Virus record (IMG/VR): IMGVR_UViG_3300032116_000040
Coordinates: 58,085-122,084 of that record
Direction: 5' to 3' (one strand)
Origin: a virus
Lineage: Duplodnaviria > Heunggongvirae > Uroviricota > Caudoviricetes
Length of the DNA: 64,000 bases
Part shown: piece by piece, positions 1 to 64,000 of the stretch
How the letters are laid out: every line of letters begins with the position of its first letter
How positions within the stretch are numbered: the stretch's first letter is position 1
Program-made: the position numbers and the translations under genes
Notes under the pieces: generated by a model
What the model was told of the DNA's origin: nothing
The model's database searches: none
The model's input: the letters and a program-made list of their open reading frames with translations, nothing else

Positions 1-252
1 CTGTCTCTTTTCAATGGCTAATCTTTGAAAGTGATTTATTGCAGGGTTGTAGTATTTCATTAGGACCTGATCAACGTAAGTTATTTCACCTGATTTTTTA
101 AAGTACTTAAACTGATCGTCCGTCGTCTTTTTTAGACCAAAGAACGCACCGTCCATTTTTTCGTTGATTATAACGTAACCGTTAAGCAATCCATTTAAAA
201 AGTCTTCTCCCCTTTTTTCATAGATCTCCTTTAAATTGTTTATTCCTGCCAT
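1..252 (-). CDS. N-terminal fragment of a putative ATP-dependent polynucleotide (DNA/RNA) ligase-like protein; the rest lies beyond the left window edge
   Basis: Minus-strand ORF with ATG at about 250-252 that runs off the window. Translation MAGINNLKEIYEKRGEDFLNGLLNGYVIINEKMDGAFFGLKK... carries a K-x-D-G nucleotidyltransferase motif I about 30 aa from the N-terminus, as in minimal ligases (cf. T4 Rnl2 EKIHGTNF). Not in the ORF track because it is truncated. Confidence 0.3.
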   Translation of the reverse strand, partial: MAGINNLKEIYEKRGEDFLNGLLNGYVIINEKMDGAFFGLKKTTDDQFKYFKKSGEITYVDQVLMKYYNPAINHFQRLAIEKRQ

Positions 253-269
253 GTAATTAGCCTTTAGAT

Positions 270-833
270 TTATACTTCAACTTGCGATGATCCTGGTTTT
301 TCTTCAGCTGACGCTTCCCTAGTGGACTCAGCAGGCTTTTCTTCTGGTTTTGGAGCAGACATCGCTTTTCTAATGCTTATTGAATCGATACTAATCGAGA
401 TGCTTCTCAAGTTATCTGAATCCTCTGGGTTAGCCGTGAAATATTCGACAACTTTTTTCAAATTAACGTTATTCATCTCTTCTCCGAATCCTCCGGCATC
501 CTCTATCTTTTGTCTTAAGTTTTTAGCCGCTTTCCAAGTTCCGCCATAACTTAGGGACCAGCAATAGAACCTAACCTGCTCGTTTTTACTATTATAATAG
601 TGCACAATATCCTTAATTCTTTGAATGGCTCCGTTTGCATCTCTGTATGTTGTTGCTCGACCTAAGTTATCAGAAGGAACTCCAAATCTTACTTGATCTG
701 AAAGAACTTCCATTAGTTCTCCGATCCTAGTGATTAACTGATCTGAAGGATATCCCTTTAACGGAGAATTCGCCTCAGCCTCTTCTGCTTCCTTAATGTA
801 TTGTAAATAGCCTAGTGTATATTTGGTAGCCAT
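270..833 (-). CDS. hypothetical protein (187 aa), same operon as the kinase/phosphatase genes
   Basis: ORF track. ATAAATAA-type motif 16 nt upstream of the ATG. Confidence 0.5.
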   Translation of the reverse strand: MATKYTLGYLQYIKEAEEAEANSPLKGYPSDQLITRIGELMEVLSDQVRFGVPSDNLGRATTYRDANGAIQRIKDIVHYYNSKNEQVRFYCWSLSYGGTWKAAKNLRQKIEDAGGFGEEMNNVNLKKVVEYFTANPEDSDNLRSISISIDSISIRKAMSAPKPEEKPAESTREASAEEKPGSSQVEV

Positions 834-841
834 CCTAAAAT

Positions 842-860
842 ATTTTTTATTATTTATTAA
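842..860 (-). promoter_or_regulatory. late-promoter-like AATAAATAATAAAAAA motif upstream of 270..833
   Basis: The minus strand reads ...AATAAATAATAAAAAATATTTTAGG-ATG. It belongs to a motif family that recurs 16-20 nt upstream of many start codons in the window (see findings). Confidence 0.45.
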
Positions 861-862
861 GA

Positions 863-1462
863 TTATTTCCCGTTATTTATTAGACTGCTTAGTATTTGAT
901 TGAATTCATTACTGCTTTCATTGTTAAAGTGATTTATCACCCTTACAAAATCGTTATTTCTGCTTGAATCTGAGATCTCATATCTAAATTCTGAGAATAT
1001 TCTCTCAAAAAGTTCCTTTTCACGATTTACATTTTCAAAGTTACCAAAATAGTCCTTGTCCCTTTTAGTAATTTCAATATCCTCATCGCGTTCAACATAT
1101 AGGATTTTACTATTTTGATAAAGATTGCTGATCAAGATCTTTTGAAACTCGCTAAGCAATCTAAATTGATTCATTCTTTCTCGGTATATCGACCAGACGT
1201 ATGCTGAAAATATGCATCTATCAAAGATTAAGATGTGATCCTTCAGCAAAGTCTCATTTAGCTCAAGAATGGTAAGCACATTTGCAATGCTAAAATAGTG
1301 TACTCCTGGGCCAGATTCCTGATCTCGCATTCCAAGATCATCGATATGCTTAGCAAATTGAAACTTATAATAGTGAACATTTGGATTAGTGTTCTGTTCA
1401 AAGAACCTATCGATTAGGAATGTTTTGCCACTATGTCGGTGGCCCTCGATCATAATTATCAT
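863..1462 (-). CDS. P-loop kinase; candidate polynucleotide kinase (Pnk kinase-domain-like)
   Basis: Walker A GHRHSGKT near the N-terminus. A 4-nt ATGA overlap couples it to the upstream HAD phosphatase gene. Confidence 0.45.
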   Translation of the reverse strand: MIIMIEGHRHSGKTFLIDRFFEQNTNPNVHYYKFQFAKHIDDLGMRDQESGPGVHYFSIANVLTILELNETLLKDHILIFDRCIFSAYVWSIYRERMNQFRLLSEFQKILISNLYQNSKILYVERDEDIEITKRDKDYFGNFENVNREKELFERIFSEFRYEISDSSRNNDFVRVINHFNNESSNEFNQILSSLINNGK

Positions 1463-2049
1463 ATCAATTCAATTCTTCTTGGATGACCTGCACTAAAATC
1501 GTAAAGTGCTATTACTTTAGACTTATCGACAAATTGCATGTCTAGGGTGATTAGATCGCTTAGGCTAGTAAAGGATCGGTGTATCTTACGAGTATATTCA
1601 TAAAAGAACTCCTGATATTTCCTTAGCTGTTCTAGCGAATCTTCATATACTACTATATCTTTTACGTTAGGTAAACGAATAAGTTCTTTTTCAAGAATAG
1701 AAATCTTTTCACAAAGCCGACCTAGGAAATAACTTGTATCAAAGGTTATTCCATGCTTGTCCAATAGCTTTTCTGCACAGGGTCTAAGCTCTTCAGTTCT
1801 GTGAGTTATCAAGATCGTTCGTGTATTTGGATCCTGTGAAGCCTTTTTCCAATCTTCATACACAGTTCCGATCAGCTGAATGTTATGAATCTCTGGATCC
1901 ATTGAGGTGGGGTGATCGTAAAACGAATAAGGGGTTGGAAAATTAAGCTCAGGGTGTAATCTTTCTACTGAAAACCTATCAGTATATCCTGGCATTCTAA
2001 ACATAGTCTCATCAAAATCAAAGACTACTAGTCGAGTTATATCTTTCAT
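1459..2049 (-). CDS. HAD-family phosphatase resembling the 3'-phosphatase domain of T4 polynucleotide kinase
   Basis: DxDxT motif VVFDFDETMF near the N-terminus. A second HAD motif ILITHRTE (cf. T4 Pnk VIFDVDGTLA / VVVSGRES). Confidence 0.5.
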   Translation of the reverse strand: MKDITRLVVFDFDETMFRMPGYTDRFSVERLHPELNFPTPYSFYDHPTSMDPEIHNIQLIGTVYEDWKKASQDPNTRTILITHRTEELRPCAEKLLDKHGITFDTSYFLGRLCEKISILEKELIRLPNVKDIVVYEDSLEQLRKYQEFFYEYTRKIHRSFTSLSDLITLDMQFVDKSKVIALYDFSAGHPRRIELI

Positions 2050-2062
2050 AGTATATTTTATT
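2049..2062 (+). promoter_or_regulatory. TAGTATATT -10-like box upstream of 2093..2584
   Basis: Member of the recurring TTTAGTATAATA motif family. Confidence 0.35.
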
Positions 2063-2092
2063 GATAAATAATAAAAAGTTTTATCCTAAAGC

Positions 2093-2584
2093 ATGACTAG
2101 ATACATTAAACTTTATGAAGATTATCAAAGGGACATAGCAAAAAACTCCGATGAAACCAGTCATACTTGGACTCAAATTAGGGATGCTATCCAAACCAAG
2201 ATACCATTCGTAATAATCACCTTTAAAAACAGCGAAAGTTATAACTCTGCTCTAGACTCAGATCTTATGGAGGACGATTTCATAAAACAAACCGCTGCGA
2301 TTAGCCACGACGGTAAGTTATTAGATTATCCTTCAGTCTTCATGATACTAGATGATGACGTTCGCTTTAAGAATAAGATACCACAAATTTTTGAGAAATA
2401 TAAAGTTAAGAACCTAATTCTTGGTAAAAAGGGTGAAGAATACATTGACTACTATTATGAGGATGGGTCGACCTCTCCTGCAGGTAATGAGGTAGTATCC
2501 TCCATAAGCAAGGACGACATGGAAAACGATGAACACTTTAAAATAGGTTCAACTTATTACAAGTTCATTGATTTTGAAGGTTAA
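2093..2584 (+). CDS. hypothetical protein (163 aa)
   Basis: ORF track. N-terminus MTRYIKLYEDY resembles MKYIKLYEDF of the 46133..46651 protein. Confidence 0.5.
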   Translation: MTRYIKLYEDYQRDIAKNSDETSHTWTQIRDAIQTKIPFVIITFKNSESYNSALDSDLMEDDFIKQTAAISHDGKLLDYPSVFMILDDDVRFKNKIPQIFEKYKVKNLILGKKGEEYIDYYYEDGSTSPAGNEVVSSISKDDMENDEHFKIGSTYYKFIDFEG

Positions 2585-2628
2585 ACTTTTGTTCTCAATT
2601 TAGTATAAAAGATAAATTTTCCATCAAC

Positions 2629-3063
2629 ATGAACGAGGAGACAAAATCAAAGATTTCTAAAAAATTTCAAGATCGTAGATCTGAAGTATCCAAAGAGATT
2701 TATGAGAATATCGAAAAGCTTTCTAACCTAAAGACTCTAAAGGAGGCTCAAGTAAACATGCTTTCCCTTCGACAGAGGCTATTGGAAGATAATCATACTC
2801 TGCTCGAACACATAACGGTTCTTCGTAAGAAATATCGAGACGAGCGCTCTCTTGAAATGGAGAACATCTCTAGAAACCTACAGATACGATATCAAGCCAA
2901 TGAAAAATCAGTGGTGATTGAAGGTCGAACATCATTGACAAAAGAATCGCTAGAAATATTTGAAAATCAAATTTCATTTTTTAATGAATCAATCAAGACC
3001 ATCGATAATATCATCTTTGGTATAAAGACTAGGCTAGATATCGAAAAGACTCTTGGTCTATAA
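2629..3063 (+). CDS. hypothetical coiled-coil protein (144 aa)
   Basis: ORF track. Heptad-like charged sequence. Confidence 0.45.
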   Translation: MNEETKSKISKKFQDRRSEVSKEIYENIEKLSNLKTLKEAQVNMLSLRQRLLEDNHTLLEHITVLRKKYRDERSLEMENISRNLQIRYQANEKSVVIEGRTSLTKESLEIFENQISFFNESIKTIDNIIFGIKTRLDIEKTLGL

Positions 3064-3077
3064 AATAACGCGCATCT

Positions 3078-4652
3078 GTGTTAAGTTTTAAAGTAACTCC
3101 AGATAAAAAATTTATTAAGCTTGTCGATTCAACTCTAAACAGTGAGCGAACAAGCCTATTTAAGTTCTTTAAAAGAAAATCTAAAAAAGCAGCATTCAAT
3201 GTATTAGTTGATCGAGGTATCTGGGACGGCCTTGACTCCTTTATCACCAAGGACGGTCACATTGCGATAGGTCTATGGAAGGAAGTTTATAACTTTGCCG
3301 ATAAGTATGGATACGACTGCGAGATCGAAGGATCTGAAGGATTCGTCAATAACAAGTTAGACAAGTCCAAGTACTTAAAGTACGTTGAAGATCTTCTTGA
3401 AGGAATAGTCGATGAAAGAGGATTCCCAATAGTTCCTCGAGATTATCAGATTGAGGGTGCGTTTAGAGCAATCAAATATAAGTTCTGTACCCAAGAACTA
3501 GCGACCTCTGCTGGAAAGACTCTCATCTTTTTTATCTATAATTCATTTTTACGAGATGGAGGAAAGATCACTAAGGACTCGAAATCACTAATCATAGTGC
3601 CTAACATTTCACTGGTCGGTCAGACTGCTGAAAAATTTGAGATGTACGCTCAACCTGGAAGGGAATGGAGCGTGTGTACCATTGGAGGAAAAGATAAATT
3701 TACCCAAGAGAGATTCGATGAGGCTGAGGTAGTCATTTCGACATATCAAAGCCTAATAAATCTGCCAGTCGAGGTCTTTAGAAAGTTTTCAATCGTTCAG
3801 GTTGATGAGGTTCACAAGTCTAAGGGTAATTCCATTCGAGAGATCCTCCTCTCTTGTGTCAATTGGGAATATCGATTGGGTCTTTCAGGAACAGTAAAGC
3901 TTGATGAGCAGTTTTCTGATTTTTTTAAGGTTCAAGAAAATGTTGGTCCTCTAGTGATGGTGCTCTCTGCCAAACATCTAATCGATCACGGTTACTCGCC
4001 AAACATCAAGATCAAAGTAGTTAATCTTAAGTATGATGAGAGCGAGCCGATGATTCAAAAATACTGGCACTTAAAGGAGACGGGTAAGCAGATGTACAAC
4101 AATCCAAAGGACTTTGGGCGAGACATGTTGGCGATAGAAAAAGGAATCATCTTTGAAAGCAAGGAGAGATTAGATTTTATTAGTGATCTTGCTAAAAAAT
4201 TCGGTAAAAACTCACTGATCCTTTTTTCTGATGTCAAGAACGGTTACGGTAAGATGATTCAATCTAAGCTATTGGAATGGAATCCTAACACTTTTTACAT
4301 CGACGGCGAAGTTGATTCAAAGGAAAGAGACAGATTTAAAGATATACTTGAATCTCAAGATGATGTGATCCTAGTCGCTTCGTTTGGGACTTTTGCTACT
4401 GGAATCGACTCTAAGAATCTGCATCATATAATTTTAGCAGAATCTATTAAAGCTGAGGTGACTCTGCGTCAAGCGATAGGTCGAGGCATGCGTAAATTAG
4501 CTGAAAAGACTAAGGTTTTAGTCTGGGATCTGGTTGACCAACTAGATGGTTATTCTATCCGACACTCAAAGGTCAGGAAGGAAATCTATCGAGAACAAAA
4601 GTTTGAGGTTTCTGAAAATAAAGTAGACTTAACAAAAAAGCGACCCAACTGA
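3078..4652 (+). CDS. uvsW: UvsW-like SF2 DNA helicase
   Basis: Motif I LATSAGKTLIFF, LIIVPNISL, motif II QVDEVHKS, C-terminal HIILAESIKAEVTLRQAIGRGMRK...LVWDLVD. Each block aligns with T4 UvsW (LPTSAGKSLI, LIIVPTTAL, HVVLAHGVKSKIIVLQTIGRVLRK...TVWDLID). Confidence 0.8.
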   Translation: MLSFKVTPDKKFIKLVDSTLNSERTSLFKFFKRKSKKAAFNVLVDRGIWDGLDSFITKDGHIAIGLWKEVYNFADKYGYDCEIEGSEGFVNNKLDKSKYLKYVEDLLEGIVDERGFPIVPRDYQIEGAFRAIKYKFCTQELATSAGKTLIFFIYNSFLRDGGKITKDSKSLIIVPNISLVGQTAEKFEMYAQPGREWSVCTIGGKDKFTQERFDEAEVVISTYQSLINLPVEVFRKFSIVQVDEVHKSKGNSIREILLSCVNWEYRLGLSGTVKLDEQFSDFFKVQENVGPLVMVLSAKHLIDHGYSPNIKIKVVNLKYDESEPMIQKYWHLKETGKQMYNNPKDFGRDMLAIEKGIIFESKERLDFISDLAKKFGKNSLILFSDVKNGYGKMIQSKLLEWNPNTFYIDGEVDSKERDRFKDILESQDDVILVASFGTFATGIDSKNLHHIILAESIKAEVTLRQAIGRGMRKLAEKTKVLVWDLVDQLDGYSIRHSKVRKEIYREQKFEVSENKVDLTKKRPN

Positions 4653-4686
4653 GTCGCTTTTATTTTTAATTAAATTAAATTTTTAA

Positions 4687-5061
4687 TTAATACATTTTAG
4701 GTTGAAACTTTCTCATACCTTGAGTCAAAGGTTCTGCGAAGTTTTTATAGAAGCTTGACTTGTAGAACTTGGATGGAGTAGGTCTAAATAACATGACGAT
4801 ATTGCCAGTTCTTCCTTGCTCAATGCTAATTTTTCCATCATAGTCATGTTGTTCAGCCTGTCTAATAACTGACTCAACTGAATTATATAAATCTGCATCA
4901 GTTAGTCCTTCTTCTTCTAACGCGTCGTCGATCTTTCTGATCAAATCCATTTTTCTAAGCTCTAGATCTTTTTCACTAGGTCCAAAAAGGCTCTCTTGTA
5001 CTTCTGAATGTCTGCGACTCTCATTGATAAATTGATTAAAAGTCTTTATTTGATTTTTCAT
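4687..5061 (-). CDS. hypothetical protein with capsid-targeting-sequence-like N-terminus (MKNQIKTFNQFINE)
   Basis: ORF track. N-terminal motif family. AAATAAATAAATAAAAATAAAAG motif upstream at 5071-5093. Confidence 0.5.
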   Translation of the reverse strand: MKNQIKTFNQFINESRRHSEVQESLFGPSEKDLELRKMDLIRKIDDALEEEGLTDADLYNSVESVIRQAEQHDYDGKISIEQGRTGNIVMLFRPTPSKFYKSSFYKNFAEPLTQGMRKFQPKMY

Positions 5062-5084
5062 AATACTCTTGCTTTTATTTTTAT

Positions 5085-5843
5085 TTATTTATTCAACTTC
5101 TCGTTATTTTCGATCTTTTCAAAAACTTCTTCTATTTTTTTAATTATTGGGTGACGTACAATATCCTCGTTTGAAAGTTGAGCTATTCCTATCTCCTCGA
5201 TCTCAACAAAATACTCCATCAGGATCTCAAGAGCGCTTTTTTGTCCTTTGTTTACTGATTTTTGCTTAATATCTCCCAAGAAAACCATTTTAGAATCATT
5301 TCCGATCCTAGTTATGAGAGTATGAAGATGGTCCTTTGCGATCTGTTGAGCTTCGTCGACCAGGATTATTGCATTGTCTAGAGTTACGCCCAATGCAAAT
5401 TTGATAGGCAAGATCTCAATCGCCCCATTCGCTTTTAACGACTCAGTAGCCTGTTTACCTATTACTTTGTGAAAATTTGAGATGAATGGATACATGTACA
5501 TCTCCATTTTTTCTTCTAGCGTTCCTTTTAAATATCCGATCTCCTCGTCCTTGGGCACGTTAACTGATTTTATTAAGATGATCTTTTTGTAGGTTCCAGG
5601 ATCCTCCTTTAAGTACTTGAGAGCTCGAGCACAAGAAAGATAAGTCTTACCTGTTCCTGGAGGACCGGTCACGATAGAGATATCGTGGTTTTCTATCGCA
5701 TTCATCGCGTCCTTTTGAGCTTTAGATCTGCATTTTATCTCTATTTTATTAGTAAACATTTTTGCAGTCGTTAGTGCCTCTCGCTCTCTTTGCCAAGTTT
5801 CAATATCCTCTAATTCCTCTTTACTTAATCTTTTTTTTGCCAT
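5085..5843 (-). CDS. phoH: PhoH-like ATPase
   Basis: Walker A GPPGTGKT and Walker B ILVDEAQ. Size and architecture typical of PhoH, which is common in T4-like phages. Confidence 0.85.
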   Translation of the reverse strand: MAKKRLSKEELEDIETWQREREALTTAKMFTNKIEIKCRSKAQKDAMNAIENHDISIVTGPPGTGKTYLSCARALKYLKEDPGTYKKIILIKSVNVPKDEEIGYLKGTLEEKMEMYMYPFISNFHKVIGKQATESLKANGAIEILPIKFALGVTLDNAIILVDEAQQIAKDHLHTLITRIGNDSKMVFLGDIKQKSVNKGQKSALEILMEYFVEIEEIGIAQLSNEDIVRHPIIKKIEEVFEKIENNEKLNK

Positions 5844-5846
5844 GTG

Positions 5847-6473
5847 TTAATATATTTTAGCTGCAATCACGATCCCTAGTAGGATCTTTATATAGTGGAT
5901 TTGAAAATTAAGAAAAGCTGTCGCTACTTTAAATTGTTTTTCTGAAAATTCAGTGGATTTTAACGCAGATTCGCTTAGTTTTTGCAAAGCCAATTTTACC
6001 TTTGAAGGAAGGACCGTCTCATAGATCAAAATAAAATCAGAGATGACGTCGCCTACATCAAACTCAGTAAAGTTTTCACAATCCAATAATCGAATGAATT
6101 TTTTACCCACTCGAATTGCCTTTATTTTTTCAATCAAGTTATCACTTTCCAGAGATAGGTCCAATAGAAGTCGAAGTTTATCCATCTTTTTAATCTTATT
6201 AGATTCTTGGGCAATCCACTCAATGTCATCTTTATAGATTGAGATAGTTACGTTTGAGTCGGATTCAGGATAATCAAAATTAACGATAGCTGATGTTCCG
6301 GTGTCGCCGAATGCATTGATTAGGATCGGAGATATTCCTAACGAAACAAAACTACTGCCTTTTTCTACAACAGTAATCTCATAATCAGGAAAAGGAAATT
6401 CTGCCATAAATGGAAGAACCTTCCTTAGGTCCAATAGTTTTCCCTCCGCCTCTTTGTAGTTATGGTCTTCCAT
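5847..6473 (-). CDS. hypothetical protein (about 208 aa from the internal ATG; the track ORF extends to 6509 with a GTG start)
   Basis: The ATAAATAA-type motif TTTTTATTATTTATTTT lies at about 6484-6500. That is inside the 6509-start version but upstream of the internal ATG at about 6471-6473, so I prefer the shorter start. Confidence 0.45.
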   Translation of the reverse strand: MEDHNYKEAEGKLLDLRKVLPFMAEFPFPDYEITVVEKGSSFVSLGISPILINAFGDTGTSAIVNFDYPESDSNVTISIYKDDIEWIAQESNKIKKMDKLRLLLDLSLESDNLIEKIKAIRVGKKFIRLLDCENFTEFDVGDVISDFILIYETVLPSKVKLALQKLSESALKSTEFSEKQFKVATAFLNFQIHYIKILLGIVIAAKIY

Positions 6474-6622
6474 AGCTATCTTCTTTTTATTATTTATTTT
6501 GAAATCCACTCGATCTTGTATGGATGATCTCTCGATAGATTCAAACAGACCATAAAATCCTCATGAAAAAATAGTATCTTATCACCATTAAACCAGTTTT
6601 TAAAAATAAAGTATAAAACTAC

Positions 6623-8056
6623 ATGGAAAACAAAGAAAAACAAATTAAAAAATTAGACCTTAAACAGAATGCGATTAAGATCTTAATTAACTCTATTTAT
6701 GGTGCCTTTGGAAACAAGTGGTTCTATTTTTACAATCCAGATATTGCGCAGTCCATCACTTTACAGGGACAGGATCTAATTAAGTTTTCAATTAAAGCAG
6801 TAAATCACTATTTTTTAGAAAAATGGCATCTTGATACTGAGTTACATCAAAAATTAGGAATCGATGGATATACTATTAATAAGATAGAAGACGAGGCTGC
6901 GATCTACACAGATACTGATTCAATCTATGTCCAGTTTGACTCTGCACTTGACTCAATAGTAGGGGCTAGCTTTACAAAAGACGAAGCATTGAATATATGT
7001 ATCAACATCGATCGATATCGACTCTCTAATTACTTTGATATTTGTTTTGAAAAATATGGGCGTCTGTTTAATACTAAGAATCGACTTAAGTTCAAATTAG
7101 AAAACCTTTCTGAGACTGGAATCTGGCTTAAAAAGAAGAACTATGCCATTCGAGTCGCATACGAACCCAATCCAAACTATGAGCTTGAGCCTCAACAAAA
7201 AAGGTATCTAATAATCAAGGGTCTTGAACCAGTAAAAGGATCATATCCAATCTGGGCTAGAGAAAAGCTAATCGATCTCACGTCTTTCATTATGGATCGA
7301 GGTAAACGTCTTGATATTGAAAAAGATATCGTGCCTCGACTTACTGCTCTTAAAAATGAAGCTCTTTCCCTGCATCCTGACGATCTTGCATTTAACTTTA
7401 ATATCAGAATATACAATAAATACGTTGCTAGTGAAGAGAGATTGGAACTTAAAAAAGGAATTTCCATCTTCCCTAGGGCAGCCGCCATCTATAATCACAT
7501 CCTGATCAAGACGGGACTTGTTGAAAAATACCCTAAGATTAGAGAAAAGGACAAGATCAAGTTTTATTATTGCAATCCTGAAACAAATGATGGAGGTCAC
7601 GACGTCTTTGCATATTCTCCTGGAACATATCCGGATGAAATCGCTCTGCTGATGGATATCGATGCTCAATTCTTTTCGCTAATAGTCGAACCTGTCAATC
7701 GTCTTCTTACTGCAATGAAGATGAGTTCGCTCGATATCAATCTAAAAAGGTCAGTCGATGTCGTCACAGTAAAGAGCAAAAAGGTTTTAACTGATGCTGA
7801 GATTTATCCTTTATACATCGTTGATCAAGAGACATTGGAATACGTTGAGGTTCCAGAGAAATTTTGGAAGATGATCGGTAACCCCGATGCTGAAATTCCA
7901 GAAGAAGATTTTCAAGAATATTTGGGAGTCATCACACGATATGGTCTAAACACAACGATTGTGCCCAAGCCGGAACTAGATAAGTACTTGAAGAGAATGA
8001 CTAAGAAAAAGGAGAAAAATAATCCTGTTCTTGAATTAGAGGAAGAAAATGATTAA
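6623..8056 (+). CDS. 43: family B DNA polymerase, C-terminal (palm/fingers/thumb) segment only; gp43B-like split polymerase
   Basis: KILINSIYGAFGN (KxxxNSxYG motif B) and AIYTDTDSIYV (YGDTDS motif C), close to T4 gp43 KIMLNSLYGALGN / YGDTDS. The ORF starts just before motif B. No exonuclease or motif A region lies upstream. Confidence 0.8.
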   Translation: MENKEKQIKKLDLKQNAIKILINSIYGAFGNKWFYFYNPDIAQSITLQGQDLIKFSIKAVNHYFLEKWHLDTELHQKLGIDGYTINKIEDEAAIYTDTDSIYVQFDSALDSIVGASFTKDEALNICINIDRYRLSNYFDICFEKYGRLFNTKNRLKFKLENLSETGIWLKKKNYAIRVAYEPNPNYELEPQQKRYLIIKGLEPVKGSYPIWAREKLIDLTSFIMDRGKRLDIEKDIVPRLTALKNEALSLHPDDLAFNFNIRIYNKYVASEERLELKKGISIFPRAAAIYNHILIKTGLVEKYPKIREKDKIKFYYCNPETNDGGHDVFAYSPGTYPDEIALLMDIDAQFFSLIVEPVNRLLTAMKMSSLDINLKRSVDVVTVKSKKVLTDAEIYPLYIVDQETLEYVEVPEKFWKMIGNPDAEIPEEDFQEYLGVITRYGLNTTIVPKPELDKYLKRMTKKKEKNNPVLELEEEND

Positions 8057-9185
8057 CCTATTGACTGGATACAACATACACCAATTCATAAAAGATCTCT
8101 TAAAAAAGAGGTTTCCCGAAGATCGATTTAAGCAAGAAGTATACGAGTCTGGCGATAAAATTAATTTTGCTTGTCCATATTGCGGAGACTCCAAATCCGA
8201 TTCTCGAAAAAAGAGAGGAAACTTATATCCTGATCGTAGCTTCTATAAGTGTTATAATGATGGTTGTGGAGTAAAGGTAGATCTCACTAAGTTTATTTCA
8301 AAGTTTTCTCTTAAATATTCGTTGGGTGTTCCTGACATAAAGTCTCCTGAAGTAAAATGGACTCCTCAGACGACTAGGAAGAAGAGAGGCTCGCTCATAG
8401 AATTTTTAATTAGTAAGAACGTCGGTGACCACCTGCTAAGAATAGATGCAATGGTTGACCGTTTTTCGCTGTCTCCGTGCTGTGAGGCTGATGCTGACTC
8501 AAGAGTCGGCTCCTTCATCCGAAATCGAAGCCTGCTAGACCTTCCTCTTTTTAATGAGTGTGCATACTTTGACTCTCGAGACGATAAGATCTATTTATTT
8601 AATATTGATCTCAAGTCAGGTAAGGTCCTAGGATTCGCGATACGTCGAATCGGAGAAGATGTAATTGGACCAAAATACCTGATTAAAAACTACTCTGAAC
8701 TAAAGAAGAACGGTCTTGTTCGAAACGTTGAAGACGATATCGTTTCTGATATCGATTCGATCAACAACTATTTTAATGTGCTAAATGTCGATTTCTCAAA
8801 ACCCATTCTAGTGACTGAGGGCCAGATTGATGCGATGTTTTTAAATAACTCGATTGCAACGACTGGCATCTCCAAGAGCAAGCTGTTACTTGAAAACCTA
8901 TTAAGTAAATCAAATACTTTGATCCTATTTGATAGTGATGTTGCGGGTAAGACACAATCGGTCGACTTGATTAAAAAGGGATATCGAGTATTTTTATGGA
9001 ATAAGATGATGGCAGATCTTCGAAAAAAGTACAATGCGGATTATCGGAACGTTAGACTCATTAAGGATGTGAATGACCTATATTCGTTCATGCTTAAGCA
9101 CGATAGCTCCCTCACGTTCGACTCCTTCAATGCAACAGTTTTACAATACTTTTCTGAATCTCCATTAGATTTGCTCTATGTTTAA
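8049..9185 (+). CDS. 61: DNA primase, gp61/DnaG-like (zinc ribbon + Toprim)
   Basis: FACPYCGDSKSD...YKCYNDGCG matches T4 gp61 FRCPVCGDSKTD...CYNCNY. Toprim ILVTEGQIDAM and LILFDSDVAG. 8-nt overlap with the polymerase gene. Confidence 0.75.
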   Translation: MINLLTGYNIHQFIKDLLKKRFPEDRFKQEVYESGDKINFACPYCGDSKSDSRKKRGNLYPDRSFYKCYNDGCGVKVDLTKFISKFSLKYSLGVPDIKSPEVKWTPQTTRKKRGSLIEFLISKNVGDHLLRIDAMVDRFSLSPCCEADADSRVGSFIRNRSLLDLPLFNECAYFDSRDDKIYLFNIDLKSGKVLGFAIRRIGEDVIGPKYLIKNYSELKKNGLVRNVEDDIVSDIDSINNYFNVLNVDFSKPILVTEGQIDAMFLNNSIATTGISKSKLLLENLLSKSNTLILFDSDVAGKTQSVDLIKKGYRVFLWNKMMADLRKKYNADYRNVRLIKDVNDLYSFMLKHDSSLTFDSFNATVLQYFSESPLDLLYV

Positions 9186-9210
9186 ATAAATAATAAAAAA
9201 TTAAAACTTC

Positions 9211-9519
9211 ATGAAAAGAGTAATGTCTTTTAGAGAATATAAACTAAATGAAATGGAAGAATCTGAAATTCCATTTGAGATCGATGAATCTTTGTTCGAT
9301 GAACTAGTTGAGCTAGTCGGTTCAGAGGAAGACATCGAAGAGGCAGCTGAGGGCGCTTATTCTGATCTTGCAGAAGCAGCAGAAAAAGGAGACGTTGAAA
9401 TGTCAGAAGACGACATGCCAGAAAAACTGGCGATCGCTGCACTATTGGTAAAACTAGTAGAAAAAGGAAAGCTTGGTCCAGACGACGCTGATGGACTAAT
9501 CGAAAAATACTTAGGATAA
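9211..9519 (+). CDS. small acidic hypothetical protein (102 aa)
   Basis: ORF track. AAATAAATAATAAAAAA motif upstream at about 9186-9205. Confidence 0.5.
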   Translation: MKRVMSFREYKLNEMEESEIPFEIDESLFDELVELVGSEEDIEEAAEGAYSDLAEAAEKGDVEMSEDDMPEKLAIAALLVKLVEKGKLGPDDADGLIEKYLG

Positions 9520-9550
9520 TCTTAATTTTGACATATTAAGAGTTTGCTTG

Positions 9551-9580
9551 ACCCGCCACCTAACCGAGGCGGGTTTTTTA
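9551..9580 (+). terminator. rho-independent terminator
   Basis: CCCGCC (9552-9557) / GGCGGG (9568-9573) stem followed by a TTTTTT run. Confidence 0.6.
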
Positions 9581-9597
9581 TTAAATAAATAATTAAT

Positions 9598-10098
9598 ATG
9601 AAACAAGAACGAGACATACATGACTTTCTAAAACCTCAAAAAGGAAAGGTCAAACAAGGTTATTTTACTCCAATGAATCCTGAAAAATATTCGGGAGACG
9701 TTTCAAAGATAATTTACAGATCAAGCTGGGAACTTAAGTTTCTATCCTACTGTGATAACACTGAAGCAGTAGTCGAATATGCATCCGAACCCGTTCCAAT
9801 CGCCTATTGGAATCCGATCCTAAAAAAAGAATCTACTTATTGGGTTGACTGTTACATGGCAACCAAGTCGCCGGATGGAGAGATCACAAAATGGCTCATT
9901 GAGGTCAAGCCTCAAAAGTATCTGACTCCACCCGAAGCTCCAAATAGATTGACTGAGAAGGCGACTCTTAATTATGCTAGACACGCTAAAGCTTACATCA
10001 TCAATGATGCTAAGTTTAGGGCAGCAAAAGTTTATGCCAAAAAGAATAATATGAGGTTTGGAATAATTACAGAAAACTTTCTGTTCAATAAGGTGTAG
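9598..10098 (+). CDS. hypothetical protein (166 aa)
   Basis: ORF track. TTAAATAAATAATTAAT directly upstream. Confidence 0.5.
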   Translation: MKQERDIHDFLKPQKGKVKQGYFTPMNPEKYSGDVSKIIYRSSWELKFLSYCDNTEAVVEYASEPVPIAYWNPILKKESTYWVDCYMATKSPDGEITKWLIEVKPQKYLTPPEAPNRLTEKATLNYARHAKAYIINDAKFRAAKVYAKKNNMRFGIITENFLFNKV

Positions 10099-10106
10099 AA
10101 TATTAG

Positions 10107-10727
10107 GTGAAAGACTTTAAAGACATACAAAAGAACGATGGATCCCTATCACTTAACGAGTCGGCTCGAAGAATAGGAATTGTTCAAAGAAGAAATGAGG
10201 TCATTCCAGGAAGGTTTTACTCCTTTAGGGCACAGGTAGAAGTTCCAAGCCTAACCGAAGAAATCGTTAGAGAGATTTCCGGTAAAAATTACATGGATCT
10301 AAGCCCAGTCGGTCTTTTATTATTTCACGATAATTGGAAAGAGACTGCTCTTGTCTTAAACCTAAAGGCGATGCCGCCTAGGGCAAGCGCAAAGATCCTC
10401 GAAGCATACTGGAAGTTTTCTCAGCTCAACGGTCTAAATAACTTGTTCGATAAGGACGGCGCTCTTCGTTCTATTGAAGAGAGAAGATTAATCGATCAGA
10501 GGTTCTATCTTATCACTCCTTCGGCCTTGAGCACTATACTTGGGGTAAACAACTTAAATTACGCAATAAATAAATATAACATGGACCAAATACTTGAGGC
10601 TCGATTAATAGACTGGGATAACTTCGGCATGCTAGTCAATCCTGCGCTTACTATAGAGGGCATGTTTCCAGATCCAATAAATCTGGCAGTGGTCTGGGAA
10701 GACTTTTTAACAAATACATTATCATAA
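10107..10727 (+). CDS. hypothetical protein (206 aa, GTG start in track)
   Basis: ORF track. The start codon is uncertain. Confidence 0.4.
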   Translation: MKDFKDIQKNDGSLSLNESARRIGIVQRRNEVIPGRFYSFRAQVEVPSLTEEIVREISGKNYMDLSPVGLLLFHDNWKETALVLNLKAMPPRASAKILEAYWKFSQLNGLNNLFDKDGALRSIEERRLIDQRFYLITPSALSTILGVNNLNYAINKYNMDQILEARLIDWDNFGMLVNPALTIEGMFPDPINLAVVWEDFLTNTLS

Positions 10728-10728
10728 T

Positions 10729-12450
10729 ATGGCAGGATTTTTAGACACATCAGGAAAAAAAGTAAGCGGCACGCTATCAAGCTTAAGTAAGTTTGGTACT
10801 CGACACGAAGACCTTTTGCTTAGAAACTCACAAGCGATCGGTTTTATCGAAAGCCAGCTACAGTCTAGAACGTCTAGACTAAACGCAAATGACGAGCTTC
10901 TTAAGTTCTCAATGGCCATCTCAGATACTACTTCTCAACTAAGAACCAAAGCAATTGCCTTTTTTCAATTGGACTATGTAGTTAAGAGAGAAAGACTAAG
11001 GGATGTTGCCTCCAATGGAGAAATCGAGTTTGTTCTTGAGACCATCGTTGATGACATGATAGTCTACGATGAGGAACAACGTTTTCTCTATCCTAGGGAC
11101 CTAACGGGCAAGATCTTTTATCGTGGTGATACTAAAGAAGAGCGTTTAAACTTTCAAGAAAAAGTACTTAAAAAGTACAATGATAACTTTGAAAGAGTTT
11201 ATAATTCTTGGGGATTCGCCGAAGGTATCGCTGCATGGCAATATGCCTTCCAGTTCTTGGTAGAAGGTCACCTTTCCTTTGAGATCATCTATGATAATCT
11301 AGAAAAACCTAAAGAGATAATTGGATTTAAGGAATTGGATCCCGCCAGCATAGCCCCTCAATTACAAAAGGATGCTAAGGGCAAGATCTTTTTACAGTGG
11401 TTACAGTACGATCAGCAGACTGGTTCTACCAGGGTTCTTAACGATTCTCAGGTGATCTATATTTCTTATGCTAATCATTTTAGGACCAAACGCGTTAGCT
11501 TTGTTGAACGATTGATTAGATCCTTTAACCTATTAAGGATAGTTGAACACAGTAAAGTTATTTGGCACGTAATGAATGCTCCAATCCGACTTACTACAAC
11601 AGTTCCCATTGGAAGTAAAAGCTTTCAAAAAGGACAGGAAGACGTTCGAGAGTTCTTAAACTTATTTAAAGAGGATATTTATTTTAATGGGGACACTGGA
11701 GAATTAAACGTTGATGGTAAACCAAACATCATGTTCTATAAGAATTATATCATGCCGGTAAACGACCAAAACCAGCAAGTAAAGATCGAGACTCTTCAGA
11801 CTCCTGGACCAAACCTTTCTGGCTCAGAGCTCTTAAATTACTTCTATAAAAAACTAAAAATGGATTCTAAGATTCCTTATTCTAGGTGGGAAGGTCAATC
11901 TGGAATGGGTGCGTTTACTCTCAATGCTGAGGGTATAACTAGGGAAGAAGTTAGGTATCAGAAATTTATTAATCGATTAAGATCGGCCTTTTCAGAAATG
12001 ATGGTGAAACCTTGGTACTTACAAATGTGTTTAGATTTTCCGGAACTTGCCGATGATTATAAGTTTAACAACGCGATAGGAGTTAAGTATCACAACGATA
12101 ACGTCTTTGAGGAGATGAAGAAGAATGATATTGAAGCTAAACGAATCGCTGCATTCACCGCTAAGAAAGGAATCATGAAAGACGATGGAACTCCATACTT
12201 TGCTACTGAATACTTGATTAGAGAGGAGCTTAAAATGACAGATGTTGAGATCGAAGCCAACAAGACATGGTTTGATCAACAGATCAAAGATGAAGAGGCT
12301 GCAGCAGCCGCTGCCGCTCCAGGCGGTGCTCCAGGCGGTGCTCCACCTGCTCCAGGAGGAGGCGCTCCAGCAGCCGCCGCTGCAGCTCCGGCAGAAGGAG
12401 GTGGCGAGGTGAAGGAGGGAGGAGAAACTTCTGGTGAAGGTCAGCTTTAA
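10729..12450 (+). CDS. 20: portal protein, gp20-like, with an Ala/Gly/Pro-rich low-complexity C-terminal tail
   Basis: IVDDMIVYDEEQRF and SFNLLRIVEHSKVIWHVMNAPIRL align with T4 gp20 IVSDAIVYEDDTEV and [21 protein letters not shown]. Size 573 aa. Confidence 0.6.
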   Translation: MAGFLDTSGKKVSGTLSSLSKFGTRHEDLLLRNSQAIGFIESQLQSRTSRLNANDELLKFSMAISDTTSQLRTKAIAFFQLDYVVKRERLRDVASNGEIEFVLETIVDDMIVYDEEQRFLYPRDLTGKIFYRGDTKEERLNFQEKVLKKYNDNFERVYNSWGFAEGIAAWQYAFQFLVEGHLSFEIIYDNLEKPKEIIGFKELDPASIAPQLQKDAKGKIFLQWLQYDQQTGSTRVLNDSQVIYISYANHFRTKRVSFVERLIRSFNLLRIVEHSKVIWHVMNAPIRLTTTVPIGSKSFQKGQEDVREFLNLFKEDIYFNGDTGELNVDGKPNIMFYKNYIMPVNDQNQQVKIETLQTPGPNLSGSELLNYFYKKLKMDSKIPYSRWEGQSGMGAFTLNAEGITREEVRYQKFINRLRSAFSEMMVKPWYLQMCLDFPELADDYKFNNAIGVKYHNDNVFEEMKKNDIEAKRIAAFTAKKGIMKDDGTPYFATEYLIREELKMTDVEIEANKTWFDQQIKDEEAAAAAAAPGGAPGGAPPAPGGGAPAAAAAAPAEGGGEVKEGGETSGEGQL

Positions 12451-12463
12451 TAAGTAAAATCAT

Positions 12464-12478
12464 TTTAGTATAATAGTC
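12464..12478 (+). promoter_or_regulatory. TTTAGTATAATAGTC -10-like promoter box
   Basis: 16 nt upstream of the ATG at 12492. The same TATAATAGTC core recurs at 22026-22039. Confidence 0.4.
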
Positions 12479-12491
12479 AAAAATTATACTT

Positions 12492-12875
12492 ATGAAAGAA
12501 AAAACCACACAGCTAGTAGATAGGCTTCTAGATCTACCTAAATTAATTGAAGATTTTCAAACTAAAGCTCTTGCTGTCAATGATGCGGTTCAGGAAACTT
12601 CTGAACTAATCGTTTCTAGAGAATCTGAGATAAAATCTGAGATCAATGCTGCAACTGATGAGAATGGTAAAAAACTCTATTCTAATGAGGAGTCAAGAAA
12701 GATTGCCTTTTTAGCAGATTCAAAAGAAGACTCAACCTTGACTCATCTCTATTCAAAAATGAAGGAGCTAAACCATCAAGTATCAATCATTAGGATCGCT
12801 ATCGAAAGTTATTCAAATGAGCAGAGAAACATTCGATCTATTTTAGGAGTAATTAATAGTATTTCTGAATCTTAA
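12492..12875 (+). CDS. hypothetical coiled-coil protein (127 aa)
   Basis: ORF track. Confidence 0.45.
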   Translation: MKEKTTQLVDRLLDLPKLIEDFQTKALAVNDAVQETSELIVSRESEIKSEINAATDENGKKLYSNEESRKIAFLADSKEDSTLTHLYSKMKELNHQVSIIRIAIESYSNEQRNIRSILGVINSISES

Positions 12876-13249
12876 TCATAGAACATCGCAAAGGAGTTCT
12901 TAAGTTCAGGTATGTTTATAAGAAGCACGAAGATATCACGATTAGACTTTTCATCCGGATATAGTGAAGGAGAAACTGTGATCTGTCTTTTTCGTGCTTC
13001 TGCGACATACTTATTGATCTGACCAGTCGCATCCCTACTTAATCCACCTGGATCAATTGAGTATTCAAATAGATAGCTGTCTAAGTCTATTCCAAAATCC
13101 GGTTCTCCTAACACTTCTCCCTTTCTAGTAAAAAGAGTCATTTTTACCTGTTGAACCGCTGATTCGATCTCATCACTAATTTCCAAACGATCTTCTAAGT
13201 ATTTTGGATCCTCGTTTGTTCTAGTATAAAAGTCTCTAAGAATTGCCAT
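12872..13249 (-). CDS. 25: baseplate wedge protein, gp25 / GpW family
   Basis: LFTRKGEVLGEPDFGIDLDSYLFEY matches T4 gp25 ITTRKGSRPFDPEFGCDLSDQLFEN. Size 125 aa. Confidence 0.7.
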   Translation of the reverse strand: MAILRDFYTRTNEDPKYLEDRLEISDEIESAVQQVKMTLFTRKGEVLGEPDFGIDLDSYLFEYSIDPGGLSRDATGQINKYVAEARKRQITVSPSLYPDEKSNRDIFVLLINIPELKNSFAMFYD

Positions 13250-13263
13250 AATTATGTGTAATT

Positions 13264-13998
13264 TTACTGTCTAGTTAAATACATCCAATCCGGTGTATTT
13301 TCTCCCTTCATCATTGTTTTTACGTCCTCCATCTCTTTCTCAGCTGTCGTAACGATGTTTTGATAATTTACGGTTACTCCACCAGGAAGAGTATAGTTAA
13401 AAGTCTGAAGCATGTGAGCTAGTCTTACTTTGGCATGAGCTCTGACGTATCTTTGAAACATCTCATCCTCAAATAACTTATCCTGATCTAGCTTTTTATA
13501 CACTCTAATCACTCCGTTTGTAGCAGGCGTTCTACCTATTACTCCAAGAAGCTTGCTGTTCTTATTATAATCGTATGCAATCGTGTCCAGCATCATGGCT
13601 TTAGTTAGGTCTAGAAAGGAAAACATCACCGTCCTATACATGATACTCTCTCCGATAAATGGAGTCAAAAATATCTCAGATCCTATGAATTTCTGTTCTG
13701 CAAAATCACGATCAATTGTTGCAAAAATAGATCCTCCCTTAGCTTCTTTAAAGTCTACCACAAACTGCACACAGTCAGGTAATTGGATCTGTCTGTGTTT
13801 TTTAAATGTCGGATTAGTAAAAAGTTCTCTAGGAAGTAATAGATACCGACCTTCGACCGCATGTCTCCAGTTATCCCAAAAATACTTAGAATCAATATCG
13901 ATTATTCTCTTTATCTCTTTTTCTGGAAGACCATACGGTAATGCTCCTGAGAAAGTTATCTCATCATTTATGTCCTGAAGTAATTGTTGTTCGGTCAT
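13264..13998 (-). CDS. hypothetical protein (244 aa), possibly baseplate-associated given its position next to gp25
   Basis: ORF track. Context only. Confidence 0.45.
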   Translation of the reverse strand: MTEQQLLQDINDEITFSGALPYGLPEKEIKRIIDIDSKYFWDNWRHAVEGRYLLLPRELFTNPTFKKHRQIQLPDCVQFVVDFKEAKGGSIFATIDRDFAEQKFIGSEIFLTPFIGESIMYRTVMFSFLDLTKAMMLDTIAYDYNKNSKLLGVIGRTPATNGVIRVYKKLDQDKLFEDEMFQRYVRAHAKVRLAHMLQTFNYTLPGGVTVNYQNIVTTAEKEMEDVKTMMKGENTPDWMYLTRQ

Positions 13999-14002
13999 TT
14001 AA

Positions 14003-14446
14003 TTATTGATTTTTACCAGTTCCGTTTCCTCTCTCATCACTAAATCTAACGCTTGATTTATCAATGTCTATGTTAAAGTCTTTGTCTCCCATGGATCTAC
14101 CTAGAGCTCTTTGATTTTTTCGAGCAATAACATCATCCTGTTTTCCAGCTCTTTCCATCGAGTTCTTCATCACCTGGTCTAGTGCTTGAGCCTTCATTTT
14201 CTTTTTCCAATCGCTATGAAAGATCATGTTCATTGCTCTAGTAATATCTACTTCCTGTACATAACCGTTGTATCGACTTGGGTTCCTTGCCGCTTTTTCA
14301 TTAGCCAGTTCCCTAGCGATCGACATGATTGAAGTATACAGTCCGCCTAGTGCTCCTTGAACCATTCCCTTAAAGTTAGTTGGATAAACGACTTCCTTGG
14401 TCGATTCTGTAATAAACTGGTGATATGTTTGTATCTTTCTTTCCAT
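14003..14446 (-). CDS. hypothetical protein with capsid-targeting-sequence-like N-terminus (MERKIQTYHQFITES)
   Basis: ORF track. N-terminal motif family. Confidence 0.5.
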   Translation of the reverse strand: MERKIQTYHQFITESTKEVVYPTNFKGMVQGALGGLYTSIMSIARELANEKAARNPSRYNGYVQEVDITRAMNMIFHSDWKKKMKAQALDQVMKNSMERAGKQDDVIARKNQRALGRSMGDKDFNIDIDKSSVRFSDERGNGTGKNQ

Positions 14447-14754
14447 TATGTATTAGTTGGTGCAGGAGCGGCAGGTTTAGTCTGAGTCTGATTAGCTGCC
14501 GCATTTTTTGCAGCCTGAGTAGCCGCTGCTGCCTTTGCTGTAAGCTCTTTAATCTTGGTGTCCTCCTGCTGTTTTATCTGCTCTAATTGTTTTTCAAGAT
14601 TTCTCTTTTGGTCTCTAATTTGTATTAAAGCCGGATCCGTAAGAAGAGCAGAGTCATCCTCTTCAATCATTTGAGGGTTTGCTCCAGCTTCCACTTCTTT
14701 GTTTGCTTTCTTTTCAGCATTTTGAAAGCTCTTAAAACTTTTTATGTACGACAT
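14446..14754 (-). CDS. Lys/Ala-rich coiled-coil protein (102 aa), N-terminus MSYIKSFKSFQNAE
   Basis: ORF track. AAATAAATAATAAAAAAG motif at 14765-14784, which is 20 nt upstream. Confidence 0.45.
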   Translation of the reverse strand: MSYIKSFKSFQNAEKKANKEVEAGANPQMIEEDDSALLTDPALIQIRDQKRNLEKQLEQIKQQEDTKIKELTAKAAAATQAAKNAAANQTQTKPAAPAPTNT

Positions 14755-14772
14755 TACGGCCTTTCTTTTTTA

Positions 14773-15048
14773 TTATTTATTTGTAAATCCTTTAGAGGTG
14801 TCGATAAACTCCTGATAAGATAAGACTCTTAGTTTTTTCTTCATCCTAGGGTTAGATCCAAATGCGCTGGTTAACCTACCTCCGCTTAGAAACGGAGAAT
14901 TATTCCAATGGGATGGAATGGTCCCAGACGCACCCGAATAAAACATCATGGCGCTTGCTCTGCTGGTATCCGGCTCTAATATTCTATTGACCGAATCTGT
15001 CTCCATTGAGATCGCTCCAAAGCCTTCAACTAATCTCTTAAGTCTCAT
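14773..15048 (-). CDS. hypothetical protein (91 aa)
   Basis: ORF track. Confidence 0.4.
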   Translation of the reverse strand: MRLKRLVEGFGAISMETDSVNRILEPDTSRASAMMFYSGASGTIPSHWNNSPFLSGGRLTSAFGSNPRMKKKLRVLSYQEFIDTSKGFTNK

Positions 15049-15049
15049 G

Positions 15050-15526
15050 TTATTCTTCTGGAAAGTTCAATTCGTCAGACGGTTGGTCTAGTGAGAATGC
15101 GGGAGATTGCGGTTCCATTTGTTTTGAAAAATTAAGATCAGTATCGTCCATTGTAATGTCGTCCTTTTTAGAAGTTTTATCTTCATGATCTTCTTCTCCA
15201 GTAGTCTGGTTAATAAGTTCTTCCTGATTGCTATCGATGAATTGTTTTAGTCCCATGCAAATTAAAGGGTTGATCTTATCACAACGATCCAATAATTCCT
15301 GTACAGTTAAATTCATCACATCAGGTTGAGGCAATCCCTTTGCTTCCTGATCCATTTCTCCTGGAGTCTCATCATCAAATCCAAAATCAGGCATAAGTTG
15401 AGCTGGAGATTGAACTGGTGCAGGAGGTGCCATGTCCTGCATCTGAGGCTGCATCTGATCCGCACCATTCATCGGCATCTGTTGAATATCATCTGCCTCA
15501 TAAAGTCTTTTAATTGAAGTTATCAT
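15050..15526 (-). CDS. acidic Gln/Met/Pro-rich hypothetical protein (158 aa)
   Basis: ORF track. GATAAATAATAC motif upstream. Confidence 0.45.
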   Translation of the reverse strand: MITSIKRLYEADDIQQMPMNGADQMQPQMQDMAPPAPVQSPAQLMPDFGFDDETPGEMDQEAKGLPQPDVMNLTVQELLDRCDKINPLICMGLKQFIDSNQEELINQTTGEEDHEDKTSKKDDITMDDTDLNFSKQMEPQSPAFSLDQPSDELNFPEE

Positions 15527-15593
15527 AATTGAGTGTTATTTTATAGTATTATTTATCCTGAAACCTAAGTACCGTTTTGAGATATAATAAAAC

Positions 15594-15860
15594 ATGAATG
15601 AAAAAGAAATAGCTGGAGCATCATCTGCTCTAAAAAAGGAGCTCCATGATTCCATACGTAAAAAACTTGATCAGATTCGTGAAAATTTAATTCTTGAAAA
15701 AGGATCAGATAAACCTTCTTATTACCAGATGTTGATTAATGTGGATGAGGAGCTAGACGACGTTCTACTCAACTGGGATTATTCTCCGATAAATCCTCGT
15801 CTTTCGTTTCAAGACCAATACGACCTAGGCGATGCGGAAGATGACGACGACTTAGTTTAG
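15594..15860 (+). CDS. small acidic hypothetical protein (88 aa)
   Basis: TAGTATTAT box upstream. It overlaps the alternative minus-strand ORF 15769..15966, so only one of the two is likely real. Confidence 0.35.
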   Translation: MNEKEIAGASSALKKELHDSIRKKLDQIRENLILEKGSDKPSYYQMLINVDEELDDVLLNWDYSPINPRLSFQDQYDLGDAEDDDDLV

Positions 15861-15970
15861 CCTTTTTCTTCCTTTTAGGATTCGATCCATATATCGACCA
15901 TCCGTCTGGACCCTGATTGATTCTCGCCAAGTCTAAAAATTCTTTAAAGTTTTCAACTATTCTCATAGCA

Positions 15971-16567
15971 TTAGTGACTCATTAAGGCTCCACCCAAAGA
16001 TGAAGCATGCACTGCAAGATGATTGATTGATTCAACATCAAGTCGTGTCTTTCTTTTAGTATAATCTAAGCCTAGGACACCTATGAATTTATCATCGATG
16101 GTTTTTATCGAGAAAAGATATCCAGATTTACAATTAGATTCTTCTGCAACGTACTTTAAACCGTATGTCGCTACAGCATCGTCCTTGTAATCAGGTATCT
16201 CAATAGTATCTGCGCTCAATAACTGATTCATCGATTTAGTAAAGAGATTTACCGGAATATTTTGAAAATTGCTTTGAATTGAAGAAGTATTTGGTGAAAC
16301 AGTCTCATAGATGACGCTAAACTTTGCAATTGATTTACCGGTAGGGTAAAAATGACCGCCGTTGTGAAATTGGGTCACCCAAACACGATCCGCTTTGAAC
16401 TCTTCTCTGATATGATCGAGCCTAGCCATTACAAGTTCACCGGTCTTAAGAGCCTCTGTCAACATGTCAGGTTTATTTCGGTCTAATCGGTTTTTGATCA
16501 GTAATATTAAGACTGGGCCCAGTACACCAGTTATGAAAGCTATTGTTATTGCAGTAAATGATTCCAT
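15971..16567 (-). CDS. membrane-anchored hypothetical protein (N-terminal TM helix)
   Basis: Hydrophobic N-terminus ITIAFITGVLGPVLILLI. Confidence 0.5.
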   Translation of the reverse strand: MESFTAITIAFITGVLGPVLILLIKNRLDRNKPDMLTEALKTGELVMARLDHIREEFKADRVWVTQFHNGGHFYPTGKSIAKFSVIYETVSPNTSSIQSNFQNIPVNLFTKSMNQLLSADTIEIPDYKDDAVATYGLKYVAEESNCKSGYLFSIKTIDDKFIGVLGLDYTKRKTRLDVESINHLAVHASSLGGALMSH

Positions 16568-16591
16568 GGCTAGATAAATTTAAAGAGATTT

Positions 16592-17590
16592 TTACATGTT
16601 GCATCCGCAAGAATAACCGTATTCATTTGATATCGGAACTTCTCCACACATATGACACGTATCATCATCTTCATCATGATCGTGATCATAATCTTCAAAA
16701 TACTCATCATCTTCCCAAGGATTAGATCCAAAATCCTCATATTCAGCTTGATCTTGTGCTTTATAATGGTGTCCTCCTCTTTTCCAAAAAGCTGCATCTT
16801 TGGTCGTTGCACCTAAGAGTGAAGCTACTCCTAATGCTGCCGCAACTCCTCCGCTAATAAACATTGCTGCTGGAATAATACTTAATCCTGCACCAATTGT
16901 AATTCCTCCAAGTATCTTATGAATTATTTTTCGAACTTTGAATTCATTTTCGTCCATTCCCAAAGATTCATAGTCTCTTTCTCTAGGATTTGAGCCAGTC
17001 TCAAGATCTTCAATTTCATCCTTAACCAACTCGTTGAATTCTTCGGGGTTTGATTCTAAATATTCTGAAAGGATTTTCTTTTCTCTATACGTTAGTGAAT
17101 CAACTGCTTCCTCTGCTTGTAAAGAAAGATCATTATCTTTCTGTGAAGAATAATCTTCATGATTTTCATTAACGAATTGTGAAAATCCTTTTACTAGAGT
17201 AAAACCTTCTTCTACCTTCTTTTTTGGATTTGCACCAGCTTCTGGATTTCCTTCTTCTACTTCATCAGTCTCCTCTTCTTCAGATTCTTCCTCTTCAGAT
17301 TCTTCATTCTCAGGTTCATCTGACTCCATCTCTTCAGGGGCATTCATTTCTTGGGTGTTTTGTGATGAAAATGCAGGTGAACCCTCTTCTCCAGGAGAAG
17401 CAGGAGTAGTCTCATAGTTTCCAGAAACAGGTCTGTTTGGTCCTATTTGAGGCTGATCATAAGTATCATCATCAAACCCTTCTTCAAAGTTAGAAGATGC
17501 GTTTTTTATGTCATCGATATTAGAAGGTTCGTTACTTCCGCTAGAATATTTGTCAGAAAATTCATTAAAATTTAAAACTCTACCCGGCAT
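16592..17590 (-). CDS. very acidic protein with a C-terminal TM segment and a terminal Cys cluster (CHMCGEV...CGC)
   Basis: EESEEEESEEEETDEVEE run. GGITIGAGLSIIPAAMFISGGVAAALGVASLLG hydrophobic segment. N-terminus VLNFNEFSDKY. Confidence 0.5.
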   Translation of the reverse strand: MPGRVLNFNEFSDKYSSGSNEPSNIDDIKNASSNFEEGFDDDTYDQPQIGPNRPVSGNYETTPASPGEEGSPAFSSQNTQEMNAPEEMESDEPENEESEEEESEEEETDEVEEGNPEAGANPKKKVEEGFTLVKGFSQFVNENHEDYSSQKDNDLSLQAEEAVDSLTYREKKILSEYLESNPEEFNELVKDEIEDLETGSNPRERDYESLGMDENEFKVRKIIHKILGGITIGAGLSIIPAAMFISGGVAAALGVASLLGATTKDAAFWKRGGHHYKAQDQAEYEDFGSNPWEDDEYFEDYDHDHDEDDDTCHMCGEVPISNEYGYSCGCNM

Positions 17591-17642
17591 TGTGTATAAT
17601 TATTTTAGTTATTTATCTTATGCTCACTTGAAGTTTAGATGA

Positions 17643-17873
17643 ATGATTCTAAAAATAATTTGTTTTATGCCAATTAAAGTAAAAGATGATTTTCGTAAAA
17701 ATGACCTAAGTCTTATCCCAGGAGGATCTGAGGTCACAACCTTGTCAAAAGACGGTCGCTTGTTAGTTTACGATAAGGTAAAAAATGTAGAGAGATACTG
17801 TGCCACCCTAAAAAAAGATCCAAATATTATTGAGATAAGGGTGAACGACGAAATCTATTGGAAAAGTAACTAA
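17643..17873 (+). CDS. hypothetical protein (76 aa)
   Basis: ORF track. Confidence 0.35.
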   Translation: MILKIICFMPIKVKDDFRKNDLSLIPGGSEVTTLSKDGRLLVYDKVKNVERYCATLKKDPNIIEIRVNDEIYWKSN

Positions 17874-17886
17874 ATAAATCTAGAAT

Positions 17887-18300
17887 ATGACAGAAGAAAT
17901 GGAAAAGTTAATTGGAGTCTATTATGAAGATTCAATTGAGCTGCCTGAAAACCGACTTCTTTGTTTTAAAAGAGTCCTAAATTACAAGTTCACTGATCGC
18001 CATGCAGTAAAAGTATCAATCGATGATCTTGAGACCGGCTCGAGCATTGAATTGGGAATGTATTTTGATGCTACGTGGACGTTTAGTTCTCCAATGAATG
18101 AACGAACTTTCTGGCAACATGTAAAGTCTAACATTCACAGTTTTAGAGAAGTCTTTGATCGCATGAGAATAAAGGTTCCTAGAATAAAAGAGTTTCATTC
18201 TTATCGAATAAAATTTACGCAGACTGCCTGCAGTGTGTCGTCAAACTTAGATAAATTAACCGCAATCTTTAAAAGCAAACCAAATGGGCCGAATGTATAA
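17887..18300 (+). CDS. hypothetical protein (137 aa)
   Basis: ORF track. Confidence 0.45.
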   Translation: MTEEMEKLIGVYYEDSIELPENRLLCFKRVLNYKFTDRHAVKVSIDDLETGSSIELGMYFDATWTFSSPMNERTFWQHVKSNIHSFREVFDRMRIKVPRIKEFHSYRIKFTQTACSVSSNLDKLTAIFKSKPNGPNV

Positions 18301-18556
18301 AATAGTAGAAACTGATGTCGATGTTGAGATCGAATTTGAAGATGTCATGGAATACATTAATTGTCATGCATCAGATTCCGAAATAGCTGAGATCCTCGAA
18401 GAGATTAGTGAACCTGCTAAAGAACAAAAGTCTAATTCTGGACTTGAAGGTTCCTACGTTATAGAAGAAAAAATGACCCTATTGAACTTAGCTGCAAAAA
18501 AGTATACTCTTGAAGAGCTTGAGCGAAAATTAGGTAATAAGTTCGATTTAATGTAA
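18284..18556 (+). CDS. hypothetical acidic protein (90 aa)
   Basis: ORF track. Confidence 0.4.
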   Translation: MGRMYKIVETDVDVEIEFEDVMEYINCHASDSEIAEILEEISEPAKEQKSNSGLEGSYVIEEKMTLLNLAAKKYTLEELERKLGNKFDLM

Positions 18557-18570
18557 ATTTGATATAAAAA

Positions 18571-18630
18571 ACCCGCTAAGTGTGGGCGACCGTGTTTCAC
18601 AATCCATTAACCATAGCGGGTGTATTAAAA
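18571..18630. terminator. hairpin-containing intergenic element between convergent genes, possibly a bidirectional terminator
   Basis: CCCGCTA (about 18576-18582) pairs with TAGCGGG (about 18616-18622). On the minus strand the hairpin is followed by TTTTTT. Confidence 0.3.
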
Positions 18631-18686
18631 GACTCGCTCTGGGACGCTGTTCTAATGGGTAGCGTAGCAAGTACTGTTAGTCACAA

Positions 18687-19460
18687 TTAAATTTTTTCCC
18701 AAGTTCCTCTTTGTGGAATTGATGCTGCTGTGTAATTATTTGACATTGATCTTCCGAGGTGAAATACTTGACCTGCTGAATTTGGCTCGCCTAATCGTTC
18801 AATTCGATATTCTTCTCCGCCATATTTAACAACATCACCTACTCTCAGTGTTCTATCATCAGATCGATCAGCTTGATCCATTCCTCGTAAATCAATGCGA
18901 TCCTTTATGTAGTCTGGAATATCTGACCAGTCTGCTGAGCTATACTCGTTTGCGATATCTTCTTCTATTCCATCTAAATCTAACATACGCAAAGCATCAG
19001 CACGCTGGTCGTCAGTAAGTGACTTCCATGCCATGCGTTTGTTGCTTGAATGCAATCGAATAGTAAAGGGATCCATTCTTTTTTTATTTACGTCATCGTC
19101 GTCTTCCATCCAGTCTCTATTCGACTCTTCATTTATGTAGCTTTCAAAAGTCTTGACAAACATGCCCTCTTCTAAAAATGGATTTCTTTTTCTATTTACA
19201 GGAACCGCTACTTGATTTTTTAAAAAGTTATACACTTCTTGGATATCGTCTGCTGAAGATGCGATGTGATCTACTGCCCATTCGTGACCGTTCTTTAGGA
19301 TTTCATCAATTTGAGTTCTATCCATTTGAACAAGTTCGTCAATGATTCTTTTCATGGTTTCAAGGTTTCCAAAAAACATGTAGTTTAGATCAGATTCTTT
19401 AGCTCTAATACAGTTGTCAGACGTCCCTCCACACCCACATGAACACTCGTTAATTCTCAT
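18687..19460 (-). CDS. hypothetical protein (257 aa) with an N-terminal Cys cluster (CSCGCGG)
   Basis: ORF track. Confidence 0.5.
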   Translation of the reverse strand: MRINECSCGCGGTSDNCIRAKESDLNYMFFGNLETMKRIIDELVQMDRTQIDEILKNGHEWAVDHIASSADDIQEVYNFLKNQVAVPVNRKRNPFLEEGMFVKTFESYINEESNRDWMEDDDDVNKKRMDPFTIRLHSSNKRMAWKSLTDDQRADALRMLDLDGIEEDIANEYSSADWSDIPDYIKDRIDLRGMDQADRSDDRTLRVGDVVKYGGEEYRIERLGEPNSAGQVFHLGRSMSNNYTAASIPQRGTWEKI

Positions 19461-19467
19461 ATCAAAC

Positions 19468-20286
19468 TTATTTTTTAATTACTCCCCTAGCCATTAGAAT
19501 GTCTTTTCTAGTAACTTTACCGTCCCCGCTTAAGTCTGGAAATTTTTCTTTTGTCTTAGATTTAGATTTTAGCTTATCCTTACCTTTAGTCATTTTATCT
19601 CCCTCTAACTTATTTTTAGGACCTTTTTTCATGCCTTTAGCGATAGGATCGATCGATTTCTTTTTACTTTCATTCACGTATTGATCGAATGAAAGCATCC
19701 ATTTAGATTCATTTGGAAAAGTCCCTTCAGTTTCTCCCGGTAGGACGGATCCGCTCTCAATCTGCTCAGGTGAAGCCGGTACTGCCTTAACGCTTCCGCT
19801 AGTGTCGATATCAGTCGATTTAATGAACTCTACCGTGATGTCAGGAATAGATGTGCCGTTTTGAGCAAGTCCAGTTAAGACTTGCGTAAGTACTCCTGCT
19901 CCTACTCCAGCACTTACACCTTTAGTGATATCCTTCACTAAACGATCGTCTAAGTTAAATAATAGAGCGGACGGATCATTTTTTTGTTTTTCATTACTAG
20001 TGTTTAGAATGACCATCTTAATGTTCTGATAATCAGCCTTATTCTCTTTCTTTTTCCACTTAGCATCTTCTTTAACAACGGCCTCTCCTTTGTTCAGCGT
20101 GTCTAAATCAGTTTGAGTAAGAGTAATTTCTAATATGTGAGTTTCAGCGAGAGCTCCAAAATCTTCCAATTTTTCAGTCGATTCCTTTGGCATTCCTGAA
20201 CTGGGTGTACCCATTTCTTCTGGCATAAGGGGTTCTCCCATCTGCTCAGCTTCAAATATCCTAGCGAAGTTAAAGTACTTGTGCAT
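19468..20286 (-). CDS. hypothetical protein with a Lys-rich basic C-terminus; internal-protein-like
   Basis: ORF track. GATAAATAATAAAAAATAG motif at about 20294-20310, which is 16 nt upstream. Confidence 0.5.
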   Translation of the reverse strand: MHKYFNFARIFEAEQMGEPLMPEEMGTPSSGMPKESTEKLEDFGALAETHILEITLTQTDLDTLNKGEAVVKEDAKWKKKENKADYQNIKMVILNTSNEKQKNDPSALLFNLDDRLVKDITKGVSAGVGAGVLTQVLTGLAQNGTSIPDITVEFIKSTDIDTSGSVKAVPASPEQIESGSVLPGETEGTFPNESKWMLSFDQYVNESKKKSIDPIAKGMKKGPKNKLEGDKMTKGKDKLKSKSKTKEKFPDLSGDGKVTRKDILMARGVIKK

Positions 20287-20308
20287 AAATTCTATTTTTT
20301 ATTATTTA

Positions 20309-21055
20309 TCATTCAGAATAGATCTTAGAGTATATTTCTGAAAGTAGATCAATTATTTCCTCAATCGTCCCGTCTCTTCGTAGCTCCTTAAATACTAGGT
20401 TCTCTACCGCAAATTCTCCTTCTTTGGCAAGTCCTTCCTTTCGATCGCTCATTATCTTTTTCTTTAGCCTATCTAAGTAATCGTATAGGTACAAGTATTC
20501 AATATCCTTTCTGCTAGTCGATCTTACCTTCTGTTTCACCATCTTGACCTCTGACTTGATTACTCTCATCTTTTCATCAACGTCTTTTTGATCAAACTCA
20601 GGTTTCTTCCAAGAGGGAACGATTATCCATCTATCTCGCAAGATAGAAAAGAGTCCGGATGCGATATGTTGTTCGTCCTTATGCTGAACATAACACTCTA
20701 CGTCATGTCCTCGTAAGATTACTGGATGTCGTAAGTTCCACATGAAACGCTGCCCGTCTAAAGCCTTTCTGACCAGTTCTAGGTTCTGATCGATTTGAGC
20801 AAAATCAATTATGATATGAACGTCTAGATCTGAATCTGAATTCCAATTAAAGTTCGCAAGCGAACCCGTTAATTGTATGTCCATGATTGGAACCTCTAAC
20901 TTTAGAGAAGACCAAAAGTCTTCAGCTATTCCCAAAAGCCTTTTTCTTATTTCTGGATCCATTTTATCGTCATTCCAGATCTTTGGACAAAGTTCCTTGT
21001 GATATTCTACCTTTTCATTAATCCATTGATTAAAAGTCTTTGCTCTATTTTTCAA
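20309..21055 (-). CDS. nucleotidyltransferase-fold protein (minimal NTase GS...SDxD motif) with capsid-targeting-sequence-like N-terminus; TTG start
   Basis: TGSLANFNWNSDSDLDVHIIIDF matches the GS-x(9-13)-D-x-D NTase signature. N-terminus (M)KNRAKTFNQWINE. The start codon is TTG according to the track frame. Confidence 0.5.
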   Translation of the reverse strand: MKNRAKTFNQWINEKVEYHKELCPKIWNDDKMDPEIRKRLLGIAEDFWSSLKLEVPIMDIQLTGSLANFNWNSDSDLDVHIIIDFAQIDQNLELVRKALDGQRFMWNLRHPVILRGHDVECYVQHKDEQHIASGLFSILRDRWIIVPSWKKPEFDQKDVDEKMRVIKSEVKMVKQKVRSTSRKDIEYLYLYDYLDRLKKKIMSDRKEGLAKEGEFAVENLVFKELRRDGTIEEIIDLLSEIYSKIYSE

Positions 21056-21126
21056 GACAACTAAAATAATTTATTTTATTTATCTTACTAATCTTTTTAA
21101 AAGTTTTTTGTAAGATAAATATTAAT

Positions 21127-22011
21127 ATGAATAGATATGTTATGTCATTTGATTCTATCAACGAATCAATGAAACAGCAGGGAATAGTCTTGATCAAGGG
21201 CAAGCCAAGAGGCAAGGACAGGGAGCAAAATCTCTTTGCGACCCATGTTAACAATTGGGCAGAAGTTCGCCCTGGAGCAACCATGCTCTTTCTTTCTGAT
21301 ACCTTTTATAGGGTGGTCAAGGAGGACAAGAAACTAAAGGGCATACGAATCAATTGGAAGGACGAAGATTCCCTAAAGGACGTCCTTAATTTTAAGTCTC
21401 CGGGAAAACTGAGTGTCGTTCGTAATAACAACAAGACTCCATACCATTGGAAGACTCTAAAACACTCTAACCTAAAGGACGCTCTAGATGCAGTCGAAGA
21501 AGACTTACTTGACTCAAGTTACGTGTTCGAATCAGCTGGTCCAGTTTCTCCCTATTCAATCGTGTTAGAAGATGCGCTTGAATCCATTTTTGGAGATGGA
21601 AAAAATGTCATTGTCCTAGATTGGACTCTACCTGATTTTGACATAGTCGATACCGTAGAGGGTGACGATTCACGAGGAACTGATACAGTAGATTGGGAAG
21701 CATCATTCGATTGTCTCTATGTGGGTCGACCTGAATTAGACGAAGCCCTTACTCAAGAGGATCTTCGTCGATTTGAACTAAGCATAAATTTTGAGTGCGA
21801 GTTTAAATACAGTCAGTGGTATGATTCTGGAAATTACGATACTCCACCAGAAGGAGAAATCACACTCGAAGAAGTTTCAAATTCTGTCACATCAGTATAC
21901 ATCAACGGAGAAGAAGTGGAACCTTCCTTTGACATCGAAAGCATAGTTAAACCAATGGATTTTGAAGACTTGGAAAATTTCATCAAAAAAAATCACGCAA
22001 GATTTATTTAA
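21127..22011 (+). CDS. acidic hypothetical protein (294 aa)
   Basis: ORF track. Confidence 0.5.
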   Translation: MNRYVMSFDSINESMKQQGIVLIKGKPRGKDREQNLFATHVNNWAEVRPGATMLFLSDTFYRVVKEDKKLKGIRINWKDEDSLKDVLNFKSPGKLSVVRNNNKTPYHWKTLKHSNLKDALDAVEEDLLDSSYVFESAGPVSPYSIVLEDALESIFGDGKNVIVLDWTLPDFDIVDTVEGDDSRGTDTVDWEASFDCLYVGRPELDEALTQEDLRRFELSINFECEFKYSQWYDSGNYDTPPEGEITLEEVSNSVTSVYINGEEVEPSFDIESIVKPMDFEDLENFIKKNHARFI

Positions 22012-22025
22012 CCTTTTTCTTTTTT

Positions 22026-22039
22026 TAAGTATAATAGTC
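22026..22039 (+). promoter_or_regulatory. AAGTATAATAGTC -10-like promoter box
   Basis: 17 nt upstream of the ATG at 22054. Confidence 0.4.
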
Positions 22040-22053
22040 TAAACGTTACTGGT

Positions 22054-22473
22054 ATGGACTCTCTAGAGGAAAAGATGGATGCCTACTTACAATCAATAGG
22101 CGGGCTTGAAAACGGATATCAAAAGGATCGTCCTCCCATCACTGACTCCTATTGTTTCGAATGCGGTGAGGGCTGGTATCCACTGATCCAGGAACTAATA
22201 GAGGACTTAATCAAATTGGGATGGAATAAACAGATCTGTCAAGTTAAAGAAAAATTCGGCGGACTTCGCTTTTACATTAACGATGGCTCAAAGGAAATAC
22301 ATGATCGAATCTCTCAAGCAGAAACATTGAGCTATGAGACTTGTGAAGAGACAGGCCGTCCGGGTAAATTGAGACGGGATCTAGGCTGGTGGGTAACACT
22401 TTGTGATGAAGAATACGAAAAAAGACTGGCAGAGAAAATACGCAAGGCAATCGAAAATAAAAAACTAAATTAA
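22054..22473 (+). CDS. hypothetical protein (139 aa)
   Basis: ORF track. Confidence 0.45.
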   Translation: MDSLEEKMDAYLQSIGGLENGYQKDRPPITDSYCFECGEGWYPLIQELIEDLIKLGWNKQICQVKEKFGGLRFYINDGSKEIHDRISQAETLSYETCEETGRPGKLRRDLGWWVTLCDEEYEKRLAEKIRKAIENKKLN

Positions 22474-22474
22474 T

Positions 22475-22681
22475 ATGATGACTTTTTTAGAATTTACATT
22501 TACCTCATTTTGGCACTTTATTGGAATGCTAATCATGATCTCGCTAGTTTCAAATTTCTTGGCTAAGGTCTGGAATCGTTTTTGGAGGCACTTAAACATT
22601 CGTAAACATGGATATCCTCCATCCCATTGTGATGCAGACGGAGATTTTTTAAAATCTAATGAACTTGAGTCAAATGATTGA
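22475..22681 (+). CDS. small hydrophobic protein (68 aa)
   Basis: ORF track. One predicted TM helix. Confidence 0.3.
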   Translation: MMTFLEFTFTSFWHFIGMLIMISLVSNFLAKVWNRFWRHLNIRKHGYPPSHCDADGDFLKSNELESND

Positions 22682-22856
22682 GATTCGATATCGTGATATT
22701 GATCCAGATACTGGAGAGGTTTCGACAGATCGATTGATGTGCACCTGTGACGATGAGAGGATAGCGAATTGGATCTTTTTGGCAATAGTCAAGGACATGT
22801 CGCTAAACTATGACGATCCTAATCGTGAAATCTACATAAAATCAACAAGCGTCTAA
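22659..22856 (+). CDS. small hypothetical protein (65 aa)
   Basis: ORF track. Confidence 0.3.
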   Translation: MNLSQMIEIRYRDIDPDTGEVSTDRLMCTCDDERIANWIFLAIVKDMSLNYDDPNREIYIKSTSV

Positions 22857-22912
22857 TTTTAATGGTGAATAAGATTTAGTATTATTATCTTATTCACCAT
22901 TAAACTAGAATT

Positions 22913-23512
22913 ATGAAAAGCTTGATCCTTTTCCTTTTAACGTTAGTCGTAACTATCTCCCATGCACAGATTCCAGCCAATCTAATAACAAATAAAGCTG
23001 ATCTTTCGATTCAATTACTTGATCAGATAAACGAATACCGAAATAAAAATGGGCTAACTTCGCTAATTCTTGATAGTAATTTAACGAAAGCATGCATTCA
23101 TCATTGCGAATACTTATCAGTCTATGATGAAGGAGCTCACATTGAGACAAATAGAGATTCAAGTCATTTAATCGAAAACCTAGTCTCACCAGAATCAAGG
23201 ATCAAACGGTTTAATGCAGATGTAGGTAATCGAGTTGCTGAAAACTGCTTAAATATTGGGCCGATGGTATTTAAAGAGGCAAAACATCAGATTTCAGGAG
23301 ATCAGTGGATTCAAAATATTAAGGCTGGAAAAATTGATCCCAGCCTATCTGCACTATGTGTTTTAAACTATTGGATTGAATCTCCGGGCCATAATTCAAC
23401 TCTATTGAAAAAAGAAGCAACTGTTTGTGGAGTATATCAAAAAGTCTATGTCAACAGGCATGGAAAATACCGGATAGTGTCTACATTATTGATAACAAAT
23501 AGAACTTACTAG
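22913..23512 (+). CDS. secreted protein with an N-terminal signal peptide; possibly CAP/SCP-like
   Basis: MKSLILFLLTLVVTISHAQ signal-peptide-like N-terminus. SPGHNSTLLKKEATVCG weakly resembles the CAP GHYTQ motif. Confidence 0.4.
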   Translation: MKSLILFLLTLVVTISHAQIPANLITNKADLSIQLLDQINEYRNKNGLTSLILDSNLTKACIHHCEYLSVYDEGAHIETNRDSSHLIENLVSPESRIKRFNADVGNRVAENCLNIGPMVFKEAKHQISGDQWIQNIKAGKIDPSLSALCVLNYWIESPGHNSTLLKKEATVCGVYQKVYVNRHGKYRIVSTLLITNRTY

Positions 23513-23514
23513 TT

Positions 23515-25449
23515 CTAGCCATATGCATCGCATAGATCTTCAACGCTCCATCCTCCGCCTGCAGGCATATCTGGAAAAATTTTGTCCCAATTAATTCCTC
23601 TAATTGCTTTTCTAGGTCGAGTTCTTCTTCTTTTTCTACTAGTTGAACCTCCACCTTGCCATCTGATTTGATATAGCCATTCTCCGACTACTTCATAATC
23701 TGATACAACAGTCTCGTCCGGAGTCGGAGGAGTTGTTGATTTTTCAATTGTCATGTATACAACATTAAACAGGATTCCTGAGTATTTAGGTTTAGCAAAC
23801 AATGCTCGATATTCTGCATCAGTCTGTTGAGTTGCTCTAGGATCTTTGTGGTCAAGTCGCATCCATTTTTTATCTTGATACTTAGCGCTGCCGTCCGGTA
23901 AAGTATTATTAGCAATAAGAGTCTCACCTTCTTTCTTTACTAGTGTCTTATCTATTCCGAGAGTATTGATTGCATTCGTTAATGCAGTTTCAATTACCTT
24001 AGCTCTAGCTACAACTAAATATTCATTATTTTTAGTCGAGTAAGGTTTACCGATAGTCCCATTCGGTTGATATGCAGAAGGCTCATCACTAGTTGATGCG
24101 ACTATTCTATAAGTTAAAGAGATAAGCTTTCCTTTTTTATTAGCGATTTCAGCCAATATTTCTTTGACTGCATTCTCAATTTCCTTATCCTTACCGTCTT
24201 GTATTACTGCTTGATCGCTTTTAAAATAAGTCATCGCAAGTTCTGCACCTACGCCCTTACCTTTGGCATACGGCCAAGCGAAATCCCATTCGTTTTCAAC
24301 CTCAACTTCAGTTCCTTCGCTACCTTGAGTGACTACTATAGGCTTAGGCATAGTTTCCTGTGCATCAGCTGGCCACCAAGTAATAGAAGATGCCAGATAT
24401 ATTGCTGCCTCTGGATTAAGGCTTGTGCTTTTTCCCCACCTAGCCCTTGACATTTCCATTATTCCATTAATGATGTTGATCTTATCTTGATCAGTCATTT
24501 TTGTAAATAACGTCCTAACATAAGTAGGATTCTCAAATCGATCTAATAGTTTTTTAAATTGTGCCTCGTCAGATATTATTTTATACCATAACCAAAAACG
24601 GCCAGTTTGTTCTCTTCCCTTTTTAATATCATCGATTGAAAACCATACATTATCACTTTTCATTCCAGGAGAAAACATATCAGCTAATGCATCTCTTCTT
24701 GATTTTCCGCTTTGCTCAAACGTTTCTTTTGCCTTTTGTAAAAGAATTTTACTCTTTTCAACGATTAATGACTGGTCGAAATCAATTGATGCATTTTTTC
24801 CTGCACTATATTTGGTTCCCTCAAACTCATATTCAGGATCCATATTAGTATTAAATTTAGTTAAAGGATATCCAGTTTTAGATTTAGCGTTCCATCCACT
24901 CTCTATTAAAGATTTAACTTTCTTAGGATCACTTAATTGTTCCAATTGTTTAATCAACTGATTACTATCAGCAACCCCATAATTATTTGATGTATTTGAA
25001 GTATCCATTATTCCGTGCCAGTATTCCATGCACCTAGCAATGTCTTCTTTTTTCATAGAAGGTTTAGTTGACTCAAATCTTTTCTCAAGACTTGGAGTAT
25101 ACTCTATGAGTTTTTTAACATTATTATTTTCTTTTCCTGGATCTCCCTTTGCGTACATCCAATCCATGATAGCATCCCATGGTCTAATCCAATATCCTGA
25201 AGGTTTAGCTGTATTTTTTACTGCCACCGAATCAGTATCGACAGATTTATCTACTAAATATTCAATTCTTTTTACTATATCACTAGGAAGTTTTTCATCT
25301 TCTTTAGGCTTAATCTTACTGCCATCGACCTTTGCTGTTTTTCCATCTGCTGCAATAAGATCATCTCCTCCGTCTTCAAGTAGAGCAGCATCCGCTTTGG
25401 CTTGTTCGTAGAGAGCAGACCATTTTTTATAGTTTAAAAGGTATGACAT
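23515..25449 (-). CDS. large hypothetical protein (644 aa) with a basic C-terminal tail (RKRRRTRPRK); candidate virion or internal protein
   Basis: ORF track. Confidence 0.5.
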   Translation of the reverse strand: MSYLLNYKKWSALYEQAKADAALLEDGGDDLIAADGKTAKVDGSKIKPKEDEKLPSDIVKRIEYLVDKSVDTDSVAVKNTAKPSGYWIRPWDAIMDWMYAKGDPGKENNNVKKLIEYTPSLEKRFESTKPSMKKEDIARCMEYWHGIMDTSNTSNNYGVADSNQLIKQLEQLSDPKKVKSLIESGWNAKSKTGYPLTKFNTNMDPEYEFEGTKYSAGKNASIDFDQSLIVEKSKILLQKAKETFEQSGKSRRDALADMFSPGMKSDNVWFSIDDIKKGREQTGRFWLWYKIISDEAQFKKLLDRFENPTYVRTLFTKMTDQDKINIINGIMEMSRARWGKSTSLNPEAAIYLASSITWWPADAQETMPKPIVVTQGSEGTEVEVENEWDFAWPYAKGKGVGAELAMTYFKSDQAVIQDGKDKEIENAVKEILAEIANKKGKLISLTYRIVASTSDEPSAYQPNGTIGKPYSTKNNEYLVVARAKVIETALTNAINTLGIDKTLVKKEGETLIANNTLPDGSAKYQDKKWMRLDHKDPRATQQTDAEYRALFAKPKYSGILFNVVYMTIEKSTTPPTPDETVVSDYEVVGEWLYQIRWQGGGSTSRKRRRTRPRKAIRGINWDKIFPDMPAGGGWSVEDLCDAYG

Positions 25450-25576
25450 AATTGGGTCCTTTTTATCTTATTTATTTTATCACTAGATAAAAATTATACA
25501 CTATTTAACGAACTAGTTTTTAATTTTAAGATTACTTGTGTATTTTATCATTAAATAATAGTATAGTCTACTAAAT

Positions 25577-25894
25577 ATGCAAGACTTGAAAATTAATGAT
25601 TGTAAAGTGGATAAGCACACCAAACCCGAACTAAACGATTTTAAAGCAGTCGCTATCGACACTGGCTGTATAAAGATCATGATCTCAGAAGAGTTAGATA
25701 TTAAGGGAGCTTCCTTAAAGATCTTGGGTGAGAACAGGAACTTTATCACTGAGCTTAAAAACATAGAGTACACCACGACTTTCTGTACTTATTCTGGAAA
25801 TCCAATGTTCATTGAGCTACATACACCGGGTGGAGTATCCGTTCACTACGTTGAGGGTTCAGGTAAAGACTTTTATAAAAATTTTAAAAACTAA
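25577..25894 (+). CDS. hypothetical protein (105 aa)
   Basis: ORF track. Confidence 0.4.
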   Translation: MQDLKINDCKVDKHTKPELNDFKAVAIDTGCIKIMISEELDIKGASLKILGENRNFITELKNIEYTTTFCTYSGNPMFIELHTPGGVSVHYVEGSGKDFYKNFKN

Positions 25895-25896
25895 CA

Positions 25897-26165
25897 TGTC
25901 TGGCTTATTTCGATTTTCGATACTTATTTTAACCATATTGCTGTTTCGTTCCTGTGTGATCGAAGACTCTAATTCTAAAAAACACACGCCAGTAAGATAC
26001 TTAGATAAGTCATCTAAATACTGTAATCAACAGTATGATGTATACTTATTGGACGGCTGTGAATACATAGTGGTTGACGCCGGTAGCCGCCAGTGGGGAT
26101 CACATAAGGGAGACTGTAAAAACCCAATACACCTAAATAATGGAGAAGTACATACTGCTAATTGA
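25897..26165 (+). CDS. small secreted or membrane protein (likely start at internal MSGLFRFSILILTILLF)
   Basis: The track ORF 25812..26165 overlaps the upstream gene. The internal ATG directly precedes a hydrophobic signal-like segment. Confidence 0.4.
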
Positions 26166-26508
26166 TATCGACGGAACCGTTTGTGAAGACATTAAGAACG
26201 AGGAATCTTACCTATACTATTCAGCTAAGCCGATCGAAGGTGCACGAGAAAGGTGTAATGATTGGTACGAGAAGGGTGCACAAATCCATTTCTTTACTGC
26301 TCGAGAATCCAAGGACCGTGAGGTAACTGAATTATGGTTAAGAAAAGAAGGTTTTCGATATCACTCGTTGGTGATGGACAAACCCAGAATTAAAGACGGC
26401 GAGGAATATGTTTGGATCGATAATAGAAAGGTCCGAGCAATCACCTTTAAAGGGATCTGGTCCGACCTAGTGGAATACACGAAAAAAGTTTTATCTTTTG
26501 AAGAATAA
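26140..26508 (+). CDS. small HAD-family phosphatase
   Basis: LLIDIDGTV (DxDGT), FFTARES, WIDN. Paralogous to the 32526..32912 protein. Confidence 0.5.
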   Translation: MEKYILLIDIDGTVCEDIKNEESYLYYSAKPIEGARERCNDWYEKGAQIHFFTARESKDREVTELWLRKEGFRYHSLVMDKPRIKDGEEYVWIDNRKVRAITFKGIWSDLVEYTKKVLSFEE

Positions 26509-26525
26509 TAGTAATTTATCTTAAA

Positions 26526-26930
26526 ATGAAAGTATATTGTAAGTCTTGCGAAAAACCTACCCAGCATCGTCAGAAGCTTCACGACATCGTCTGTAATAAG
26601 TGTGATATCTGTAACTATCCAATCTTTCTTCAGAGGTTAGGAGATGGGCGCAGTAATGTTGCAAAAAGATTAGTATGGGTAGAATGGACAGAGGGCGGTC
26701 GAGGAAAGGCTGTGCACACTGAGCCGCAAGTCGGATTTAGTCTCTGTCTAGGTCCATATACCATCAATTCAGAAAATGGCGGATCTCCGTTGGCTTCAGG
26801 ATACGATTGGATGACGACTGAGGTGACTGAGATAGTTGAGGATAAAAAGTCTAATGAATATCGAAAAATAAGGTTCAAGACGAAAAACTCAGAGTACGTT
26901 TTACACATGACTGATATAAAAACTGATTAA
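26526..26930 (+). CDS. zinc-ribbon protein (CKSC...CNKCDIC)
   Basis: ORF track. Cys4 cluster. Confidence 0.45.
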   Translation: MKVYCKSCEKPTQHRQKLHDIVCNKCDICNYPIFLQRLGDGRSNVAKRLVWVEWTEGGRGKAVHTEPQVGFSLCLGPYTINSENGGSPLASGYDWMTTEVTEIVEDKKSNEYRKIRFKTKNSEYVLHMTDIKTD

Positions 26931-26933
26931 CCC

Positions 26934-27134
26934 ATGACTGATTGGAAAGAATTACCCAGCACAGCTAGATGCTTTCAGCTTGATGAAGCTCCAGAATTAA
27001 TACACGTGATTAGGACGGGCTTTAATGACATGTACATGGTAGTACATGAGGATGCATATGAATATTCCCTAGGCAAGGTTGAGATAGGAACCAAAAGGGA
27101 TGTTGAAGTAAGATATAAAATAAACTTAGACTAA
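26934..27134 (+). CDS. hypothetical protein (66 aa)
   Basis: ORF track. Confidence 0.35.
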   Translation: MTDWKELPSTARCFQLDEAPELIHVIRTGFNDMYMVVHEDAYEYSLGKVEIGTKRDVEVRYKINLD

Positions 27135-27547
27135 TGGAAAAAAGAATCATTCTAAACCAGATCAGGACGCCGGACGGAACCGTCCTAAGATCGATGCATC
27201 GTCATGATTATGTGACATATACTGATAAAAACGGGCTTGAATACATGGTAGATGGAGGTAATGAATACTTACGACGCACCGTTCATGAAGAGGCTCCATA
27301 TGAAGAGCTGACTATATATGAGGATTCTCCATTTGAAGTGATTCGTGAAAGTTTTCACCGCGGAGGTCGAGGTAAGGACGGTAGACAGCCTCTTACTTGG
27401 GTGCCGATGTCAAAGATGAGCGACGAATGGTTACGAGCGTGTATCATTTATAATGAAGAACGTGGGCTCGGAGAGAGCATTGCGAACGAGTTATACAAAA
27501 AAGAGTTAGAGTATCGCCAAGAAAATGGGATCTCCATTGAAGACTAA
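27134..27547 (+). CDS. hypothetical protein (137 aa)
   Basis: ORF track. Confidence 0.45.
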   Translation: MEKRIILNQIRTPDGTVLRSMHRHDYVTYTDKNGLEYMVDGGNEYLRRTVHEEAPYEELTIYEDSPFEVIRESFHRGGRGKDGRQPLTWVPMSKMSDEWLRACIIYNEERGLGESIANELYKKELEYRQENGISIED

Positions 27548-28174
27548 TTAACCGACCGCCGTTTTTATCTTTATAGCATTAGCAACTCTTCTATCCATGT
27601 GAGAAAGAGAAGCAGTAGGCTTAAATACTCTATTACATAATTCCTTAGTTAGATCACTCACGTTTTTTCCAGCAATAGTCGCAGTTTCAAAATCTCTAGA
27701 TATTGCTTGAGTCTTAGTTAGTTCCTTTCTAGTCTTAGTGTATTTTGGAACAGTAGATGTTCCTGAATTAATGTATACTAAGTCCTTTGGCACTCCGCTC
27801 ACATAAGGTAGATAATAGTCTTTCATTTCGTGCTTTACGAAATCCATTTGTGTCTCAAGATCGGTGTGAGCTTTTTCTTTCGCTGCTGCGAACGCTTTTA
27901 GCGCCTTTAATCTTGCTCCCTGCCATTGACATAGACCGACTGCTTTACCGTCAGTTGCAGCAGTATTGAATCTTGATTCAACTGACATGTTTCCAGCTAA
28001 GCTAACTGCCTCATTTTTAGTGAAACCCCTAGATATCAATCCATTGACAACAGTTACTGCAGTTTTAAGCTCAGCTGATGTGATATCGGCAGCTGTTGTG
28101 CTTTCGGAACCTTCAGTAGATTCGATATCTTCATTTAAAGTTCTCCACTCATTAATTGATAGTATATGTTTCAT
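27548..28174 (-). CDS. lytic transglycosylase (SLT-domain) protein with capsid-targeting-sequence-like N-terminus
   Basis: SLAGNMSVESRFNTAATDGKAVGLCQWQG fits the SLT E-S-x-F...GLMQ signature. I prefer the internal start MKHILSINEWRTLNE over the track's 28243 start, which overlaps the next gene. Confidence 0.5.
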   Translation of the reverse strand: MKHILSINEWRTLNEDIESTEGSESTTAADITSAELKTAVTVVNGLISRGFTKNEAVSLAGNMSVESRFNTAATDGKAVGLCQWQGARLKALKAFAAAKEKAHTDLETQMDFVKHEMKDYYLPYVSGVPKDLVYINSGTSTVPKYTKTRKELTKTQAISRDFETATIAGKNVSDLTKELCNRVFKPTASLSHMDRRVANAIKIKTAVG

Positions 28175-28175
28175 C

Positions 28176-29549
28176 TTAAAATAACCAGTTACCTGAGCTT
28201 TTTCCTTGTGCAGTAGATGATTTTTTAAATTCATCGTCAGCATCGTCCATTGTGATTCCTAATGCACCAGCTATGCTTATTTCAGGAGTCTTAATTTTAC
28301 CTGTGACTAGGAATGCTGCGAATTTATCAATTGCCCCGTCTAGAGTGTGGTTTGCGATTATGCTTGGAATCGAGGCATAATTACCAGAAATCGGTAATTG
28401 CCTTTTATATTTTTCAGGCTGAGCCTCTCTAAATCCAGTCTCAGGATCAGTGCTCTCCTCATCCGGGCTAAATCTTTTAGTTGAGATGGTGTACATGTTA
28501 CCCCATACACCCTTCATCTTTGCATTATCATTTTCTTTTTCTAGCTCAAATCCAGCAGTCTTAGTATATGCGCTTGGCGCTCCTTCAACACGACCTCTAC
28601 CCTCTTCAAAAAGCTCCTTTCTGAACTTTGCAAAGGAAGTCATTAACCACGATTGAACTCGTCTAGGATCTGCTCCAAGAGCGCTTGCTAATTCTTCAAC
28701 CTCAGGATCAGACTTTGAAGCATATGACGCTGAACCGATCGAAGCAATTAGTTTTCCTTTAATCGAATCGCTAGCTCGATTTGCAAGTTTGCCGAAACGA
28801 TCTGCGAAAACTCTCAAGAAATCTGTGGAAAGAGCTTCACCTTTAGCCGAAGTCCTAGCTTCTCTAGTGACTCTCGGTTCGTAGTCTGGAGTAACAGGCA
28901 ATACGTAAACATACAGGGGTTTTTCTAGAGATGGAGCATATTTTTTACCTCCTTGTCTAGTAACTGCTCGAACAAATTCCTGAATCTTACCGTTAGTGTT
29001 TCCTCCCTTAGTATCGTGAACTCCTCTTAATTGAGAGCGGTCTACTCCGCTAGTGGTAAGCTCAGAATATCCATAATCAACTACCTTTTTTCTTTCTGGA
29101 TCCCATGCCATTACCGCATACTGCTCTCCGGTAGCTCCTTTGCTCGGTTGCTTGTGATATAGGAACATAAAGAAATCAATGTCCTCGTTTACGATGAAGA
29201 TTCGGATCGCTCCAAATGGAATCGACTGAAGATACCATGCAAAATCAGTGTACTCACTCTTAACCTCCTTGTCTTGGAATGGGCTTCTGTTAGACTTACG
29301 ACCCCTTAACTTGATTGGTTCTGGGATATCGATCTCTGGAGAAGGGATAAAGTACTTATACGGCATAGGTACTGCCGCTCTTGACTTATATGTGTGTCCC
29401 ATTTGAGGATATTTTTCGGTGTAGTGCTCTTCTTTAGTGTGAATCTTTCGGATCATTTCTTTAGGAAGACCCATTTTACTTAAATTAGAATCTTCAAACA
29501 GTGCAAACGCTTCAAATGAAGTTGCACAAAACTTGTTAGAGTTTGACAT
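28176..29549 (-). CDS. hypothetical protein (about 457 aa), N-terminus MSNSNKFCATSFEAFALFED
   Basis: Start chosen at the internal ATG, which is preceded on the minus strand by AAATAACAAAAAAGCC. The track extends it to 29627. Confidence 0.45.
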   Translation of the reverse strand: MSNSNKFCATSFEAFALFEDSNLSKMGLPKEMIRKIHTKEEHYTEKYPQMGHTYKSRAAVPMPYKYFIPSPEIDIPEPIKLRGRKSNRSPFQDKEVKSEYTDFAWYLQSIPFGAIRIFIVNEDIDFFMFLYHKQPSKGATGEQYAVMAWDPERKKVVDYGYSELTTSGVDRSQLRGVHDTKGGNTNGKIQEFVRAVTRQGGKKYAPSLEKPLYVYVLPVTPDYEPRVTREARTSAKGEALSTDFLRVFADRFGKLANRASDSIKGKLIASIGSASYASKSDPEVEELASALGADPRRVQSWLMTSFAKFRKELFEEGRGRVEGAPSAYTKTAGFELEKENDNAKMKGVWGNMYTISTKRFSPDEESTDPETGFREAQPEKYKRQLPISGNYASIPSIIANHTLDGAIDKFAAFLVTGKIKTPEISIAGALGITMDDADDEFKKSSTAQGKSSGNWLF

Positions 29550-29601
29550 TCGATCGGCTTTTTTGTTATTTATTCGATAAATAATAAGAAATGTTCCCAG
29601 T

Positions 29602-30822
29602 TTGTTAAAGGATTTCCAAAGTTTCATAAACGAGGCACTAACTCTAAAAAAAGATGGAGGTTCTCATTATTTAGAAAGAGTCGAGACTAGGCTCGCTCGG
29701 CTCGAGTTAATAGGATTTACTGACAAGAAAGGAGAACAAGTATCAGCTTCACCGGATGAAAAGGCAAAGGCTCAACAGTTTTTTAGAGACGTTCTTTCAA
29801 AGATAGCAGACCCTACTAAAAGTAAGATATTTAGTGAGGCCGACGTTCCAGTCGGAAATATCGGAATCCTGCGATTGGGAAAAGCTAAGGTCACCCTTTC
29901 TAATGGAGAAGAAGTTGAGCCAGTCTTTAGAGTCTATGAAAGAACGGATGCTAGTACCGGAAAAGAAGTCTTTAGAACGGGAAAATGTTTTTGGCTTTTT
30001 TCGGTGGGATCACAGGTCTCTACGATCAAGCTTTATAACGTTGACGGTAATTCACCGAGCGAAAAAAAGTTTTTAATTAATAAATCAATCGAACATCTAC
30101 GATCAGAAAGAGAGGCGGAGATAGCTAAGATCTCAAGAGTCTTTTCAGTAAATCTTGAATCGAGTGAAGAGCTTGAGAAAAGACACAAGGTCATTCTAAC
30201 TCCAGGAGGAATATCAATCATTTCGCTTAATTTTAATTCTGGAGAATCATATGAACAACAACTAGAATCCTTTTTAAAGGACTCGTTAGTTATTAAACAG
30301 GAAGTGGTCAGAATGCGACCTGACCTAGAAAGAGAATCAACCTTTAGCCTTGAATCTATTCCAAAGCAGATGAACGTTACTCCTGAAAAGGTGTGGTTGC
30401 TTGAAAAAAACGAAAAATTTAATACTTGGGGAGCTCTTCCGATCCTGCAATCTAAGCTGATTAAGGGAGCTACTGGAAACGAGGTTCAGATAAAGGTGGG
30501 CAAGAAGTGGTTACACTGGTTGGAGAAACCAATGTTTAACCTGCCGGTGCAAACTGATCGACTCATTAGAAAAGGAGAAAAGATCGCTCTAGCTAAGGAG
30601 ATAGGTCGAGGTTCATGGCTAGTAAATATCGGAACCGTCACAGATATCGCAGTAGATTCAAGATCAAGCGAGTTTCCTTATGTAAAGACTAAGGGATGGG
30701 ACTCTTCTTTTATAATTGATGGCGATGAGGCTACAAAGATCTTTATGGATTTTCGGCAAGCGAACGAAAGCTTTTCACCAGTCTTAAGTTTTAAACAGTG
30801 GAGCTTAACTATCCTTCGATAA
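29602..30822 (+). CDS. hypothetical protein (406 aa), TTG start, N-terminus LKDFQSFINE
   Basis: ORF track. GATAAATAATAAG lies 12 nt upstream of the TTG. Confidence 0.45.
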   Translation: MLKDFQSFINEALTLKKDGGSHYLERVETRLARLELIGFTDKKGEQVSASPDEKAKAQQFFRDVLSKIADPTKSKIFSEADVPVGNIGILRLGKAKVTLSNGEEVEPVFRVYERTDASTGKEVFRTGKCFWLFSVGSQVSTIKLYNVDGNSPSEKKFLINKSIEHLRSEREAEIAKISRVFSVNLESSEELEKRHKVILTPGGISIISLNFNSGESYEQQLESFLKDSLVIKQEVVRMRPDLERESTFSLESIPKQMNVTPEKVWLLEKNEKFNTWGALPILQSKLIKGATGNEVQIKVGKKWLHWLEKPMFNLPVQTDRLIRKGEKIALAKEIGRGSWLVNIGTVTDIAVDSRSSEFPYVKTKGWDSSFIIDGDEATKIFMDFRQANESFSPVLSFKQWSLTILR

Positions 30823-31243
30823 AAGCTCGGATATCTTCTCCATCAGGATTGTCTAGCGTCCAGCACGCATCACCTATTTCGCTACTTGCACAGTCTATCG
30901 AAGGATCACTCTTTAGCTTGTTCCAGATCTTATCCACCATTGGGTTCTGACGACGACCTTTTCCAGAATAGAGATGGCCCAGCCTTTGGATTAGGGCTCG
31001 ATAAATCTTGGTAGCAAGTCCCTTTCTTCTGATTTCTTCTCCGAGAGTTATGTGAGGCTGATATAGATAATCGTAGATGACCTGTATGGTCAACTGTATT
31101 TCTGGATTGGGTTCATTCTCTCCAGGAAGGATCACTCCCAAATTCATTAAGTTTCCTTCGGATTCTAATCGAACGAATCTGATTCCTTTCCAGTCAATGC
31201 CTTGAATGTCCATGAATTCTTCTCTTTCAAGTATGTGTTTCAA
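30809..31243 (-). CDS. hypothetical protein (144 aa), TTG start
   Basis: AAATAAATAATAAAAAATACCTGGAA-TTG spacing matches the motif rule. Confidence 0.45.
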   Translation of the reverse strand: MKHILEREEFMDIQGIDWKGIRFVRLESEGNLMNLGVILPGENEPNPEIQLTIQVIYDYLYQPHITLGEEIRRKGLATKIYRALIQRLGHLYSGKGRRQNPMVDKIWNKLKSDPSIDCASSEIGDACWTLDNPDGEDIRAFIEG

Positions 31244-31325
31244 TTCCAGGTATTTTTTATTATTTATTTTTAAACTTTATCTAAAATAGAGTATAATATA
31301 AACCTGAAAATTACTTATTAACACT

Positions 31326-31562
31326 ATGAAAAATGAAAAGAAGTTAAGTCTTAAAATTGGTCCTTGGGGCGTGGTCGCTCTGACGATCGCCTACATCGCG
31401 ATCATGAATCTCTACTTTGAGTACTGCATCAGTAGAGAGTTTGATCCCATTTTGCAAATGGTATCCACCCTAATTGCAATCTATTATACTTGGTGGCAAA
31501 TTAAATTGATCGTGAATACGATCATCAATTACATAACTAATAAAATAAAAAAAGAAGAATGA
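31326..31562 (+). CDS. small two-TM membrane protein (78 aa), translationally coupled to the SPFH gene
   Basis: Two hydrophobic helices. ATGA overlap with the next gene. Confidence 0.45.
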   Translation: MKNEKKLSLKIGPWGVVALTIAYIAIMNLYFEYCISREFDPILQMVSTLIAIYYTWWQIKLIVNTIINYITNKIKKEE

Positions 31563-32461
31563 TTTCAGGTATCTTAATCGCGATTTTTATAATCGTAGCG
31601 ATCGTTAAAGTGGTGATCGCAAAAAATAATGATGACGAACGAGGATTCATCACAGGAATAATAATAGGAGTAGTTGGAATCGTGATCGGGGTCGTTCAGC
31701 CGTTTGCACTAGAAAGAGTCGATGCGGGTCACGTTGGGATCAAAGTTAATCTGACCGGCGATAATCGAGGAGTTTCTAATTACGAATACAAGACTGGATG
31801 GGTGATGTATAACACTTGGGTTGAGCAGCTCCTAGAGTTCCCAACATATCAGCAACACATCGAATACAAGGACCAGACAGTTATCACTAAGGGTGGGTTC
31901 GCAGCTTCAATCAAACCAAGCTTTAACTATTCGCTTAAGCCAAATGCAATAGGAAACATGTTTGAAAACCTACGATTAGACATAAAACAAATTGAGCAGG
32001 GCTGGTTAATGAACGCTATCGTTTCTTCAGTAAATGACGTCGCTAATAAGTGGGAAGTCGACGCGATATTCAATAATCGTGAGCAGTTTGAGGCGGCTAT
32101 CGTTGCTGAGTGTAATAAGAGGCTCTCTAAATGGTTCACTGTTTCTCAGTTAAGAACTAATATCACTCCGCCAACCGCACTTCAACAGGCCATTGAATCT
32201 AAAACTAAGGCTGTTCAGGAAGCGCAAGCTGCGATGCAAAGAAAGCTTGTAGCAGAAGCTGAAGCTCAAGAAAAAATTGCAATCGCAAAGGGTGACTCAG
32301 CTAAGGCGATCATCGACGCCCAAGCTACCGCTCTATCGATCAAGCTTAAGCAGCAAGAATTGAGTCCAGCCTATATCGAATACATTAAATGGACTAGTTG
32401 GAATGGTCAGCTTCCTACAACAATGACCGGAAACACAGGAACTCTATTAAACATAAAATAA
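31559..32461 (+). CDS. SPFH/band-7 (stomatin/prohibitin/HflK-like) membrane protein
   Basis: N-terminal TM. GHVGIKVNLTGD and a coiled-coil AQAAMQRKLVAEAEAQEKIAIAKGDSAKAIIDAQA typical of SPFH proteins. Confidence 0.65.
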   Translation: MISGILIAIFIIVAIVKVVIAKNNDDERGFITGIIIGVVGIVIGVVQPFALERVDAGHVGIKVNLTGDNRGVSNYEYKTGWVMYNTWVEQLLEFPTYQQHIEYKDQTVITKGGFAASIKPSFNYSLKPNAIGNMFENLRLDIKQIEQGWLMNAIVSSVNDVANKWEVDAIFNNREQFEAAIVAECNKRLSKWFTVSQLRTNITPPTALQQAIESKTKAVQEAQAAMQRKLVAEAEAQEKIAIAKGDSAKAIIDAQATALSIKLKQQELSPAYIEYIKWTSWNGQLPTTMTGNTGTLLNIK

Positions 32462-32482
32462 TAAGAACTCTTGATAAATAAA

Positions 32483-32508
32483 AGAGGCCCATATAGGCCT
32501 CTTTTTCA
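32483..32508 (+). terminator. rho-independent terminator
   Basis: AGAGGCC / GGCCTCT stem followed by TTTT. Confidence 0.55.
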
Positions 32509-32525
32509 TTAAAATAATTAAAACG

Positions 32526-32912
32526 ATGGACATATTAGTAGATTTTGACGGAACTTGCACAACACACGATTTTCCATATGTCGGAAAAGAGATAGGTGCA
32601 CCGGAAGTATTAAGAGACCTTGTCATCGCAGGTCATAACCTGATTCTTTTCACCATGCGAAGCGATACTAGCAAGGGAAAGTTTTTAAAGGATGCAGTTA
32701 ACTGGTTTGAGAAGAATGATATACCTCTTTATGGAATCCAAGAGAATCCAACTCAACGGGCTTGGACGAGTTCGCCTAAGGCATACGGTCAGTTAATCAT
32801 TGACGATATCTGTTTGGGAATTCCGCTTAAGGTTGACCCTCAAATGTCAGATCGACCCTTTGTAGATTGGGAAAAGTGTAGAACTCTAATGGAAGAGATG
32901 GGGATTCTTTAA
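32526..32912 (+). CDS. small HAD-family phosphatase
   Basis: ILVDFDGTC (DxDGT), FTMRSD, IIDD. Confidence 0.5.
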   Translation: MDILVDFDGTCTTHDFPYVGKEIGAPEVLRDLVIAGHNLILFTMRSDTSKGKFLKDAVNWFEKNDIPLYGIQENPTQRAWTSSPKAYGQLIIDDICLGIPLKVDPQMSDRPFVDWEKCRTLMEEMGIL

Positions 32913-33235
32913 TCTCTAAACTTTCCTGGAAAAAGCATTCTCCATTCATGTCCGTGAGGAATGTCCTTCGCTCGTACTCCAAATATCTTTTTTTCGGGTT
33001 GTTCGCAAGGATCTTCTCCGTTCCATTTAAACCCATTTCGACAGGCCCAATTTTTCATAAATGGTTTCTGTAGAGGCTGACCTGTCACGAATGGAAATCT
33101 GACACCTGCTTCGTTATCGATCTCTTCAATCTTGCCGTGTTTTACCTTGATCTCAATCGTTCTTCCCATTCTTGACTTAAGAGTGATCTCCTCCTCTCGC
33201 TGCCAACTTTCAAATAACTGAATGTACTTTTTCAT
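32909..33235 (-). CDS. small protein (108 aa) of unknown function, last gene of the cyclase-patatin operon
   Basis: Its start overlaps the patatin stop. N-terminus MKKYIQLFESWQREEE. Confidence 0.45.
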   Translation of the reverse strand: MKKYIQLFESWQREEEITLKSRMGRTIEIKVKHGKIEEIDNEAGVRFPFVTGQPLQKPFMKNWACRNGFKWNGEDPCEQPEKKIFGVRAKDIPHGHEWRMLFPGKFRD

Positions 33236-34194
33236 TAATTAAAAAACTTTTGTAATTTTTCCATCTCGTCAGGATTAGTTAGTATCTGTGAATATACTCT
33301 TTCTATCAAATATTTATAGGTTGCTGGTCTAGAATCAGCCATGTCGCTCTTTTTTTCATCGTCGATTGACACTTGAAAACGTAGGTGTTTTTTCAATATC
33401 TCATCACACTCGTATGTGACCGCTTTTGCTGATGCTTGCATCATGATAGAGGTGATCGGCTTTATCCAGTTTATTGCTCCCCAACCAGTTGTTTTTTCAT
33501 CTAAACTTTCTGAATATATTCCAGTACCTAGTGAAAGACACTCGATATTGCTTATATCAACGTCTGGTCGGCTACGTAAGACGTCAGCTACTGCTGCCAT
33601 CGCTGGATTATTAATGTACACTCCGCCGTCTACTAATAGACGACTCTTAGCTTTAAAATCCATCTCGTATGAAGGAAGATATGTGGGAGCAGCAGAAGTT
33701 GCTCTACATATTTCTTTTAACTTAGCGTTATATTCAGGTCCAGCGCTAGCTAGCCTGCTTTTAAACATTACTACCTCGTTGTTTTTAATGTCATACGAAC
33801 TTACAATGATGGGTTTTAAAGTATCCTTTAGTGTAGAATCTGAAAAATATTCACCCAATAGCCTGTCTAATCCATCAGGAGAAAACTTTGGATTAAATAT
33901 CGAGTTTATTCCAGTTATTGCTTTTGAAAATATGTTTCTCTTATATGGAAATATCTCAGTTCCCTTGTCAGTATATAGGGATATTAACTGGTCTAGGCTA
34001 ACTGCTGGCTTTTTTCCGTCTTTCGTATAGGTCAATCCGCAGGCTATTATTCCACCAGTCGAGGTTCCAGCAATGACATCAAAAAGCTCATGGATGAGTT
34101 TACCTTGGGTCTTTTCAATCTCCTTTAATATCAAGAGGGGAATTATTCCACGAAGACCTCCTCCGTCTAGTGACAGTATTCTAATTTTTTCCAT
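33235..34194 (-). CDS. patatin-like phospholipase
   Basis: LSLDGGGLRG (oxyanion GGGxR/KG), AGTSTGG (GxSxG nucleophile), LVDGGVYINNP (DGG catalytic Asp). Confidence 0.8.
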   Translation of the reverse strand: MEKIRILSLDGGGLRGIIPLLILKEIEKTQGKLIHELFDVIAGTSTGGIIACGLTYTKDGKKPAVSLDQLISLYTDKGTEIFPYKRNIFSKAITGINSIFNPKFSPDGLDRLLGEYFSDSTLKDTLKPIIVSSYDIKNNEVVMFKSRLASAGPEYNAKLKEICRATSAAPTYLPSYEMDFKAKSRLLVDGGVYINNPAMAAVADVLRSRPDVDISNIECLSLGTGIYSESLDEKTTGWGAINWIKPITSIMMQASAKAVTYECDEILKKHLRFQVSIDDEKKSDMADSRPATYKYLIERVYSQILTNPDEMEKLQKFFN

Positions 34195-34195
34195 G

Positions 34196-34897
34196 TTATA
34201 CTTTTATTTTATATGCAGTTGTTTTTGCTACTCCTTTAAGGGACCTAAGAGGTTCACACGAATGCAGTTGAAGTTCAGATAAGAGTCGACCGCTTCGTTT
34301 TCTCTTGCCTTCCCAACATCTCTGCTGATAATCGATGATCTCAAGCTTCATCTTTTTAGATGTCACCAAGTCCTCGATCTTTTTTTCTTCTGACTTTGGT
34401 AGGTTTTCAGTAAAGCTAAAGGTCACATAACCTGGCTCAGACACAGTTGACTCCATTCTAGATGCAGTATTGACCGTGTTTCCAAAGTAGTCCCAAAGCT
34501 TTTTTCCTTGGACATCAGTCTGTTTTTTATAGAGCGGACCCCAACAGATTCCCAAACGAATCGTCATTGATTTTTCTTTTATCTTGATAGGTTTTTCCCT
34601 AAGATCCATCTGTATGTCAAGCCCAGCTGCAACCGCTCTAAGTAAGGAGTTAGATCCTTCGAAGCTTACCATGTAACTATCGCCGATTGTTTTTACAATC
34701 ATGCCGTCATGCTTAGCTAAGATCTTTTTGATTCTTTTTCCGTGCTCTTCCAATGCTTCAAACATTCCGGCTTCATGTAGCTTCCATAGCTTAGAGCTCG
34801 ATTTAACATCAGTAAAAAGAATAGCTTGTTCTTTTTCTTGAAGCTTTTTTAAAGAGTCGACACTTTCCCAAATAGGATACGATAGTAAATGTTTCAT
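34196..34897 (-). CDS. class III nucleotidyl (adenylate/guanylate-type) cyclase domain protein
   Basis: LFTDVKSS (first metal Asp), KTIGDSYMVSF (second Asp), IRLGICWGPLY (R-x-G-x-x-x-G-P), YFGNTVNTASRMES (N...R transition-state residues). Confidence 0.7.
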   Translation of the reverse strand: MKHLLSYPIWESVDSLKKLQEKEQAILFTDVKSSSKLWKLHEAGMFEALEEHGKRIKKILAKHDGMIVKTIGDSYMVSFEGSNSLLRAVAAGLDIQMDLREKPIKIKEKSMTIRLGICWGPLYKKQTDVQGKKLWDYFGNTVNTASRMESTVSEPGYVTFSFTENLPKSEEKKIEDLVTSKKMKLEIIDYQQRCWEGKRKRSGRLLSELQLHSCEPLRSLKGVAKTTAYKIKV

Positions 34898-34925
34898 ATA
34901 CTTTATTTATCAATGAGTAAAATAA

Positions 34926-34949
34926 AAAGGATCCCATAAGAGATCCTTT
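34926..34949 (-). terminator. hairpin terminator (copy 1 of AAAGGATCYC-NNNN-GAGATCCTTT)
   Basis: 10-bp stem with one mismatch and a 4-nt loop. A T-rich run follows on the minus strand, downstream of 35012..35341. Confidence 0.5.
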
Positions 34950-35011
34950 AATGATGCTTGACTTTAACGTGAGTCAATCGAAATAAATCAATAGTGTCTA
35001 TGCAAAGAAGA

Positions 35012-35341
35012 TTATTCAGCAGGCACCGCTACTGCTGCTACTAGCTCGTCGACTAAGTTATTTAAAAGAGTCGAGTCAACATCAGAAAAACTAACACTAA
35101 AATGTGTCTTTTCCTGATTATTCTCAGATCCTTTACCTAGATATCTAACGTCAGCTCCATTAAAGATATGAATTACGTGATAATCGGTAAGTGTGACGTC
35201 TTCGGGTTTAAATGTTTTAATGTGATCTACGAATGCAGTAAGGTTAGTTAAGGTATCTGACTTTACTGTGCCTTTATTATCTTTTCCAATGATTTGTGAA
35301 TCACCAAAGCCAAAAAGATGGATAGTATTAAATGTTGACAT
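35012..35341 (-). CDS. hypothetical protein (109 aa)
   Basis: ORF track. GATAAATAATAAAAAAC motif upstream. Confidence 0.45.
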   Translation of the reverse strand: MSTFNTIHLFGFGDSQIIGKDNKGTVKSDTLTNLTAFVDHIKTFKPEDVTLTDYHVIHIFNGADVRYLGKGSENNQEKTHFSVSFSDVDSTLLNNLVDELVAAVAVPAE

Positions 35342-35377
35342 ATTAATAGTTTTTTATTATTTATCTCTTAAAACAAA

Positions 35378-35401
35378 AAAGGATCTCATTAGAGATCCTT
35401 T
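35378..35401 (-). terminator. hairpin terminator (copy 2, perfect AAAGGATCTC-ATTA-GAGATCCTTT)
   Basis: Perfect 10-bp stem followed by TTTTTTGTTTT on the minus strand, downstream of 35422..36228. Confidence 0.55.
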
Positions 35402-35421
35402 AATAGAGCCTGACTTAAATT

Positions 35422-36228
35422 TTATATTCGCGTTCCGCAGTTAGGGCAGAACTTCCAACTCGATTTTTTGTGACGAGTTCCACAATTGGTGCAATAGTTT
35501 CTAATCTCTTTTACTTCTACTGGTTTTTGAGATTCCGGTATGATTTGCATGTGAACAGTATTGCAGGTCCATGAGTTAAAAGAATCGTTTGAGTATTCAA
35601 ACTCTTGTTTAGATTCTTCTCCTTTTTCAGATCTACCAGTTTCAATAGAATTTGAACTAAACAGAGAAGTCGGAACGATTGAACTGTTTTGTCCGATAAT
35701 ATCCGATGATACATTACTTGTAAAATACATAGTATTTTCAGTGCTTCCTCCATAGACCGGATGACTCATTTTTTCATAAGTCCAGTTAGATCCCCAAACA
35801 GTAAGACCACCAGTAGGTGGAATGAACTGATCATAGAACTCTACTTTGACTTTTCCGTTTTCTCTGATTGCTCCTTTTGCTTCAGTTGAATCCTCTACTT
35901 CGTAGGTCTCGAATAGGAACTTTCGAGGTTCGTCTAACCATCTTTCTAGAAAGACTCTCTGTCCAGGATTCAGGATGATTCCTGAAGAGGAGATCGGCTG
36001 ACCGTCTAAATAGATTTTAGCTAGAACCTTGGTTGTTTTTGGATTAAAGAGCTCGATCTCATAGTGAGTCTTGTCCTTTAAATAGATTTTTTCGCCGTAT
36101 GACTTTAGGCGATTTCTGTTTACTGCAATATTAGCAGTTGGACTCATTGAGCCCGAGATTGTTTGATTGTACATAAGTTTACCTGTTATTTTTATAAGCA
36201 GACGTCTTTGTGGCTTTATACCACTCAA
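35422..36228 (-). CDS. hypothetical protein (268 aa) with a C-terminal zinc ribbon (CTNCGTRH...CPNCGTRI)
   Basis: ORF track. Confidence 0.5.
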   Translation of the reverse strand: MSGIKPQRRLLIKITGKLMYNQTISGSMSPTANIAVNRNRLKSYGEKIYLKDKTHYEIELFNPKTTKVLAKIYLDGQPISSSGIILNPGQRVFLERWLDEPRKFLFETYEVEDSTEAKGAIRENGKVKVEFYDQFIPPTGGLTVWGSNWTYEKMSHPVYGGSTENTMYFTSNVSSDIIGQNSSIVPTSLFSSNSIETGRSEKGEESKQEFEYSNDSFNSWTCNTVHMQIIPESQKPVEVKEIRNYCTNCGTRHKKSSWKFCPNCGTRI

Positions 36229-36424
36229 AAGTTATTAACTCGACGCCGACTAGAGTGTCAGGCTCTAATTATATTTAACTCCATTTTTATGGAAAGTTTT
36301 CGATTGATTCTTTAACTGATGCAGACGCTTAGGTCAAAGGACTGAATATACTATTATTTTATCACTTAATTTTCCATAAGATTTTCTTTTAGTATTCTAG
36401 CTAAGAATAAAGAATACGATATAA

Positions 36425-36694
36425 ATGGAAGAAACCAAAATATTTGTTTGTAACTGTCACTCATTAGAGCATCAGGTAAAATTCATGCACGATGCGGATG
36501 ACGATGCATTATATGTATACATTCACCTAAATCAACGAAATAGTTTCTGGAAAAGGCTTGTTGCTGGAATAAAATACGCGTTCGGTTACTCTTCGAGGTT
36601 TGGTGAATGGGACGAGTTTATATTTCAAGAAAAAGATCTGGAAGAGTTAAGTAAGTTTTTAAATAGGATTAATAATGGCGACCCGCTCCCTTAA
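36425..36694 (+). CDS. hypothetical protein (89 aa)
   Basis: ORF track. Confidence 0.4.
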   Translation: MEETKIFVCNCHSLEHQVKFMHDADDDALYVYIHLNQRNSFWKRLVAGIKYAFGYSSRFGEWDEFIFQEKDLEELSKFLNRINNGDPLP

Positions 36695-36977
36695 GATGAA
36701 AATAGGAATCGTTGAATACGATTTTAACGAGATAATTGACGAGTGGATCAAGAAAGAGTGTCGACGTGAAGCGCGTAAGATAATTAAGGTGATGCTTAAC
36801 TGGGAAACTCGATATACTTACGCTCTCCTTGTTGAGCTCATCATCTACCATGAAAAAGAGATGGGAAATATTGTGTGTAGCCACCTTGATTTCATGAAAT
36901 CAAAACTAGTAGAGTTTGGAAAAATAAAATCTGGAGGATGTTTCGGTTCCCCGTTTACAGATTTAGAAAAAAGCTAG
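36675..36977 (+). CDS. hypothetical protein (100 aa)
   Basis: ORF track. Confidence 0.4.
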   Translation: MATRSLKMKIGIVEYDFNEIIDEWIKKECRREARKIIKVMLNWETRYTYALLVELIIYHEKEMGNIVCSHLDFMKSKLVEFGKIKSGGCFGSPFTDLEKS

Positions 36978-37660
36978 GAATTTACTCTCATTTGAGCATC
37001 AGTCAGTTCGACTGCGATGCACGCTTCTCCCTGTAACTTGATCAGTCTTTCCATGTATGGAATTGTGATCCATGCATGACCGCCCTGACCCCAAGACTTA
37101 CCCCAAGAGTTTTTGATCCTGATCTTATTTGCTTTAGTGTCTACTCCATTTAGAACATACGCATGACCGCCCACAAGCTGACCAACTGGCTGAATAAATC
37201 CTAGCCTATTTGGAGTCATCATATTAGAGTACCAGTTAGTACCTACTACTAGGGGACCAGTAGTAAGTAGAGTGTTTACTATCGTCCTGATATCGAATGC
37301 CCAATAGTAGCTTGATATCTTTTTAGCTGCCTTTAAGTATTTTGCCGCTCCTCTGACTGATGTACCTTCATAGTTTTCTCCAACCCATTCGTCAACCTTT
37401 TGGGCCTCATTATAAATCAATTGGGGCGGAACGATCGGTGCTATTCCAGCATGTCCAATGGGCCCGTCTTCGATCCAATGTGCCCAAGCATAACCCACAC
37501 AGTATGGTGTGTCTCCTTGATCTCCCCACCAGCCGTTTGCATCCCAGTATCGTTGTGTGTATCTCACGGTCTGTTGGATGGGCAGGTGTTGTCGTATTAA
37601 ATACTTCTTATCTCTTGAATCAGGCGAGTATACTCGATTTAATGTTCTTGATCCCGTCAT
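36974..37660 (-). CDS. papain-like (C1 family) cysteine peptidase
   Basis: CVGYAWAHW (catalytic Cys context), GGHAYVLNG (His), IKNSWGKSWGQGGHAWI (papain NSWGxxWG signature). Confidence 0.55.
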   Translation of the reverse strand: MTGSRTLNRVYSPDSRDKKYLIRQHLPIQQTVRYTQRYWDANGWWGDQGDTPYCVGYAWAHWIEDGPIGHAGIAPIVPPQLIYNEAQKVDEWVGENYEGTSVRGAAKYLKAAKKISSYYWAFDIRTIVNTLLTTGPLVVGTNWYSNMMTPNRLGFIQPVGQLVGGHAYVLNGVDTKANKIRIKNSWGKSWGQGGHAWITIPYMERLIKLQGEACIAVELTDAQMRVNS

Positions 37661-39159
37661 TATGAATTAAGTTTTATCCAAATGTAATAAGGAAGTAGAG
37701 CAGATTCTCCTAAATATTTCTTGCGAACCGCCTCAGCCGCCTCCTTACCGCCAGTTCGATAGGCATCTAGGATCAGATCATTTATTTCATCTTGAGTAAG
37801 GTCTTCTTTTTCAGGCATCTCAATCTCGGGTTCTTTCAATGGTGATTCCTCAAATTCTTCCGGTTCAGGTGCAGAATATCCCTGTTTTTGTGAGGCCTGA
37901 TACTCTTCTTCTGCATCCAAGTTATTAAGAGCTTCTTCAACTATTGGATAGAATAGAGACTCAATGGCTTCCTGATCTTCAATTAAAACTGAATATACTA
38001 TTTTTAACATGCTTTTTGCATCATCTTGATGTGCAGTCGCAAGTAAACCATATACCATCCAGAACAATTGTTCTTCGAATGCTCCCATCTCGTCCCAAGC
38101 ATCGTCGGTATCTAGCGTTCTTGTAAAACTGTCTAGTCTCTCTTTTACTTCAGGGTTTGACGTTATCGCTTTATAAAAAGACACTTGCATTTCTGGCCCA
38201 TACTTAAACTCCTGAGCCTCATCAAGTAGAGTATCAGTATTAGCAATCACCAATTCTGCTTCTTCCTCAGACAGGTGCTCCAAGCTTAACTGTAAAGGCA
38301 ACATATAGATTCCCTTGATGGCTTCGTGAATTAGGACCGACATGTCCACTCCTCGAGCAATGATCTTTGCACCAGTTCCTTCGATAAGATCCTTTGCAGC
38401 ATCGCTCTCTTCAAGGTCTCCGCCTTTTGCAATCTCATCTAAAAGTTCATCAGCTAACTGTTGATTCTGTTCTTCAAACTCTTTTTTACTAACATTCTCT
38501 TTTTCTTCAAACTCGATCTTACACGCTCCAGCAGTTCCTCCTCTTAAAAACTGTTTAATCATCTCTTCAGATAATCTCCAATCATTAAACTGTGCAATGC
38601 TTGAAACTTTATTTAATATTTGAATGTATTCCTGTGCTCGATCACCTAGGATCTCTCGGATTCCGTTTTTAAACATCGGAAGATTCAGGATGGCTTTTGA
38701 AGTTAATCCCTTTCCCTGTTGAATTGATCTTAGTATCTTACGTCTTTGGATTTCGCTAAGAATCTTTTCGTCCTCGATATTTTCGATCTTCATCTCAATG
38801 CATGATTGCTCTGATGGAGTTTCCTGAATGACTTCTCTAGACTCGTTTCCTAGTTTAAAATCCAATTCAACGTCGTCTAATAGGCTTTTAAAAAGAGTCC
38901 TAAAAGAATCTTCAGCTAGCTTAGATAGCTCTTCTTCATGACCTCTTTGCATTTGTTGAGACTGTCCAACGAGTTGCATGAATCGCATGATATCTTGTCG
39001 ATTCTCACGTTCGAACTCTGCCATTCTTGAGGTCTTTTCAGAACCGACCTTTTTTAACCAGGACGGAGCCTTATCTCCACCTTCTCCTGGAATTCCTAAG
39101 TTTCCTTCTAACGATACTTCGTTTAAGAAAGATTTAAAATCGAATACTTTATTTTGCAT
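37660..39159 (-). CDS. acidic hypothetical protein (499 aa) with capsid-targeting-sequence-like N-terminus (MQNKVFDFKSFLNE)
   Basis: ORF track. Confidence 0.5.
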   Translation of the reverse strand: MQNKVFDFKSFLNEVSLEGNLGIPGEGGDKAPSWLKKVGSEKTSRMAEFERENRQDIMRFMQLVGQSQQMQRGHEEELSKLAEDSFRTLFKSLLDDVELDFKLGNESREVIQETPSEQSCIEMKIENIEDEKILSEIQRRKILRSIQQGKGLTSKAILNLPMFKNGIREILGDRAQEYIQILNKVSSIAQFNDWRLSEEMIKQFLRGGTAGACKIEFEEKENVSKKEFEEQNQQLADELLDEIAKGGDLEESDAAKDLIEGTGAKIIARGVDMSVLIHEAIKGIYMLPLQLSLEHLSEEEAELVIANTDTLLDEAQEFKYGPEMQVSFYKAITSNPEVKERLDSFTRTLDTDDAWDEMGAFEEQLFWMVYGLLATAHQDDAKSMLKIVYSVLIEDQEAIESLFYPIVEEALNNLDAEEEYQASQKQGYSAPEPEEFEESPLKEPEIEMPEKEDLTQDEINDLILDAYRTGGKEAAEAVRKKYLGESALLPYYIWIKLNS

Positions 39160-39421
39160 ACCTATTGTGTAAGTTTTTAATCATTTTCTTTCCTTCTGGT
39201 GTGTCCTTCATGTTCTCTAGCTCTTCAAAGAACAGGTCAATCATTTCCTTATATTCGGCCATTGGTTTGGTCTTTTCTTTTTCGCTAGGTCTTTTAGTAG
39301 GAATTGGTCGAAATGGTCTAGTTACTGGAGGTGCAGTTACGGGCGGAGCAGTCTTCGGTTTAGTCTTAGTATCGTCCATCACGAATCTTTCGTTCATGGT
39401 CTTGATGTGCTTTCTAGACAT
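39149..39421 (-). CDS. small basic Pro-rich protein (90 aa)
   Basis: ORF track. GATAAATAACTAAAATAAATC motif upstream. Confidence 0.4.
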   Translation of the reverse strand: MSRKHIKTMNERFVMDDTKTKPKTAPPVTAPPVTRPFRPIPTKRPSEKEKTKPMAEYKEMIDLFFEELENMKDTPEGKKMIKNLHNRYAK

Positions 39422-39527
39422 AAAAATAGATTTATTTTAGTTATTTATCTCTAACTCAAGATCAATTAGATAAAGAAAGAGTATATCTATTAAGATAAAT
39501 AAGTCTATAAAATATTTTTTAGTTACT

Positions 39528-41048
39528 ATGGGTACGATGTTAAATTTTTCTCAATGGACAGGCTCAACTCGTTCAAATAAGGATACCAAATCAGCGAGCT
39601 TGAATGAAAACGTAAAAGCAGCTAAGTCTTTTTTAATTAAAAGATATGCTGAAAAACATAAGATCGAGGAGATTACTCCAGAAGTTGAACAAAAAGCAGT
39701 TAATAATAAATCATATGATAGAATCAGAGAGATTTTAAAAGGAAATGACGGTTATGTTTATGCATTCGTAAAATTTCATTTTGATCATGGAGCAACCTTA
39801 ACCGATCTTTCGGAGCTTTATCAAAAAATAAAAGATAATTCCGGCTCCCTAAACTCTCTACCTATGACTATCGAAGAGTATTCAAAACAGGAGACAGTAA
39901 ACGGAGTAAATCCATTTGAGGCTCTAATGGACCAGTTTCACAACATTGAGCAACGTAGAAAACAAAAATGGATCATTGAAAAGGTCAATGGCGATCTACG
40001 TCGAAGCATAAAACAGCTTCCACCAGAAGACATCGATCGTCTTTATAAAGCTGCCAAGGTGATTGATGACGCAGACGAAGATGCTGGTGATTTTGAAGAT
40101 CCTGATACTGGGCACAAGACAAACAACCGATTATCATTACTTAAGAAATCGAACGCATTTAGCGATGCCAAAAAATACCTTGTTTGGGTTGAAGAAATGG
40201 CAGAAGGAGTTTCTAATTCTGACCTAACAAGCAAGATAAACGCTCTACGAACTTTACAACCTGAGGCGGGTATCATATACAGTAGAGGAGGTTATCTTGT
40301 AATGAGCATTAGGACTGAAAACGCGCAGAAAGAGCTTTGTTCGGTAGCAAACTGGTGCATCAATCGAGGACTTTGGGGAAGTTATGGAGGAAAATCTAAT
40401 TATCTACAGTATAACATTTTTAATTTTAACTTACCTGTCACCCATCCATACCACATCACTGGAACGACGGTAGACTCAAACGGAAGAGTGTATGCTTCTC
40501 ATGATAAAAACGATGCAAGCATCGTAAAATCTTCAGAACCTAGTCAACACTTTTCATCTCTTGGATATTCTGATGACCTGACTAGATCAATCATCTCAAG
40601 CATTCCGATGGAAACCACCATCAAACAGATCGTTACTGGACTAGGCATCAATACTTCCGAGCCTTTTGATCTACTTGCTTCGCTAGTTAAATCTACATAT
40701 AAAATAGACCTAGATGTTGAGGAAGAAATTAGAAACGTGGTGATCGGAATCCTAAGAGATCAGCTGTCTAAAAAGTTATCTAAAGAAAAAATAATCGATC
40801 TTTACATGAAGTTCGGAGTTCTTTCTACTTTCTCAGCAAGAATGATAAACATCCTGATTCCTGATCTTAATGATGAGGAGAGAAGAAAAATTCTAGATAA
40901 TAATGACAGGCTCATGAACGATCCGGGAAGAGGACTTAAGGCCATCCTTGCTAGGACAGGTCGATCAGCTTATCCTCAAGTGACAAGGGCAGTCGATAGC
41001 GAAGATCAGATAAAACAAATTATTTCTAGCGGAGAGTCTCTTACCTAG
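39528..41048 (+). CDS. hypothetical protein (506 aa)
   Basis: ORF track. Confidence 0.5.
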   Translation: MGTMLNFSQWTGSTRSNKDTKSASLNENVKAAKSFLIKRYAEKHKIEEITPEVEQKAVNNKSYDRIREILKGNDGYVYAFVKFHFDHGATLTDLSELYQKIKDNSGSLNSLPMTIEEYSKQETVNGVNPFEALMDQFHNIEQRRKQKWIIEKVNGDLRRSIKQLPPEDIDRLYKAAKVIDDADEDAGDFEDPDTGHKTNNRLSLLKKSNAFSDAKKYLVWVEEMAEGVSNSDLTSKINALRTLQPEAGIIYSRGGYLVMSIRTENAQKELCSVANWCINRGLWGSYGGKSNYLQYNIFNFNLPVTHPYHITGTTVDSNGRVYASHDKNDASIVKSSEPSQHFSSLGYSDDLTRSIISSIPMETTIKQIVTGLGINTSEPFDLLASLVKSTYKIDLDVEEEIRNVVIGILRDQLSKKLSKEKIIDLYMKFGVLSTFSARMINILIPDLNDEERRKILDNNDRLMNDPGRGLKAILARTGRSAYPQVTRAVDSEDQIKQIISSGESLT

Positions 41049-41083
41049 AACCTTTTAACCCAGTCGAGTATAACATAAACAAT

Positions 41084-41308
41084 ATGGCAAAAGTAATCTT
41101 AGAATTCGATCCTACTGAAGACCGAGAAGATATGGAATCGGCCATCAATGGATGGAAATGGAAAATGTTAGTGTGGGACCTAGATCAACATTTACGATCT
41201 GAATTAAAGTATAACGATTCAATTACTGGAGAAGTATATAAAGCTCTAGAAAAGGTTCGTGATCATCTTCATGAATTAAAAAGCGAAAGCGGTTTAAAAT
41301 TAGACTAG
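41084..41308 (+). CDS. hypothetical protein (74 aa)
   Basis: ORF track. Confidence 0.4.
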   Translation: MAKVILEFDPTEDREDMESAINGWKWKMLVWDLDQHLRSELKYNDSITGEVYKALEKVRDHLHELKSESGLKLD

Positions 41309-41348
41309 TCCATTTTATTATAATCCTCTATCTTAGTATAATATATTC

Positions 41349-42089
41349 ATGTACGATAAGATATATGATTTCTGTAAGGTTCGTAACTTTGGCTCAATCT
41401 ACAAAAACGGATTAACTCAAACACCTCGAGTAAAATTCTTGATGGATCTGACCTCTGAACTTGGCCTTAATTCTGAACTTCATGAGTTTAAGGTAGACGA
41501 AAATACTATTGGATTTAATATAGTCTTGCGAGGAAGCTCAAGTAAAATTATCACAGCTCATCACGATATCGTGAATCCAAATATAGATAACGCAAACGAC
41601 AACTCAGCATCAGTGATCAATGCGATCGCAACCAAGTTGCTTAAACCTGAGGTGACCGTCGTTCTGTTGGATGGTGAGGAGGTCGGTGGCTTGGGTGCAC
41701 AATACCTGTCTGAACAGATACTTGATGGAGACTTTGGAGAGGTTGACTGGGTGCTTAACCTTGAGCTGACGGGTCGTGGAGGTTCTACTTTCTTTGTTGG
41801 AAATTATCCGGGTAGGTTACTAGATCACATTAGAGGGATCTTTGATTGCCCGATAGTTAGTACGCCATTTAATGATTCGGTGATCTTTAGGAGAAACGGA
41901 ATTGACTCTGTCGTAATCAATCCCTTGCCTATTTTAGAAGAGGGCACAAGCCAAGTGATGTGGGAAAGTTCCTATCTTGACTATTCGATGCTGTTTAACT
42001 GTCATACTAAAAAAGATACCCTCGACACCATAAGTACCGAGGATATGCAAAAGTTTGTCGAAGGGATTATTATCCCAATCGTCAGTTAA
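41349..42089 (+). CDS. putative M28/M20-like zinc peptidase
   Basis: ITAHHDIV (H-x-D), LLDGEEVGGLG (D...EE) and NLELTG fit the metal-ligand pattern of M28 aminopeptidases. The TAGTATAAT box lies only 6 nt from the ATG. Confidence 0.35.
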   Translation: MYDKIYDFCKVRNFGSIYKNGLTQTPRVKFLMDLTSELGLNSELHEFKVDENTIGFNIVLRGSSSKIITAHHDIVNPNIDNANDNSASVINAIATKLLKPEVTVVLLDGEEVGGLGAQYLSEQILDGDFGEVDWVLNLELTGRGGSTFFVGNYPGRLLDHIRGIFDCPIVSTPFNDSVIFRRNGIDSVVINPLPILEEGTSQVMWESSYLDYSMLFNCHTKKDTLDTISTEDMQKFVEGIIIPIVS

Positions 42090-42398
42090 TTATTTTTGAT
42101 CTTTTACTTTTTGTTGAAGATGTGCAGTATAATAAACCTTAGTTTTATCACTAACTGTCGCTGAATCTTCTTGAATACTTCCCTTAATCTTAGTTTTTTC
42201 ATTTATTAAGACCTTATCCCGAGGAATAACCACCCATTGTGATAATTCAGATTTCACAGACTCAATTGTTACAGTCGCATCATCCGCAAAATTAACATCG
42301 TAATCCATTTTTTGAGCAACAGTATTTGTTTTTAAATCTAGTATCGTAACGTCAATAAAATATTTCATAAGTGTTTTTATTTTTTTAATTAGTACCAC
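42090..42398 (-). CDS. small protein immediately downstream of the large fibre-like gene; possible fibre assembly or chaperone protein
   Basis: ORF track. Context only. Confidence 0.35.
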   Translation of the reverse strand: MVLIKKIKTLMKYFIDVTILDLKTNTVAQKMDYDVNFADDATVTIESVKSELSQWVVIPRDKVLINEKTKIKGSIQEDSATVSDKTKVYYTAHLQQKVKDQK

Positions 42399-45181
42399 GC
42401 TGCATAATCGTTTGATGTTCGCCAGTCATCATTGTTTATGTATTCTTTCCTGATAAATGAATCTCCTTTCATTATTGCAATAATTGAATGTTCATCCTCA
42501 TTTTCATCAAAATAGTTAGTCACGATATATAATCGATTATCAATTATTCTAACAGTATTTACGTTAGTCTCGTTAGATACATACGTTGAAATTAATTCTA
42601 AGTCGATATCGTATACATCAACACATGCAAAACCATCTTCATTATTGTATGCACATGCACACATATTCGGCCCTAAATCCAATCCTTCATTATAGAATAC
42701 CGAATCCTTTTCGATTACTGAGCCATCAGCTTTAACTAAAGTTAAAGTATACGATTCAGTGTTTGTAATCTGGTCAGTTATAAGAGAATAATCTTCATTT
42801 AGTGCAGTTAATGTAGCAGATATTGATAAATCATCAACGATAGCTAAATATGCGTCAACCACATTATGAAAATCTGTTTCAGTGAATCCGTGCTGAACTG
42901 ACTCATTATATGTTGACATTAGAAGATAGTGTACTTCAGTTACGCCAGCAGTATCTAGTCCAAGTATCTTGTGATAATCATTATTAGTATCAAGGTCAGT
43001 ATCGACCTCTTGAATTAATGCAGCATCTTGTGCATTTACAATTATGATTTGATTAATAGTTGGATCAGACTCGCCGTCCATGTCACTACCTCCACCAGTA
43101 GTAGTCTTTAGGAATGCAGTATATTCATTACCACCTACTGTTACTTCATATGAATCAAGTGTATTATATCCGTTAGTGTCAATTCCAGTTGAACCCGTTA
43201 TAAAAAATTCAGTGATATCTACGTCTTTAGCAACCATCGTAAATAATCCAGGATATAAGTTAGTAAAGTATTGTGAACCTGTTCCAAAGTCAGCATCACC
43301 AACGACTACTGCTCCGTCCATTTCAAACACACTTAGAGTAGCTTCATCATTTTGGCTAAATACATCAGGTATTACCTCCATTTGAGTATGAGTATATGCA
43401 ATCTCAGATGCAAGATCAGTGTTTAAACGATTTCCACCATCGTACATGTCATCACCGCCATCAGATATGCTATCTTCACCAATATCATTAAATAGATACA
43501 ATCGACGACCTTCTCCGCTCTGGATCAAGAGATTTCCTGGATACAGTTTATCTTTTTGGCGATATGTTGAAGTTGTCTGGATTCGTCCAAATGGAGGCAA
43601 TATATTCGCCGTAAACGGTGCGGGATCTTCAGCCGGTAAATAATATGATTGAAAATCAGTATCGCTTGAATTTCTCCATACTACTATATTTCCTTCTTTC
43701 TCCCAATAATTTGAATCCCTAACGTCATATGAGTACTCTAAAAAGCTATCACCGTCTTTCGTTGTTATAAAATATTTTCCAGGAGAGTCAGTCTCATCTA
43801 GATATGCATCAATTAGATATCGATTACCTAACTCATAAGTATTAAAATAATCGTAATCATCAAATGAAATTAACGGAGATGTACCAATATTACCGTTACT
43901 ATTAAAATTTAAGTAAGCTAATTGAGGTAGAACCGCATCTCTATCTGTACATACTGGCAAATATATTGAGTCTGCAACGTGAATCTGGTCCCAATTAATT
44001 GCCTTTGGTTCGTTGTCAGCAAAAGTATATACTGTCGATAAGTCCTCCATTCCGTCATATAATCGAATAAAATCACAATATGTCACATCACGCAAGTCTT
44101 TGTTATACCCAAGATCGTCTGAGAATGTAATTAGCCCGTTTTCAGTTATAATATCGTATTGACTACCGTTATTTCGATATTGGCCCTTAACTACAAAATT
44201 AGGATAATTTACTCGATCATGAGTAGTGGTCAATAGATTACCGACTACTTCATCATAATAACATATAAAGTATTCAGTATTATTATAGAAGGTATCGACA
44301 TGTTTACCTGCACCAAAAACATCTGCAAATTTACCAGTATAATTACCAGCAGATAAGTCAAGACTTGCTAGTTCAACGCCAGCGTTATCATAATAATAAA
44401 TGTTCTTCCACTCATTATCATCACCATTATAGACAGCTAGCCTAAAAATATTTGAGTTTTCGTATACTTCTAAGTAATAGTTTTCAAATTGATCAACCTC
44501 AATTTTACGTATCAACTTTAATCCAGATTCGTCAGTAAAGAAGACATTGTAGAAACCAGGAGCTTCGGGCCCATCACCTTCAGCAGTATATGATGTTATA
44601 AAAAATCCTGATAAGTTGTCATCCGAATAATCCCACTCAATCGTATCTTGTGAAAGATCTTCAGTCCTTACTTCTAATCCATCGAACCACCATAGTTTAT
44701 ATGCATCCCAATCACATACTACAATAAAATTACCATTTGCACTGTATATGCTAGTGTCTATTGTGGTAAGTTCTAATTTTTGGATAAGCCCTCCTCCTGC
44801 ACTAAAGAAGAAGAATACTCGATCAGCCGAACTGTTATTACTAAACGTCATTAGATACCCGCGATCTTGAACAATGTACGTCCCATCGTAGTTATTATCG
44901 TCATAGTACCAATCTTCACTAGTATTAAGACCAGTATTAAATACTGCAGGAAATGATTTTTTTTCAAAATCCATTATTCCAATATAAAATTGACCGGTCT
45001 CGGATTCATACGTATACGATGAAGTTTGACCCTGCTTAGTTCGAGGCAATCTGCCGCTTCCCGCAGCAGCTGCTGCCATTGCCGCATTATATGACATTTG
45101 TTCGAATATCATTCGCTCTTCCATTTTTCTTCTGATCTCCTTTTGTTCAGGTGTCTCATGACCCCAGTTAATAAATGACAT
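42389..45181 (-). CDS. large tail-fibre or receptor-binding-like protein (930 aa) with the conserved N-terminal module MSFINWGHETPEQ
   Basis: Asp/Asn/Tyr/Gly-rich repetitive sequence. It shares an N-terminal module of about 45 aa with 49906..50724 and 61341..61949. Confidence 0.5.
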   Translation of the reverse strand: MSFINWGHETPEQKEIRRKMEERMIFEQMSYNAAMAAAAAGSGRLPRTKQGQTSSYTYESETGQFYIGIMDFEKKSFPAVFNTGLNTSEDWYYDDNNYDGTYIVQDRGYLMTFSNNSSADRVFFFFSAGGGLIQKLELTTIDTSIYSANGNFIVVCDWDAYKLWWFDGLEVRTEDLSQDTIEWDYSDDNLSGFFITSYTAEGDGPEAPGFYNVFFTDESGLKLIRKIEVDQFENYYLEVYENSNIFRLAVYNGDDNEWKNIYYYDNAGVELASLDLSAGNYTGKFADVFGAGKHVDTFYNNTEYFICYYDEVVGNLLTTTHDRVNYPNFVVKGQYRNNGSQYDIITENGLITFSDDLGYNKDLRDVTYCDFIRLYDGMEDLSTVYTFADNEPKAINWDQIHVADSIYLPVCTDRDAVLPQLAYLNFNSNGNIGTSPLISFDDYDYFNTYELGNRYLIDAYLDETDSPGKYFITTKDGDSFLEYSYDVRDSNYWEKEGNIVVWRNSSDTDFQSYYLPAEDPAPFTANILPPFGRIQTTSTYRQKDKLYPGNLLIQSGEGRRLYLFNDIGEDSISDGGDDMYDGGNRLNTDLASEIAYTHTQMEVIPDVFSQNDEATLSVFEMDGAVVVGDADFGTGSQYFTNLYPGLFTMVAKDVDITEFFITGSTGIDTNGYNTLDSYEVTVGGNEYTAFLKTTTGGGSDMDGESDPTINQIIIVNAQDAALIQEVDTDLDTNNDYHKILGLDTAGVTEVHYLLMSTYNESVQHGFTETDFHNVVDAYLAIVDDLSISATLTALNEDYSLITDQITNTESYTLTLVKADGSVIEKDSVFYNEGLDLGPNMCACAYNNEDGFACVDVYDIDLELISTYVSNETNVNTVRIIDNRLYIVTNYFDENEDEHSIIAIMKGDSFIRKEYINNDDWRTSNDYAAWY

Positions 45182-45190
45182 GTTAAAAAG

Positions 45191-45209
45191 TTATTTTAAT
45201 TATTTATCT
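45191..45209 (-). promoter_or_regulatory. late-promoter-like GATAAATAATTAAAATAAC motif upstream of the fibre gene
   Basis: Motif family. About 10 nt upstream of the ATG at 45181. Confidence 0.4.
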
Positions 45210-45372
45210 TACTCATATTTTAAAAATAGATTTCAATATAGTATATTATGTACATGAAAAGAAGAACATACATTCTGAAATCGAACGTATTCGAGAAGAA
45301 CTTAAGAAGACCACTAAAGTAAAAGAACAAAAGGCAATGGGATTCAGCAATGGAAAATAATTAATAATTAGC

Positions 45373-45591
45373 ATGAAAGAGTTAATAAAAAAATACCCTA
45401 ATGACTCAGAATTGGGTCGAGCGGTTCGCAAAAAATACCTAGAACAGGGAGAGGATGCGCGAGATCAATTGATTGATCTATTGGAAGGTCAAGTAATTGA
45501 GCTGACCATGTTGTCAAAGATCGAGATTGGCGATGATGTGATTAAAGAAATCATAAGGTTAAAATCAATAATAAACGAAGATGAAAGGTAA
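45373..45591 (+). CDS. hypothetical protein (72 aa)
   Basis: ORF track. Confidence 0.4.
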   Translation: MKELIKKYPNDSELGRAVRKKYLEQGEDARDQLIDLLEGQVIELTMLSKIEIGDDVIKEIIRLKSIINEDER

Positions 45592-45811
45592 GATCATAAT
45601 TAGCGAAGGCGAACGCATGGTGGAATACCGAAACGCTTATAGCAAAATCAGAACGATTCCCGTCTTTTCTTCAGAATTTGAATTGACTGAGGGAGCTGAC
45701 GTTGAGTTCACGATAGTTGATGAGTTTACTCACCCTCAACTGTTTAGAAACGTTCCTCTATATGAGGGTCTGCCGTCCGCAGTAATACAACGTCTTCTTG
45801 GAAATGATTGA
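45581..45811 (+). CDS. hypothetical protein (76 aa)
   Basis: ORF track. Overlaps its neighbours. Confidence 0.4.
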   Translation: MKGKIIISEGERMVEYRNAYSKIRTIPVFSSEFELTEGADVEFTIVDEFTHPQLFRNVPLYEGLPSAVIQRLLGND

Positions 45812-46136
45812 GGATATCAAAGCGATTCACCTAAAGAGTAACGCACAGCGTCTTGAGACCTGGATTGCCATGGTAAACGGCGAGATAGTCGGTCACATCT
45901 ACATGGAAAGAGAGGAGAACAAAAAGATCAAGTTTCTAGACGCTTGGGTTCACGAAGACCATCGGCGTAAGGGAATATTTAGAAAGCTTTGGGACGCTCG
46001 ATGGGAATACGTTCAACAAAAGTATCGAGGCTACCTAGTCTATGCGTGGTGTAAACCCGCTTCCCTGCCTCTCCTAATAGAAAAAGGATTTGATGCAGGC
46101 GAGACCTGTACCTATGTTGAAAAGGTAATCGATTAA
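45798..46136 (+). CDS. small protein, possibly GNAT-like acetyltransferase
   Basis: HRRKGIFRKLW resembles GNAT motif A (R/Q-x-x-G-x-G/A). 112 aa is short for a GNAT. Confidence 0.3.
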   Translation: MEMIEDIKAIHLKSNAQRLETWIAMVNGEIVGHIYMEREENKKIKFLDAWVHEDHRRKGIFRKLWDARWEYVQQKYRGYLVYAWCKPASLPLLIEKGFDAGETCTYVEKVID

Positions 46137-46651
46137 GTCAACTGATCCTTTTCAGGAGAAGGGCTGGTCTTTTTATACATTTTTAGGGCTCCCCAGTGAT
46201 CGCTGCTGTTTGAGTTAGATGCACCAGCTACGATTCCCTTTCCTCGAGGAACGCTTGGTCCAACATACACGTTTTGTGCTGGCACTCCTGCCTTAACCGC
46301 ATTCTCAACTATCTTTTTTGTTCTAGAGCTTGATGCATAGGGTTCGATAATGAATATACGTTTGGGATCAACGTCTGGACTCTTAGCAAGGTCTTCTGCC
46401 TTACCGCAACCCGCACTAAACATGTAGATATCGACTCCTCGTTTTGGATTTTCTTTTAGGAAGTCCAATATTTTTTTGGTCGGTTCTTTGTATCTAAAGC
46501 CCTTTACTTTTTTGTTAGCGCCATACGTCTTTTTCAACATCTCGACTTGTTTATCAATGGGAAAGTCTCCTCTTCTATAGTCAAGACCGCCTATCAGTAT
46601 CGCATCGTATACGATATCTCCAAAATCTTCGTATAATTTAATGTACTTCAT
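46133..46651 (-). CDS. hypothetical protein (172 aa)
   Basis: ORF track. Confidence 0.45.
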   Translation of the reverse strand: MKYIKLYEDFGDIVYDAILIGGLDYRRGDFPIDKQVEMLKKTYGANKKVKGFRYKEPTKKILDFLKENPKRGVDIYMFSAGCGKAEDLAKSPDVDPKRIFIIEPYASSSRTKKIVENAVKAGVPAQNVYVGPSVPRGKGIVAGASNSNSSDHWGALKMYKKTSPSPEKDQLT

Positions 46652-46688
46652 ATTTTTTATTTATCTGTTTTTTGTGTATAATATTCCC

Positions 46689-47294
46689 ATGATAGACAAT
46701 CTTGAACTGGTCAAACCTTTACTTAACTTTTCAGAGACTGGAGATTTTTACATGCTCTATGTGTTTAAACGTAAGAAGGATCAGCCCGAGAGGGAACGCG
46801 ACAATCACCAGTCAGTTCGAACCATTAAATCCTATTGTATCGAGAGCATAGATCACCTGGAGAGACGCTGGGATGAGATCAAGCAGCTTTGCGAGATGTT
46901 TAAGGCACGAGCCTACATCCACGTTCAAAAACAGAATCATCGAGATGTATCTTTAAATATGATGGTTGCACTGGCTCAAAGAATCCAGGACGGTAATCAT
47001 AGACAGAAAGGTTTATTTGATTCTGTTGTTGGTCAAATCAAGACTCAAGAAAAACGTTGGATTGTTGATATTGATAGTAAAGATACTAAAGAGTTATTCA
47101 ATGTTAAACTTGCGATTGACAGTTGTGAACCTTTCGGTAAAGATAAAATCATAAGTGAAATCCCTACTAAGAATGGGTATCATCTGATTACTGAACGGTT
47201 CGATGTCAAATCATTTTCAGAAAGGTTTCCTGAAATAGACATCCAAAAGAAGAACCCGACCTTAGCCTACTTTCCTGATTCATTAAATACTTAA
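46689..47294 (+). CDS. hypothetical protein (about 202 aa; start moved to internal MIDNLELV)
   Basis: The track start at 46641 adds a poly-Phe/Tyr leader. GTGTATAATATTCCC lies directly upstream of the internal ATG. Confidence 0.45.
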   Translation: MIDNLELVKPLLNFSETGDFYMLYVFKRKKDQPERERDNHQSVRTIKSYCIESIDHLERRWDEIKQLCEMFKARAYIHVQKQNHRDVSLNMMVALAQRIQDGNHRQKGLFDSVVGQIKTQEKRWIVDIDSKDTKELFNVKLAIDSCEPFGKDKIISEIPTKNGYHLITERFDVKSFSERFPEIDIQKKNPTLAYFPDSLNT

Positions 47295-47539
47295 TTATAT
47301 TCAAAAAAATAATAGAATCATAATTTTTAAACAGATCAGATTATTAGTATCTTATATTAAAATTTAGAAAACAAAATGAGCCAGACAGAAGTACACTTTG
47401 GAAAACTACGAAAAGTAGATTTTGAAGGATTAGATCTCACAGTTCATGGATATCTCATGGAGATGCTTTATGGGATGGAATGATTTGGCGGTTTAGGGAC
47501 TAACATGGAAGAATTAACTATCTCATACTCTAATAATTT

Positions 47540-47788
47540 ATGAAAATTACCCTTTATGTAATATTGCTCTTTCTTTTTACAAGCTGTGCTAATTGGCAGC
47601 ATCAGGAGTTTACTTACTTGAGATGTAAAAAGACTGAACGGATCCACGTCCATCTATACTATCATGAGACTTGTGAGTGGAACTGTCTGTGCTTGGATGA
47701 AGGATACTACATATTCGTGGATACTACACGGGTCAAGTACAAGACAAAAAGAAACGGAAAAATCAAAAAAATAAAACTTATAAAATGA
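47540..47788 (+). CDS. putative small lipoprotein
   Basis: MKITLYVILLFLFTSC signal followed by a lipobox-like Cys. Confidence 0.4.
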   Translation: MKITLYVILLFLFTSCANWQHQEFTYLRCKKTERIHVHLYYHETCEWNCLCLDEGYYIFVDTTRVKYKTKRNGKIKKIKLIK

Positions 47789-48159
47789 AAGAAACAGCAG
47801 AAAAAATACTTGGTTGGAACGGTCGCATGATCTCTGGATCCAAGTCTGGCTACATGAGAAATCATCCCAACAACCTAACGGTCTTTAATTCGAACATAGT
47901 GATCGGAGAAGACAATCCAGTAAAAATCTGGTATGGAGACATTGACATCACTCTAAGCATCGATGACGTAAAAAAACTTGCCAAAGAGCTTGATACTACT
48001 GTGTATGTTTTACGAGAAATGGATGCTCGTTTTGAAAATGAGGATCGTCCTCGAATTGATCGTTTCGTCGTTAAAGCGGATGCGAACGGTGACATTGAGT
48101 TGGGTCAGCTAGAGGTCGATTACTATTCAGCTGAAAATCTCATGAAAATTAATTTTTAA
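47785..48159 (+). CDS. hypothetical protein (124 aa)
   Basis: ORF track. Confidence 0.4.
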   Translation: MKETAEKILGWNGRMISGSKSGYMRNHPNNLTVFNSNIVIGEDNPVKIWYGDIDITLSIDDVKKLAKELDTTVYVLREMDARFENEDRPRIDRFVVKADANGDIELGQLEVDYYSAENLMKINF

Positions 48160-48188
48160 TTTTTAAAGTTTTATAGTATATTATAAAC

Positions 48189-48833
48189 ATGAAAAAACCC
48201 AAGCACGAGACCATAATTAAGGTGTGTAAAAATCATGGTGAGACTGAATTCTATGAATACACATATGGTGCATGCCTTCATTTAAGTTGCAAAAAATGTA
48301 CTAGAGAATTAAGAAAAGCTCGATACCTTGATCCAGTCAAAGAAAAAATGGATCGAGAATACAGTAAAAGCTGGGCTAAATTAAACCAGGATCGATTAAA
48401 AAAGGGTTTAATCAACCGAAAGATAATGCTCGACCAAAGGATTGCCGACCTAAAGATTAGAGTGTTTGAAGAAAACGAAAGGGAGATCCTGTCCATCTTG
48501 AACCTATGTAAGCCTAAAGCTGAGTTTGATAGAGAAAAAGCAATGGCTTTTTATCTAAAGGAGGTAGCCTTCCTTAATTCCAGTTTTAATTGGAACAAAG
48601 CTAAGTCCACTCTTATGAATAGGACAAAGCAGTTAATCTATCAGAGGGAAACAGTTAAGGTCAAATCTAAATTAGGTCTGATAAGAAGCGGAGGCACAAG
48701 TGAATACGTGAACAGTTATCCTAATGCTCCAGAGAAAGTAAAACAGGCTGTGCGAAAGGAATCCTTAGAGAGGACTGATGCCATCATTAAAGGATTTGAG
48801 AGTTCACAAAAAATCGAAACCCCCTTTAAATAA
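48189..48833 (+). CDS. hypothetical protein with an N-terminal Cys4 zinc finger (CKNHG...CLHLSCKKC)
   Basis: ORF track. Confidence 0.45.
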   Translation: MKKPKHETIIKVCKNHGETEFYEYTYGACLHLSCKKCTRELRKARYLDPVKEKMDREYSKSWAKLNQDRLKKGLINRKIMLDQRIADLKIRVFEENEREILSILNLCKPKAEFDREKAMAFYLKEVAFLNSSFNWNKAKSTLMNRTKQLIYQRETVKVKSKLGLIRSGGTSEYVNSYPNAPEKVKQAVRKESLERTDAIIKGFESSQKIETPFK

Positions 48834-48841
48834 ATATAACT

Positions 48842-48961
48842 ATGAAAGCTCTAATAATAATTGCATCGATCGTACTCTTCCTTCTTAGTTCTTGTAAATC
48901 AAGCAAGCCTTCTTGTGATGCATACGGCAGCTCTAATCAAGGGGTTAATTCTAAAGGGTAA
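48842..48961 (+). CDS. tiny putative lipoprotein (39 aa; MKALIIIASIVLFLLSSC...)
   Basis: Not in the track because it is under 60 aa. Signal plus lipobox LSSC. Confidence 0.3.
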   Translation: MKALIIIASIVLFLLSSCKSSKPSCDAYGSSNQGVNSKG

Positions 48962-48979
48962 CTCAAATTTCTTTTTTCA

Positions 48980-49549
48980 TTATTCATTTTTAAGTAGAAA
49001 AAAGATTGCCTCATTTATCTCGTCAATTGATTTAGCTTTTCTATCTGATGCTTCTATTCTAATACTAGATATGTAATTTTTAATGTGGGTCGAATCAGTT
49101 AAGTTTAAGTATCTGGGAATTATTTCCTTTTGTCCAAGTATCTCATGAGTCTTTATTAAAGCGAACCGATCTGCTACCTTTTCTGCAAATAAAAGCTTAT
49201 CAGTAGCTTTTTGCAGATCAGTTGTACTTGAATAAACATCAAGCATATAGTCACAACCGTATTTTTGATATTGATATTGGTGAGATATCTCATGTAATAC
49301 GATGTACATGAAATACTCAATGGGAAAATTTAGCACAATTAGATTAAGAAGACACTCACCGGGTTTAGAAAAACCCGCAGCTCTTCTTCCCAATTCAGTA
49401 AAACTGATTTTATTACAGCCCGATCTTTGAATGAACTGGCTAACCTTTTTTAGAGCTTCATGTGAGATATCAGTTCTAGCTCTTTTAATTAGGTCGATAA
49501 ATTCTTCGAGTCCTTCTACTCTATTTAACGATCTTGAATCTATCTCCAT
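48980..49549 (-). CDS. putative HExxH zinc metallopeptidase-like protein
   Basis: IVLHEISHQYQYQKYG contains HEISH. Confidence 0.4.
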   Translation of the reverse strand: MEIDSRSLNRVEGLEEFIDLIKRARTDISHEALKKVSQFIQRSGCNKISFTELGRRAAGFSKPGECLLNLIVLNFPIEYFMYIVLHEISHQYQYQKYGCDYMLDVYSSTTDLQKATDKLLFAEKVADRFALIKTHEILGQKEIIPRYLNLTDSTHIKNYISSIRIEASDRKAKSIDEINEAIFFLLKNE

Positions 49550-49904
49550 CTATAAAAGCGATTATCTCGCGAATAGCTTTAACGTAGTTTTTAACTGACC
49601 CTTGATATAGGTCGTATTCGGCCAGCGTCGCATCTCCTGCTATCATGGCAGTCCAAAAGGTTTCAAAGTTTAAATTAAGTTCATTATATGAATCTATTCT
49701 TTGCTGAAGAAGCTCATTTAGTTTTTCTGAACACGGAGAAACAGCAAGGTTTGATTTTTCAAGGTATATTTCTACTTGGTTATCTATTGCTTCCAGCGTT
49801 GTCATCGCGATGTTTTCAGCATCGCTCCATGCTATTTCACTTACGGGTAATTGGTTTAATCCAATTATTCCAAGAACCTCATAGTCGGATAAATCAAATA
49901 GCAT
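49521..49904 (-). CDS. small protein downstream of a fibre-family gene; possible assembly factor
   Basis: ORF track. Context only. Confidence 0.35.
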   Translation of the reverse strand: MLFDLSDYEVLGIIGLNQLPVSEIAWSDAENIAMTTLEAIDNQVEIYLEKSNLAVSPCSEKLNELLQQRIDSYNELNLNFETFWTAMIAGDATLAEYDLYQGSVKNYVKAIREIIAFIDGDRFKIVK

Positions 49905-49905
49905 A

Positions 49906-50724
49906 TTATAAAGATTTTTTTATTTTATAGTCAAGTATGTACTTGTTTGCATATAGGAAAGACGTGATGCTATTACTCAATTGATTTTTGTATTTAGCAG
50001 CATCACCACTATTATCCCTTTGCACTGATACGACGTCTGCGACATATGTCTCAAAGAAATTTGAGGTAAATTCACCAGCATCTGGGTCCCAAGAGTAGAA
50101 TGTTCCATCACTCATAACGTGTACTATTTCTCCAGGATTTCCAGAAGTCGGTAGGTTTGCGGGTGAAGCTACTTCAGTCAAATAGTTAAAGTATTTTACC
50201 CCTGGCATCTTGTCTGCAGGTGAAAAACCCGTCACTTTCACTTCAGTCCAACTTTCATACTCAGTCACAGGTAACCACTGAGTATGTTGAGAGTCAGTGA
50301 GCACATTCGAATAGAACTTCGTAGATTCTGGCAGAGGAGGAAGTTCAACTATGTTACTAATTTTTCCTAACTCTCGAGCGACAGCATTTTCACTTTGCTT
50401 TTTAAGATAGAGGTCGCGAGCTGCCCTAAACTCAACCCCTAAATCATCTTCAACAAGTCTATCATAAGTATCGAAGTCCTCATCCGTCATCCTATAGCGA
50501 TCGCTGATTAGATACTGCAAGTCAAAATAATTGTTCTGTGGAGATATTGCTTTTTCTCCACCGCAATATTTAGGAAGAGATATTCCGCGACCGCCACTAC
50601 CTGCTGCAGCAGCCGCGGCTGCTGCAGCTGCAGACATCATTTGTTCAAAGATCATCTGATCTTCCATTTTTCGACGAATTGCTTTTTGTTCTTCTGATTC
50701 TTCTCCCCAATTGATAAATGCCAT
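49906..50724 (-). CDS. fibre-family protein (272 aa) with the shared N-terminal module MAFINWGEESEEQ
   Basis: N-terminal about 45 aa homologous to 42389..45181 and 61341..61949. Poly-Ala linker. Confidence 0.5.
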   Translation of the reverse strand: MAFINWGEESEEQKAIRRKMEDQMIFEQMMSAAAAAAAAAAGSGGRGISLPKYCGGEKAISPQNNYFDLQYLISDRYRMTDEDFDTYDRLVEDDLGVEFRAARDLYLKKQSENAVARELGKISNIVELPPLPESTKFYSNVLTDSQHTQWLPVTEYESWTEVKVTGFSPADKMPGVKYFNYLTEVASPANLPTSGNPGEIVHVMSDGTFYSWDPDAGEFTSNFFETYVADVVSVQRDNSGDAAKYKNQLSNSITSFLYANKYILDYKIKKSL

Positions 50725-50736
50725 GTATCTTTAAGT

Positions 50737-50776
50737 TATTTTAATTATTTATTTTAATTATTTATTTTAATTTTTT
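50737..50776 (-). repeat. about 2.7 tandem copies of a 14-nt AATTATTTATTTTA unit that contains the late-promoter-like motif
   Basis: TTATTTTAATTATTTATTTTAATTATTTATTTTAATTTTTT immediately upstream of 49906..50724. Confidence 0.5.
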
Positions 50777-50821
50777 ATGTATCATACTAAAACTTTATAG
50801 AAGAAAGGAATCATGACTTCT

Positions 50822-51340
50822 TTAGAATGATATTTTAGTATAGATCTCATCAAAATCAGTGTAACCCTGAGTAAAGGTCCGCCAATCAATTGTGCCGGGT
50901 TCGATCACGCCTGCCTCGACTGCCATATCAATTAGGTCTTGAGCATTTTTACGATCGGTCGCAAGCAGCGCCAGAGTATCTTCTAAAAAAAGGTGAAGCC
51001 TACGTGCCTTTCTATTAACCTGCACAAGAATGTTTACATTTCCCCAATCAGCATCTTTTCCGATTATGGTAAAAGCCTGATCGAAAAACTTATCTGGGAT
51101 AACGTCTATTCCTGTGACAGAAAGATAGCACTCCCTCTTGGAAGGAGAGCTTGAAGAGCTTCGACCGATTAACTTAATCTCACTCGCTACCTTATCGCTA
51201 GCATACTCCTTTCTGTGACTAGCAACACGATCAGCGAATGGGTGCATGCCTTTCCCGCGTAAGTTTGCCTCAATCTCTCTCCATTTTTTGTTAGAAACCT
51301 CGTTAACGAAGGCTTCGAATAACTTGACGTGATTCTTCAT
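50822..51340 (-). CDS. hypothetical protein with capsid-targeting-sequence-like N-terminus (MKNHVKLFEAFVNE)
   Basis: ORF track. Confidence 0.5.
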   Translation of the reverse strand: MKNHVKLFEAFVNEVSNKKWREIEANLRGKGMHPFADRVASHRKEYASDKVASEIKLIGRSSSSSPSKRECYLSVTGIDVIPDKFFDQAFTIIGKDADWGNVNILVQVNRKARRLHLFLEDTLALLATDRKNAQDLIDMAVEAGVIEPGTIDWRTFTQGYTDFDEIYTKISF

Positions 51341-51369
51341 TGGAGTACTTTTATTTTATTTATTTGGTG

Positions 51370-52035
51370 CTAGCCGAACATTTTTGATACGATTCCGGCC
51401 ATTACCTTTTCGTGATCGAGTATGCAGCTACCGCCGAATGACTTTCGGTTTATGAGTAGTCCACGACCGAACTTTGTCATCTTTTCTATGTTGGAACTTT
51501 GTACCGGTCCGCTTAGTTTCTTTTCAATCACTGCGGTCCAAGCAGAGGCACTTGCATGGTCTGGATCTAAATTGGGACCAAATGCCTGAATGTACACGTC
51601 GTTCACAGCAATGCTAGTATAATCGAGAGTCTCATTATTTATCACTGAAGGAATGCCCTCAAACTTCATTTCAGAGTTAGTATCCTGCAAGACAAACACT
51701 ACTGGTACTTGAGTATCAGCAGAAGGTTGAAACTTGAGACTCAGCATCTTTTCAAACTCAGCATACAGGTCTCCAGTCTTGCAAGATGACTTGCCGCTGC
51801 CAAATGATACTGGATTAAAAAAGACTGCTAGGGCAAACCCATTGTCCAGCACTCCGCCCTTGTCTTCAGATAAAGGACTGACAACGTTATAGTTTAGGTT
51901 ATATACATAATCTTCGAGAGTGTGTCGACCCGTCTTGATAAAGCCAGAATCCTTTATTCCCGGTGTCATTAGGTTTGCATAAGAATAATTGGCCTCCTCA
52001 AAAAGTCTCCATTCATTAAAGCTTAGTAGTTTCAT
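51370..52035 (-). CDS. hypothetical protein with capsid-targeting-sequence-like N-terminus (MKLLSFNEWRLFEE)
   Basis: ORF track. Confidence 0.5.
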   Translation of the reverse strand: MKLLSFNEWRLFEEANYSYANLMTPGIKDSGFIKTGRHTLEDYVYNLNYNVVSPLSEDKGGVLDNGFALAVFFNPVSFGSGKSSCKTGDLYAEFEKMLSLKFQPSADTQVPVVFVLQDTNSEMKFEGIPSVINNETLDYTSIAVNDVYIQAFGPNLDPDHASASAWTAVIEKKLSGPVQSSNIEKMTKFGRGLLINRKSFGGSCILDHEKVMAGIVSKMFG

Positions 52036-52122
52036 CAGTCTTTTTTATTTATTTATCTCTTTTAACCGGTCTGAACTTTTTAGTATTATAGTCAAGCAAT
52101 TACTACTAAATAGAATAGAGAA

Positions 52123-52530
52123 ATGATACAAACAACAGTAGAGTGGTTTAATCAACAATTAGTTGATAGGCAAAATGGTAATAATTATGGTGGAAGTTGG
52201 GATGAAATATTGGAACAAGCCAAAGAAATGGAAGCTAAACAACGCCAAGAAGATACTAACCATGGCTATTCACAGGGATATGATGATGCCTCTCAAGGTA
52301 AAGAACCGATGCGACCTAAAATAATAAATAGAAAGCAAATAAAAGAATTTCTTGACAAACTAGATCAACTTTGTTGGGAATATGGTTGTGAGATAAAACC
52401 AACTCACCCTATACCACAAGAAGAGCATGCTACCGTAACGATCACAAATAATACGGAAACTGTGAAATTAACTTATATTGACGGTGAAGGCATTGGCATT
52501 GGCGGAGATACTACATATAAATCAGAATAG
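52123..52530 (+). CDS. hypothetical protein (135 aa) carrying the repeat-A module (DTNHGYSQGYDDASQGKEPMRP)
   Basis: ORF track. It shares about 100 nt at roughly 87% identity with the 3' end of 56360..56971. Confidence 0.45.
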   Translation: MIQTTVEWFNQQLVDRQNGNNYGGSWDEILEQAKEMEAKQRQEDTNHGYSQGYDDASQGKEPMRPKIINRKQIKEFLDKLDQLCWEYGCEIKPTHPIPQEEHATVTITNNTETVKLTYIDGEGIGIGGDTTYKSE

Positions 52531-52687
52531 GATGGAGTGGACGACTGCTAATCCCATTAGGGAAGGAAAGTACGTGGTGGAAACAAAGACCGCGATGGGT
52601 AGGATACAGAGACTTGAGTCCTACTGGAACGGAAAATCGTGGTCCTTTACGAATCAAGTGTTCTTAAGGTATCTGAAGGAGGGGTAA
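52531..52687 (+). CDS. small hypothetical protein (about 52 aa from internal MEWTTANPIREGK)
   Basis: The track ORF 52478..52687 overlaps the upstream gene. The internal ATG sits at the upstream stop. Confidence 0.3.
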
Positions 52688-52818
52688 GAACTAGTTGAAT
52701 GCTCGACCCGAATGGATCATGGCAGCGATCCTATCTGATTCCAACTTACCTAACTGATCTAGTATGCGGAGAATCCTTTTACACATTCGACTAAATTTTT
52801 TTTATTTATTGTAGATAA

Positions 52819-52830
52819 TTTAGTATAATA
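52819..52830 (+). promoter_or_regulatory. TTTAGTATAATA -10-like promoter box upstream of the small peptide and prs-like gene
   Basis: Motif family. Confidence 0.4.
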
Positions 52831-52894
52831 TCATTAGGGCGGAAGCTCGATTATAGAGCAGCCGACGAAATACGTAAATTAAAAATGGTGTAAC

Positions 52895-52984
52895 ATGGAA
52901 ACAATTATTGCAATTCTCATACCGATCGCCTTTGCGGCACTGATTCTTTTTTCCTACGCGATGTGGAAAAGAAATAACTTTTAA
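52895..52984 (+). CDS. 29-aa hydrophobic peptide (METIIAILIPIAFAALILFSYAMWKRNNF) directly upstream of the prs-like gene
   Basis: ATG with a TAA stop 10 nt before the prs-like ATG. One TM helix. Coding status uncertain. Confidence 0.25.
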   Translation: METIIAILIPIAFAALILFSYAMWKRNNF

Positions 52985-52994
52985 AACGACTAAT

Positions 52995-53894
52995 ATGAGC
53001 ATATCTAAACTAAACTTAACAAATCCGATGGATTCGGATGTAAAATTCAAGATCTCTCGGTTTCCTGATGGACAACAAACTGTAGATATCGAATCTGCAC
53101 CAATGTATATCAATGGATTAGATGTTAAGATCTATTCTCGAATGAATTCTTTTCGTGATATCGAATTGATTATTGCTGCCAATCAAGCTCTTAGAGAAAT
53201 GGCGGTAGGAACCGTTACCTTATATGTTCCTTATTTCTTGGGTGCACGCTCGGATCGTAAATTTCAACAAGGAGGAACCAATTACTTAAAGCAAGTGATT
53301 TGTCCAATCATCAATGCACAAAAATTCGATTGTGTAATTGTTTTAGATCCACACTCAGATGTACTCGAAGCTTGCTTAAATAACTTCGGAAAGATTGATA
53401 ACCATACAATCGTTAAGTATGCTCTTACAAATATCGATAATCGAAACGCCGCTCGAGACAGAATCTGTTTAGTTTCACCGGACGGCGGTGCTCTAAAGAA
53501 AATCTATGACATCGCACACGAGTTTCAAATTCATCATCTTGTCACGGCAATGAAACACCGCGACATTCAAACTGGAAAAATCAATCATACTGAAGTTCCG
53601 ACCTTGCCAGCTTCTCTTGATGGTGAAAAAATGAAATATGTTATAGTTGATGATATCTGTGATGGAGGTAGAACATTCACTGAATTGGCAAAAGCAATTC
53701 ATGCCCAGCAGCCGGAAGCTAAACTTTACTTAATCGTAACACATGGAATCTTTTCTGCAGGATTTGAAGATCTGAGCAAGTACTTTACTAAGATTTACAC
53801 ATCCAATTCTGTAAAAGATATCATGAATGAAAATGATGATACTGATGCAGAAAGAGCTGCAAAACAAATCGTAACACAATTTAACGTATTCTAA
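52995..53894 (+). CDS. ribose-phosphate pyrophosphokinase (PRPP synthetase) family protein; candidate ADP-ribose pyrophosphokinase of a phage NAD+ reconstitution pathway
   Basis: KFKISRFPDGQQTVDIE, YVPYFLGARSDRKF, LDPHSD and the PRPP-binding loop YVIVDDICDGGRTF parallel E. coli Prs (GRFSDGEVSVQI, IPYFGYARQDRR, VDLHA, VLVDDMIDTGGT). Confidence 0.75.
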   Translation: MSISKLNLTNPMDSDVKFKISRFPDGQQTVDIESAPMYINGLDVKIYSRMNSFRDIELIIAANQALREMAVGTVTLYVPYFLGARSDRKFQQGGTNYLKQVICPIINAQKFDCVIVLDPHSDVLEACLNNFGKIDNHTIVKYALTNIDNRNAARDRICLVSPDGGALKKIYDIAHEFQIHHLVTAMKHRDIQTGKINHTEVPTLPASLDGEKMKYVIVDDICDGGRTFTELAKAIHAQQPEAKLYLIVTHGIFSAGFEDLSKYFTKIYTSNSVKDIMNENDDTDAERAAKQIVTQFNVF

Positions 53895-54370
53895 TGAAGA
53901 TAATCAAACCTCCACACTCAATATCGAAAAACTACGATAGACGAACCAAAAGAGTGTTTTTAGCCGGCACGATAGAGATGGGAAACTCCCATGACTGGCA
54001 GAGCCAGGTGGAAGAGGCTCTCATTAATACTGAGTGCACGATATTAAATCCACGTAGAGAGGCATGGGATTCAAGTTGGGAACAGAGGATCGAGAGTCCT
54101 CAATTCTATCAGCAAGTCAATTGGGAACTGGATGCTCTTAATAAATCCGATCTGATCATCCTGAACCTCCTGCCTGACTCCAAATCACCTATCTCTCTTC
54201 TTGAATTAGGATTATACGCTAGTAGTGGAAAATTACTGGTATGCTGCCCAGATGGATTCTGGAGAAAAGGCAACGTTGAGATCGTGTGTGAGAGATACGA
54301 CATTCCACTATACGAAAGCCTAGCCGATCTTTTAAATTCACTTACGATAAATCAAGCTATAATAATATGA
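53894..54370 (+). CDS. nucleoside 2-deoxyribosyltransferase / Rcl (DNPH1) / LOG-like N-glycosidase superfamily protein
   Basis: N-terminal RVFLAGTIE (LAG motif) and SLLELGLYASSGK (catalytic Glu context) in a protein of about 158 aa. Translationally coupled on both sides. Confidence 0.45.
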   Translation: MKIIKPPHSISKNYDRRTKRVFLAGTIEMGNSHDWQSQVEEALINTECTILNPRREAWDSSWEQRIESPQFYQQVNWELDALNKSDLIILNLLPDSKSPISLLELGLYASSGKLLVCCPDGFWRKGNVEIVCERYDIPLYESLADLLNSLTINQAIII

Positions 54371-54543
54371 AAGAACAAAAATTTTTAATCATTGATGATG
54401 CATCTGAAGTAAATTCATACTTACGTGATGGATGGGAAGTAATTTCGGTAACAGCACAACATGTTGCAGCCGCAGGATCACATAGCTGGTCAGAAAAACT
54501 TGAAGGTAAATTTGCAGTAGTAATCGAAAAACAAAAACAATAA
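54367..54543 (+). CDS. small protein (58 aa) between the Rcl-like and NAMPT-like genes
   Basis: ATGA overlap with the upstream gene. Ends 3 nt before the NAMPT ATG. Confidence 0.35.
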   Translation: MKEQKFLIIDDASEVNSYLRDGWEVISVTAQHVAAAGSHSWSEKLEGKFAVVIEKQKQ

Positions 54544-54545
54544 AT

Positions 54546-56051
54546 ATGAATCCATTATTATTAACTGATGGTTATAAAACATCGCATAATAGACAGTATC
54601 CAGAAGGAACTACTCTAGTCTATTCAAACTTTACACCACGATCTAACAAGTACGCACCGAAAGGATGTGACGAAGTAGTAGTGTTTGGAACACAGATGGT
54701 CATGATTCAGCTTCACGAGATGTTTCAAAAAGATTTCTTTGATAAACCAAAAGATGATGTGTGTCGTGAAATGAAACAAGAATTGTCAATGTATTTGGGA
54801 ACAGAATATGACGTTTCTCACTTTGAAAAGCTACACGACTTGGGTCACTTGCCGATCCATGTTAAATCTCTACCTGAAGGAACCAAGGCACCGATTAAAG
54901 TTCCGGTACTTACGATCTATAACACGCATCCTGATTTCTATTGGATAACAAATTACTTGGAAACGATCCTTTCAAACCTATTGTGGAAACCAATGACATC
55001 AGCAACAATTGCTCATCAGTACAGAAAAGTATTGACCGAGTGGATGTTAAAGACAGATAAGGGCAATGCTTCATTCATTGACTGGCAAGGTCATGACTTC
55101 TCAATGAGAGGAATGGACTCAGTAGAAGCGGTAATTAGTTCTGGCTTGGGCCACTTAACATCATTCTGGGGCACCGATTCATTACCAACAATCTATGGTG
55201 CTCGTAAATACTATGGTGAAGAAGGTTTCTTTTGCGGATCAGTTCCTGCCACTGAACACTCAGTTATGTGTGCAGGTGGAAAAGAGGACGAAGTTGAGAC
55301 ATTCCGCAGATTGTTGAAGACATATCCTACCGGAATCCTTTCAGTTGTATCTGATACTTGGGATTTATTTAAAGTGTGTACAGAACACGTAGTTACTTTG
55401 AAAGAAGAGATCATGTCTCGTGACGGTAAGTTAGTTATTCGCCCTGACTCAGGAGATCCCGTTGATATTCTTTGTGGTAATACATTTACAAAACATGGTG
55501 AATATGTAGGAAAAGGCACATCATTTTATATCGAATCTACGGATGACACGCCTGACGCAAAGGGAGTAATTGAATTACTTTGGGATGTATTCGGTGGAAC
55601 TATCAATGAACAAGGTTACAAAGTTCTTGATTCACACATCGGAGCTATCTATGGTGACTCAATCACGATTGACAGAGCAAACGAAATCTGTAAGCGTTTA
55701 GAAGCAAAAGGGTTTGCATCAACAAACGTAGTGTTAGGTATTGGATCATTCACATATCAATACAATACCAGAGATACATTTGGTTTCGCAATGAAAGCAA
55801 CTTATGTTGAGGTAAATGGTGTTGGTAGAGAAATCTTTAAGGATCCGATTACTGATGATGGTACAAAGAAATCTGCAACAGGTTTATTAAGTGTTCACAA
55901 TCATGATGGTAAATATGTTTTAGTTGATCGTTGTACTTGGGAAGGTGAAGAAGTTAGTTCACTCCAAACCATTTATGAAGATGGTGAATTTGGTGTATTT
56001 TCAACTTTAACTGAAATTAGAGCTCGTTTAAAAGATGATAAGAAACTTTAG
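54546..56051 (+). CDS. nadV: nicotinamide phosphoribosyltransferase (NAMPT/NadV) family protein; candidate nicotinamide ADPR transferase
   Basis: MNPLLLTDGYKTSHNRQYPEGT N-terminus typical of NAMPT. 501 aa. GTDS and other family blocks present. Confidence 0.8.
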   Translation: MNPLLLTDGYKTSHNRQYPEGTTLVYSNFTPRSNKYAPKGCDEVVVFGTQMVMIQLHEMFQKDFFDKPKDDVCREMKQELSMYLGTEYDVSHFEKLHDLGHLPIHVKSLPEGTKAPIKVPVLTIYNTHPDFYWITNYLETILSNLLWKPMTSATIAHQYRKVLTEWMLKTDKGNASFIDWQGHDFSMRGMDSVEAVISSGLGHLTSFWGTDSLPTIYGARKYYGEEGFFCGSVPATEHSVMCAGGKEDEVETFRRLLKTYPTGILSVVSDTWDLFKVCTEHVVTLKEEIMSRDGKLVIRPDSGDPVDILCGNTFTKHGEYVGKGTSFYIESTDDTPDAKGVIELLWDVFGGTINEQGYKVLDSHIGAIYGDSITIDRANEICKRLEAKGFASTNVVLGIGSFTYQYNTRDTFGFAMKATYVEVNGVGREIFKDPITDDGTKKSATGLLSVHNHDGKYVLVDRCTWEGEEVSSLQTIYEDGEFGVFSTLTEIRARLKDDKKL

Positions 56052-56295
56052 TTCAATAATCCTAGTTGTAGTAATAACTGGGTTAATATATGGCGGAATA
56101 ATGTATCTTGCTATTGAAGATAGTAAGGTCTGTGATGAACAGGTCACATTGGATGATGGAACTTTGATCAAATCTACTAATGTAGTCTCTCGTGATAACG
56201 GAATGAGCACCATAGAAACCTGTGATGGAGAGCGCATACAGGTGCCTACTATAAAAATTAAAATGATTACCCGAGATGAAAGCAAAACTGATTAA
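56035..56295 (+). CDS. small membrane protein (86 aa)
   Basis: ORF track. N-terminal TM IILVVVITGLIYGGIMYLAI. Confidence 0.4.
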   Translation: MIRNFSSIILVVVITGLIYGGIMYLAIEDSKVCDEQVTLDDGTLIKSTNVVSRDNGMSTIETCDGERIQVPTIKIKMITRDESKTD

Positions 56296-56359
56296 AAAAG
56301 AAGATGGTTATAACTGACTCTTGATGACAATGGATGCTTAATACTAAAAAAAATATAAA

Positions 56360-56971
56360 ATGAAAAACATACACATATTACCAACAGAAAAATCAAGTAG
56401 GTTATTCAAATTTGCAAATCAATTGCATTTAGACACTATTCCAAAAGATTATTATAAGAAATACCAAATCTACATCACTTCTGATGAAGAAATTAGAGAA
56501 GGGGATTGGGGTTTGTCAAAACTTAATGAAGTAATACTATTTGGTAGAAGTTATAATGAAAAATTTTACAACAAAATCATCCTAACAACAGACCAAGAAT
56601 TAATTACAGATGGAGTACAATCTATTTCTGATGAATTCTTAGAATGGTTTGTGAAGAATCCAAATTGTGAGGATGTTAAGGTTAAAAATGTTATTAGCAA
56701 GTATTTTGATTGTGTAAGATATATTTACAAAATTATAATCCCACAAGAAGAATCTAAGCAAGAAGGTTACATTTGCCCACATACTAAAACACAATGTGAT
56801 GATGAATGTTGTGTAAGTGCTGAAGATTGCCATATAACATATTCATTGGCTTCAGGTATGGTTGACTGTGACGAACCTAAACAAGAATGGAAGCCAAACA
56901 ACGCCAAGCAGACACTAACTACGGTTATTCACAAGGTTATGATGATGCTGCTCAAGGTAAAGAACCAATGA
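56360..56971 (+). CDS. Cys-rich hypothetical protein whose 3' end is frame-shifted relative to the repeat-B module
   Basis: ORF track. In the +1 frame the last about 100 nt encode EAKQRQADTNYGYSQGYDDAAQGKEPMKPELI, homologous to the middle of 52123..52530 and ending at about 56987. Confidence 0.45.
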   Translation: MKNIHILPTEKSSRLFKFANQLHLDTIPKDYYKKYQIYITSDEEIREGDWGLSKLNEVILFGRSYNEKFYNKIILTTDQELITDGVQSISDEFLEWFVKNPNCEDVKVKNVISKYFDCVRYIYKIIIPQEESKQEGYICPHTKTQCDDECCVSAEDCHITYSLASGMVDCDEPKQEWKPNNAKQTLTTVIHKVMMMLLKVKNQ

Positions 56972-57002
56972 AACCCGAACTAATATAAATTATAATTAAC
57001 AT

Positions 57003-57497
57003 ATGAAAACGTTTAAGGAGCTTATATCTCAGGAGTATTGGAACTGGATGCCGGGCGAGGACTTTATCCGATCGAATGATCCTCGACAGATCGAGGGATT
57101 TATCCGTGATTACCTAGTCGATGAAGGAGACTGGGTAAAGGTTGAACGCGAGCCACACCCGATTGGTGAACGGGTCAGGATATGGTGGGGAGACACAGTC
57201 GGTCGCAAAACCTGCCATGCAGTAGTAATACCAAATAATCCAGGCAAGCTCTTGGACGAGGAACGTGCTATTCTTACTAAGTGGGATGACTTACGAGAAG
57301 TCGTCATCTACTACATTGGAGGCGGACTGCTTGAACACTGGTACGAGGATCGAGGAGAATATTGGGAGGAGGACATGCTCGAACAGCAGATAACGGAGAC
57401 GTTTTCGGCGGCAGAATTCAAGCTCATGGTATGGGAAGCCGATCGTGAGATGGCGGTTGCTCGTCTAAGAAATAAGTTAATGGATAACTCAAACTAA
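57003..57497 (+). CDS. hypothetical protein (164 aa), noticeably higher GC than its surroundings
   Basis: ORF track. Confidence 0.45.
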   Translation: MKTFKELISQEYWNWMPGEDFIRSNDPRQIEGFIRDYLVDEGDWVKVEREPHPIGERVRIWWGDTVGRKTCHAVVIPNNPGKLLDEERAILTKWDDLREVVIYYIGGGLLEHWYEDRGEYWEEDMLEQQITETFSAAEFKLMVWEADREMAVARLRNKLMDNSN

Positions 57498-57513
57498 CTT
57501 TTAAATCAGAAAT

Positions 57514-57705
57514 ATGAAAAAAGAAGAACTTGAAGAGGCTGCGGCAAATCTAGCAGATCCTAACCTATGCAAAACGGACAATTGGCTGGCTGGAGCCAAG
57601 TGGTATGCTGAGAACACGGATAAGATATACAGCGAAGAAGACCTTCAAAAGTTAAAAGACTTTGATACTTGGAAAGAATGGAAACATACTGGCATAATAG
57701 AATAG
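57514..57705 (+). CDS. hypothetical protein (63 aa)
   Basis: ORF track. Confidence 0.35.
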   Translation: MKKEELEEAAANLADPNLCKTDNWLAGAKWYAENTDKIYSEEDLQKLKDFDTWKEWKHTGIIE

Positions 57706-57797
57706 AAAGTGGCGAACAAGGATGGGATTTATTGGTACTTTGCATTGACTCTACGGTTGACCGCATTATTAACCATCGCTAAAAATTAAGAAGCAAT

Positions 57798-58163
57798 ATG
57801 AATAATGAAAAGATAATTGAGTACATTGAGAAAAACCCTCAGATTCTACCCGGTAAGACTCGAGCTCAAACTTATGCAAGATACTATCTATTTAGCTTAT
57901 TACGCGAGTCCGGTCTGACCTATGTTCAAATAGGTGATATCTTAAATAAGAACCACTCAACTGTGATCCACGGCATACGGCTACACGATATCTTTGAACA
58001 GGCAGGCGATCGCATCTATCTTGACAATATTAATCATTTACGTATCCTATTTAAGGAGCCACTCAGCGAACTGAATCTAGAACAGGATATCTTAAACTGT
58101 ACTAACTTACGGAGCCTTGGAATAATCAAAGCTAGAATACGGGCTGGCTCATATAGTAGATAA
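57798..58163 (+). CDS. DnaA domain IV-like helix-turn-helix DNA-binding protein
   Basis: LTYVQIGDILNKNHSTVIHGIRLHD resembles the DnaA C-terminal signature (IAKEFGKRDHTTVLHACRKIE). Confidence 0.45.
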   Translation: MNNEKIIEYIEKNPQILPGKTRAQTYARYYLFSLLRESGLTYVQIGDILNKNHSTVIHGIRLHDIFEQAGDRIYLDNINHLRILFKEPLSELNLEQDILNCTNLRSLGIIKARIRAGSYSR

Positions 58164-58224
58164 CCCGAGTCACTCAAGGCAGGTACGGTATTTGCTCGAT
58201 AAATAAGTAAAAACCGTCTGCTCC

Positions 58225-58746
58225 ATGTTCAAGTACCTAGCCGAAATCCTAAATAGCTTTTCACCTGCACAACGAATCCTTGCACTCCTCATCCTGGTCT
58301 CTACGATCACCATTATCACGCTGGGCCCGACCCTAATTAAGGAGAACACCAAGGACTGTGCTGAGCTTGAACTTAGACTGGCTAGCCAGTCTCGTCAGAT
58401 CAAGGAGCTTACTTCTAGGATTGAGACGCTAAATGGTGAACTTATTGCAGGTCAACAGTTGTGCACAAATAACCTGATTCAAAAACAACAGCAGATCATG
58501 GGTCTAATCGATGGCATGATCCAAGAGACCCAGACCGGAGCAAAGTCGGTCGCTCGTCCCACAAAGGTAAATGACAAGCATACTAACGAAAAACAGGATC
58601 CAAACGAACCTGTCATGATGATGACGGTCAGACCGGATGCAGAACCCGACAATCGTAAAGCAGTCGAGTCCTATCAGGAGACGCTTAAAAAACTTAAATC
58701 TCTTAAGACCCAGGTAAACAAGACTCTTTCTCCTAATTTGCCGTAG
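58225..58746 (+). CDS. membrane-anchored coiled-coil protein (173 aa)
   Basis: TM ILALLILVSTITIITLGP followed by a coiled coil. Confidence 0.45.
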   Translation: MFKYLAEILNSFSPAQRILALLILVSTITIITLGPTLIKENTKDCAELELRLASQSRQIKELTSRIETLNGELIAGQQLCTNNLIQKQQQIMGLIDGMIQETQTGAKSVARPTKVNDKHTNEKQDPNEPVMMMTVRPDAEPDNRKAVESYQETLKKLKSLKTQVNKTLSPNLP

Positions 58747-58829
58747 GCATTTTCTTTCTATCAAGTTTTAAAAGAGTTCTGAAATATAGTATCATTTACT
58801 CTATAAAGAAATTAACCTTTAAAAACAGG

Positions 58830-59177
58830 ATGGAAGACCTATTTAAAATCGAACCACAAGAGCCATATAGGATGAGCCAAAAAGAGTTTGTAGAGAAAAC
58901 AAAATCTGTTTTGGAAAAAATATACAATGCGTATTCACAAGGATGGCAAAGTAGAGTTTTAACAGATGATGAATACCCAGAAGAAAACGTATGTGATAAA
59001 TGTACAGGCTGTGGTATTTTCTTGGAAAACGGAGAAGAAAGAGATTGTGTTCAAGATAGAGAACAAGGAGACTGTTTTCACAGATTTTGTGATTACGAAC
59101 AAGTAGGCATGGACTTGGAAAATTATCTTGAAGATGTATGCGATCTACTTTCAGTGGATGAAGTCTTAAATAATTAA
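58830..59177 (+). CDS. acidic Cys-rich hypothetical protein (115 aa)
   Basis: ORF track. Confidence 0.4.
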   Translation: MEDLFKIEPQEPYRMSQKEFVEKTKSVLEKIYNAYSQGWQSRVLTDDEYPEENVCDKCTGCGIFLENGEERDCVQDREQGDCFHRFCDYEQVGMDLENYLEDVCDLLSVDEVLNN

Positions 59178-59188
59178 ATCAGAATAGA

Positions 59189-59617
59189 ATGGAAAAAGAA
59201 TTTATACCTTATGAGCTGGCTTTAAGAATGAAAGGACTTGTGTTTGATGAAAGATGCTTTAGGTATGAGGCAGTTAAAAAGATTTGTGAAAATCAGGCAC
59301 AGCCTGGAGGATGTCAATTACCTAATGTACATTGCGCATATCCTGGTTGTACTATTGATCGCAGCGTTGAGTCGTTACCTATCCCTGTTTGGCAACAAGC
59401 GTTTAGGTGGTTTAGAGAGAAGAATTTTCACGTTAATATAGATTCATATCACAGCTTAAGTAAGAATAAGCCTTTTGGATTATCGATTGATTATTTACAC
59501 GAATCTGGAAAATTGGATTATGTTGATTACAGAGATGATGAGGATTTTGAAACCTATGAAGAGGCACAAAAAAGAGCAATTGAAATTATTATTGAACTTT
59601 TAGAACGAAAGAAATAG
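59189..59617 (+). CDS. hypothetical protein, tandem paralog A
   Basis: Shares (F/V)xYELAxx(K/M)xLxF...(Q/S)QAFRWFR(E/D) with 59622..60041. Confidence 0.45.
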   Translation: MEKEFIPYELALRMKGLVFDERCFRYEAVKKICENQAQPGGCQLPNVHCAYPGCTIDRSVESLPIPVWQQAFRWFREKNFHVNIDSYHSLSKNKPFGLSIDYLHESGKLDYVDYRDDEDFETYEEAQKRAIEIIIELLERKK

Positions 59618-59621
59618 AACA

Positions 59622-60041
59622 ATGAAAGATTTTGTATCATATGAATTAGCAGTCAAGCTTAAAACATTAGGATTCAATTTGCCATGTTACATGTACATCT
59701 ATACAGGAGATACTGGTAATAATTATGATCATTACTTGGAAGTAAAACCTAGTGATTCAAAGGATTGGAATGGTAAGTCTGACTTATGTGTTTCCCGTCC
59801 AACCTTCTCACAAGCATTTAGATGGTTTAGAGATAACTACAACTTATTCTGCGAAATAAACGTAGATAAGACAATGGAACCTAAGTTTGCTTTTACCATA
59901 AAAGAGTATGAGTCAGATCAGTTCCTTGAGGGATTTGGAGAAGACGTCTTGTCTGAGTATTTGTATTATAAGCATGAAGAAGCAGAACTTGCTTGTCTCC
60001 AAAAACTCGTTGAGATTGTCGAAGAAAATAAATTAGCATAA
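59622..60041 (+). CDS. hypothetical protein, tandem paralog B
   Basis: See paralog A. Confidence 0.45.
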   Translation: MKDFVSYELAVKLKTLGFNLPCYMYIYTGDTGNNYDHYLEVKPSDSKDWNGKSDLCVSRPTFSQAFRWFRDNYNLFCEINVDKTMEPKFAFTIKEYESDQFLEGFGEDVLSEYLYYKHEEAELACLQKLVEIVEENKLA

Positions 60042-60095
60042 GTTTTTTCTTAATCGAAAAATTAGTAATATTTACTTATAACTCAAAAAAGAAAT

Positions 60096-60341
60096 ATGAA
60101 AATCTTTAAATTAGTAATTGAATCAAGGTATGGTGTAGTGGGCGGAGATGAAATGCGAGACATCGTCTTAATATTTCCGGAATCAGAAGCATCGTTTACT
60201 CGACGTAAACACTACGATGAATACTATTTTAACTCTAGTGGCTGTAATGTTGAGGTCACTATGGATAAAATAGTTAGGATAACGAACGATGCATGTCTGG
60301 GTGTTGAATTTGGAAGAGATGAAATTATAATTAAGTGGTAA
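60096..60341 (+). CDS. hypothetical protein (81 aa)
   Basis: ORF track. Confidence 0.4.
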   Translation: MKIFKLVIESRYGVVGGDEMRDIVLIFPESEASFTRRKHYDEYYFNSSGCNVEVTMDKIVRITNDACLGVEFGRDEIIIKW

Positions 60342-60437
60342 TGCTTCAGTCTAAGTTTTTCACGAGAGATCTTTACATTTACTTATAATTAAAAACCTAA
60401 ACCCATGAAAAATCATCATTAATAAAAACAAATAAAA

Positions 60438-61274
60438 ATGACCGATCAATTAGGCGACAGAATGAAGGACTTTTACGAAGACCGAACACGTTACAAGTTG
60501 GCACGTCGCACCAACACAATCATCCGCATCGACGGAAAAGCTTTCCATACTTATACTCGAGGACTTAAGCGTCCATTCGATGAAGGGTTAATGGAAGACA
60601 TGAACAAGACAACTGAGTACCTATGTCAGAATATCCAAGGTGCAAAATTTGGATACGTTCAATCAGATGAGATTTCAATTCTCATCACTGATTACGATGA
60701 CATTTCTACACATGCTTGGTTTGATGGTAACTTGCAGAAAATGGCAAGTATCGCTGCTTCATTGGCAACTGCAAAGTTTAACCAACTAAGAACACTAAGA
60801 AGAATGGAAGAACTTCATGATTACGAAATCATGAGCGTAGTGGAAGAAACTAAACTTGCAATGTTCGATGCTCGAGTATTTCAAATTCCTTACCAAGAGG
60901 AAGTGATTAATTACTTTATTTGGAGACAACAAGATGCTACAAGAAATTCTATTTCTTCTGTTGCTCAAGCTTACTTCTCCTCAAAGGAATTACATGGAAA
61001 GAAAACCAATGAAATGCAAGACATGCTGATGTTGGAAAAAGGAATCAATTGGAATGATTTTACCCCAAGAGAAAAACGAGGATCTCTTATCCGTAAAGTA
61101 GAAAAGACTTATGTGAAATTACAATCTGGACAAACAGTTCAAGTAAATCCTTCCCAAGTAGATCCTAGATTAAACGAAACATTCTCAAGAAACAAATGGG
61201 AAGCTGATAAAGAAACCCCAATCTTTTCGCAAGATAAATGTTATCTTCGTGAGTTAATGCCAAACCACAATTAG
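60438..61274 (+). CDS. Thg1-like protein (tRNA-His guanylyltransferase family 3'-5' nucleotidyltransferase)
   Basis: TIIRIDGKAFHTY, FGYVQSDEISILI and NLQKMASIAASLATAKF align with the Thg1 blocks VVVRLDGRNFHRF, IAYGQSDEYSFVF and FKRRASKFMTHVASQFAS. Confidence 0.65.
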   Translation: MTDQLGDRMKDFYEDRTRYKLARRTNTIIRIDGKAFHTYTRGLKRPFDEGLMEDMNKTTEYLCQNIQGAKFGYVQSDEISILITDYDDISTHAWFDGNLQKMASIAASLATAKFNQLRTLRRMEELHDYEIMSVVEETKLAMFDARVFQIPYQEEVINYFIWRQQDATRNSISSVAQAYFSSKELHGKKTNEMQDMLMLEKGINWNDFTPREKRGSLIRKVEKTYVKLQSGQTVQVNPSQVDPRLNETFSRNKWEADKETPIFSQDKCYLRELMPNHN

Positions 61275-61340
61275 AATGGACCTAGAAGACCTATTTAAAC
61301 CCGACCCGGAGTAGACTGGATATAGACCAGTACGGCCCAT

Positions 61341-61949
61341 TTAACCGATCTGCTCAAATCGAAGAGGATCGATATTACCCGACCCCACATCAGTGATCAG
61401 TCCAGGCACACCATCACCGTCTACATCGGAATAGATTGCACCGTATCCAATGGTCCCGTCAGGGGAATCTCCACCATTGGGTAGGCTAGACTGGGAAGTC
61501 AATTGTGTCATCAGCTGCCAGGTAATTATACGAGTACCGTTCGCCAGGTCAAGATACACCTCGTCATGGGATCCCTTAAGCTCGGTGTTAACGGCCAACG
61601 AATAGCTCGTGTTGTTGACTGGCTGCGAAATACTTGTCCGGTACCACACGTCATAATAGAACAGGTCAAGGTCGACTAGGTTCGCGAAAACATAACGATT
61701 GCCCACCTTAGTATACTCAACATTGGTGAGCTCAAGAGCCTCTGCTAGGTCAGATTTTGGATAGAGCCATGCAGTATCGGTAGCAGTCTTCCAATAAGGA
61801 ACCTGTAACCTCGATCCGCCTACACCACCGATACTGGCCATCGCACTAGAAGCACGGACTGCCTGTTCAAATAAAGCCTGTTCCTCCTCAAATCTCTTAC
61901 GTAGCCTAAGCTGTTCTGGGCTCTCTCCGCCCCAATTAATAAATGACAT
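61341..61949 (-). CDS. fibre-family protein (about 202 aa) with the shared N-terminal module MSFINWGGESPEQ
   Basis: True start taken at the internal ATG at about 61947-61949. The track's 61988 start would place AAATAAATAACTTAAAAAG inside the coding sequence. Confidence 0.5.
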   Translation of the reverse strand: MSFINWGGESPEQLRLRKRFEEEQALFEQAVRASSAMASIGGVGGSRLQVPYWKTATDTAWLYPKSDLAEALELTNVEYTKVGNRYVFANLVDLDLFYYDVWYRTSISQPVNNTSYSLAVNTELKGSHDEVYLDLANGTRIITWQLMTQLTSQSSLPNGGDSPDGTIGYGAIYSDVDGDGVPGLITDVGSGNIDPLRFEQIG

Positions 61950-61992
61950 CTCTTCTCTTTTTAAGTTATTTATTTTAAAGGATCCCATCTAA

Positions 61993-62005
61993 TTAGTATA
62001 ATATA
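61993..62005 (+). promoter_or_regulatory. TTAGTATAATATA -10-like box in a bidirectional intergenic region
   Basis: Motif family. Also AAATAAATAAATAAAAAAAATAG directly before the ATG at 62060. Confidence 0.35.
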
Positions 62006-62059
62006 ACTAACCATCTACTACGGAGGTCGGTTCGGCAAATAAATAAATAAAAAAAATAG

Positions 62060-62635
62060 ATGCTTACTATGATTAAAGGATTTCAGGCATGGATAAATGA
62101 AAATGAAGAGACTCCTGGTCGGGAAACCACTGACGACATACAGAGACTATTTGACTTGGGAATGATTGACCGAACCGATTTTGCAAGGTCAAAAAAGAGA
62201 GTCGACCCTGCAGGATGGGTGGCTCGTCTACTACAGGAGCTAGAAGATCGACACCTGGCCGAACCCAATATCTGGGGAAAACCCGTACTTAGACCAACTC
62301 CTTACAATACACTTGAGTTTACCCTTAGTTCAGACATGGTAAACCTGCCAGAACAACACTATAATAATTATCAATACTTCCTGCTCTGGACAGAACCAGT
62401 CACAGTAGTAATCTACCTAGGCGGAGACTCCTATCTTGAACTAAGAGCAAGCTATGCTAACGACGACTTTGAAGAAGAGTATGGTAATGAAGAGGACCAG
62501 TACGATGCAACTTGGACATATTACGGCCAAACAGTAATACACACAGTAGACGATATCCTTACTATCATTAGCGAGTTTAACGATGAGGTAGACTCATACA
62601 CTATTGAAGACTCTCCAAACTGGAGTCACGACTAG
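62060..62635 (+). CDS. acidic hypothetical protein with capsid-targeting-sequence-like N-terminus (MIKGFQAWINENEE)
   Basis: ORF track. Start may be at MIKG, 9 nt downstream. Confidence 0.45.
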   Translation: MLTMIKGFQAWINENEETPGRETTDDIQRLFDLGMIDRTDFARSKKRVDPAGWVARLLQELEDRHLAEPNIWGKPVLRPTPYNTLEFTLSSDMVNLPEQHYNNYQYFLLWTEPVTVVIYLGGDSYLELRASYANDDFEEEYGNEEDQYDATWTYYGQTVIHTVDDILTIISEFNDEVDSYTIEDSPNWSHD

Positions 62636-62726
62636 TCCAACACTGGGCTAGTCTCCCGACTCCTGTAAGATCCAATATGCTTTTATCTTTTTAAAGTAGA
62701 ACACCCATTTAGTATAATAGCACTAT

Positions 62727-62957
62727 ATGAAACGCTACACCGTAATCCTTAAACTCTGCGCAAAGCGCTCGCCTTGGCCCTACATTGGAGTCGACGACCA
62801 CGAGTTTGAGTTTGAACACGACATCCGACTCATACTTATCGGAGAACCCAAATACTATGTCGACTCCAAGAAACAGGTCAAGTTTAGAGTAGAAGGCGGC
62901 ACTCGAGAATACTTTACTGAACTAGGCAACTTTCTCCAAAACACGGAACCCATATAA
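62727..62957 (+). CDS. hypothetical protein (76 aa)
   Basis: TTTAGTATAATAG lies 8 nt upstream. Confidence 0.4.
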   Translation: MKRYTVILKLCAKRSPWPYIGVDDHEFEFEHDIRLILIGEPKYYVDSKKQVKFRVEGGTREYFTELGNFLQNTEPI

Positions 62958-62985
62958 CTAACTACACAGAACAGGTACTCCTCAA

Positions 62986-63639
62986 CTAGACCAGTTTACT
63001 AACGCTGTTGTCACTACGGAGTCCAGTCTCATCCCGTTCCAAGTATCCTAAAAAACCATCAAGGTCCCTTAGCGAACCCATAGGTATTAGGGATTCTGGA
63101 TTGACTATTATGATCTCATAACGACCGTCGTCCGGCACGATCGCATCGTAACCAAGCTCCCTAGACCTGTCCCCAATCCAGGAGAACCACTGTAACCGAA
63201 AGTCCGTCTCCAATGTGGGATCGAACTTAAAACCCTCCTTGATCTCTGGAGCATTGCTAAAGTTATAATCAGTGAGGAGAAAGTTGAGACCCTTTGGGAC
63301 CAGGATAAAGAAATTAAGCTTGTCCTCGGATATCTCCAGTTTCGGAGAAACAAAGAAAGCGTCTGCGCTGTTGAAATTTTCCTGGCCTCTCTTAGTGGGC
63401 GTGGATATGGAAGCACGCAATATCTCGTCTGACCGAGAATAATGATGAGTCACGAAATAATCTGCATAGGCATGTTCTACCCAACCCCGATAGTCTTCGA
63501 GGCTGCCTACTTTACCGATCGAACGGTCTTGCCAGACCCAGTCAATCACCCAATCGGGAATTCCACGATCTAACGCTTCTTCAAACGAGTTCGGCTCTTT
63601 ACTGGATTCCGCAATGAACTGAACAAATGATTTTAACAT
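62986..63639 (-). CDS. hypothetical protein with capsid-targeting-sequence-like N-terminus (MLKSFVQFIAESSKE)
   Basis: ORF track. AAATAAATAACTAGAAAAAAG motif upstream. Confidence 0.5.
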   Translation of the reverse strand: MLKSFVQFIAESSKEPNSFEEALDRGIPDWVIDWVWQDRSIGKVGSLEDYRGWVEHAYADYFVTHHYSRSDEILRASISTPTKRGQENFNSADAFFVSPKLEISEDKLNFFILVPKGLNFLLTDYNFSNAPEIKEGFKFDPTLETDFRLQWFSWIGDRSRELGYDAIVPDDGRYEIIIVNPESLIPMGSLRDLDGFLGYLERDETGLRSDNSVSKLV

Positions 63640-63682
63640 GGGCCTCTTTTTTCTAGTTATTTATTTACTACGGAGTCCAGCA

Positions 63683-63973
63683 CTAATTGGCTCCGCCTCG
63701 CTGTAATCTAAACCAGTTCCTAAAACCAATAGGCGTCAGGGTAGTCAAGTCTTCTCCACGGTCACCTGACCAGTCTACAAAGTCGATAAGATCTACGATA
63801 TTCGCGCCGATCTCTATAAGACCACCTTCGCCTATTTCATCAACTAATTTCCGCACAGTCGCATTTTCCAAATCATCTAAAGAATCAGCATCCTCAAACG
63901 GCCATTCCCAAGTAATAAGATCAAATACAGTATCGTCAATTACCCAACTACTATCAACCTGTCCATCTATCAT
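63683..63973 (-). CDS. acidic hypothetical protein (96 aa)
   Basis: Preferred over the fully overlapping plus-strand ORF because it continues the minus-strand block. Low certainty. Confidence 0.35.
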   Translation of the reverse strand: MIDGQVDSSWVIDDTVFDLITWEWPFEDADSLDDLENATVRKLVDEIGEGGLIEIGANIVDLIDFVDWSGDRGEDLTTLTPIGFRNWFRLQRGGAN

Positions 63974-64000
63974 TTGAGAATAGACCTCTATCTCTACCTC

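What the first reader, a model, noticed from the sequence alone, without database searches (positions are those of the whole stretch)
1..2049. RNA-repair-like operon: HAD phosphatase, P-loop kinase, unknown protein, ligase-like protein; Pnk split with reversed domain order
On the minus strand the genes run phosphatase (DxDxT), kinase (GHRHSGKT) with an ATGA overlap, a 187-aa protein, then a ligase-like protein (KMDG motif I) that runs off the window. T4 Pnk is a single kinase-N / phosphatase-C protein that works with RNA ligase to reverse host anticodon-nuclease damage. Here the two activities are separate cistrons in the opposite order, and a Thg1-like enzyme sits at 60438..61274. Together they suggest an expanded tRNA end-healing and sealing toolkit against tRNA-targeting defences.
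Basis: partly seen in the sequence, partly recalled or inferred. Interest (0 to 1): 0.55.

Follow-up and report, generated by a model that had tools for sequence, protein, structure and literature searches.

The report
Unorthodox phage RNA-end repair-like cassette
A large group of uncultured giant phages carries a tight gene cluster (phosphatase, kinase, unknown protein, and an RNA-ligase-like domain fused to an NAD-synthase-like adenylyltransferase) that resembles an RNA repair kit, but its kinase is not of the expected type and the ligase's catalytic lysine is dispensable.

Summary
The four minus-strand ORFs, the ATGA overlap and the Thg1 gene are all real. Contigs 100% identical to the window complete the cut gene. 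It encodes 624 aa: an Rnl2-like ligase-fold domain, a helical domain and an NMNAT-like HIGH-family adenylyltransferase. A T5 A1-like metallophosphoesterase gene follows.

- **Phosphatase:** an intact "Swiss-army-knife" (SAK) HAD, a family already reported as a stand-alone RNA-repair phosphatase in jumbo phages.
- **Ligase lysine:** K32 of the "KMDG" motif is replaced in 16 of 158 family members, in at least five separate groups. It is absent from distant huge-phage homologues. Yet this domain is the best-conserved part of the protein.

The cassette is syntenic across a large phage-only lineage, with no relatives in 185,579 cellular genomes.

My best reading (about 0.4) is an unorthodox RNA end-healing and sealing system. 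In it, the NMNAT-like domain may build the A5'pp5'N intermediate directly. The rivals are a nucleotide/NAD+ salvage cassette, and unrelated neighbours. The "split, reversed T4 Pnk" idea is not supported as homology. The finding is a new variant of a known kind.

The parts
1459..2049 (-). 196-aa HAD phosphatase of the 'Swiss-army-knife' (SAK) family. First gene of the cassette.
   Evidence: Pfam HAD_SAK_1 scores 31.8 bits against a cut-off of 25.6. 15 of 17 lineage members hit it, best E 1.4e-9. There is a weak phrog_415 'polynucleotide kinase' hit at 1.6e-4. D11, D13, T15, T82, K115 and D137 are invariant, covering HAD motifs I-IV. No solved relative is found by sequence.
863..1462 (-). 199-aa P-loop kinase of the thymidylate / deoxynucleoside / NadR-RNK kinase fold class. 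Its start overlaps the HAD stop (ATGA).
270..833 (-). 187-aa lineage-specific protein of unknown function: a conserved domain of about 150 aa plus an acidic, Pro-rich tail.
   Evidence: 199 homologues, all unnamed and all in the same phage lineage. 31 columns are invariant. No Pfam, PHROG, NCBIfam or PDB match. It is absent from the diverged L047 cassette.
1..252 (-). First 84 codons of a 624-aa three-domain protein: Rnl2-like ligase-fold domain (about 1-235), helical domain (about 250-385) and NMNAT-like HIGH adenylyltransferase (about 425-595).
   Evidence: The full gene comes from identical contigs (L001:8664-10538). Pfam CTP_transf_like scores 27.4 bits against a cut-off of 21, and RNA_ligase 23.2 against 27. 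22 of 22 and 15 of 22 members hit these two families. The profile against PDB finds archaeal NMNAT at 0.004. Foldseek finds Trl1-LIG at 1e-6, T4 Rnl2 at 2e-6, and PPAT/NMNAT at 3e-6 to 1e-4. K32 is K in 141 of the 158 aligned sequences, replaced in 16 and gapped in 1.
60438..61274 (+). 278-aa Thg1-like 3'-5' polymerase. It belongs to the phage's RNA-end toolkit but lies 58 kb from the cassette and is not part of it.
   Evidence: Pfam Thg1 3.9e-28 and Thg1C 8e-4; phrog_4717 'tRNA-His guanylyltransferase' 1.3e-92.

Best explanation
The ORFs form a co-directional, probably co-transcribed cassette that continues beyond the window's left edge. It is fixed in a large clade of uncultured T4-like jumbo phages. 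I think it most likely processes broken RNA (tRNA) ends, using non-standard parts.

Proposed roles (all catalytic roles are inferred):
- The SAK-family HAD phosphatase removes 3'/2'-phosphates.
- The downstream T5 A1-like metallophosphoesterase may open 2',3'-cyclic ends.
- The P-loop kinase supplies the 5'-phosphate.
- The 624-aa fusion protein binds the ends with its Rnl2-like and helical domains and joins them.
- The 187-aa protein is an unassigned partner.

The motif-I lysine has been replaced repeatedly while the NMNAT-like motifs never change. I therefore infer that the classical lysyl-AMP step is dispensable. The NMNAT-like domain may build the A5'pp5'N-RNA intermediate directly from ATP and a 5'-phosphate end. 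This is the same bond chemistry as NMN + ATP -> NAD+.

Shown here: the gene structure, the family and fold assignments, the conservation patterns and the synteny.
For: Three of the five parts have RNA-repair affiliations:
- HAD_SAK_1 above Pfam's cut-off, in 15 of 17 members.
- RNA-ligase fold and Pfam RNA_ligase hits.
- A calcineurin-type phosphoesterase immediately downstream (phrog_1745 2e-152, phrog_221 1e-9, motifs read by eye).

The genes are tightly packed: an ATGA overlap, then 29-, 17- and 47-nt gaps.

The cassette is kept down to 36-40% identity (L047) and in all 36 viral loci.

Published surveys describe the same component mix in phage RNA-repair neighbourhoods: a ligase, a stand-alone SAK HAD, a 'nucleotide kinase' and a calcineurin-like phosphoesterase (PMC7824862; PMC9503650).

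The phage also encodes Thg1.

On the lysine: the ligase-fold domain is the best-conserved part (71% mean identity against 64.5% for the NTase domain), yet K32 is lost in 16 of 158 members while G433, Q436, G441 and H442 are invariant and T522 and R526 vary in only 2 of 158 (T->S, R->K).

Distant huge-phage homologues sit next to methyltransferase genes, as ligases do in Pnkp-Hen1-type systems.
Against: - The ligase nucleophile is not conserved. In huge-phage homologues, motif I and the motif-V lysines are absent. The ligase fold may therefore be non-catalytic.
- HMM and hhalign find no solved ligase by sequence.
- The whole region is syntenic, including the helicase, polB and structural genes. 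Adjacency within the lineage is therefore weak evidence of shared function.
- Outside the lineage the genes are not linked.
- The window holds no tRNA genes and no Rfam matches.
- No SAK HAD has a demonstrated RNA substrate, to my knowledge.
Confidence: 0.4

Rival explanations
1. A nucleotide or NAD+ salvage cassette. The kinase phosphorylates a free nucleoside or nucleotide, for example nicotinamide riboside as in NadR, or dNMPs as in T4 gp1. The NMNAT-like domain makes NAD+ or another dinucleotide. The HAD is a mononucleotidase. The ligase-fold domain is a regulatory or binding module.
For: - The NTase domain is closest to archaeal NMNAT, NadM, NaMNAT and PPAT, with the motif GRFQPxTxGH.
- A kinase with an NMNAT-like domain encoded two genes downstream recalls the NadR architecture. 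Phage NadR is a proven anti-defence enzyme (NARP3, PMC13464706).
- The next gene resembles T5 A1, which is tied to host DNA breakdown.
- The dispensable ligase lysine fits a non-ligase role.
Against: - The phage already carries a NARP1-like Adps/Namat pair that needs no NMNAT. NARP1 and NARP2 were not found together in any phage (bioRxiv 10.1101/2024.02.11.579819).
- Every NMNAT, TMPK and NadR equivalog score is far below cut-off.
- The TMP-phosphate arginine of the TMPK 'FSANR' segment is absent (by eye, alignment).
- The HAD belongs to the RNA-repair-associated SAK family.
- This reading gives no reason for the very strong conservation of the ligase-fold and helical domains.
- No PnuC was seen.
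Confidence: 0.3
2. Not a functional unit. The genes are independent neighbours in a syntenic core block. Examples would be a dNMP kinase for DNA precursors, a housekeeping phosphatase, and a ligase-fold protein kept for a non-catalytic role, as T4 RNA ligase 1 (gp63) has in tail-fibre attachment.
For: - The whole region, from the helicase to the baseplate-like genes, is syntenic in all loci.
- Genes further downstream look structural: phrog tail sheath and baseplate wedge hits for the 197-aa protein.
- The HAD is lost in L036-38 and the 187-aa gene is absent in L047, with the rest kept.
- Huge-phage homologues of the ligase fold lack the catalytic lysines and the NTase domain.
- Distant kinase relatives sit beside an Asn-synthase-like gene and no ligase.
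Against: - The ATGA coupling of HAD and kinase, and the very short gaps.
- The fusion to an NTase whose catalytic motifs are essentially unchanged (G433, Q436, G441, H442 invariant; T522 and R526 vary in 2 of 158) argues for enzymology, not only structure.
- The component mix matches described RNA-repair neighbourhoods.
- The gp63 dual role is recalled from knowledge, and gp63 is Rnl1-type, not Rnl2-type.
Confidence: 0.2
3. This is a T4-type Pnkp/Rnl pathway whose kinase and phosphatase domains have been split into two cistrons in reversed order, working with a classical lysine-adenylating RNA ligase.
For: - The gene order and the DxDxT, P-loop and KMDG strings are real.
- The HAD has a weak phrog_415 'polynucleotide kinase' hit.
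- The window's own protein does have K32.
Against: - The kinase is not in the Pnk family.
- The HAD is of the SAK type, not the Pnk-fused HAD type (PMC7824862).
- K32 is replaced by N, Q, R or V in 16 of 158 members, including an 81%-identical clade seen on 14 contigs.
- Motif V keeps a single lysine (by eye).
- The fused NMNAT-like domain has no counterpart in T4.
Confidence: 0.08

Closest known systems
Phage RNA-repair neighbourhoods with a stand-alone 'Swiss-army-knife' HAD, a nucleotide kinase, a calcineurin-like phosphoesterase and an ATP-dependent RNA ligase (Iyer et al. 2021, PMC7824862; Iyer et al. 2022, PMC9503650)
   Same: The component classes are the same: a SAK HAD as a separate gene, a P-loop kinase, a metallophosphoesterase, a protein of ligase fold, and a Thg1 elsewhere in the genome. 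The setting, a jumbo phage, is also the same.
   Different: Here the ligase fold is fused to a HIGH-family (NMNAT-like) nucleotidyltransferase. Neither survey mentions this fusion in the passages my term searches returned (the nucleotidyltransferase they pair with ligases there is RlaP, of the Pol-beta family). The ligase lysine is dispensable. The kinase is a small, separate family of 112 representatives among 1.84 billion proteins. A lineage-specific 187-aa protein is inserted.
T4 Pnkp + Rnl1/Rnl2 (tRNA anticodon-loop repair)
   Same: A HAD DxDxT phosphatase, a P-loop kinase and a protein of Rnl2-like fold in a T4-like phage. By eye, the PDB-checked T4 Rnl2 sequence shares EKxxGxxF, K(K/R)(S/T)G, FGxE and PhhxxGK segments with the ligase-fold domain.
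   Different: The kinase and phosphatase are separate proteins from other families. hhalign against T4 Rnl2 finds nothing. The nucleophilic lysine is not invariant. There is an extra NMNAT-like domain.
NadR / NARP3 (NMNAT + ribosylnicotinamide kinase) and archaeal NMNAT/NadM
   Different: All equivalog scores are far below cut-off (for example NF002243 19.5 bits against 127). The kinase and the NTase are in different proteins, separated by another gene. The NTase is fused to a ligase fold. No PnuC transporter was seen.
Fungal/plant Trl1 (ligase + kinase + CPDase) and bacterial Pnkp (kinase + metallophosphoesterase + ligase)
   Same: Trl1 LIG-KIN is the best Foldseek hit for the 624-aa model (9r3w, 1e-6). 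The overall logic is the same: a ligase-fold domain with a helical domain and a further alpha/beta nucleotide-binding domain, plus a kinase and a phosphoesterase.
   Different: The third domain is a HIGH nucleotidyltransferase, not a P-loop kinase. TM-scores are low (0.2-0.38) because the domain arrangement differs. There is no sequence-level relationship.

Membership tests
HAD superfamily, SAK family (Pfam PF10307 HAD_SAK_1) | Score at or above Pfam's gathering cut-off | tested here: met
   31.8 bits against a cut-off of 25.6. 15 of 17 diverse lineage members match, best E 1.4e-9.
HAD superfamily, SAK family (Pfam PF10307 HAD_SAK_1) | Catalytic motifs I (DxDxT), II (T/S), III (K) and IV (acidic pair) | tested here: met
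   D11, D13, T15, T82, K115 and D137 are invariant, and S138 nearly so, in 17-27 sequences of 22-74% identity.
HAD superfamily, SAK family (Pfam PF10307 HAD_SAK_1) | Acts on RNA 3'/2'-terminal phosphates | not testable with these tools
   This is a prediction in the literature (PMC7824862, PMC9503650).
T4-type polynucleotide kinase-phosphatase (Pnkp) | Kinase domain related to T4, Cth or mammalian Pnk kinase domains | tested here: not met
T4-type polynucleotide kinase-phosphatase (Pnkp) | Kinase and HAD phosphatase on one polypeptide, kinase at the N-terminus | tested here: not met
   There are two cistrons, HAD first, overlapping by ATGA.
Thymidylate kinase / dNK-like nucleotide kinases | P-loop preceded by hhhEG, and a DR(Y/H/S)-type motif after strand 3 | tested here: met
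   The sequence reads IEGHRHSGKT and IFDRC. E6 is nearly invariant, and G7, G12, K13, D81 and R82 are invariant in 69 sequences. The alignment to yeast TMPK places DR on DRY.
Thymidylate kinase / dNK-like nucleotide kinases | Curated family score (Pfam PF02223, TIGR00041) | tested here: not met
NadR-type ribosylnicotinamide kinase (Pfam AAA_28) | Curated family score and structural similarity | tested here: inconclusive
ATP-dependent RNA ligase, Rnl2-like (Pfam PF09414) | Nucleotidyltransferase fold of covalent ligases | tested here: met
   Foldseek finds Trl1-LIG at 1e-6, T4 Rnl2 at 1.8e-6 and archaeal Rnl3 at 1.6e-3. The model's pLDDT is only 69.
ATP-dependent RNA ligase, Rnl2-like (Pfam PF09414) | Score at or above Pfam's gathering cut-off | tested here: not met
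   23.2 bits against 27 for the window's protein. 15 of 22 members reach E < 0.01, best 7e-6.
ATP-dependent RNA ligase, Rnl2-like (Pfam PF09414) | Invariant motif-I lysine nucleophile (KxDG) | tested here: not met
   Position 32 is K in 141, N in 7, R in 4, Q in 4 and V in 1, with one gap, out of 158. It is N or D in four huge-phage homologues. The window's own copy has K.
ATP-dependent RNA ligase, Rnl2-like (Pfam PF09414) | Motifs III, IIIa, IV and V | tested here: inconclusive
   Candidates by eye are E95 (155 of 158), Y119, E/D209 and K228 (158 of 158). Motif V has only one lysine. hhalign to T4 Rnl2 fails. These residues are not kept in the huge-phage homologues.
HIGH-superfamily nucleotidyltransferase (Pfam PF01467) / NMNAT | Pfam cut-off reached, plus the (H/T)xGH and ISxTxxR-like motifs | tested here: met
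   27.4 bits against 21. 22 of 22 members match. GRFQPITMGH has G441 and H442 invariant. In WGTTDRR, T522 is kept in 156 of 158 and R526 in 156 of 158.
HIGH-superfamily nucleotidyltransferase (Pfam PF01467) / NMNAT | NMNAT equivalog score (NCBIfam) | tested here: not met
   NF002243 scores 19.5 against 127. TIGR01527 scores 15.6 against 181. The substrate is therefore unassigned.
Thg1 / Thg1-like protein | Pfam Thg1 catalytic domain above cut-off | tested here: met
   98.4 bits against 29.2. phrog_4717 scores 1.3e-92.

The most novel reading that the evidence does not exclude
The 624-aa protein would be a new kind of RNA end-joining enzyme. An NMNAT-like HIGH-family adenylyltransferase domain adenylylates the 5'-phosphate RNA end directly, making the same A5'pp5'N bond as in NAD+. 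The Rnl2-like domain then only positions the ends and catalyses sealing. This would explain why the lysine nucleophile can be lost. A related variant is that the fusion installs or removes NAD-type 5' caps on RNA.
Probability: 0.15. Interest if true: 0.85.

Novelty: new variant of a known kind. Interest (0 to 1): 0.6.

Why it matters
Phage RNA-repair kits and NAD+ reconstitution pathways are both active fronts in the phage-bacterium arms race. This cassette sits between the two.

It is fixed in a very abundant clade of uncultured jumbo phages. The 624-aa protein alone has at least 798 homologues, and every source annotates it as hypothetical or as a generic cytidyltransferase.

If the fusion protein joins RNA without a lysyl-AMP intermediate, it would add a mechanistic class to the polynucleotide ligases. 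It could also provide a new enzyme for RNA ligation or 5'-adenylylation.

If the cassette instead makes NAD+ or another dinucleotide, it would be a further NAD+ rebuilding route, next to NARP1-3.

Either way, the repeated loss of the 'invariant' ligase lysine in a strongly conserved domain is a concrete puzzle that can be tested.

Tried and rejected
- **Megablast against phage records:** the first 6 kb has no match.
- **Single-sequence PDB searches:** only noise for the 624-aa protein and the kinase. The close-family kinase profile (A2) also found nothing. Only the wider profile (A3) reached TMPK.
- **hhalign of the family alignment against T4 Rnl2:** no relation detected, probability 3%. The motif correspondences are therefore by eye only.
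- **Profiles of the HAD and the 187-aa family against PDB:** nothing.
- **Is the 187-aa protein fused into the 1043-aa L047 protein?** No similarity.
- **Fusions of the kinase family as Rosetta stones:** none informative.
- **tblastn against annotated phage genomes:** no match for the kinase, and one unlinked huge-phage hit for the HAD.
- **Xanthomonas phages BUDD and X1:** a stand-alone homologue of the NTase domain follows a 286-aa ORF containing 'WKLDG' and a 336-aa ORF containing 'GDIDIQVD'. I could not confirm a ligase or RlaP identity. This remains a lead only.
- **The search for related loci with the wide kinase alignment:** failed because no stretch was conserved enough.
- **Burroughs & Aravind 2016 RNA-repair survey:** not held in the library.
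- **The NMNAT-like domain as the obligatory partner of the phage's NAMPT-like gene:** rejected. That gene is 52-53% identical to the NARP1 Namat proteins of SPbetaL1 and FADO, and a Prs-like gene lies one gene upstream of it.
Full report
**Observation.** The window's first 2,049 bases carry four co-directional ORFs on the minus strand, exactly as described:
- 1459-2049: 196 aa, with VVFDFDETMF (DxDxT).
- 863-1462: 199 aa, with IEGHRHSGKT.
- 270-833: 187 aa.
- 1-252: 84 aa, with NEKMDG, cut by the window edge.

The HAD stop and the kinase start overlap as ATGA at 1459-1462. The next gaps are 29 and 17 nt. A consensus scan finds fewer promoter-like and terminator-like sites inside the block than shuffles give. 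The Thg1-like gene at 60438-61274 is solid (Pfam Thg1 3.9e-28, phrog_4717 1.3e-92).

**Genome context.** The window comes from a T4-like jumbo phage known only from metagenomes.
- It has a T4-type portal (Portal_T4 1.9e-61), PhoH, a split family-B DNA polymerase and a gp13-like gene.
- It has 38% G+C.
- It has no megablast match in GenBank phage records.
- Identical genes lie on contigs up to 248 kb.
- The 64 kb hold no tRNA gene and no Rfam family.
- Public sources name the four proteins 'hypothetical'. For close relatives they use 'thymidylate kinase', 'phosphopantetheine adenylyltransferase' or 'cytidyltransferase-like'.

**Completing the cut gene.** Contigs carrying the identical 187-aa gene match the window with 0 mismatches over 2,081-9,000 bases and extend to the left. 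The cut gene encodes 624 aa.

Pfam finds CTP_transf_like at residues 430-514 (27.4 bits, cut-off 21). It also finds RNA_ligase at residues 26-181 (23.2 bits, cut-off 27). Among 22 diverse members, 22 hit the first family and 15 hit the second.

A family profile reaches archaeal NMNAT in the PDB (E 0.004). NCBIfam lists only NMNAT, NaMNAT and PPAT models, all far below their cut-offs.

An AlphaFold2 model (pLDDT 69, pTM 0.37, so domain level only) gives these Foldseek matches:
- N-terminal half: fungal Trl1 LIG-KIN (1e-6), T4 Rnl2 (1.8e-6) and Candida glabrata Trl1 ligase.
- C-terminal domain: PPAT, NaMNAT and NMNAT (3e-6 to 1e-4; TM 0.6-0.7 relative to the targets).

The architecture is therefore a ligase-fold domain (about 1-235), a helical domain (about 250-385), a disordered linker, and an NMNAT-like HIGH nucleotidyltransferase (about 425-595). 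The protein does have the ligase fold. It is not a plain ligase.

**The ligase lysine.** In the model, K32 sits in the loop between strands 26-31 and 36-42, as motif I should. By eye, several segments parallel the PDB-verified T4 Rnl2 sequence:
- E31-K32-x-x-G35-x-x-F38
- K52-K53-S-G
- FGFE95
- Y119
- PPIIFEGKL
- E209-T-hhFRF
- LAK228

hhalign does not detect the relation.

Across 158 family members, position 32 is K in 141, N in 7, R in 4, Q in 4 and V in 1, with one gap. The replacements fall in at least five separate sequence groups. One is an 81%-identical clade seen on 14 contigs and deposited at NCBI as UFOVP972_247. E31, G35, G39, K42, K53, E156, G157 and K228 are invariant.

The ligase-fold domain is nevertheless the most conserved part of the protein. 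Its mean pairwise identity is 71%, against 64.5% for the NTase domain.

Distant homologues exist in huge phages: LR756500 at 29% identity with the NTase domain, and LR756501, LR756502 and LR756504 without it. They have N or D at position 32 and lack K181, K183 or K228.

A true autonomous ligase does not tolerate this. Either the domain is non-catalytic, or the lysyl-AMP step is bypassed. By contrast, the HIGH-family motifs are essentially fixed: G433xFQP and G441-H442 never vary, and T522 and R526 of WGT522xxR526 each vary in only 2 of 158.

**HAD phosphatase.** The gene scores above Pfam's cut-off for HAD_SAK_1, 'HAD domain family 1 in Swiss Army Knife RNA repair proteins' (31.8 against 25.6). 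So do 15 of 17 lineage members of 22-74% identity. All four HAD motifs are invariant. No solved relative is detectable by sequence.

Iyer et al. (PMC7824862) already state that jumbo-phage RNA-repair phosphatases are of two kinds: a Pnk-fused HAD, or the SAK family, 'which tends to occur as a standalone domain'. A separate phosphatase cistron is therefore known biology, not a rearranged Pnk.

**Kinase.** Single-sequence and close-family searches give only sub-threshold P-loop, AAA_28 and Thymidylate_kin hits. An exhaustive profile search finds only 112 representatives at E <= 0.001 among 1.84 billion proteins, so this is a small family.

A 69-member profile finds the following in the PDB, and no polynucleotide kinase:
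- Yeast thymidylate kinase, over the whole domain (4.1e-5).
- A deoxynucleoside kinase (6e-4).
- SPbeta YorR.

The AF2 model is excellent (pLDDT 95). All 50 best Foldseek PDB hits are TMPK, dNK or dCK.

The hhhEG-P-loop and DR motifs are of TMPK/dNK type. The arginine of the TMPK 'FSANR' segment, which binds the dTMP phosphate, is missing (by eye).

The kinase therefore belongs to the nucleoside/nucleotide-kinase fold class, with an unknown acceptor. It does not prove a dNMP kinase: all curated family scores fail (TIGR00041 16.5 against 83).

**The 187-aa protein and the downstream gene.** The 187-aa protein is confined to this lineage (199 homologues). It has 31 invariant columns and an acidic, Pro-rich tail. 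It matches nothing in Pfam, PHROGs, NCBIfam or the PDB.

The gene after the 624-aa protein, 47 nt downstream, encodes 519 aa. It matches phrog_1745 'DNA transfer protein' (2e-152) and phrog_221 'metallo-phosphoesterase' (1e-9). By eye, it shows the calcineurin-type motifs GDLH, HDVFDG, SNHD, GQHGD and GHYH. This makes it a T5 A1-like phosphoesterase. Genes further on look structural.

**Conservation.**
- All 36 IMG/VR loci with a homologue of the 624-aa protein keep the order helicase - two small ORFs | HAD - kinase - 187 aa - 624 aa - 519 aa - 646 aa.
- The most diverged set (L036-38 and L042, 46% identity) lacks the HAD.
- A further lineage (L047) has kinase identity of 36% and 624-aa-protein identity of 40%. 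It keeps a 161-aa HAD - kinase - a 1043-aa protein made of ligase fold + NTase + a C-terminal extension. It has no 187-aa gene.
- Because the whole region is syntenic, adjacency within the lineage is only modest evidence of a shared function.
- Outside the lineage the parts separate. Distant kinase relatives sit beside an Asn-synthase-like gene. In the huge phage where both were located (LR756502), the HAD and the ligase-fold gene are about 32 kb apart.
- In two huge-phage genomes (L056 from LR756500 and L057 from LR756501) the ligase-fold gene sits next to a methyltransferase gene.
- A pattern scan of 185,579 bacterial and archaeal genomes found no relatives of the 624-aa family.

**Other genes that bear on the question.** The window also encodes:
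- a Prs-like protein (52995-53894; phrog_619 2e-64);
- a nucleoside 2-deoxyribosyltransferase-like protein (53894-54370);
- a NAMPT-like protein (54546-56051; NAPRTase 4e-38, phrog_448 8e-196).

The NAMPT-like protein is 52-53% identical to those of Bacillus phages SPbetaL1 and FADO. In those phages this pair was shown to be Adps/Namat of NARP1 (bioRxiv 10.1101/2024.02.11.579819). The phage therefore probably rebuilds NAD+ without needing an NMNAT. This weakens, but does not exclude, an NAD+-synthesis role for the cassette. NadR-type NARP3 shows that phages do use a kinase together with an NMNAT (PMC13464706).

**Mechanism.** I commit to an RNA end-healing and sealing system of unorthodox composition, at confidence 0.4.
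- The HAD removes 3'/2'-phosphates, with the metallophosphoesterase possibly acting on cyclic ends.
- The kinase supplies the 5'-phosphate.
- The fusion protein joins the ends.

The family, fold, motif and synteny results are shown. Every substrate assignment is inferred.

NMNAT chemistry is NMN 5'-phosphate + ATP -> A5'pp5'N + PPi. The same reaction applied to a 5'-phosphate RNA end would give AppRNA. I therefore propose that the NMNAT-like domain can replace ligase steps 1 and 2. This would explain the dispensable lysine.

The rivals are:
- a nucleotide/NAD+ salvage cassette (0.3), favoured by the kinase results and the NMNAT-like domain;
- unrelated neighbours, with a non-catalytic ligase fold (0.2);

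**Novelty.** RNA-repair kits in jumbo phages, stand-alone SAK HADs, 'nucleotide kinases' and calcineurin-like phosphoesterases next to ligases, and sporadic Thg1 genes are all published (PMC7824862, PMC9503650).

Three points are not mentioned in the passages of those surveys that I retrieved, nor in any source annotation I could find:
- the fusion of an Rnl2-like fold with an NMNAT-like HIGH nucleotidyltransferase;
- the repeated loss of its lysine;
- this particular kinase family.

I could not read the 2016 Burroughs-Aravind survey, so prior description cannot be excluded. My verdict is a new variant of a known kind, with interest 0.6.

Noticed in passing
window 52995-56051 (+): A Prs-like gene (299 aa), a nucleoside 2-deoxyribosyltransferase-like gene (158 aa, Nuc_deoxyri_tr2 2.6e-34) and a NAMPT-like gene (501 aa) lie in a row. 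The NAMPT-like protein is 52-53% identical to the proven NARP1 Namat proteins of Bacillus phages SPbetaL1 and FADO. This looks like a NARP1 (Adps/Namat) NAD+ reconstitution pair with an extra inserted gene of unknown role.
   Followed up: partly
window 33235-34897 (-): A patatin-like phospholipase gene (319 aa) is adjacent to a class III nucleotidyl cyclase gene (Guanylate_cyc, 233 aa). This resembles a cyclase-plus-effector pair of a Pycsar/CBASS-type defence system, carried by a phage (precomputed Pfam).
   Followed up: no
window 31559-32461 (+): A 300-aa Band_7/SPFH protein. From memory of the 2016 Burroughs-Aravind survey, SPFH modules have been proposed as RNA-repair scaffolds. I tested no link to the cassette.
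   Followed up: no
L052:11923-13482 (47 nt beyond the 624-aa gene, left of the window): A 519-aa T5 A1-like protein (phrog_1745 'DNA transfer protein' 2e-152) with calcineurin-type metallophosphoesterase motifs. It is probably the fifth gene of the cassette.
   Followed up: partly
window 6623-10098 (+): The family-B DNA polymerase appears split. The 477-aa ORF holds only part of DNA_pol_B and is followed by a 378-aa ORF. A Tn7 TnsA-like endonuclease gene (9598-10098) sits between the polymerase and the portal.
   Followed up: no
L047:5472-9714 (JGI 3300042583): A diverged relative has a 161-aa HAD, a 189-aa kinase and a 1043-aa protein: ligase fold, NTase and a C-terminal extension of about 420 aa with no detectable relative. 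The 187-aa gene is missing. Motif I reads EKIDA and the NTase motif is a classical HSGH.
   Followed up: partly
L056-L059 (huge phages LR756500, LR756501, LR756502, LR756504): Distant homologues of the ligase-fold and helical domains lack the motif-I lysine (E-N/D-x-x-G). Three of the four also lack the NTase domain. Two sit next to SAM-methyltransferase genes, and one next to an ATP-dependent DNA ligase gene.
   Followed up: partly
L060:3128-6477 (Xanthomonas phage BUDD; the same arrangement occurs in phage X1): A stand-alone 162-aa homologue of the NTase domain (GRFQPVHNGH) overlaps the end of a 286-aa ORF that contains 'WKLDG'. It lies two genes after a 336-aa ORF that contains a Pol-beta-like 'GDIDIQVD'. 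This could be a separate-gene version of the ligase + HIGH NTase pairing. It is unconfirmed.
   Followed up: partly
L043:6001-7970 and L050:3171-5113: A distant subgroup of the kinase family (E 1e-11 to 1e-15 to the profile) is followed by a gene that overlaps its end. In L043 that gene is a 469-aa Asn-synthase-like protein (GATase_6/7 + Asn_synthase) and no ligase is nearby. In L050 and L051 the overlapping downstream gene has no recorded Pfam hit. The wider kinase family is therefore not tied to RNA ligases.
   Followed up: partly
window 1-64000: There are no tRNA genes and no Rfam matches at gathering score in 64 kb of a jumbo phage that carries Thg1 and a repair-like cassette.
   Followed up: yes

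What the first reader, a model, noticed from the sequence alone, without database searches (positions are those of the whole stretch)
4687..63639. Large family of proteins sharing a T4 capsid-targeting-sequence-like N-terminus (K-x-F-N-x-F-I-N-E)
Otherwise unrelated proteins start with the same short motif: MKNQIKTFNQFINE (4687..5061), MERKIQTYHQFITE (14003), (M)KNRAKTFNQWINE (20309, an NTase-fold protein), MKNHVKLFEAFVNE (50822), MLKSFVQFIAE (62986), LKDFQSFINE (29602), MQNKVFDFKSFLNE (37660), MKLLSFNEWRLFEE (51370), MKHILSINEW (SLT protein 27548), MIKGFQAWINE (62060), VLNFNEFSDKY (16592), MSYIKSFKSFQNAE (14446). Looser variants are MKYIKLYEDF (46133), MTRYIKLYEDY (2093) and MKKYIQLFESW (32909). 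As I recall, T4 internal proteins IPI/II/III and Alt share an N-terminal capsid-targeting sequence MKTYQEFIAE that directs packaging and is removed by the gp21 prohead protease. That is strikingly close. Inference: this phage packages, and probably injects, an unusually large set of proteins, including a lytic transglycosylase, a nucleotidyltransferase-fold protein, large acidic proteins and Lys-rich basic proteins. T4 IPI is an anti-restriction protein, so several of these could be injected anti-defence effectors.
Basis: partly seen in the sequence, partly recalled or inferred. Interest (0 to 1): 0.75.

Follow-up and report, generated by a model that had tools for sequence, protein, structure and literature searches.

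The report
T4-style capsid-targeting tags on many proteins
A roughly 248-kb uncultured freshwater phage, distantly related to T4, puts a near copy of T4's 10-residue "pack me into the capsid and then cut here" tag on at least ten unrelated proteins in this 64-kb window, and the same motif is repeated in tandem in the phage's own scaffold protein, which suggests how the tag works.

Summary
All 15 listed N-termini are at the stated coordinates.

- **Enrichment:** the motif [FYW]xx[FYW][ILV][NAT]E occurs 12 times in 101 proteins, against 0.5 expected. Eight hits start at residues 5-8, against 0.02 expected.
- **Carriers:** they share no other similarity.
- **Cross-check:** a scoring matrix trained only on related uncultured phages flags 14 of 101 window proteins, against 1 expected. 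It ranks T4 IPII and IPIII first and second among 279 T4 ORFs.
- **Match to T4:** the four conserved positions are the residues shown experimentally to govern T4 tag function (Y4 and F7 for targeting, I8 and E10 for cleavage).
- **Protease:** the genome encodes a gp21-family prohead protease fused to a scaffold, and a gp23-type capsid protein, 14-18 kb left of the window.
- **Scaffold:** it is a 14-residue tandem array of YxxY[LIV]AE, the same motif.
- **Relatives:** tagged genes sit between the protease and capsid genes or directly after the capsid gene.
- **Promoter:** tagged genes share a promoter-like ATAAATAA element with the protease gene.

Verdict: these are new members of the T4 capsid-targeting propeptide system, greatly expanded here. 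Packaging, cleavage, injection and anti-defence roles are inferred and have not been shown.

The parts
4687..5061 (-). Tagged protein, 124 aa, MKNQIKTFNQFINE|S. This is the best match to the clade consensus.
   Evidence: PSSM score 37.9 against a 99% null of 0.17. AAATAAATAA lies at 5081..5090 upstream. The public gene call gives the same 124 aa.
14003..14446 (-). Tagged protein, 147 aa, MERKIQTYHQFITE|S. It lies immediately upstream of the gp13 neck gene in the same operon.
   Evidence: PSSM score 31.4. There are 310 homologues; Y8 and E14 are invariant, F11 and N13 nearly so, and some homologues read KTYQEFINE. AF2 places a short helix at residues 8-17, at low confidence.
14446..14754 (-). 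Tagged protein, 102 aa, MSYIKSFKSFQNAE|K. It is the first gene of the operon 14446 -> 14003 -> gp13.
   Evidence: PSSM score 12.7. AAATAAATAA lies at 14773..14782.
20309..21055 (-). Tagged protein, 248 aa, TTG start, MKNRAKTFNQWINE|K. It belongs to phrog_36119 and has nucleotidyltransferase-like hits below threshold.
   Evidence: The homologue in Maribacter phage Molly lacks the tag. The Mahaphage homologue is the C-terminal part of a 544-aa protein that starts MLKYNSFIKE.
29602..30822 (+). Tagged protein, 406 aa, TTG start, MLKDFQSFINE|A.
   Evidence: PSSM score 25.1. The public gene call also gives 406 aa.
37660..39159 (-). Tagged acidic protein, 499 aa, MQNKVFDFKSFLNE|V.
   Evidence: PSSM score 15.1. 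The mature part has pI 4.5.
50822..51340 (-). Tagged protein, 172 aa, MKNHVKLFEAFVNE|V.
   Evidence: PSSM score 27.3. AAATAAATAA lies at 51356..51365.
62060..62635 (+). Tagged acidic protein, 191 aa, MLTMIKGFQAWINE|N.
   Evidence: PSSM score 17.4. AAATAAATAA lies at 62037..62050.
62986..63639 (-). Tagged protein, 217 aa, MLKSFVQFIAE|S. It ends in FIAE, as the T4 tag does.
   Evidence: PSSM score 21.4. AAATAAATAA lies at 63657..63666.
32909..33235 (-). Tagged basic protein, 108 aa, MKKYIQLFESWQRE|E. It is the last gene of the cyclase-patatin operon.
   Evidence: PSSM score 10.1. Gene context.
270..833 (-). Weaker tagged protein, 187 aa, MATKYTLGYLQYIKE|A.
   Evidence: PSSM score 7.3.
46133..46651 (-). 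Weaker tagged protein, 172 aa, MKYIKLYEDF.
   Evidence: PSSM score 5.7.
51370..52035 (-). Weaker tagged protein, 221 aa, MKLLSFNEWRLFEE|A.
   Evidence: PSSM score 1.7. AAATAAATAA lies at 52045..52054.
9211..9519 (+). Weaker tagged, very acidic protein, 102 aa, MKRVMSFREYKLNE|M.
   Evidence: PSSM score 1.1. AAATAAATAA lies at 9184..9193. Orthologues keep the pattern.
16592..17590 (-). Two-module protein, 332 aa. It has a degenerate N-terminal motif (MPGRVLNFNEF), an acidic module of about 135 aa, an internal full motif LVKGFSQFVNE at 17165..17185, and then a variable C-terminal part.
   Evidence: The internal motif is kept in 18 of 23 homologues, and similarity stops right after it. ATAAATAA lies upstream.
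18687..19460 (-). Protein, 257 aa, with an internal full motif MFVKTFESYINE at 19128..19148.
   Evidence: The internal motif is kept in 6 of 9 homologues, and similarity ends near residue 150.
19468..20286 (-). Protein, 272 aa, starting MHKYFNFARIFEAE. It has an internal motif WMLSFDQYVNE at 19669..19689, followed by a 66-residue Lys-rich tail with pI 10.3.
   Evidence: ATAAATAA lies upstream.
2093..2584 (+). Loose-motif protein, 163 aa, MTRYIKLYEDY.
   Evidence: Above the 95% null only. ATAAATAA lies upstream. One orthologue reads MAQKKLKTFQHYLNE.
21127..22011 (+). Loose-motif protein, 294 aa, MNRYVMSFDSINE|S.
   Evidence: Above the 95% null only. Orthologues keep xF/YxxINE|S.
23515..25449 (-). 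Loose-motif protein, 644 aa, MSYLLNYKKWSALYE.
   Evidence: AAATAAATAA lies at 25468..25477. The two aromatic residues spaced i, i+3 are present. It falls below the PSSM thresholds.
27548..28174 (-). Lysozyme-domain protein (Pfam Phage_lysozyme2), read from the internal Met: MKHILSINEWRTLNE|D.
   Evidence: Pfam assignment. Start context. Tag status is uncertain.
34196..34897 (-). Guanylate_cyc-domain protein, 233 aa, MKHLLSYPIWE|S.
   Evidence: Pfam assignment. ATAAATAA lies upstream. It is a loose-motif member.
39528..41048 (+). Loose-motif protein, 506 aa, MGTMLNFSQWTGSTRSNKDTKSASLNE|N. The layout resembles T4 IPI, with the aromatic pair first and the xNE site about 15 residues later.
15050..15526 (-). 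Acidic, Pro/Gln-rich protein, 158 aa, MITSIKRLYEADD, near the gp13 operon.
   Evidence: ATAAATAA lies upstream. Orthologues read MKNFMSIRKLYEDF.
10729..12450 (+). T4-type portal protein (gp20 family). This is context showing a T4-type head.
   Evidence: Pfam Portal_T4. tblastn against phage genomes.
13264..13998 (-). T4 gp13-type neck protein, co-oriented with and directly downstream of two tagged genes.
   Evidence: Pfam Phage_T4_gp13.
5081..5090 (-). One of 15 exact AAATAAATAA promoter-like elements. The others are at 6490, 9184, 9583, 14773, 25468, 31260, 50745, 50758, 51356, 52045, 61966, 62037, 62041 and 63657.
   Evidence: 15 copies against 1.07 expected. The ATAAATAA core lies within 50 nt upstream of 11 of 14 tagged genes against 14 of 87 others, p = 6e-6. 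A near-identical AATAAATAATAAAAA precedes the protease-scaffold gene.

Best explanation
**What it is.** The 11-14-residue N-terminus has the consensus M-[K/M]-[K/N]-x-[V/I]-K-[S/T]-[F/Y]-x-[E/Q/D]-F-[I/L/V]-N-E, followed by A or S. It is a T4-type capsid-targeting propeptide.

**How it most likely works.**
1. The tagged genes are transcribed late, from ATAAATAA-type promoters, together with the head genes (inferred).
2. The two aromatic residues spaced i, i+3 dock the protein onto the scaffolding core of the assembling prohead (inferred from T4 genetics).
3. In this phage the scaffold is the C-terminal part of a protease-scaffold fusion. It is built from about 11 tandem 14-residue units ending in YxxY[LIV]AE. 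The tag therefore looks like one scaffold unit and probably co-assembles with the array as an extra helical unit. The sequence resemblance is shown. The binding is inferred.
4. After the shell closes, the gp21-family (Peptidase_S77) protease cuts after the invariant Glu of [ILV]-x-E. This releases the mature protein inside the capsid, while the scaffold is cut at the same motif every 14 residues (inferred from T4 specificity).
5. The freed proteins stay with the DNA and probably enter the host with it, by analogy with T4 IPs and Alt. This is the weakest step.

**Internal copies.** Internal copies of the motif (16592, 18687, 19468) mark junctions where a conserved N-terminal module would be cut away from a variable or Lys-rich C-terminal part.
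For: **The motif is real and modular.**
- It is enriched at N-termini.
- Carriers are unrelated to one another.
- 124 strict carriers from the window and related loci fall into 32 unrelated families.
- Codons vary synonymously.

**It matches the T4 tag.**
- The T4 tag MKTYQEFIAE fits the strict pattern. It scores 18.3 on a matrix trained without T4 or the window.
- That matrix ranks T4 IPII and IPIII first and second of 279 T4 ORFs.
- The strict pattern also hits T4 gp23 at FGSFLTE 59-65, which ends where the 65-residue propeptide is removed (PMC5694885).
- T4 mutagenesis assigns targeting to residues 4 and 7 and processing to residues 8 and 10. These are the four conserved motif positions (PMC9026906).
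- T4 gp21 cuts after Glu in I/LxE (PMC12991175).

**The same genome has the machinery.**
- The window overlaps L016 at 100% identity, and L016 overlaps L293 at 100%. L293 is part of a 248,064-bp contig.
- L293 carries a 658-aa protein that hits Peptidase_S77 at 38.9 bits against a cut-off of 27. Its His81 and Ser136 align with T4 gp21 H85 and S140.
- Next to it lies a Gp23-type capsid protein, at 117 bits.

**The scaffold repeats the motif.**
- This phage's protease-scaffold has 6 strict and 9 relaxed motif copies at a 14-residue period.
- Across 44 homologues the mean is 4.3 strict hits per protein, against 0.02 in shuffles. The spacing is 14 residues in 264 cases.

**Head-module position in relatives.**
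- In 5 of the 6 loci with genes between the protease and capsid genes, a gene there is tagged.
- The gene just after the capsid gene is tagged in 15 of 39 loci, against a 3.6% background.
- 50 of 53 capsid proteins themselves start M-x(0-6)-[ILVMP]-N-E.

**Shared promoter-like element.**

**Conserved internal junction motifs.**
Against: - There is no virion proteomics, N-terminal mapping or any experiment for this uncultured phage.
- The mature parts are not generally basic like the T4 IPs: median pI is 5.6, and several are very acidic.
- The tag and the scaffold unit differ consistently. The tag is F..F-I-N-E. The scaffold unit is Y..Y-L-A-E.
- This clade's own capsid protein does not start with xINE.
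- Both AF2 models were low confidence, so the helical nature of the tag and the repeats is only weakly supported.
- The related jumbo phage PTm1 showed no enrichment in the roughly 79 kb examined.
Confidence: 0.75

Rival explanations
1. The tagged proteins are prohead core or scaffold accessory components, like T4 gp67, gp68 and gp22. They would be recruited and then degraded or expelled during maturation. They would not be cargo that stays in the capsid and is delivered to the host.
For: - The motif is the scaffold's own repeat unit.
- Several carriers are small, acidic and low in complexity: 9211, 15050, 16592 and 62060.
- Some sit in or next to head and neck operons.
Against: - Many carriers are large, apparently folded or enzyme-like proteins: 20309, 29602, 37660 and the 34196 cyclase.
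- The tag sits on at least 32 unrelated families that differ between close relatives. That pattern is typical of cargo, not of core parts.
- T4 uses the same tag for retained proteins (PMC8442874).
Confidence: 0.15
2. The motif is only a protease-removable pro-sequence that keeps the proteins inactive until late infection. It would have no role in targeting to the capsid.
For: - The [ILV]-x-E ending matches gp21-type cleavage sites.
- Some carriers could be toxic enzymes, such as the lysozyme or the cyclase.
Against: - The most conserved positions include the two aromatic residues. In T4 these govern targeting, not cleavage.
- A 10-14-residue N-terminal extension is an unlikely general inhibitor for 32 unrelated folds.
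- gp21-family proteases act inside the prohead, according to established T4 knowledge.
Confidence: 0.06
3. The motif is an N-terminal amphipathic signal for something other than the capsid. Candidates are membrane association, a phage chaperone, or regulated degradation.
For: The motif is short and probably helical, with hydrophobic residues on one face (weak).
Against: - It does not explain the invariant Glu or the near identity with the T4 tag.
- It does not explain the tandem copies in the scaffold or the position of tagged genes in the head module.
Confidence: 0.03
4. The pattern is chance, a compositional bias at gene starts, wrongly called starts, or a repeated DNA element.
For: - Gene starts in this genome are A/T- and Lys-rich.
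- Some listed members depend on the choice of start codon.
Against: - Shuffles that preserve N-terminal composition give 0.026 hits against 8 observed.
- Codons differ synonymously between copies.
- Public gene calls agree on the starts.
- The motif is conserved across orthologues.
Confidence: 0.01

Closest known systems
Phage T4 capsid-targeting sequence of internal proteins IPII/IPIII (MKTYQEFIAE) and IPI (MKTFKEF...ITE), removed by the gp21 prohead protease (Mullaney & Black 1996; PMC9026906, PMC8442874)
   Same: - It is N-terminal and 10-19 residues long.
- It has aromatic residues at i and i+3, then an aliphatic residue, any residue, and Glu.
- It is attached to otherwise unrelated proteins.
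- The genome has a gp21-family protease, a gp23-type capsid protein and a gp20-type portal.
- Some orthologues read KTYQEFINE, which is 8 of 9 residues identical to T4.
   Different: - The portal is at most about 31% identical to those of the more distant T4-type phages in the search, so the host lineage is far from T4.
- The residue before Glu is Asn, not Ala.
- The tag is usually 14 residues rather than 10.
- There are at least 10-14 carriers in 64 kb, against three IPs in all of T4.
- Mature parts are not homologous to the IPs and are mostly not basic.
- The protease is fused to a scaffold made of tandem tag-like units.
- Full internal copies of the motif exist.
- No experimental proof exists here.
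Polymorphic internal proteins with CTS-like N-termini in T-even phages (T2, T6, T4D; cited in PMC9026906 and PMC3012670)
   Same: A conserved tag sits on hypervariable cargo that differs between close relatives. Here, homology in the 16592 and 18687 families stops right after the motif.
   Different: - In the T-evens the cargo is a set of small basic proteins at a few loci.
- Here the cargo spans 32 or more families of up to about 550 aa, spread along the genome.
Long N-terminal propeptides of head and ejection proteins in phiKZ-like giant phages (SPN3US, 201phi2-1; PMC5694885, PMC7411985)
   Same: - A gp21-related protease cuts after Glu.
- Many internal head proteins carry removable N-terminal regions thought to target them to the prohead.
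- The 142-residue acidic N-module of 16592, ending in the motif, resembles such long propeptides.
   Different: - The cleavage motif there is [S/A/G]-x-E, with propeptides often longer than 100 residues.
- No shared short aromatic tag is reported for those phages.
Phage P1 DarB N-terminal capsid-targeting signal (PMC9024508)
   Same: An N-terminal signal suffices to load an anti-restriction protein, or a reporter, into the capsid.
   Different: - No consensus is shared among the Dar proteins.
- P1 encodes no separate scaffold system.
- There is no sequence relationship.
Encapsulin cargo-loading peptides (from my own knowledge; not tested here)
   Same: A short terminal peptide on unrelated cargo proteins docks them to the inside of an HK97-fold shell.
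   Different: - The peptide is usually C-terminal and binds the shell protein directly.
- It is not cleaved, and there is no scaffold or protease.

Membership tests
T4-type capsid-targeting sequence (CTS) propeptide | Short (10-19 residue) extension at the extreme N-terminus of the precursor | tested here: met
   The Glu lies at residue 11 or 14 in the 10 clear members.
T4-type capsid-targeting sequence (CTS) propeptide | Two residues, Y4 and F7 in T4, that carry the targeting function | tested here: met
   Positions -6 and -3 are F, Y or W in every strict member: F/Y 100% and F/Y/W 100% in 46 non-redundant relatives. The T4 assignment comes from PMC9026906. This is met at the sequence level only.
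T4-type capsid-targeting sequence (CTS) propeptide | An I/L-x-E processing site at the end of the tag (I8 and E10 in T4) | tested here: met
   Position -2 is I, L or V and position 0 is Glu, both invariant. gp21 specificity comes from PMC12991175.
T4-type capsid-targeting sequence (CTS) propeptide | The same genome encodes a gp21-family prohead protease with the catalytic His and Ser | tested here: met
   P0001 hits Peptidase_S77 at 38.9 bits against a cut-off of 27. His81 and Ser136 align with T4 H85 and S140. Contig overlap at 100% identity links it to the window.
T4-type capsid-targeting sequence (CTS) propeptide | A T4-type head: gp20 portal, gp23 capsid protein and a scaffolding core | tested here: met
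   Portal_T4 and gp13 lie in the window. Gp23 and a scaffold domain lie 14-18 kb to the left.
T4-type capsid-targeting sequence (CTS) propeptide | The tag is modular: the same tag on otherwise unrelated proteins | tested here: met
   No paralogy without the tag. There are 32 families. One family occurs both with and without the tag.
T4-type capsid-targeting sequence (CTS) propeptide | The tag is sufficient to load a protein into the prohead | not testable with these tools
   This needs reporter fusions and prohead or virion purification.
T4-type capsid-targeting sequence (CTS) propeptide | The tag is absent from the mature virion protein, which is cleaved after Glu | not testable with these tools
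   This needs virion mass spectrometry with semi-tryptic peptide searches.
T4-type capsid-targeting sequence (CTS) propeptide | The cargo is ejected into the host with the DNA | not testable with these tools
   This is analogy with T4 IPs and Alt only.
T4 internal proteins IPI/IPII/IPIII (homologous family) | Sequence similarity of the mature protein to a T4 IP; small and highly basic | tested here: not met
   - 4687 has no tblastn hit in the phage collection.
- The PHROGs searches gave no internal-protein family.
- Median pI is 5.6.
- Only the 66-residue tail of 19468 is IP-like in composition, at pI 10.3.
phiKZ-like giant-phage head propeptides | An [S/A/G]-x-E cleavage motif and long propeptides | tested here: not met
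   The residue at -2 is I, L or V, not S, A or G. Most tags are 11-14 residues.

The most novel reading that the evidence does not exclude
The capsid-targeting tag is a mimic of a single unit of the scaffold's 14-residue helical repeat. Any protein that acquires one unit is co-polymerised into the scaffolding core and is then released by the cut that dismantles the scaffold.

On this mechanism, this widespread freshwater phage clade and its relatives, up to 735-kb megaphages, would have built a large, fast-evolving arsenal of packaged and injected proteins. That arsenal would include two-module 'conserved carrier + variable cargo' proteins analogous to polymorphic toxins.

If so, this would explain how the T4 tag finds the core, which has been unknown since 1996.
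Probability: 0.4. Interest if true: 0.8.

Novelty: new member of a known kind. Interest (0 to 1): 0.6.

Why it matters
**Deep conservation.** The T4 capsid-targeting tag is widely used as an engineering tool, yet how it recognises the prohead core is not understood, and it has been regarded as a T-even peculiarity. Here the same tag, down to the four functionally mapped residues, appears in a distant and environmentally abundant clade. Its portal is at most about 31% identical to those of the more distant T4-type phages. The system is therefore ancient.

**A testable mechanism.** In this clade the scaffold is a plain tandem array of the same motif. That gives a directly testable hypothesis: the tag is one scaffold unit.

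**A predictor for uncultured phages.** The tag offers a sequence-only way to predict packaged, possibly injected, proteins. In this window the candidates include a nucleotide cyclase, a lysozyme and a nucleotidyltransferase-like protein. This is a shortlist for early-acting takeover or anti-defence factors.

**Relevance to host sensing.** Host sensors that detect prohead protease activity (PMC12991175) recognise the same kind of cleavage site.

Tried and rejected
**Searches that led nowhere.**
- No near-identical DNA in GenBank phages (megablast).
- No exact 36-mer match in IMG/VR.
- tblastn of the 4687 protein against phages found nothing.
- The protease and capsid genes are not in the window, nor within 10 kb of the portal in 80 related loci. 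This was checked by tblastn and by HMMs. They were found only with a degenerate DNA pattern and a protein look-up.
- Tenacibaculum phage PTm1 was checked as a cultured proxy that might have virion data. The roughly 79 kb examined shows no motif enrichment, so it cannot serve.
- Pfam and PHROGs searches of 20 carriers gave almost nothing.
- Literature searches found no description of this tag outside the T-even phages, the giant phages and P1.

**Weak models.**
- AF2 of the 14003 family gave pLDDT 64 and pTM 0.37.
- AF2 of the protease-scaffold gave pLDDT 49.
- Both were too weak for fold searches. Only the predicted helices are mentioned, as weak support.

**Explanations rejected.**
- Paralogy.
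- A DNA-level repeat.
- Composition bias.

**A test that failed.** A first scoring matrix built from the window alone overfitted and separated only 10 members. It was replaced by a matrix built from relatives only.

Full report
**What the window is.** It comes from a T4-superfamily phage known only from freshwater metagenomes.
- It carries a T4-type portal (Pfam Portal_T4, 10729..12450) and a gp13-type neck protein (13264..13998). It also has a PhoH gene, a DEAD-box helicase gene and half of a family-B DNA polymerase.
- Nothing in GenBank phages is close at the DNA level.
- By portal similarity the nearest records are uncultured huge phages (LR756500, 38.6% identity; LR756501-04), the Lak phages and Tenacibaculum phage PTm1 at 31%.
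- Only 6 of 101 genes have a Shine-Dalgarno-like sequence, and the 20 nt upstream of starts are 49% A. Together with the hosts of the relatives, this points to a Bacteroidota host (inference).
- IMG/VR holds at least 80 loci with portals 63-91% identical, so the clade is common.

The lysozyme-domain ORF needs the internal Met at 28174. Two ORFs use TTG starts.
- A strict pattern read off the clearest cases, [FYW]xx[FYW][ILV][NAT]E, occurs 12 times in 19.9 k residues against 0.5 in shuffles.
- Eight hits start at residue 5-8, against 0.024 expected. This holds even when only the first 24 residues are shuffled among themselves.
- A looser pattern of two aromatic residues three apart, starting at residue 3-10, is present in 27 of 101 proteins. 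Any other 8-residue window gives 0-14%, mostly under 10%.
- With the first 20 residues removed, no two carriers resemble each other.
- The codons under the motif differ synonymously. Selection is therefore on the peptide, not on a DNA repeat.

**Independent cross-checks.**
- I built a position-specific matrix only from N-termini found in related IMG/VR loci (46 non-redundant sequences, no window sequences, no T4).
- Its consensus is M-[K/M]-[K/N]-x-[V/I]-K-[S/T]-[F/Y]-x-[E/Q/D]-F-[I/L/V]-N-E-[A/S].
- It puts 14 of 101 window proteins above the 99th percentile of a shuffled-N-terminus null (1 expected). It puts 22 above the 95th percentile (5 expected).
- I applied the same matrix to the whole T4 genome, fetched. 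It ranks IPII (20.3) and IPIII (18.8) first and second of 279 ORFs.
- The strict pattern hits T4 gp23 only at FGSFLTE, residues 59-65. This is the end of the 65-residue propeptide removed by gp21 (PMC5694885).

**Why this is the T4 tag and not merely something like it.**
- The T4 literature gives the tag as MKTYQEFIAE (PMC8442874).
- It assigns targeting mainly to residues 4 and 7, and processing to residues 8 and 10 (PMC9026906).
- gp21 cuts after Glu in I/L-x-E (PMC12991175).
- Aligned on the Glu, those residues are positions -6, -3, -2 and 0. These are the four positions that are invariant in class across the window motif and its relatives.
- In the family of 14003..14446, Y8 and E14 are invariant over 40 sampled homologues while residues 9-10 vary freely. 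Some members read KTYQEFINE.
- T4 IPI starts MKTFKEF and is cleaved only after ITE at residue 19. This shows the aromatic pair and the cut site can be separated. That makes the window's looser members, such as 39528 (MGTMLNFSQW...SLNE), plausible but unproven.

- It is not in the window, nor next to the portal in any of 80 related loci.
- A degenerate DNA pattern for a conserved capsid-protein peptide found capsid genes on two IMG/VR contigs. Those contigs also carry portals 89% identical to the window's. It found another on a contig from a sample that holds the window's exact genes.
- The adjacent 658-aa protein hits Peptidase_S77 (38.9 bits, cut-off 27). The capsid protein hits Gp23 at 117 bits.
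- The identical protease (P0001) lies on a 248,064-bp contig.
- That locus (L293) overlaps L016 at 100% identity over 5,645 bp. L016 overlaps window positions 1-2081 at 100%.
- The protease-scaffold gene therefore lies about 14.1-16.1 kb to the left of window position 1, and the capsid gene about 16.1-17.7 kb to the left.
- The window protein 14003 is also recorded on a contig of 248,064 bp.
- His81 and Ser136 of the protease align with the catalytic H85 and S140 of T4 gp21.

**The scaffold is made of the same motif.**
- Residues of about 290-450 of the protease-scaffold read ...FVNYLAE...YQNYLAE..YVEYVAE..FGEYLAE..YSQYIAE..YSEYIAE. There are six strict and nine relaxed hits, spaced exactly 14 residues apart.
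- Across 44 homologues from related phages the strict pattern occurs 4.3 times per protein, against 0.02 in shuffles. Successive hits are 14 residues apart in 264 cases.
- The unit consensus is N-[L/V]-[N/D]-K-x-I-x-Y-[S/T]-[N/E]-Y-[L/V/I]-A-E.
- It shares the aromatic, aromatic, aliphatic and Glu positions with the tag, and the tag is itself typically 14 residues long.
- It differs in preferring Tyr over Phe, and Ala over Asn before the Glu.
- AF2 predicts the array as continuous helix, and the tag of 14003 as a short helix, but at low confidence.
- My reading is that the tag is one scaffold unit, so it co-assembles with the scaffold and is cut by the same event that dismantles it. The resemblance is shown. 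The binding is inferred.

**Genomic context supports a head function.**
- In more distant relatives, with portals 36-42% identical, the order is portal, protease-scaffold, capsid protein.
- In 5 of the 6 loci that have genes between the protease and capsid genes, a gene there carries the strict tag. Examples are MKHVKTFDKFIAE and MKHIKLFEDFVNE.
- The gene just after the capsid gene carries the tag in 15 of 39 loci (MKRVKSYNEFIAES, MKTLKTYNQFIAES), against a background of 3.6%.
- 50 of 53 capsid proteins themselves begin M-x(0-6)-[ILVMP]-N-E.
- In the window, two tagged genes (14446 and 14003) form an operon with gp13.

**A shared promoter-like element.**
- AAATAAATAA occurs 15 times against 1.07 expected.
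- Its ATAAATAA core lies within 50 nt upstream of a start in 30 of its 37 copies.
- It precedes 11 of 14 tagged genes against 14 of 87 others (Fisher p = 6e-6).
- Most of those 14 'others' are the loose-motif genes and the MSFINWG genes.
- A near-identical AATAAATAATAAAAA precedes the protease-scaffold gene and a gene in the tail and baseplate region.
- It resembles the T4 late promoter TATAAATA (my own knowledge). Late co-expression is an inference.

**Modularity and polymorphism.**
- The 124 strict carriers sampled from the window and related loci fall into 32 unrelated families.
- The 20309 family occurs with the tag in this clade. It occurs as the C-terminal part of a larger tagged protein in the 735-kb phage LR756501. 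It occurs without a tag in Maribacter phage Molly.
- A 41-kb region of LR756501 has 6 of 48 genes above the 99% null, so the system extends to megaphages.
- Three window proteins carry a full internal copy of the motif that is conserved in orthologues.
- In the 16592 and 18687 families, similarity between relatives stops just after it.
- In 19468 it is followed by a 66-residue Lys-rich tail of pI 10.3, the only clearly IP-like composition here.
- These look like conserved carrier modules joined to variable cargo at a cleavage site.

**What remains unproven.**
- Nothing here shows that any protein is in a virion, is cleaved, or is injected. The phage is uncultured, and the one cultured relative checked, PTm1, lacks the motif in the roughly 79 kb examined.
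- The mature parts are mostly acidic or neutral, unlike the T4 IPs. Some may be core components that are discarded rather than delivered.
- Function calls are thin. 34196 has a nucleotide-cyclase domain and 27548 a lysozyme domain. 20309 has only sub-threshold nucleotidyltransferase hits. The rest have no family.
- The anti-defence idea is untested.

**Comparison and novelty.**
- The system works like the T4 capsid-targeting propeptide system. By every sequence-level criterion I could test, it is a member of that system.
- The carriers are not homologues of the T4 internal proteins.
- I found no report of this tag outside the T-even phages. The literature describes longer, different propeptides in phiKZ-like phages and an unrelated signal in P1.
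- I therefore file it as new members of a known kind.
- Three features go beyond T4: the size of the repertoire, the tandem-repeat scaffold that shares the motif, and the internal junction copies.

Noticed in passing
42389..45181 (-), 49906..50724 (-), 61341..61949 (-); also L293 13744-13950, L208 4044-4649, L221 8386-8988: A second shared N-terminal module of about 45 residues: MSFINWGxExPEQ..R.K.EE..LFEQ, followed by a poly-Ala/Gly stretch. It sits on three window proteins (930, 272 and about 202 aa) whose C-termini are unrelated, and on the small gene right after the capsid gene in this genome and its relatives. The two longer window genes were found with ATAAATAA upstream; 61341 has an exact AAATAAATAA at 61966..61975 upstream of its internal MSFINWG start. 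It may be an anchor for capsid-surface or fibre proteins; this was not tested.
   Followed up: partly
32909..34897 (-): A three-gene operon: a Guanylate_cyc-domain protein with a loose tag (34196..34897), a patatin-like phospholipase (33235..34194), and a small basic tagged protein (32909..33235). A phage-encoded nucleotide cyclase next to a patatin recalls cyclic-nucleotide-activated phospholipase systems. In relative L221 the cyclase gene lies next to the capsid gene.
   Followed up: no
15 sites, e.g. 5081..5090 (-), 9583..9592 (+), 62037..62050 (+): A promoter-like element (A)AATAAATAA(T)AAAAA lies 10-30 nt upstream of gene starts. 30 of the 37 ATAAATAA copies are within 50 nt upstream of a start on the same strand. 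It resembles the T4 late promoter TATAAATA. It also precedes the gene just upstream of the portal (9598..10098), which is homologous to the equivalent gene of LR756500.
   Followed up: partly
NC_000866 (T4) 18966..19130, gene 61.1: The T4 hypothetical protein gp61.1 (54 aa) starts MKTFKEFIKE|DMV. With the matrix trained on the uncultured phages it is the third-best N-terminus in T4, after IPII and IPIII. It could be an unrecognised tagged protein in T4 itself.
   Followed up: no
6623..9185 (+): Only the C-terminal half of a family-B DNA polymerase (Pfam DNA_pol_B, 477 aa) is encoded at 6623..8056. It is followed by an overlapping 378-aa ORF with no family hit. The N-terminal exonuclease half is not in the window, so the polymerase appears to be split.
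   Followed up: no
10729..12450 versus about 14-18 kb left of window position 1: In this clade the head module is broken up. The portal is separated from the protease-scaffold and capsid genes by roughly 25 kb. More distant relatives (PTm1, LR756500 and the MCP-anchored IMG/VR loci) keep the order portal, protease-scaffold, capsid protein.
   Followed up: partly
L293 8926-9954 (outside the window, just upstream of the protease-scaffold gene): A DnaJ-domain protein (Pfam DnaJ and DnaJ_C, 342 aa) is encoded immediately upstream of the protease-scaffold gene. It may be a phage co-chaperone for head assembly.
   Followed up: no
22913..23512 (+), 31559..32461 (+), 41349..42089 (+), 60438..61274 (+): Other precomputed Pfam hits: a weak CAP-domain hit on a protein whose hydrophobic N-terminus looks like a signal peptide, a Band_7 protein, a Peptidase_M28 protein and a Thg1-like protein. 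A serine recombinase (Resolvase) lies just beyond the right end of the window.
   Followed up: no
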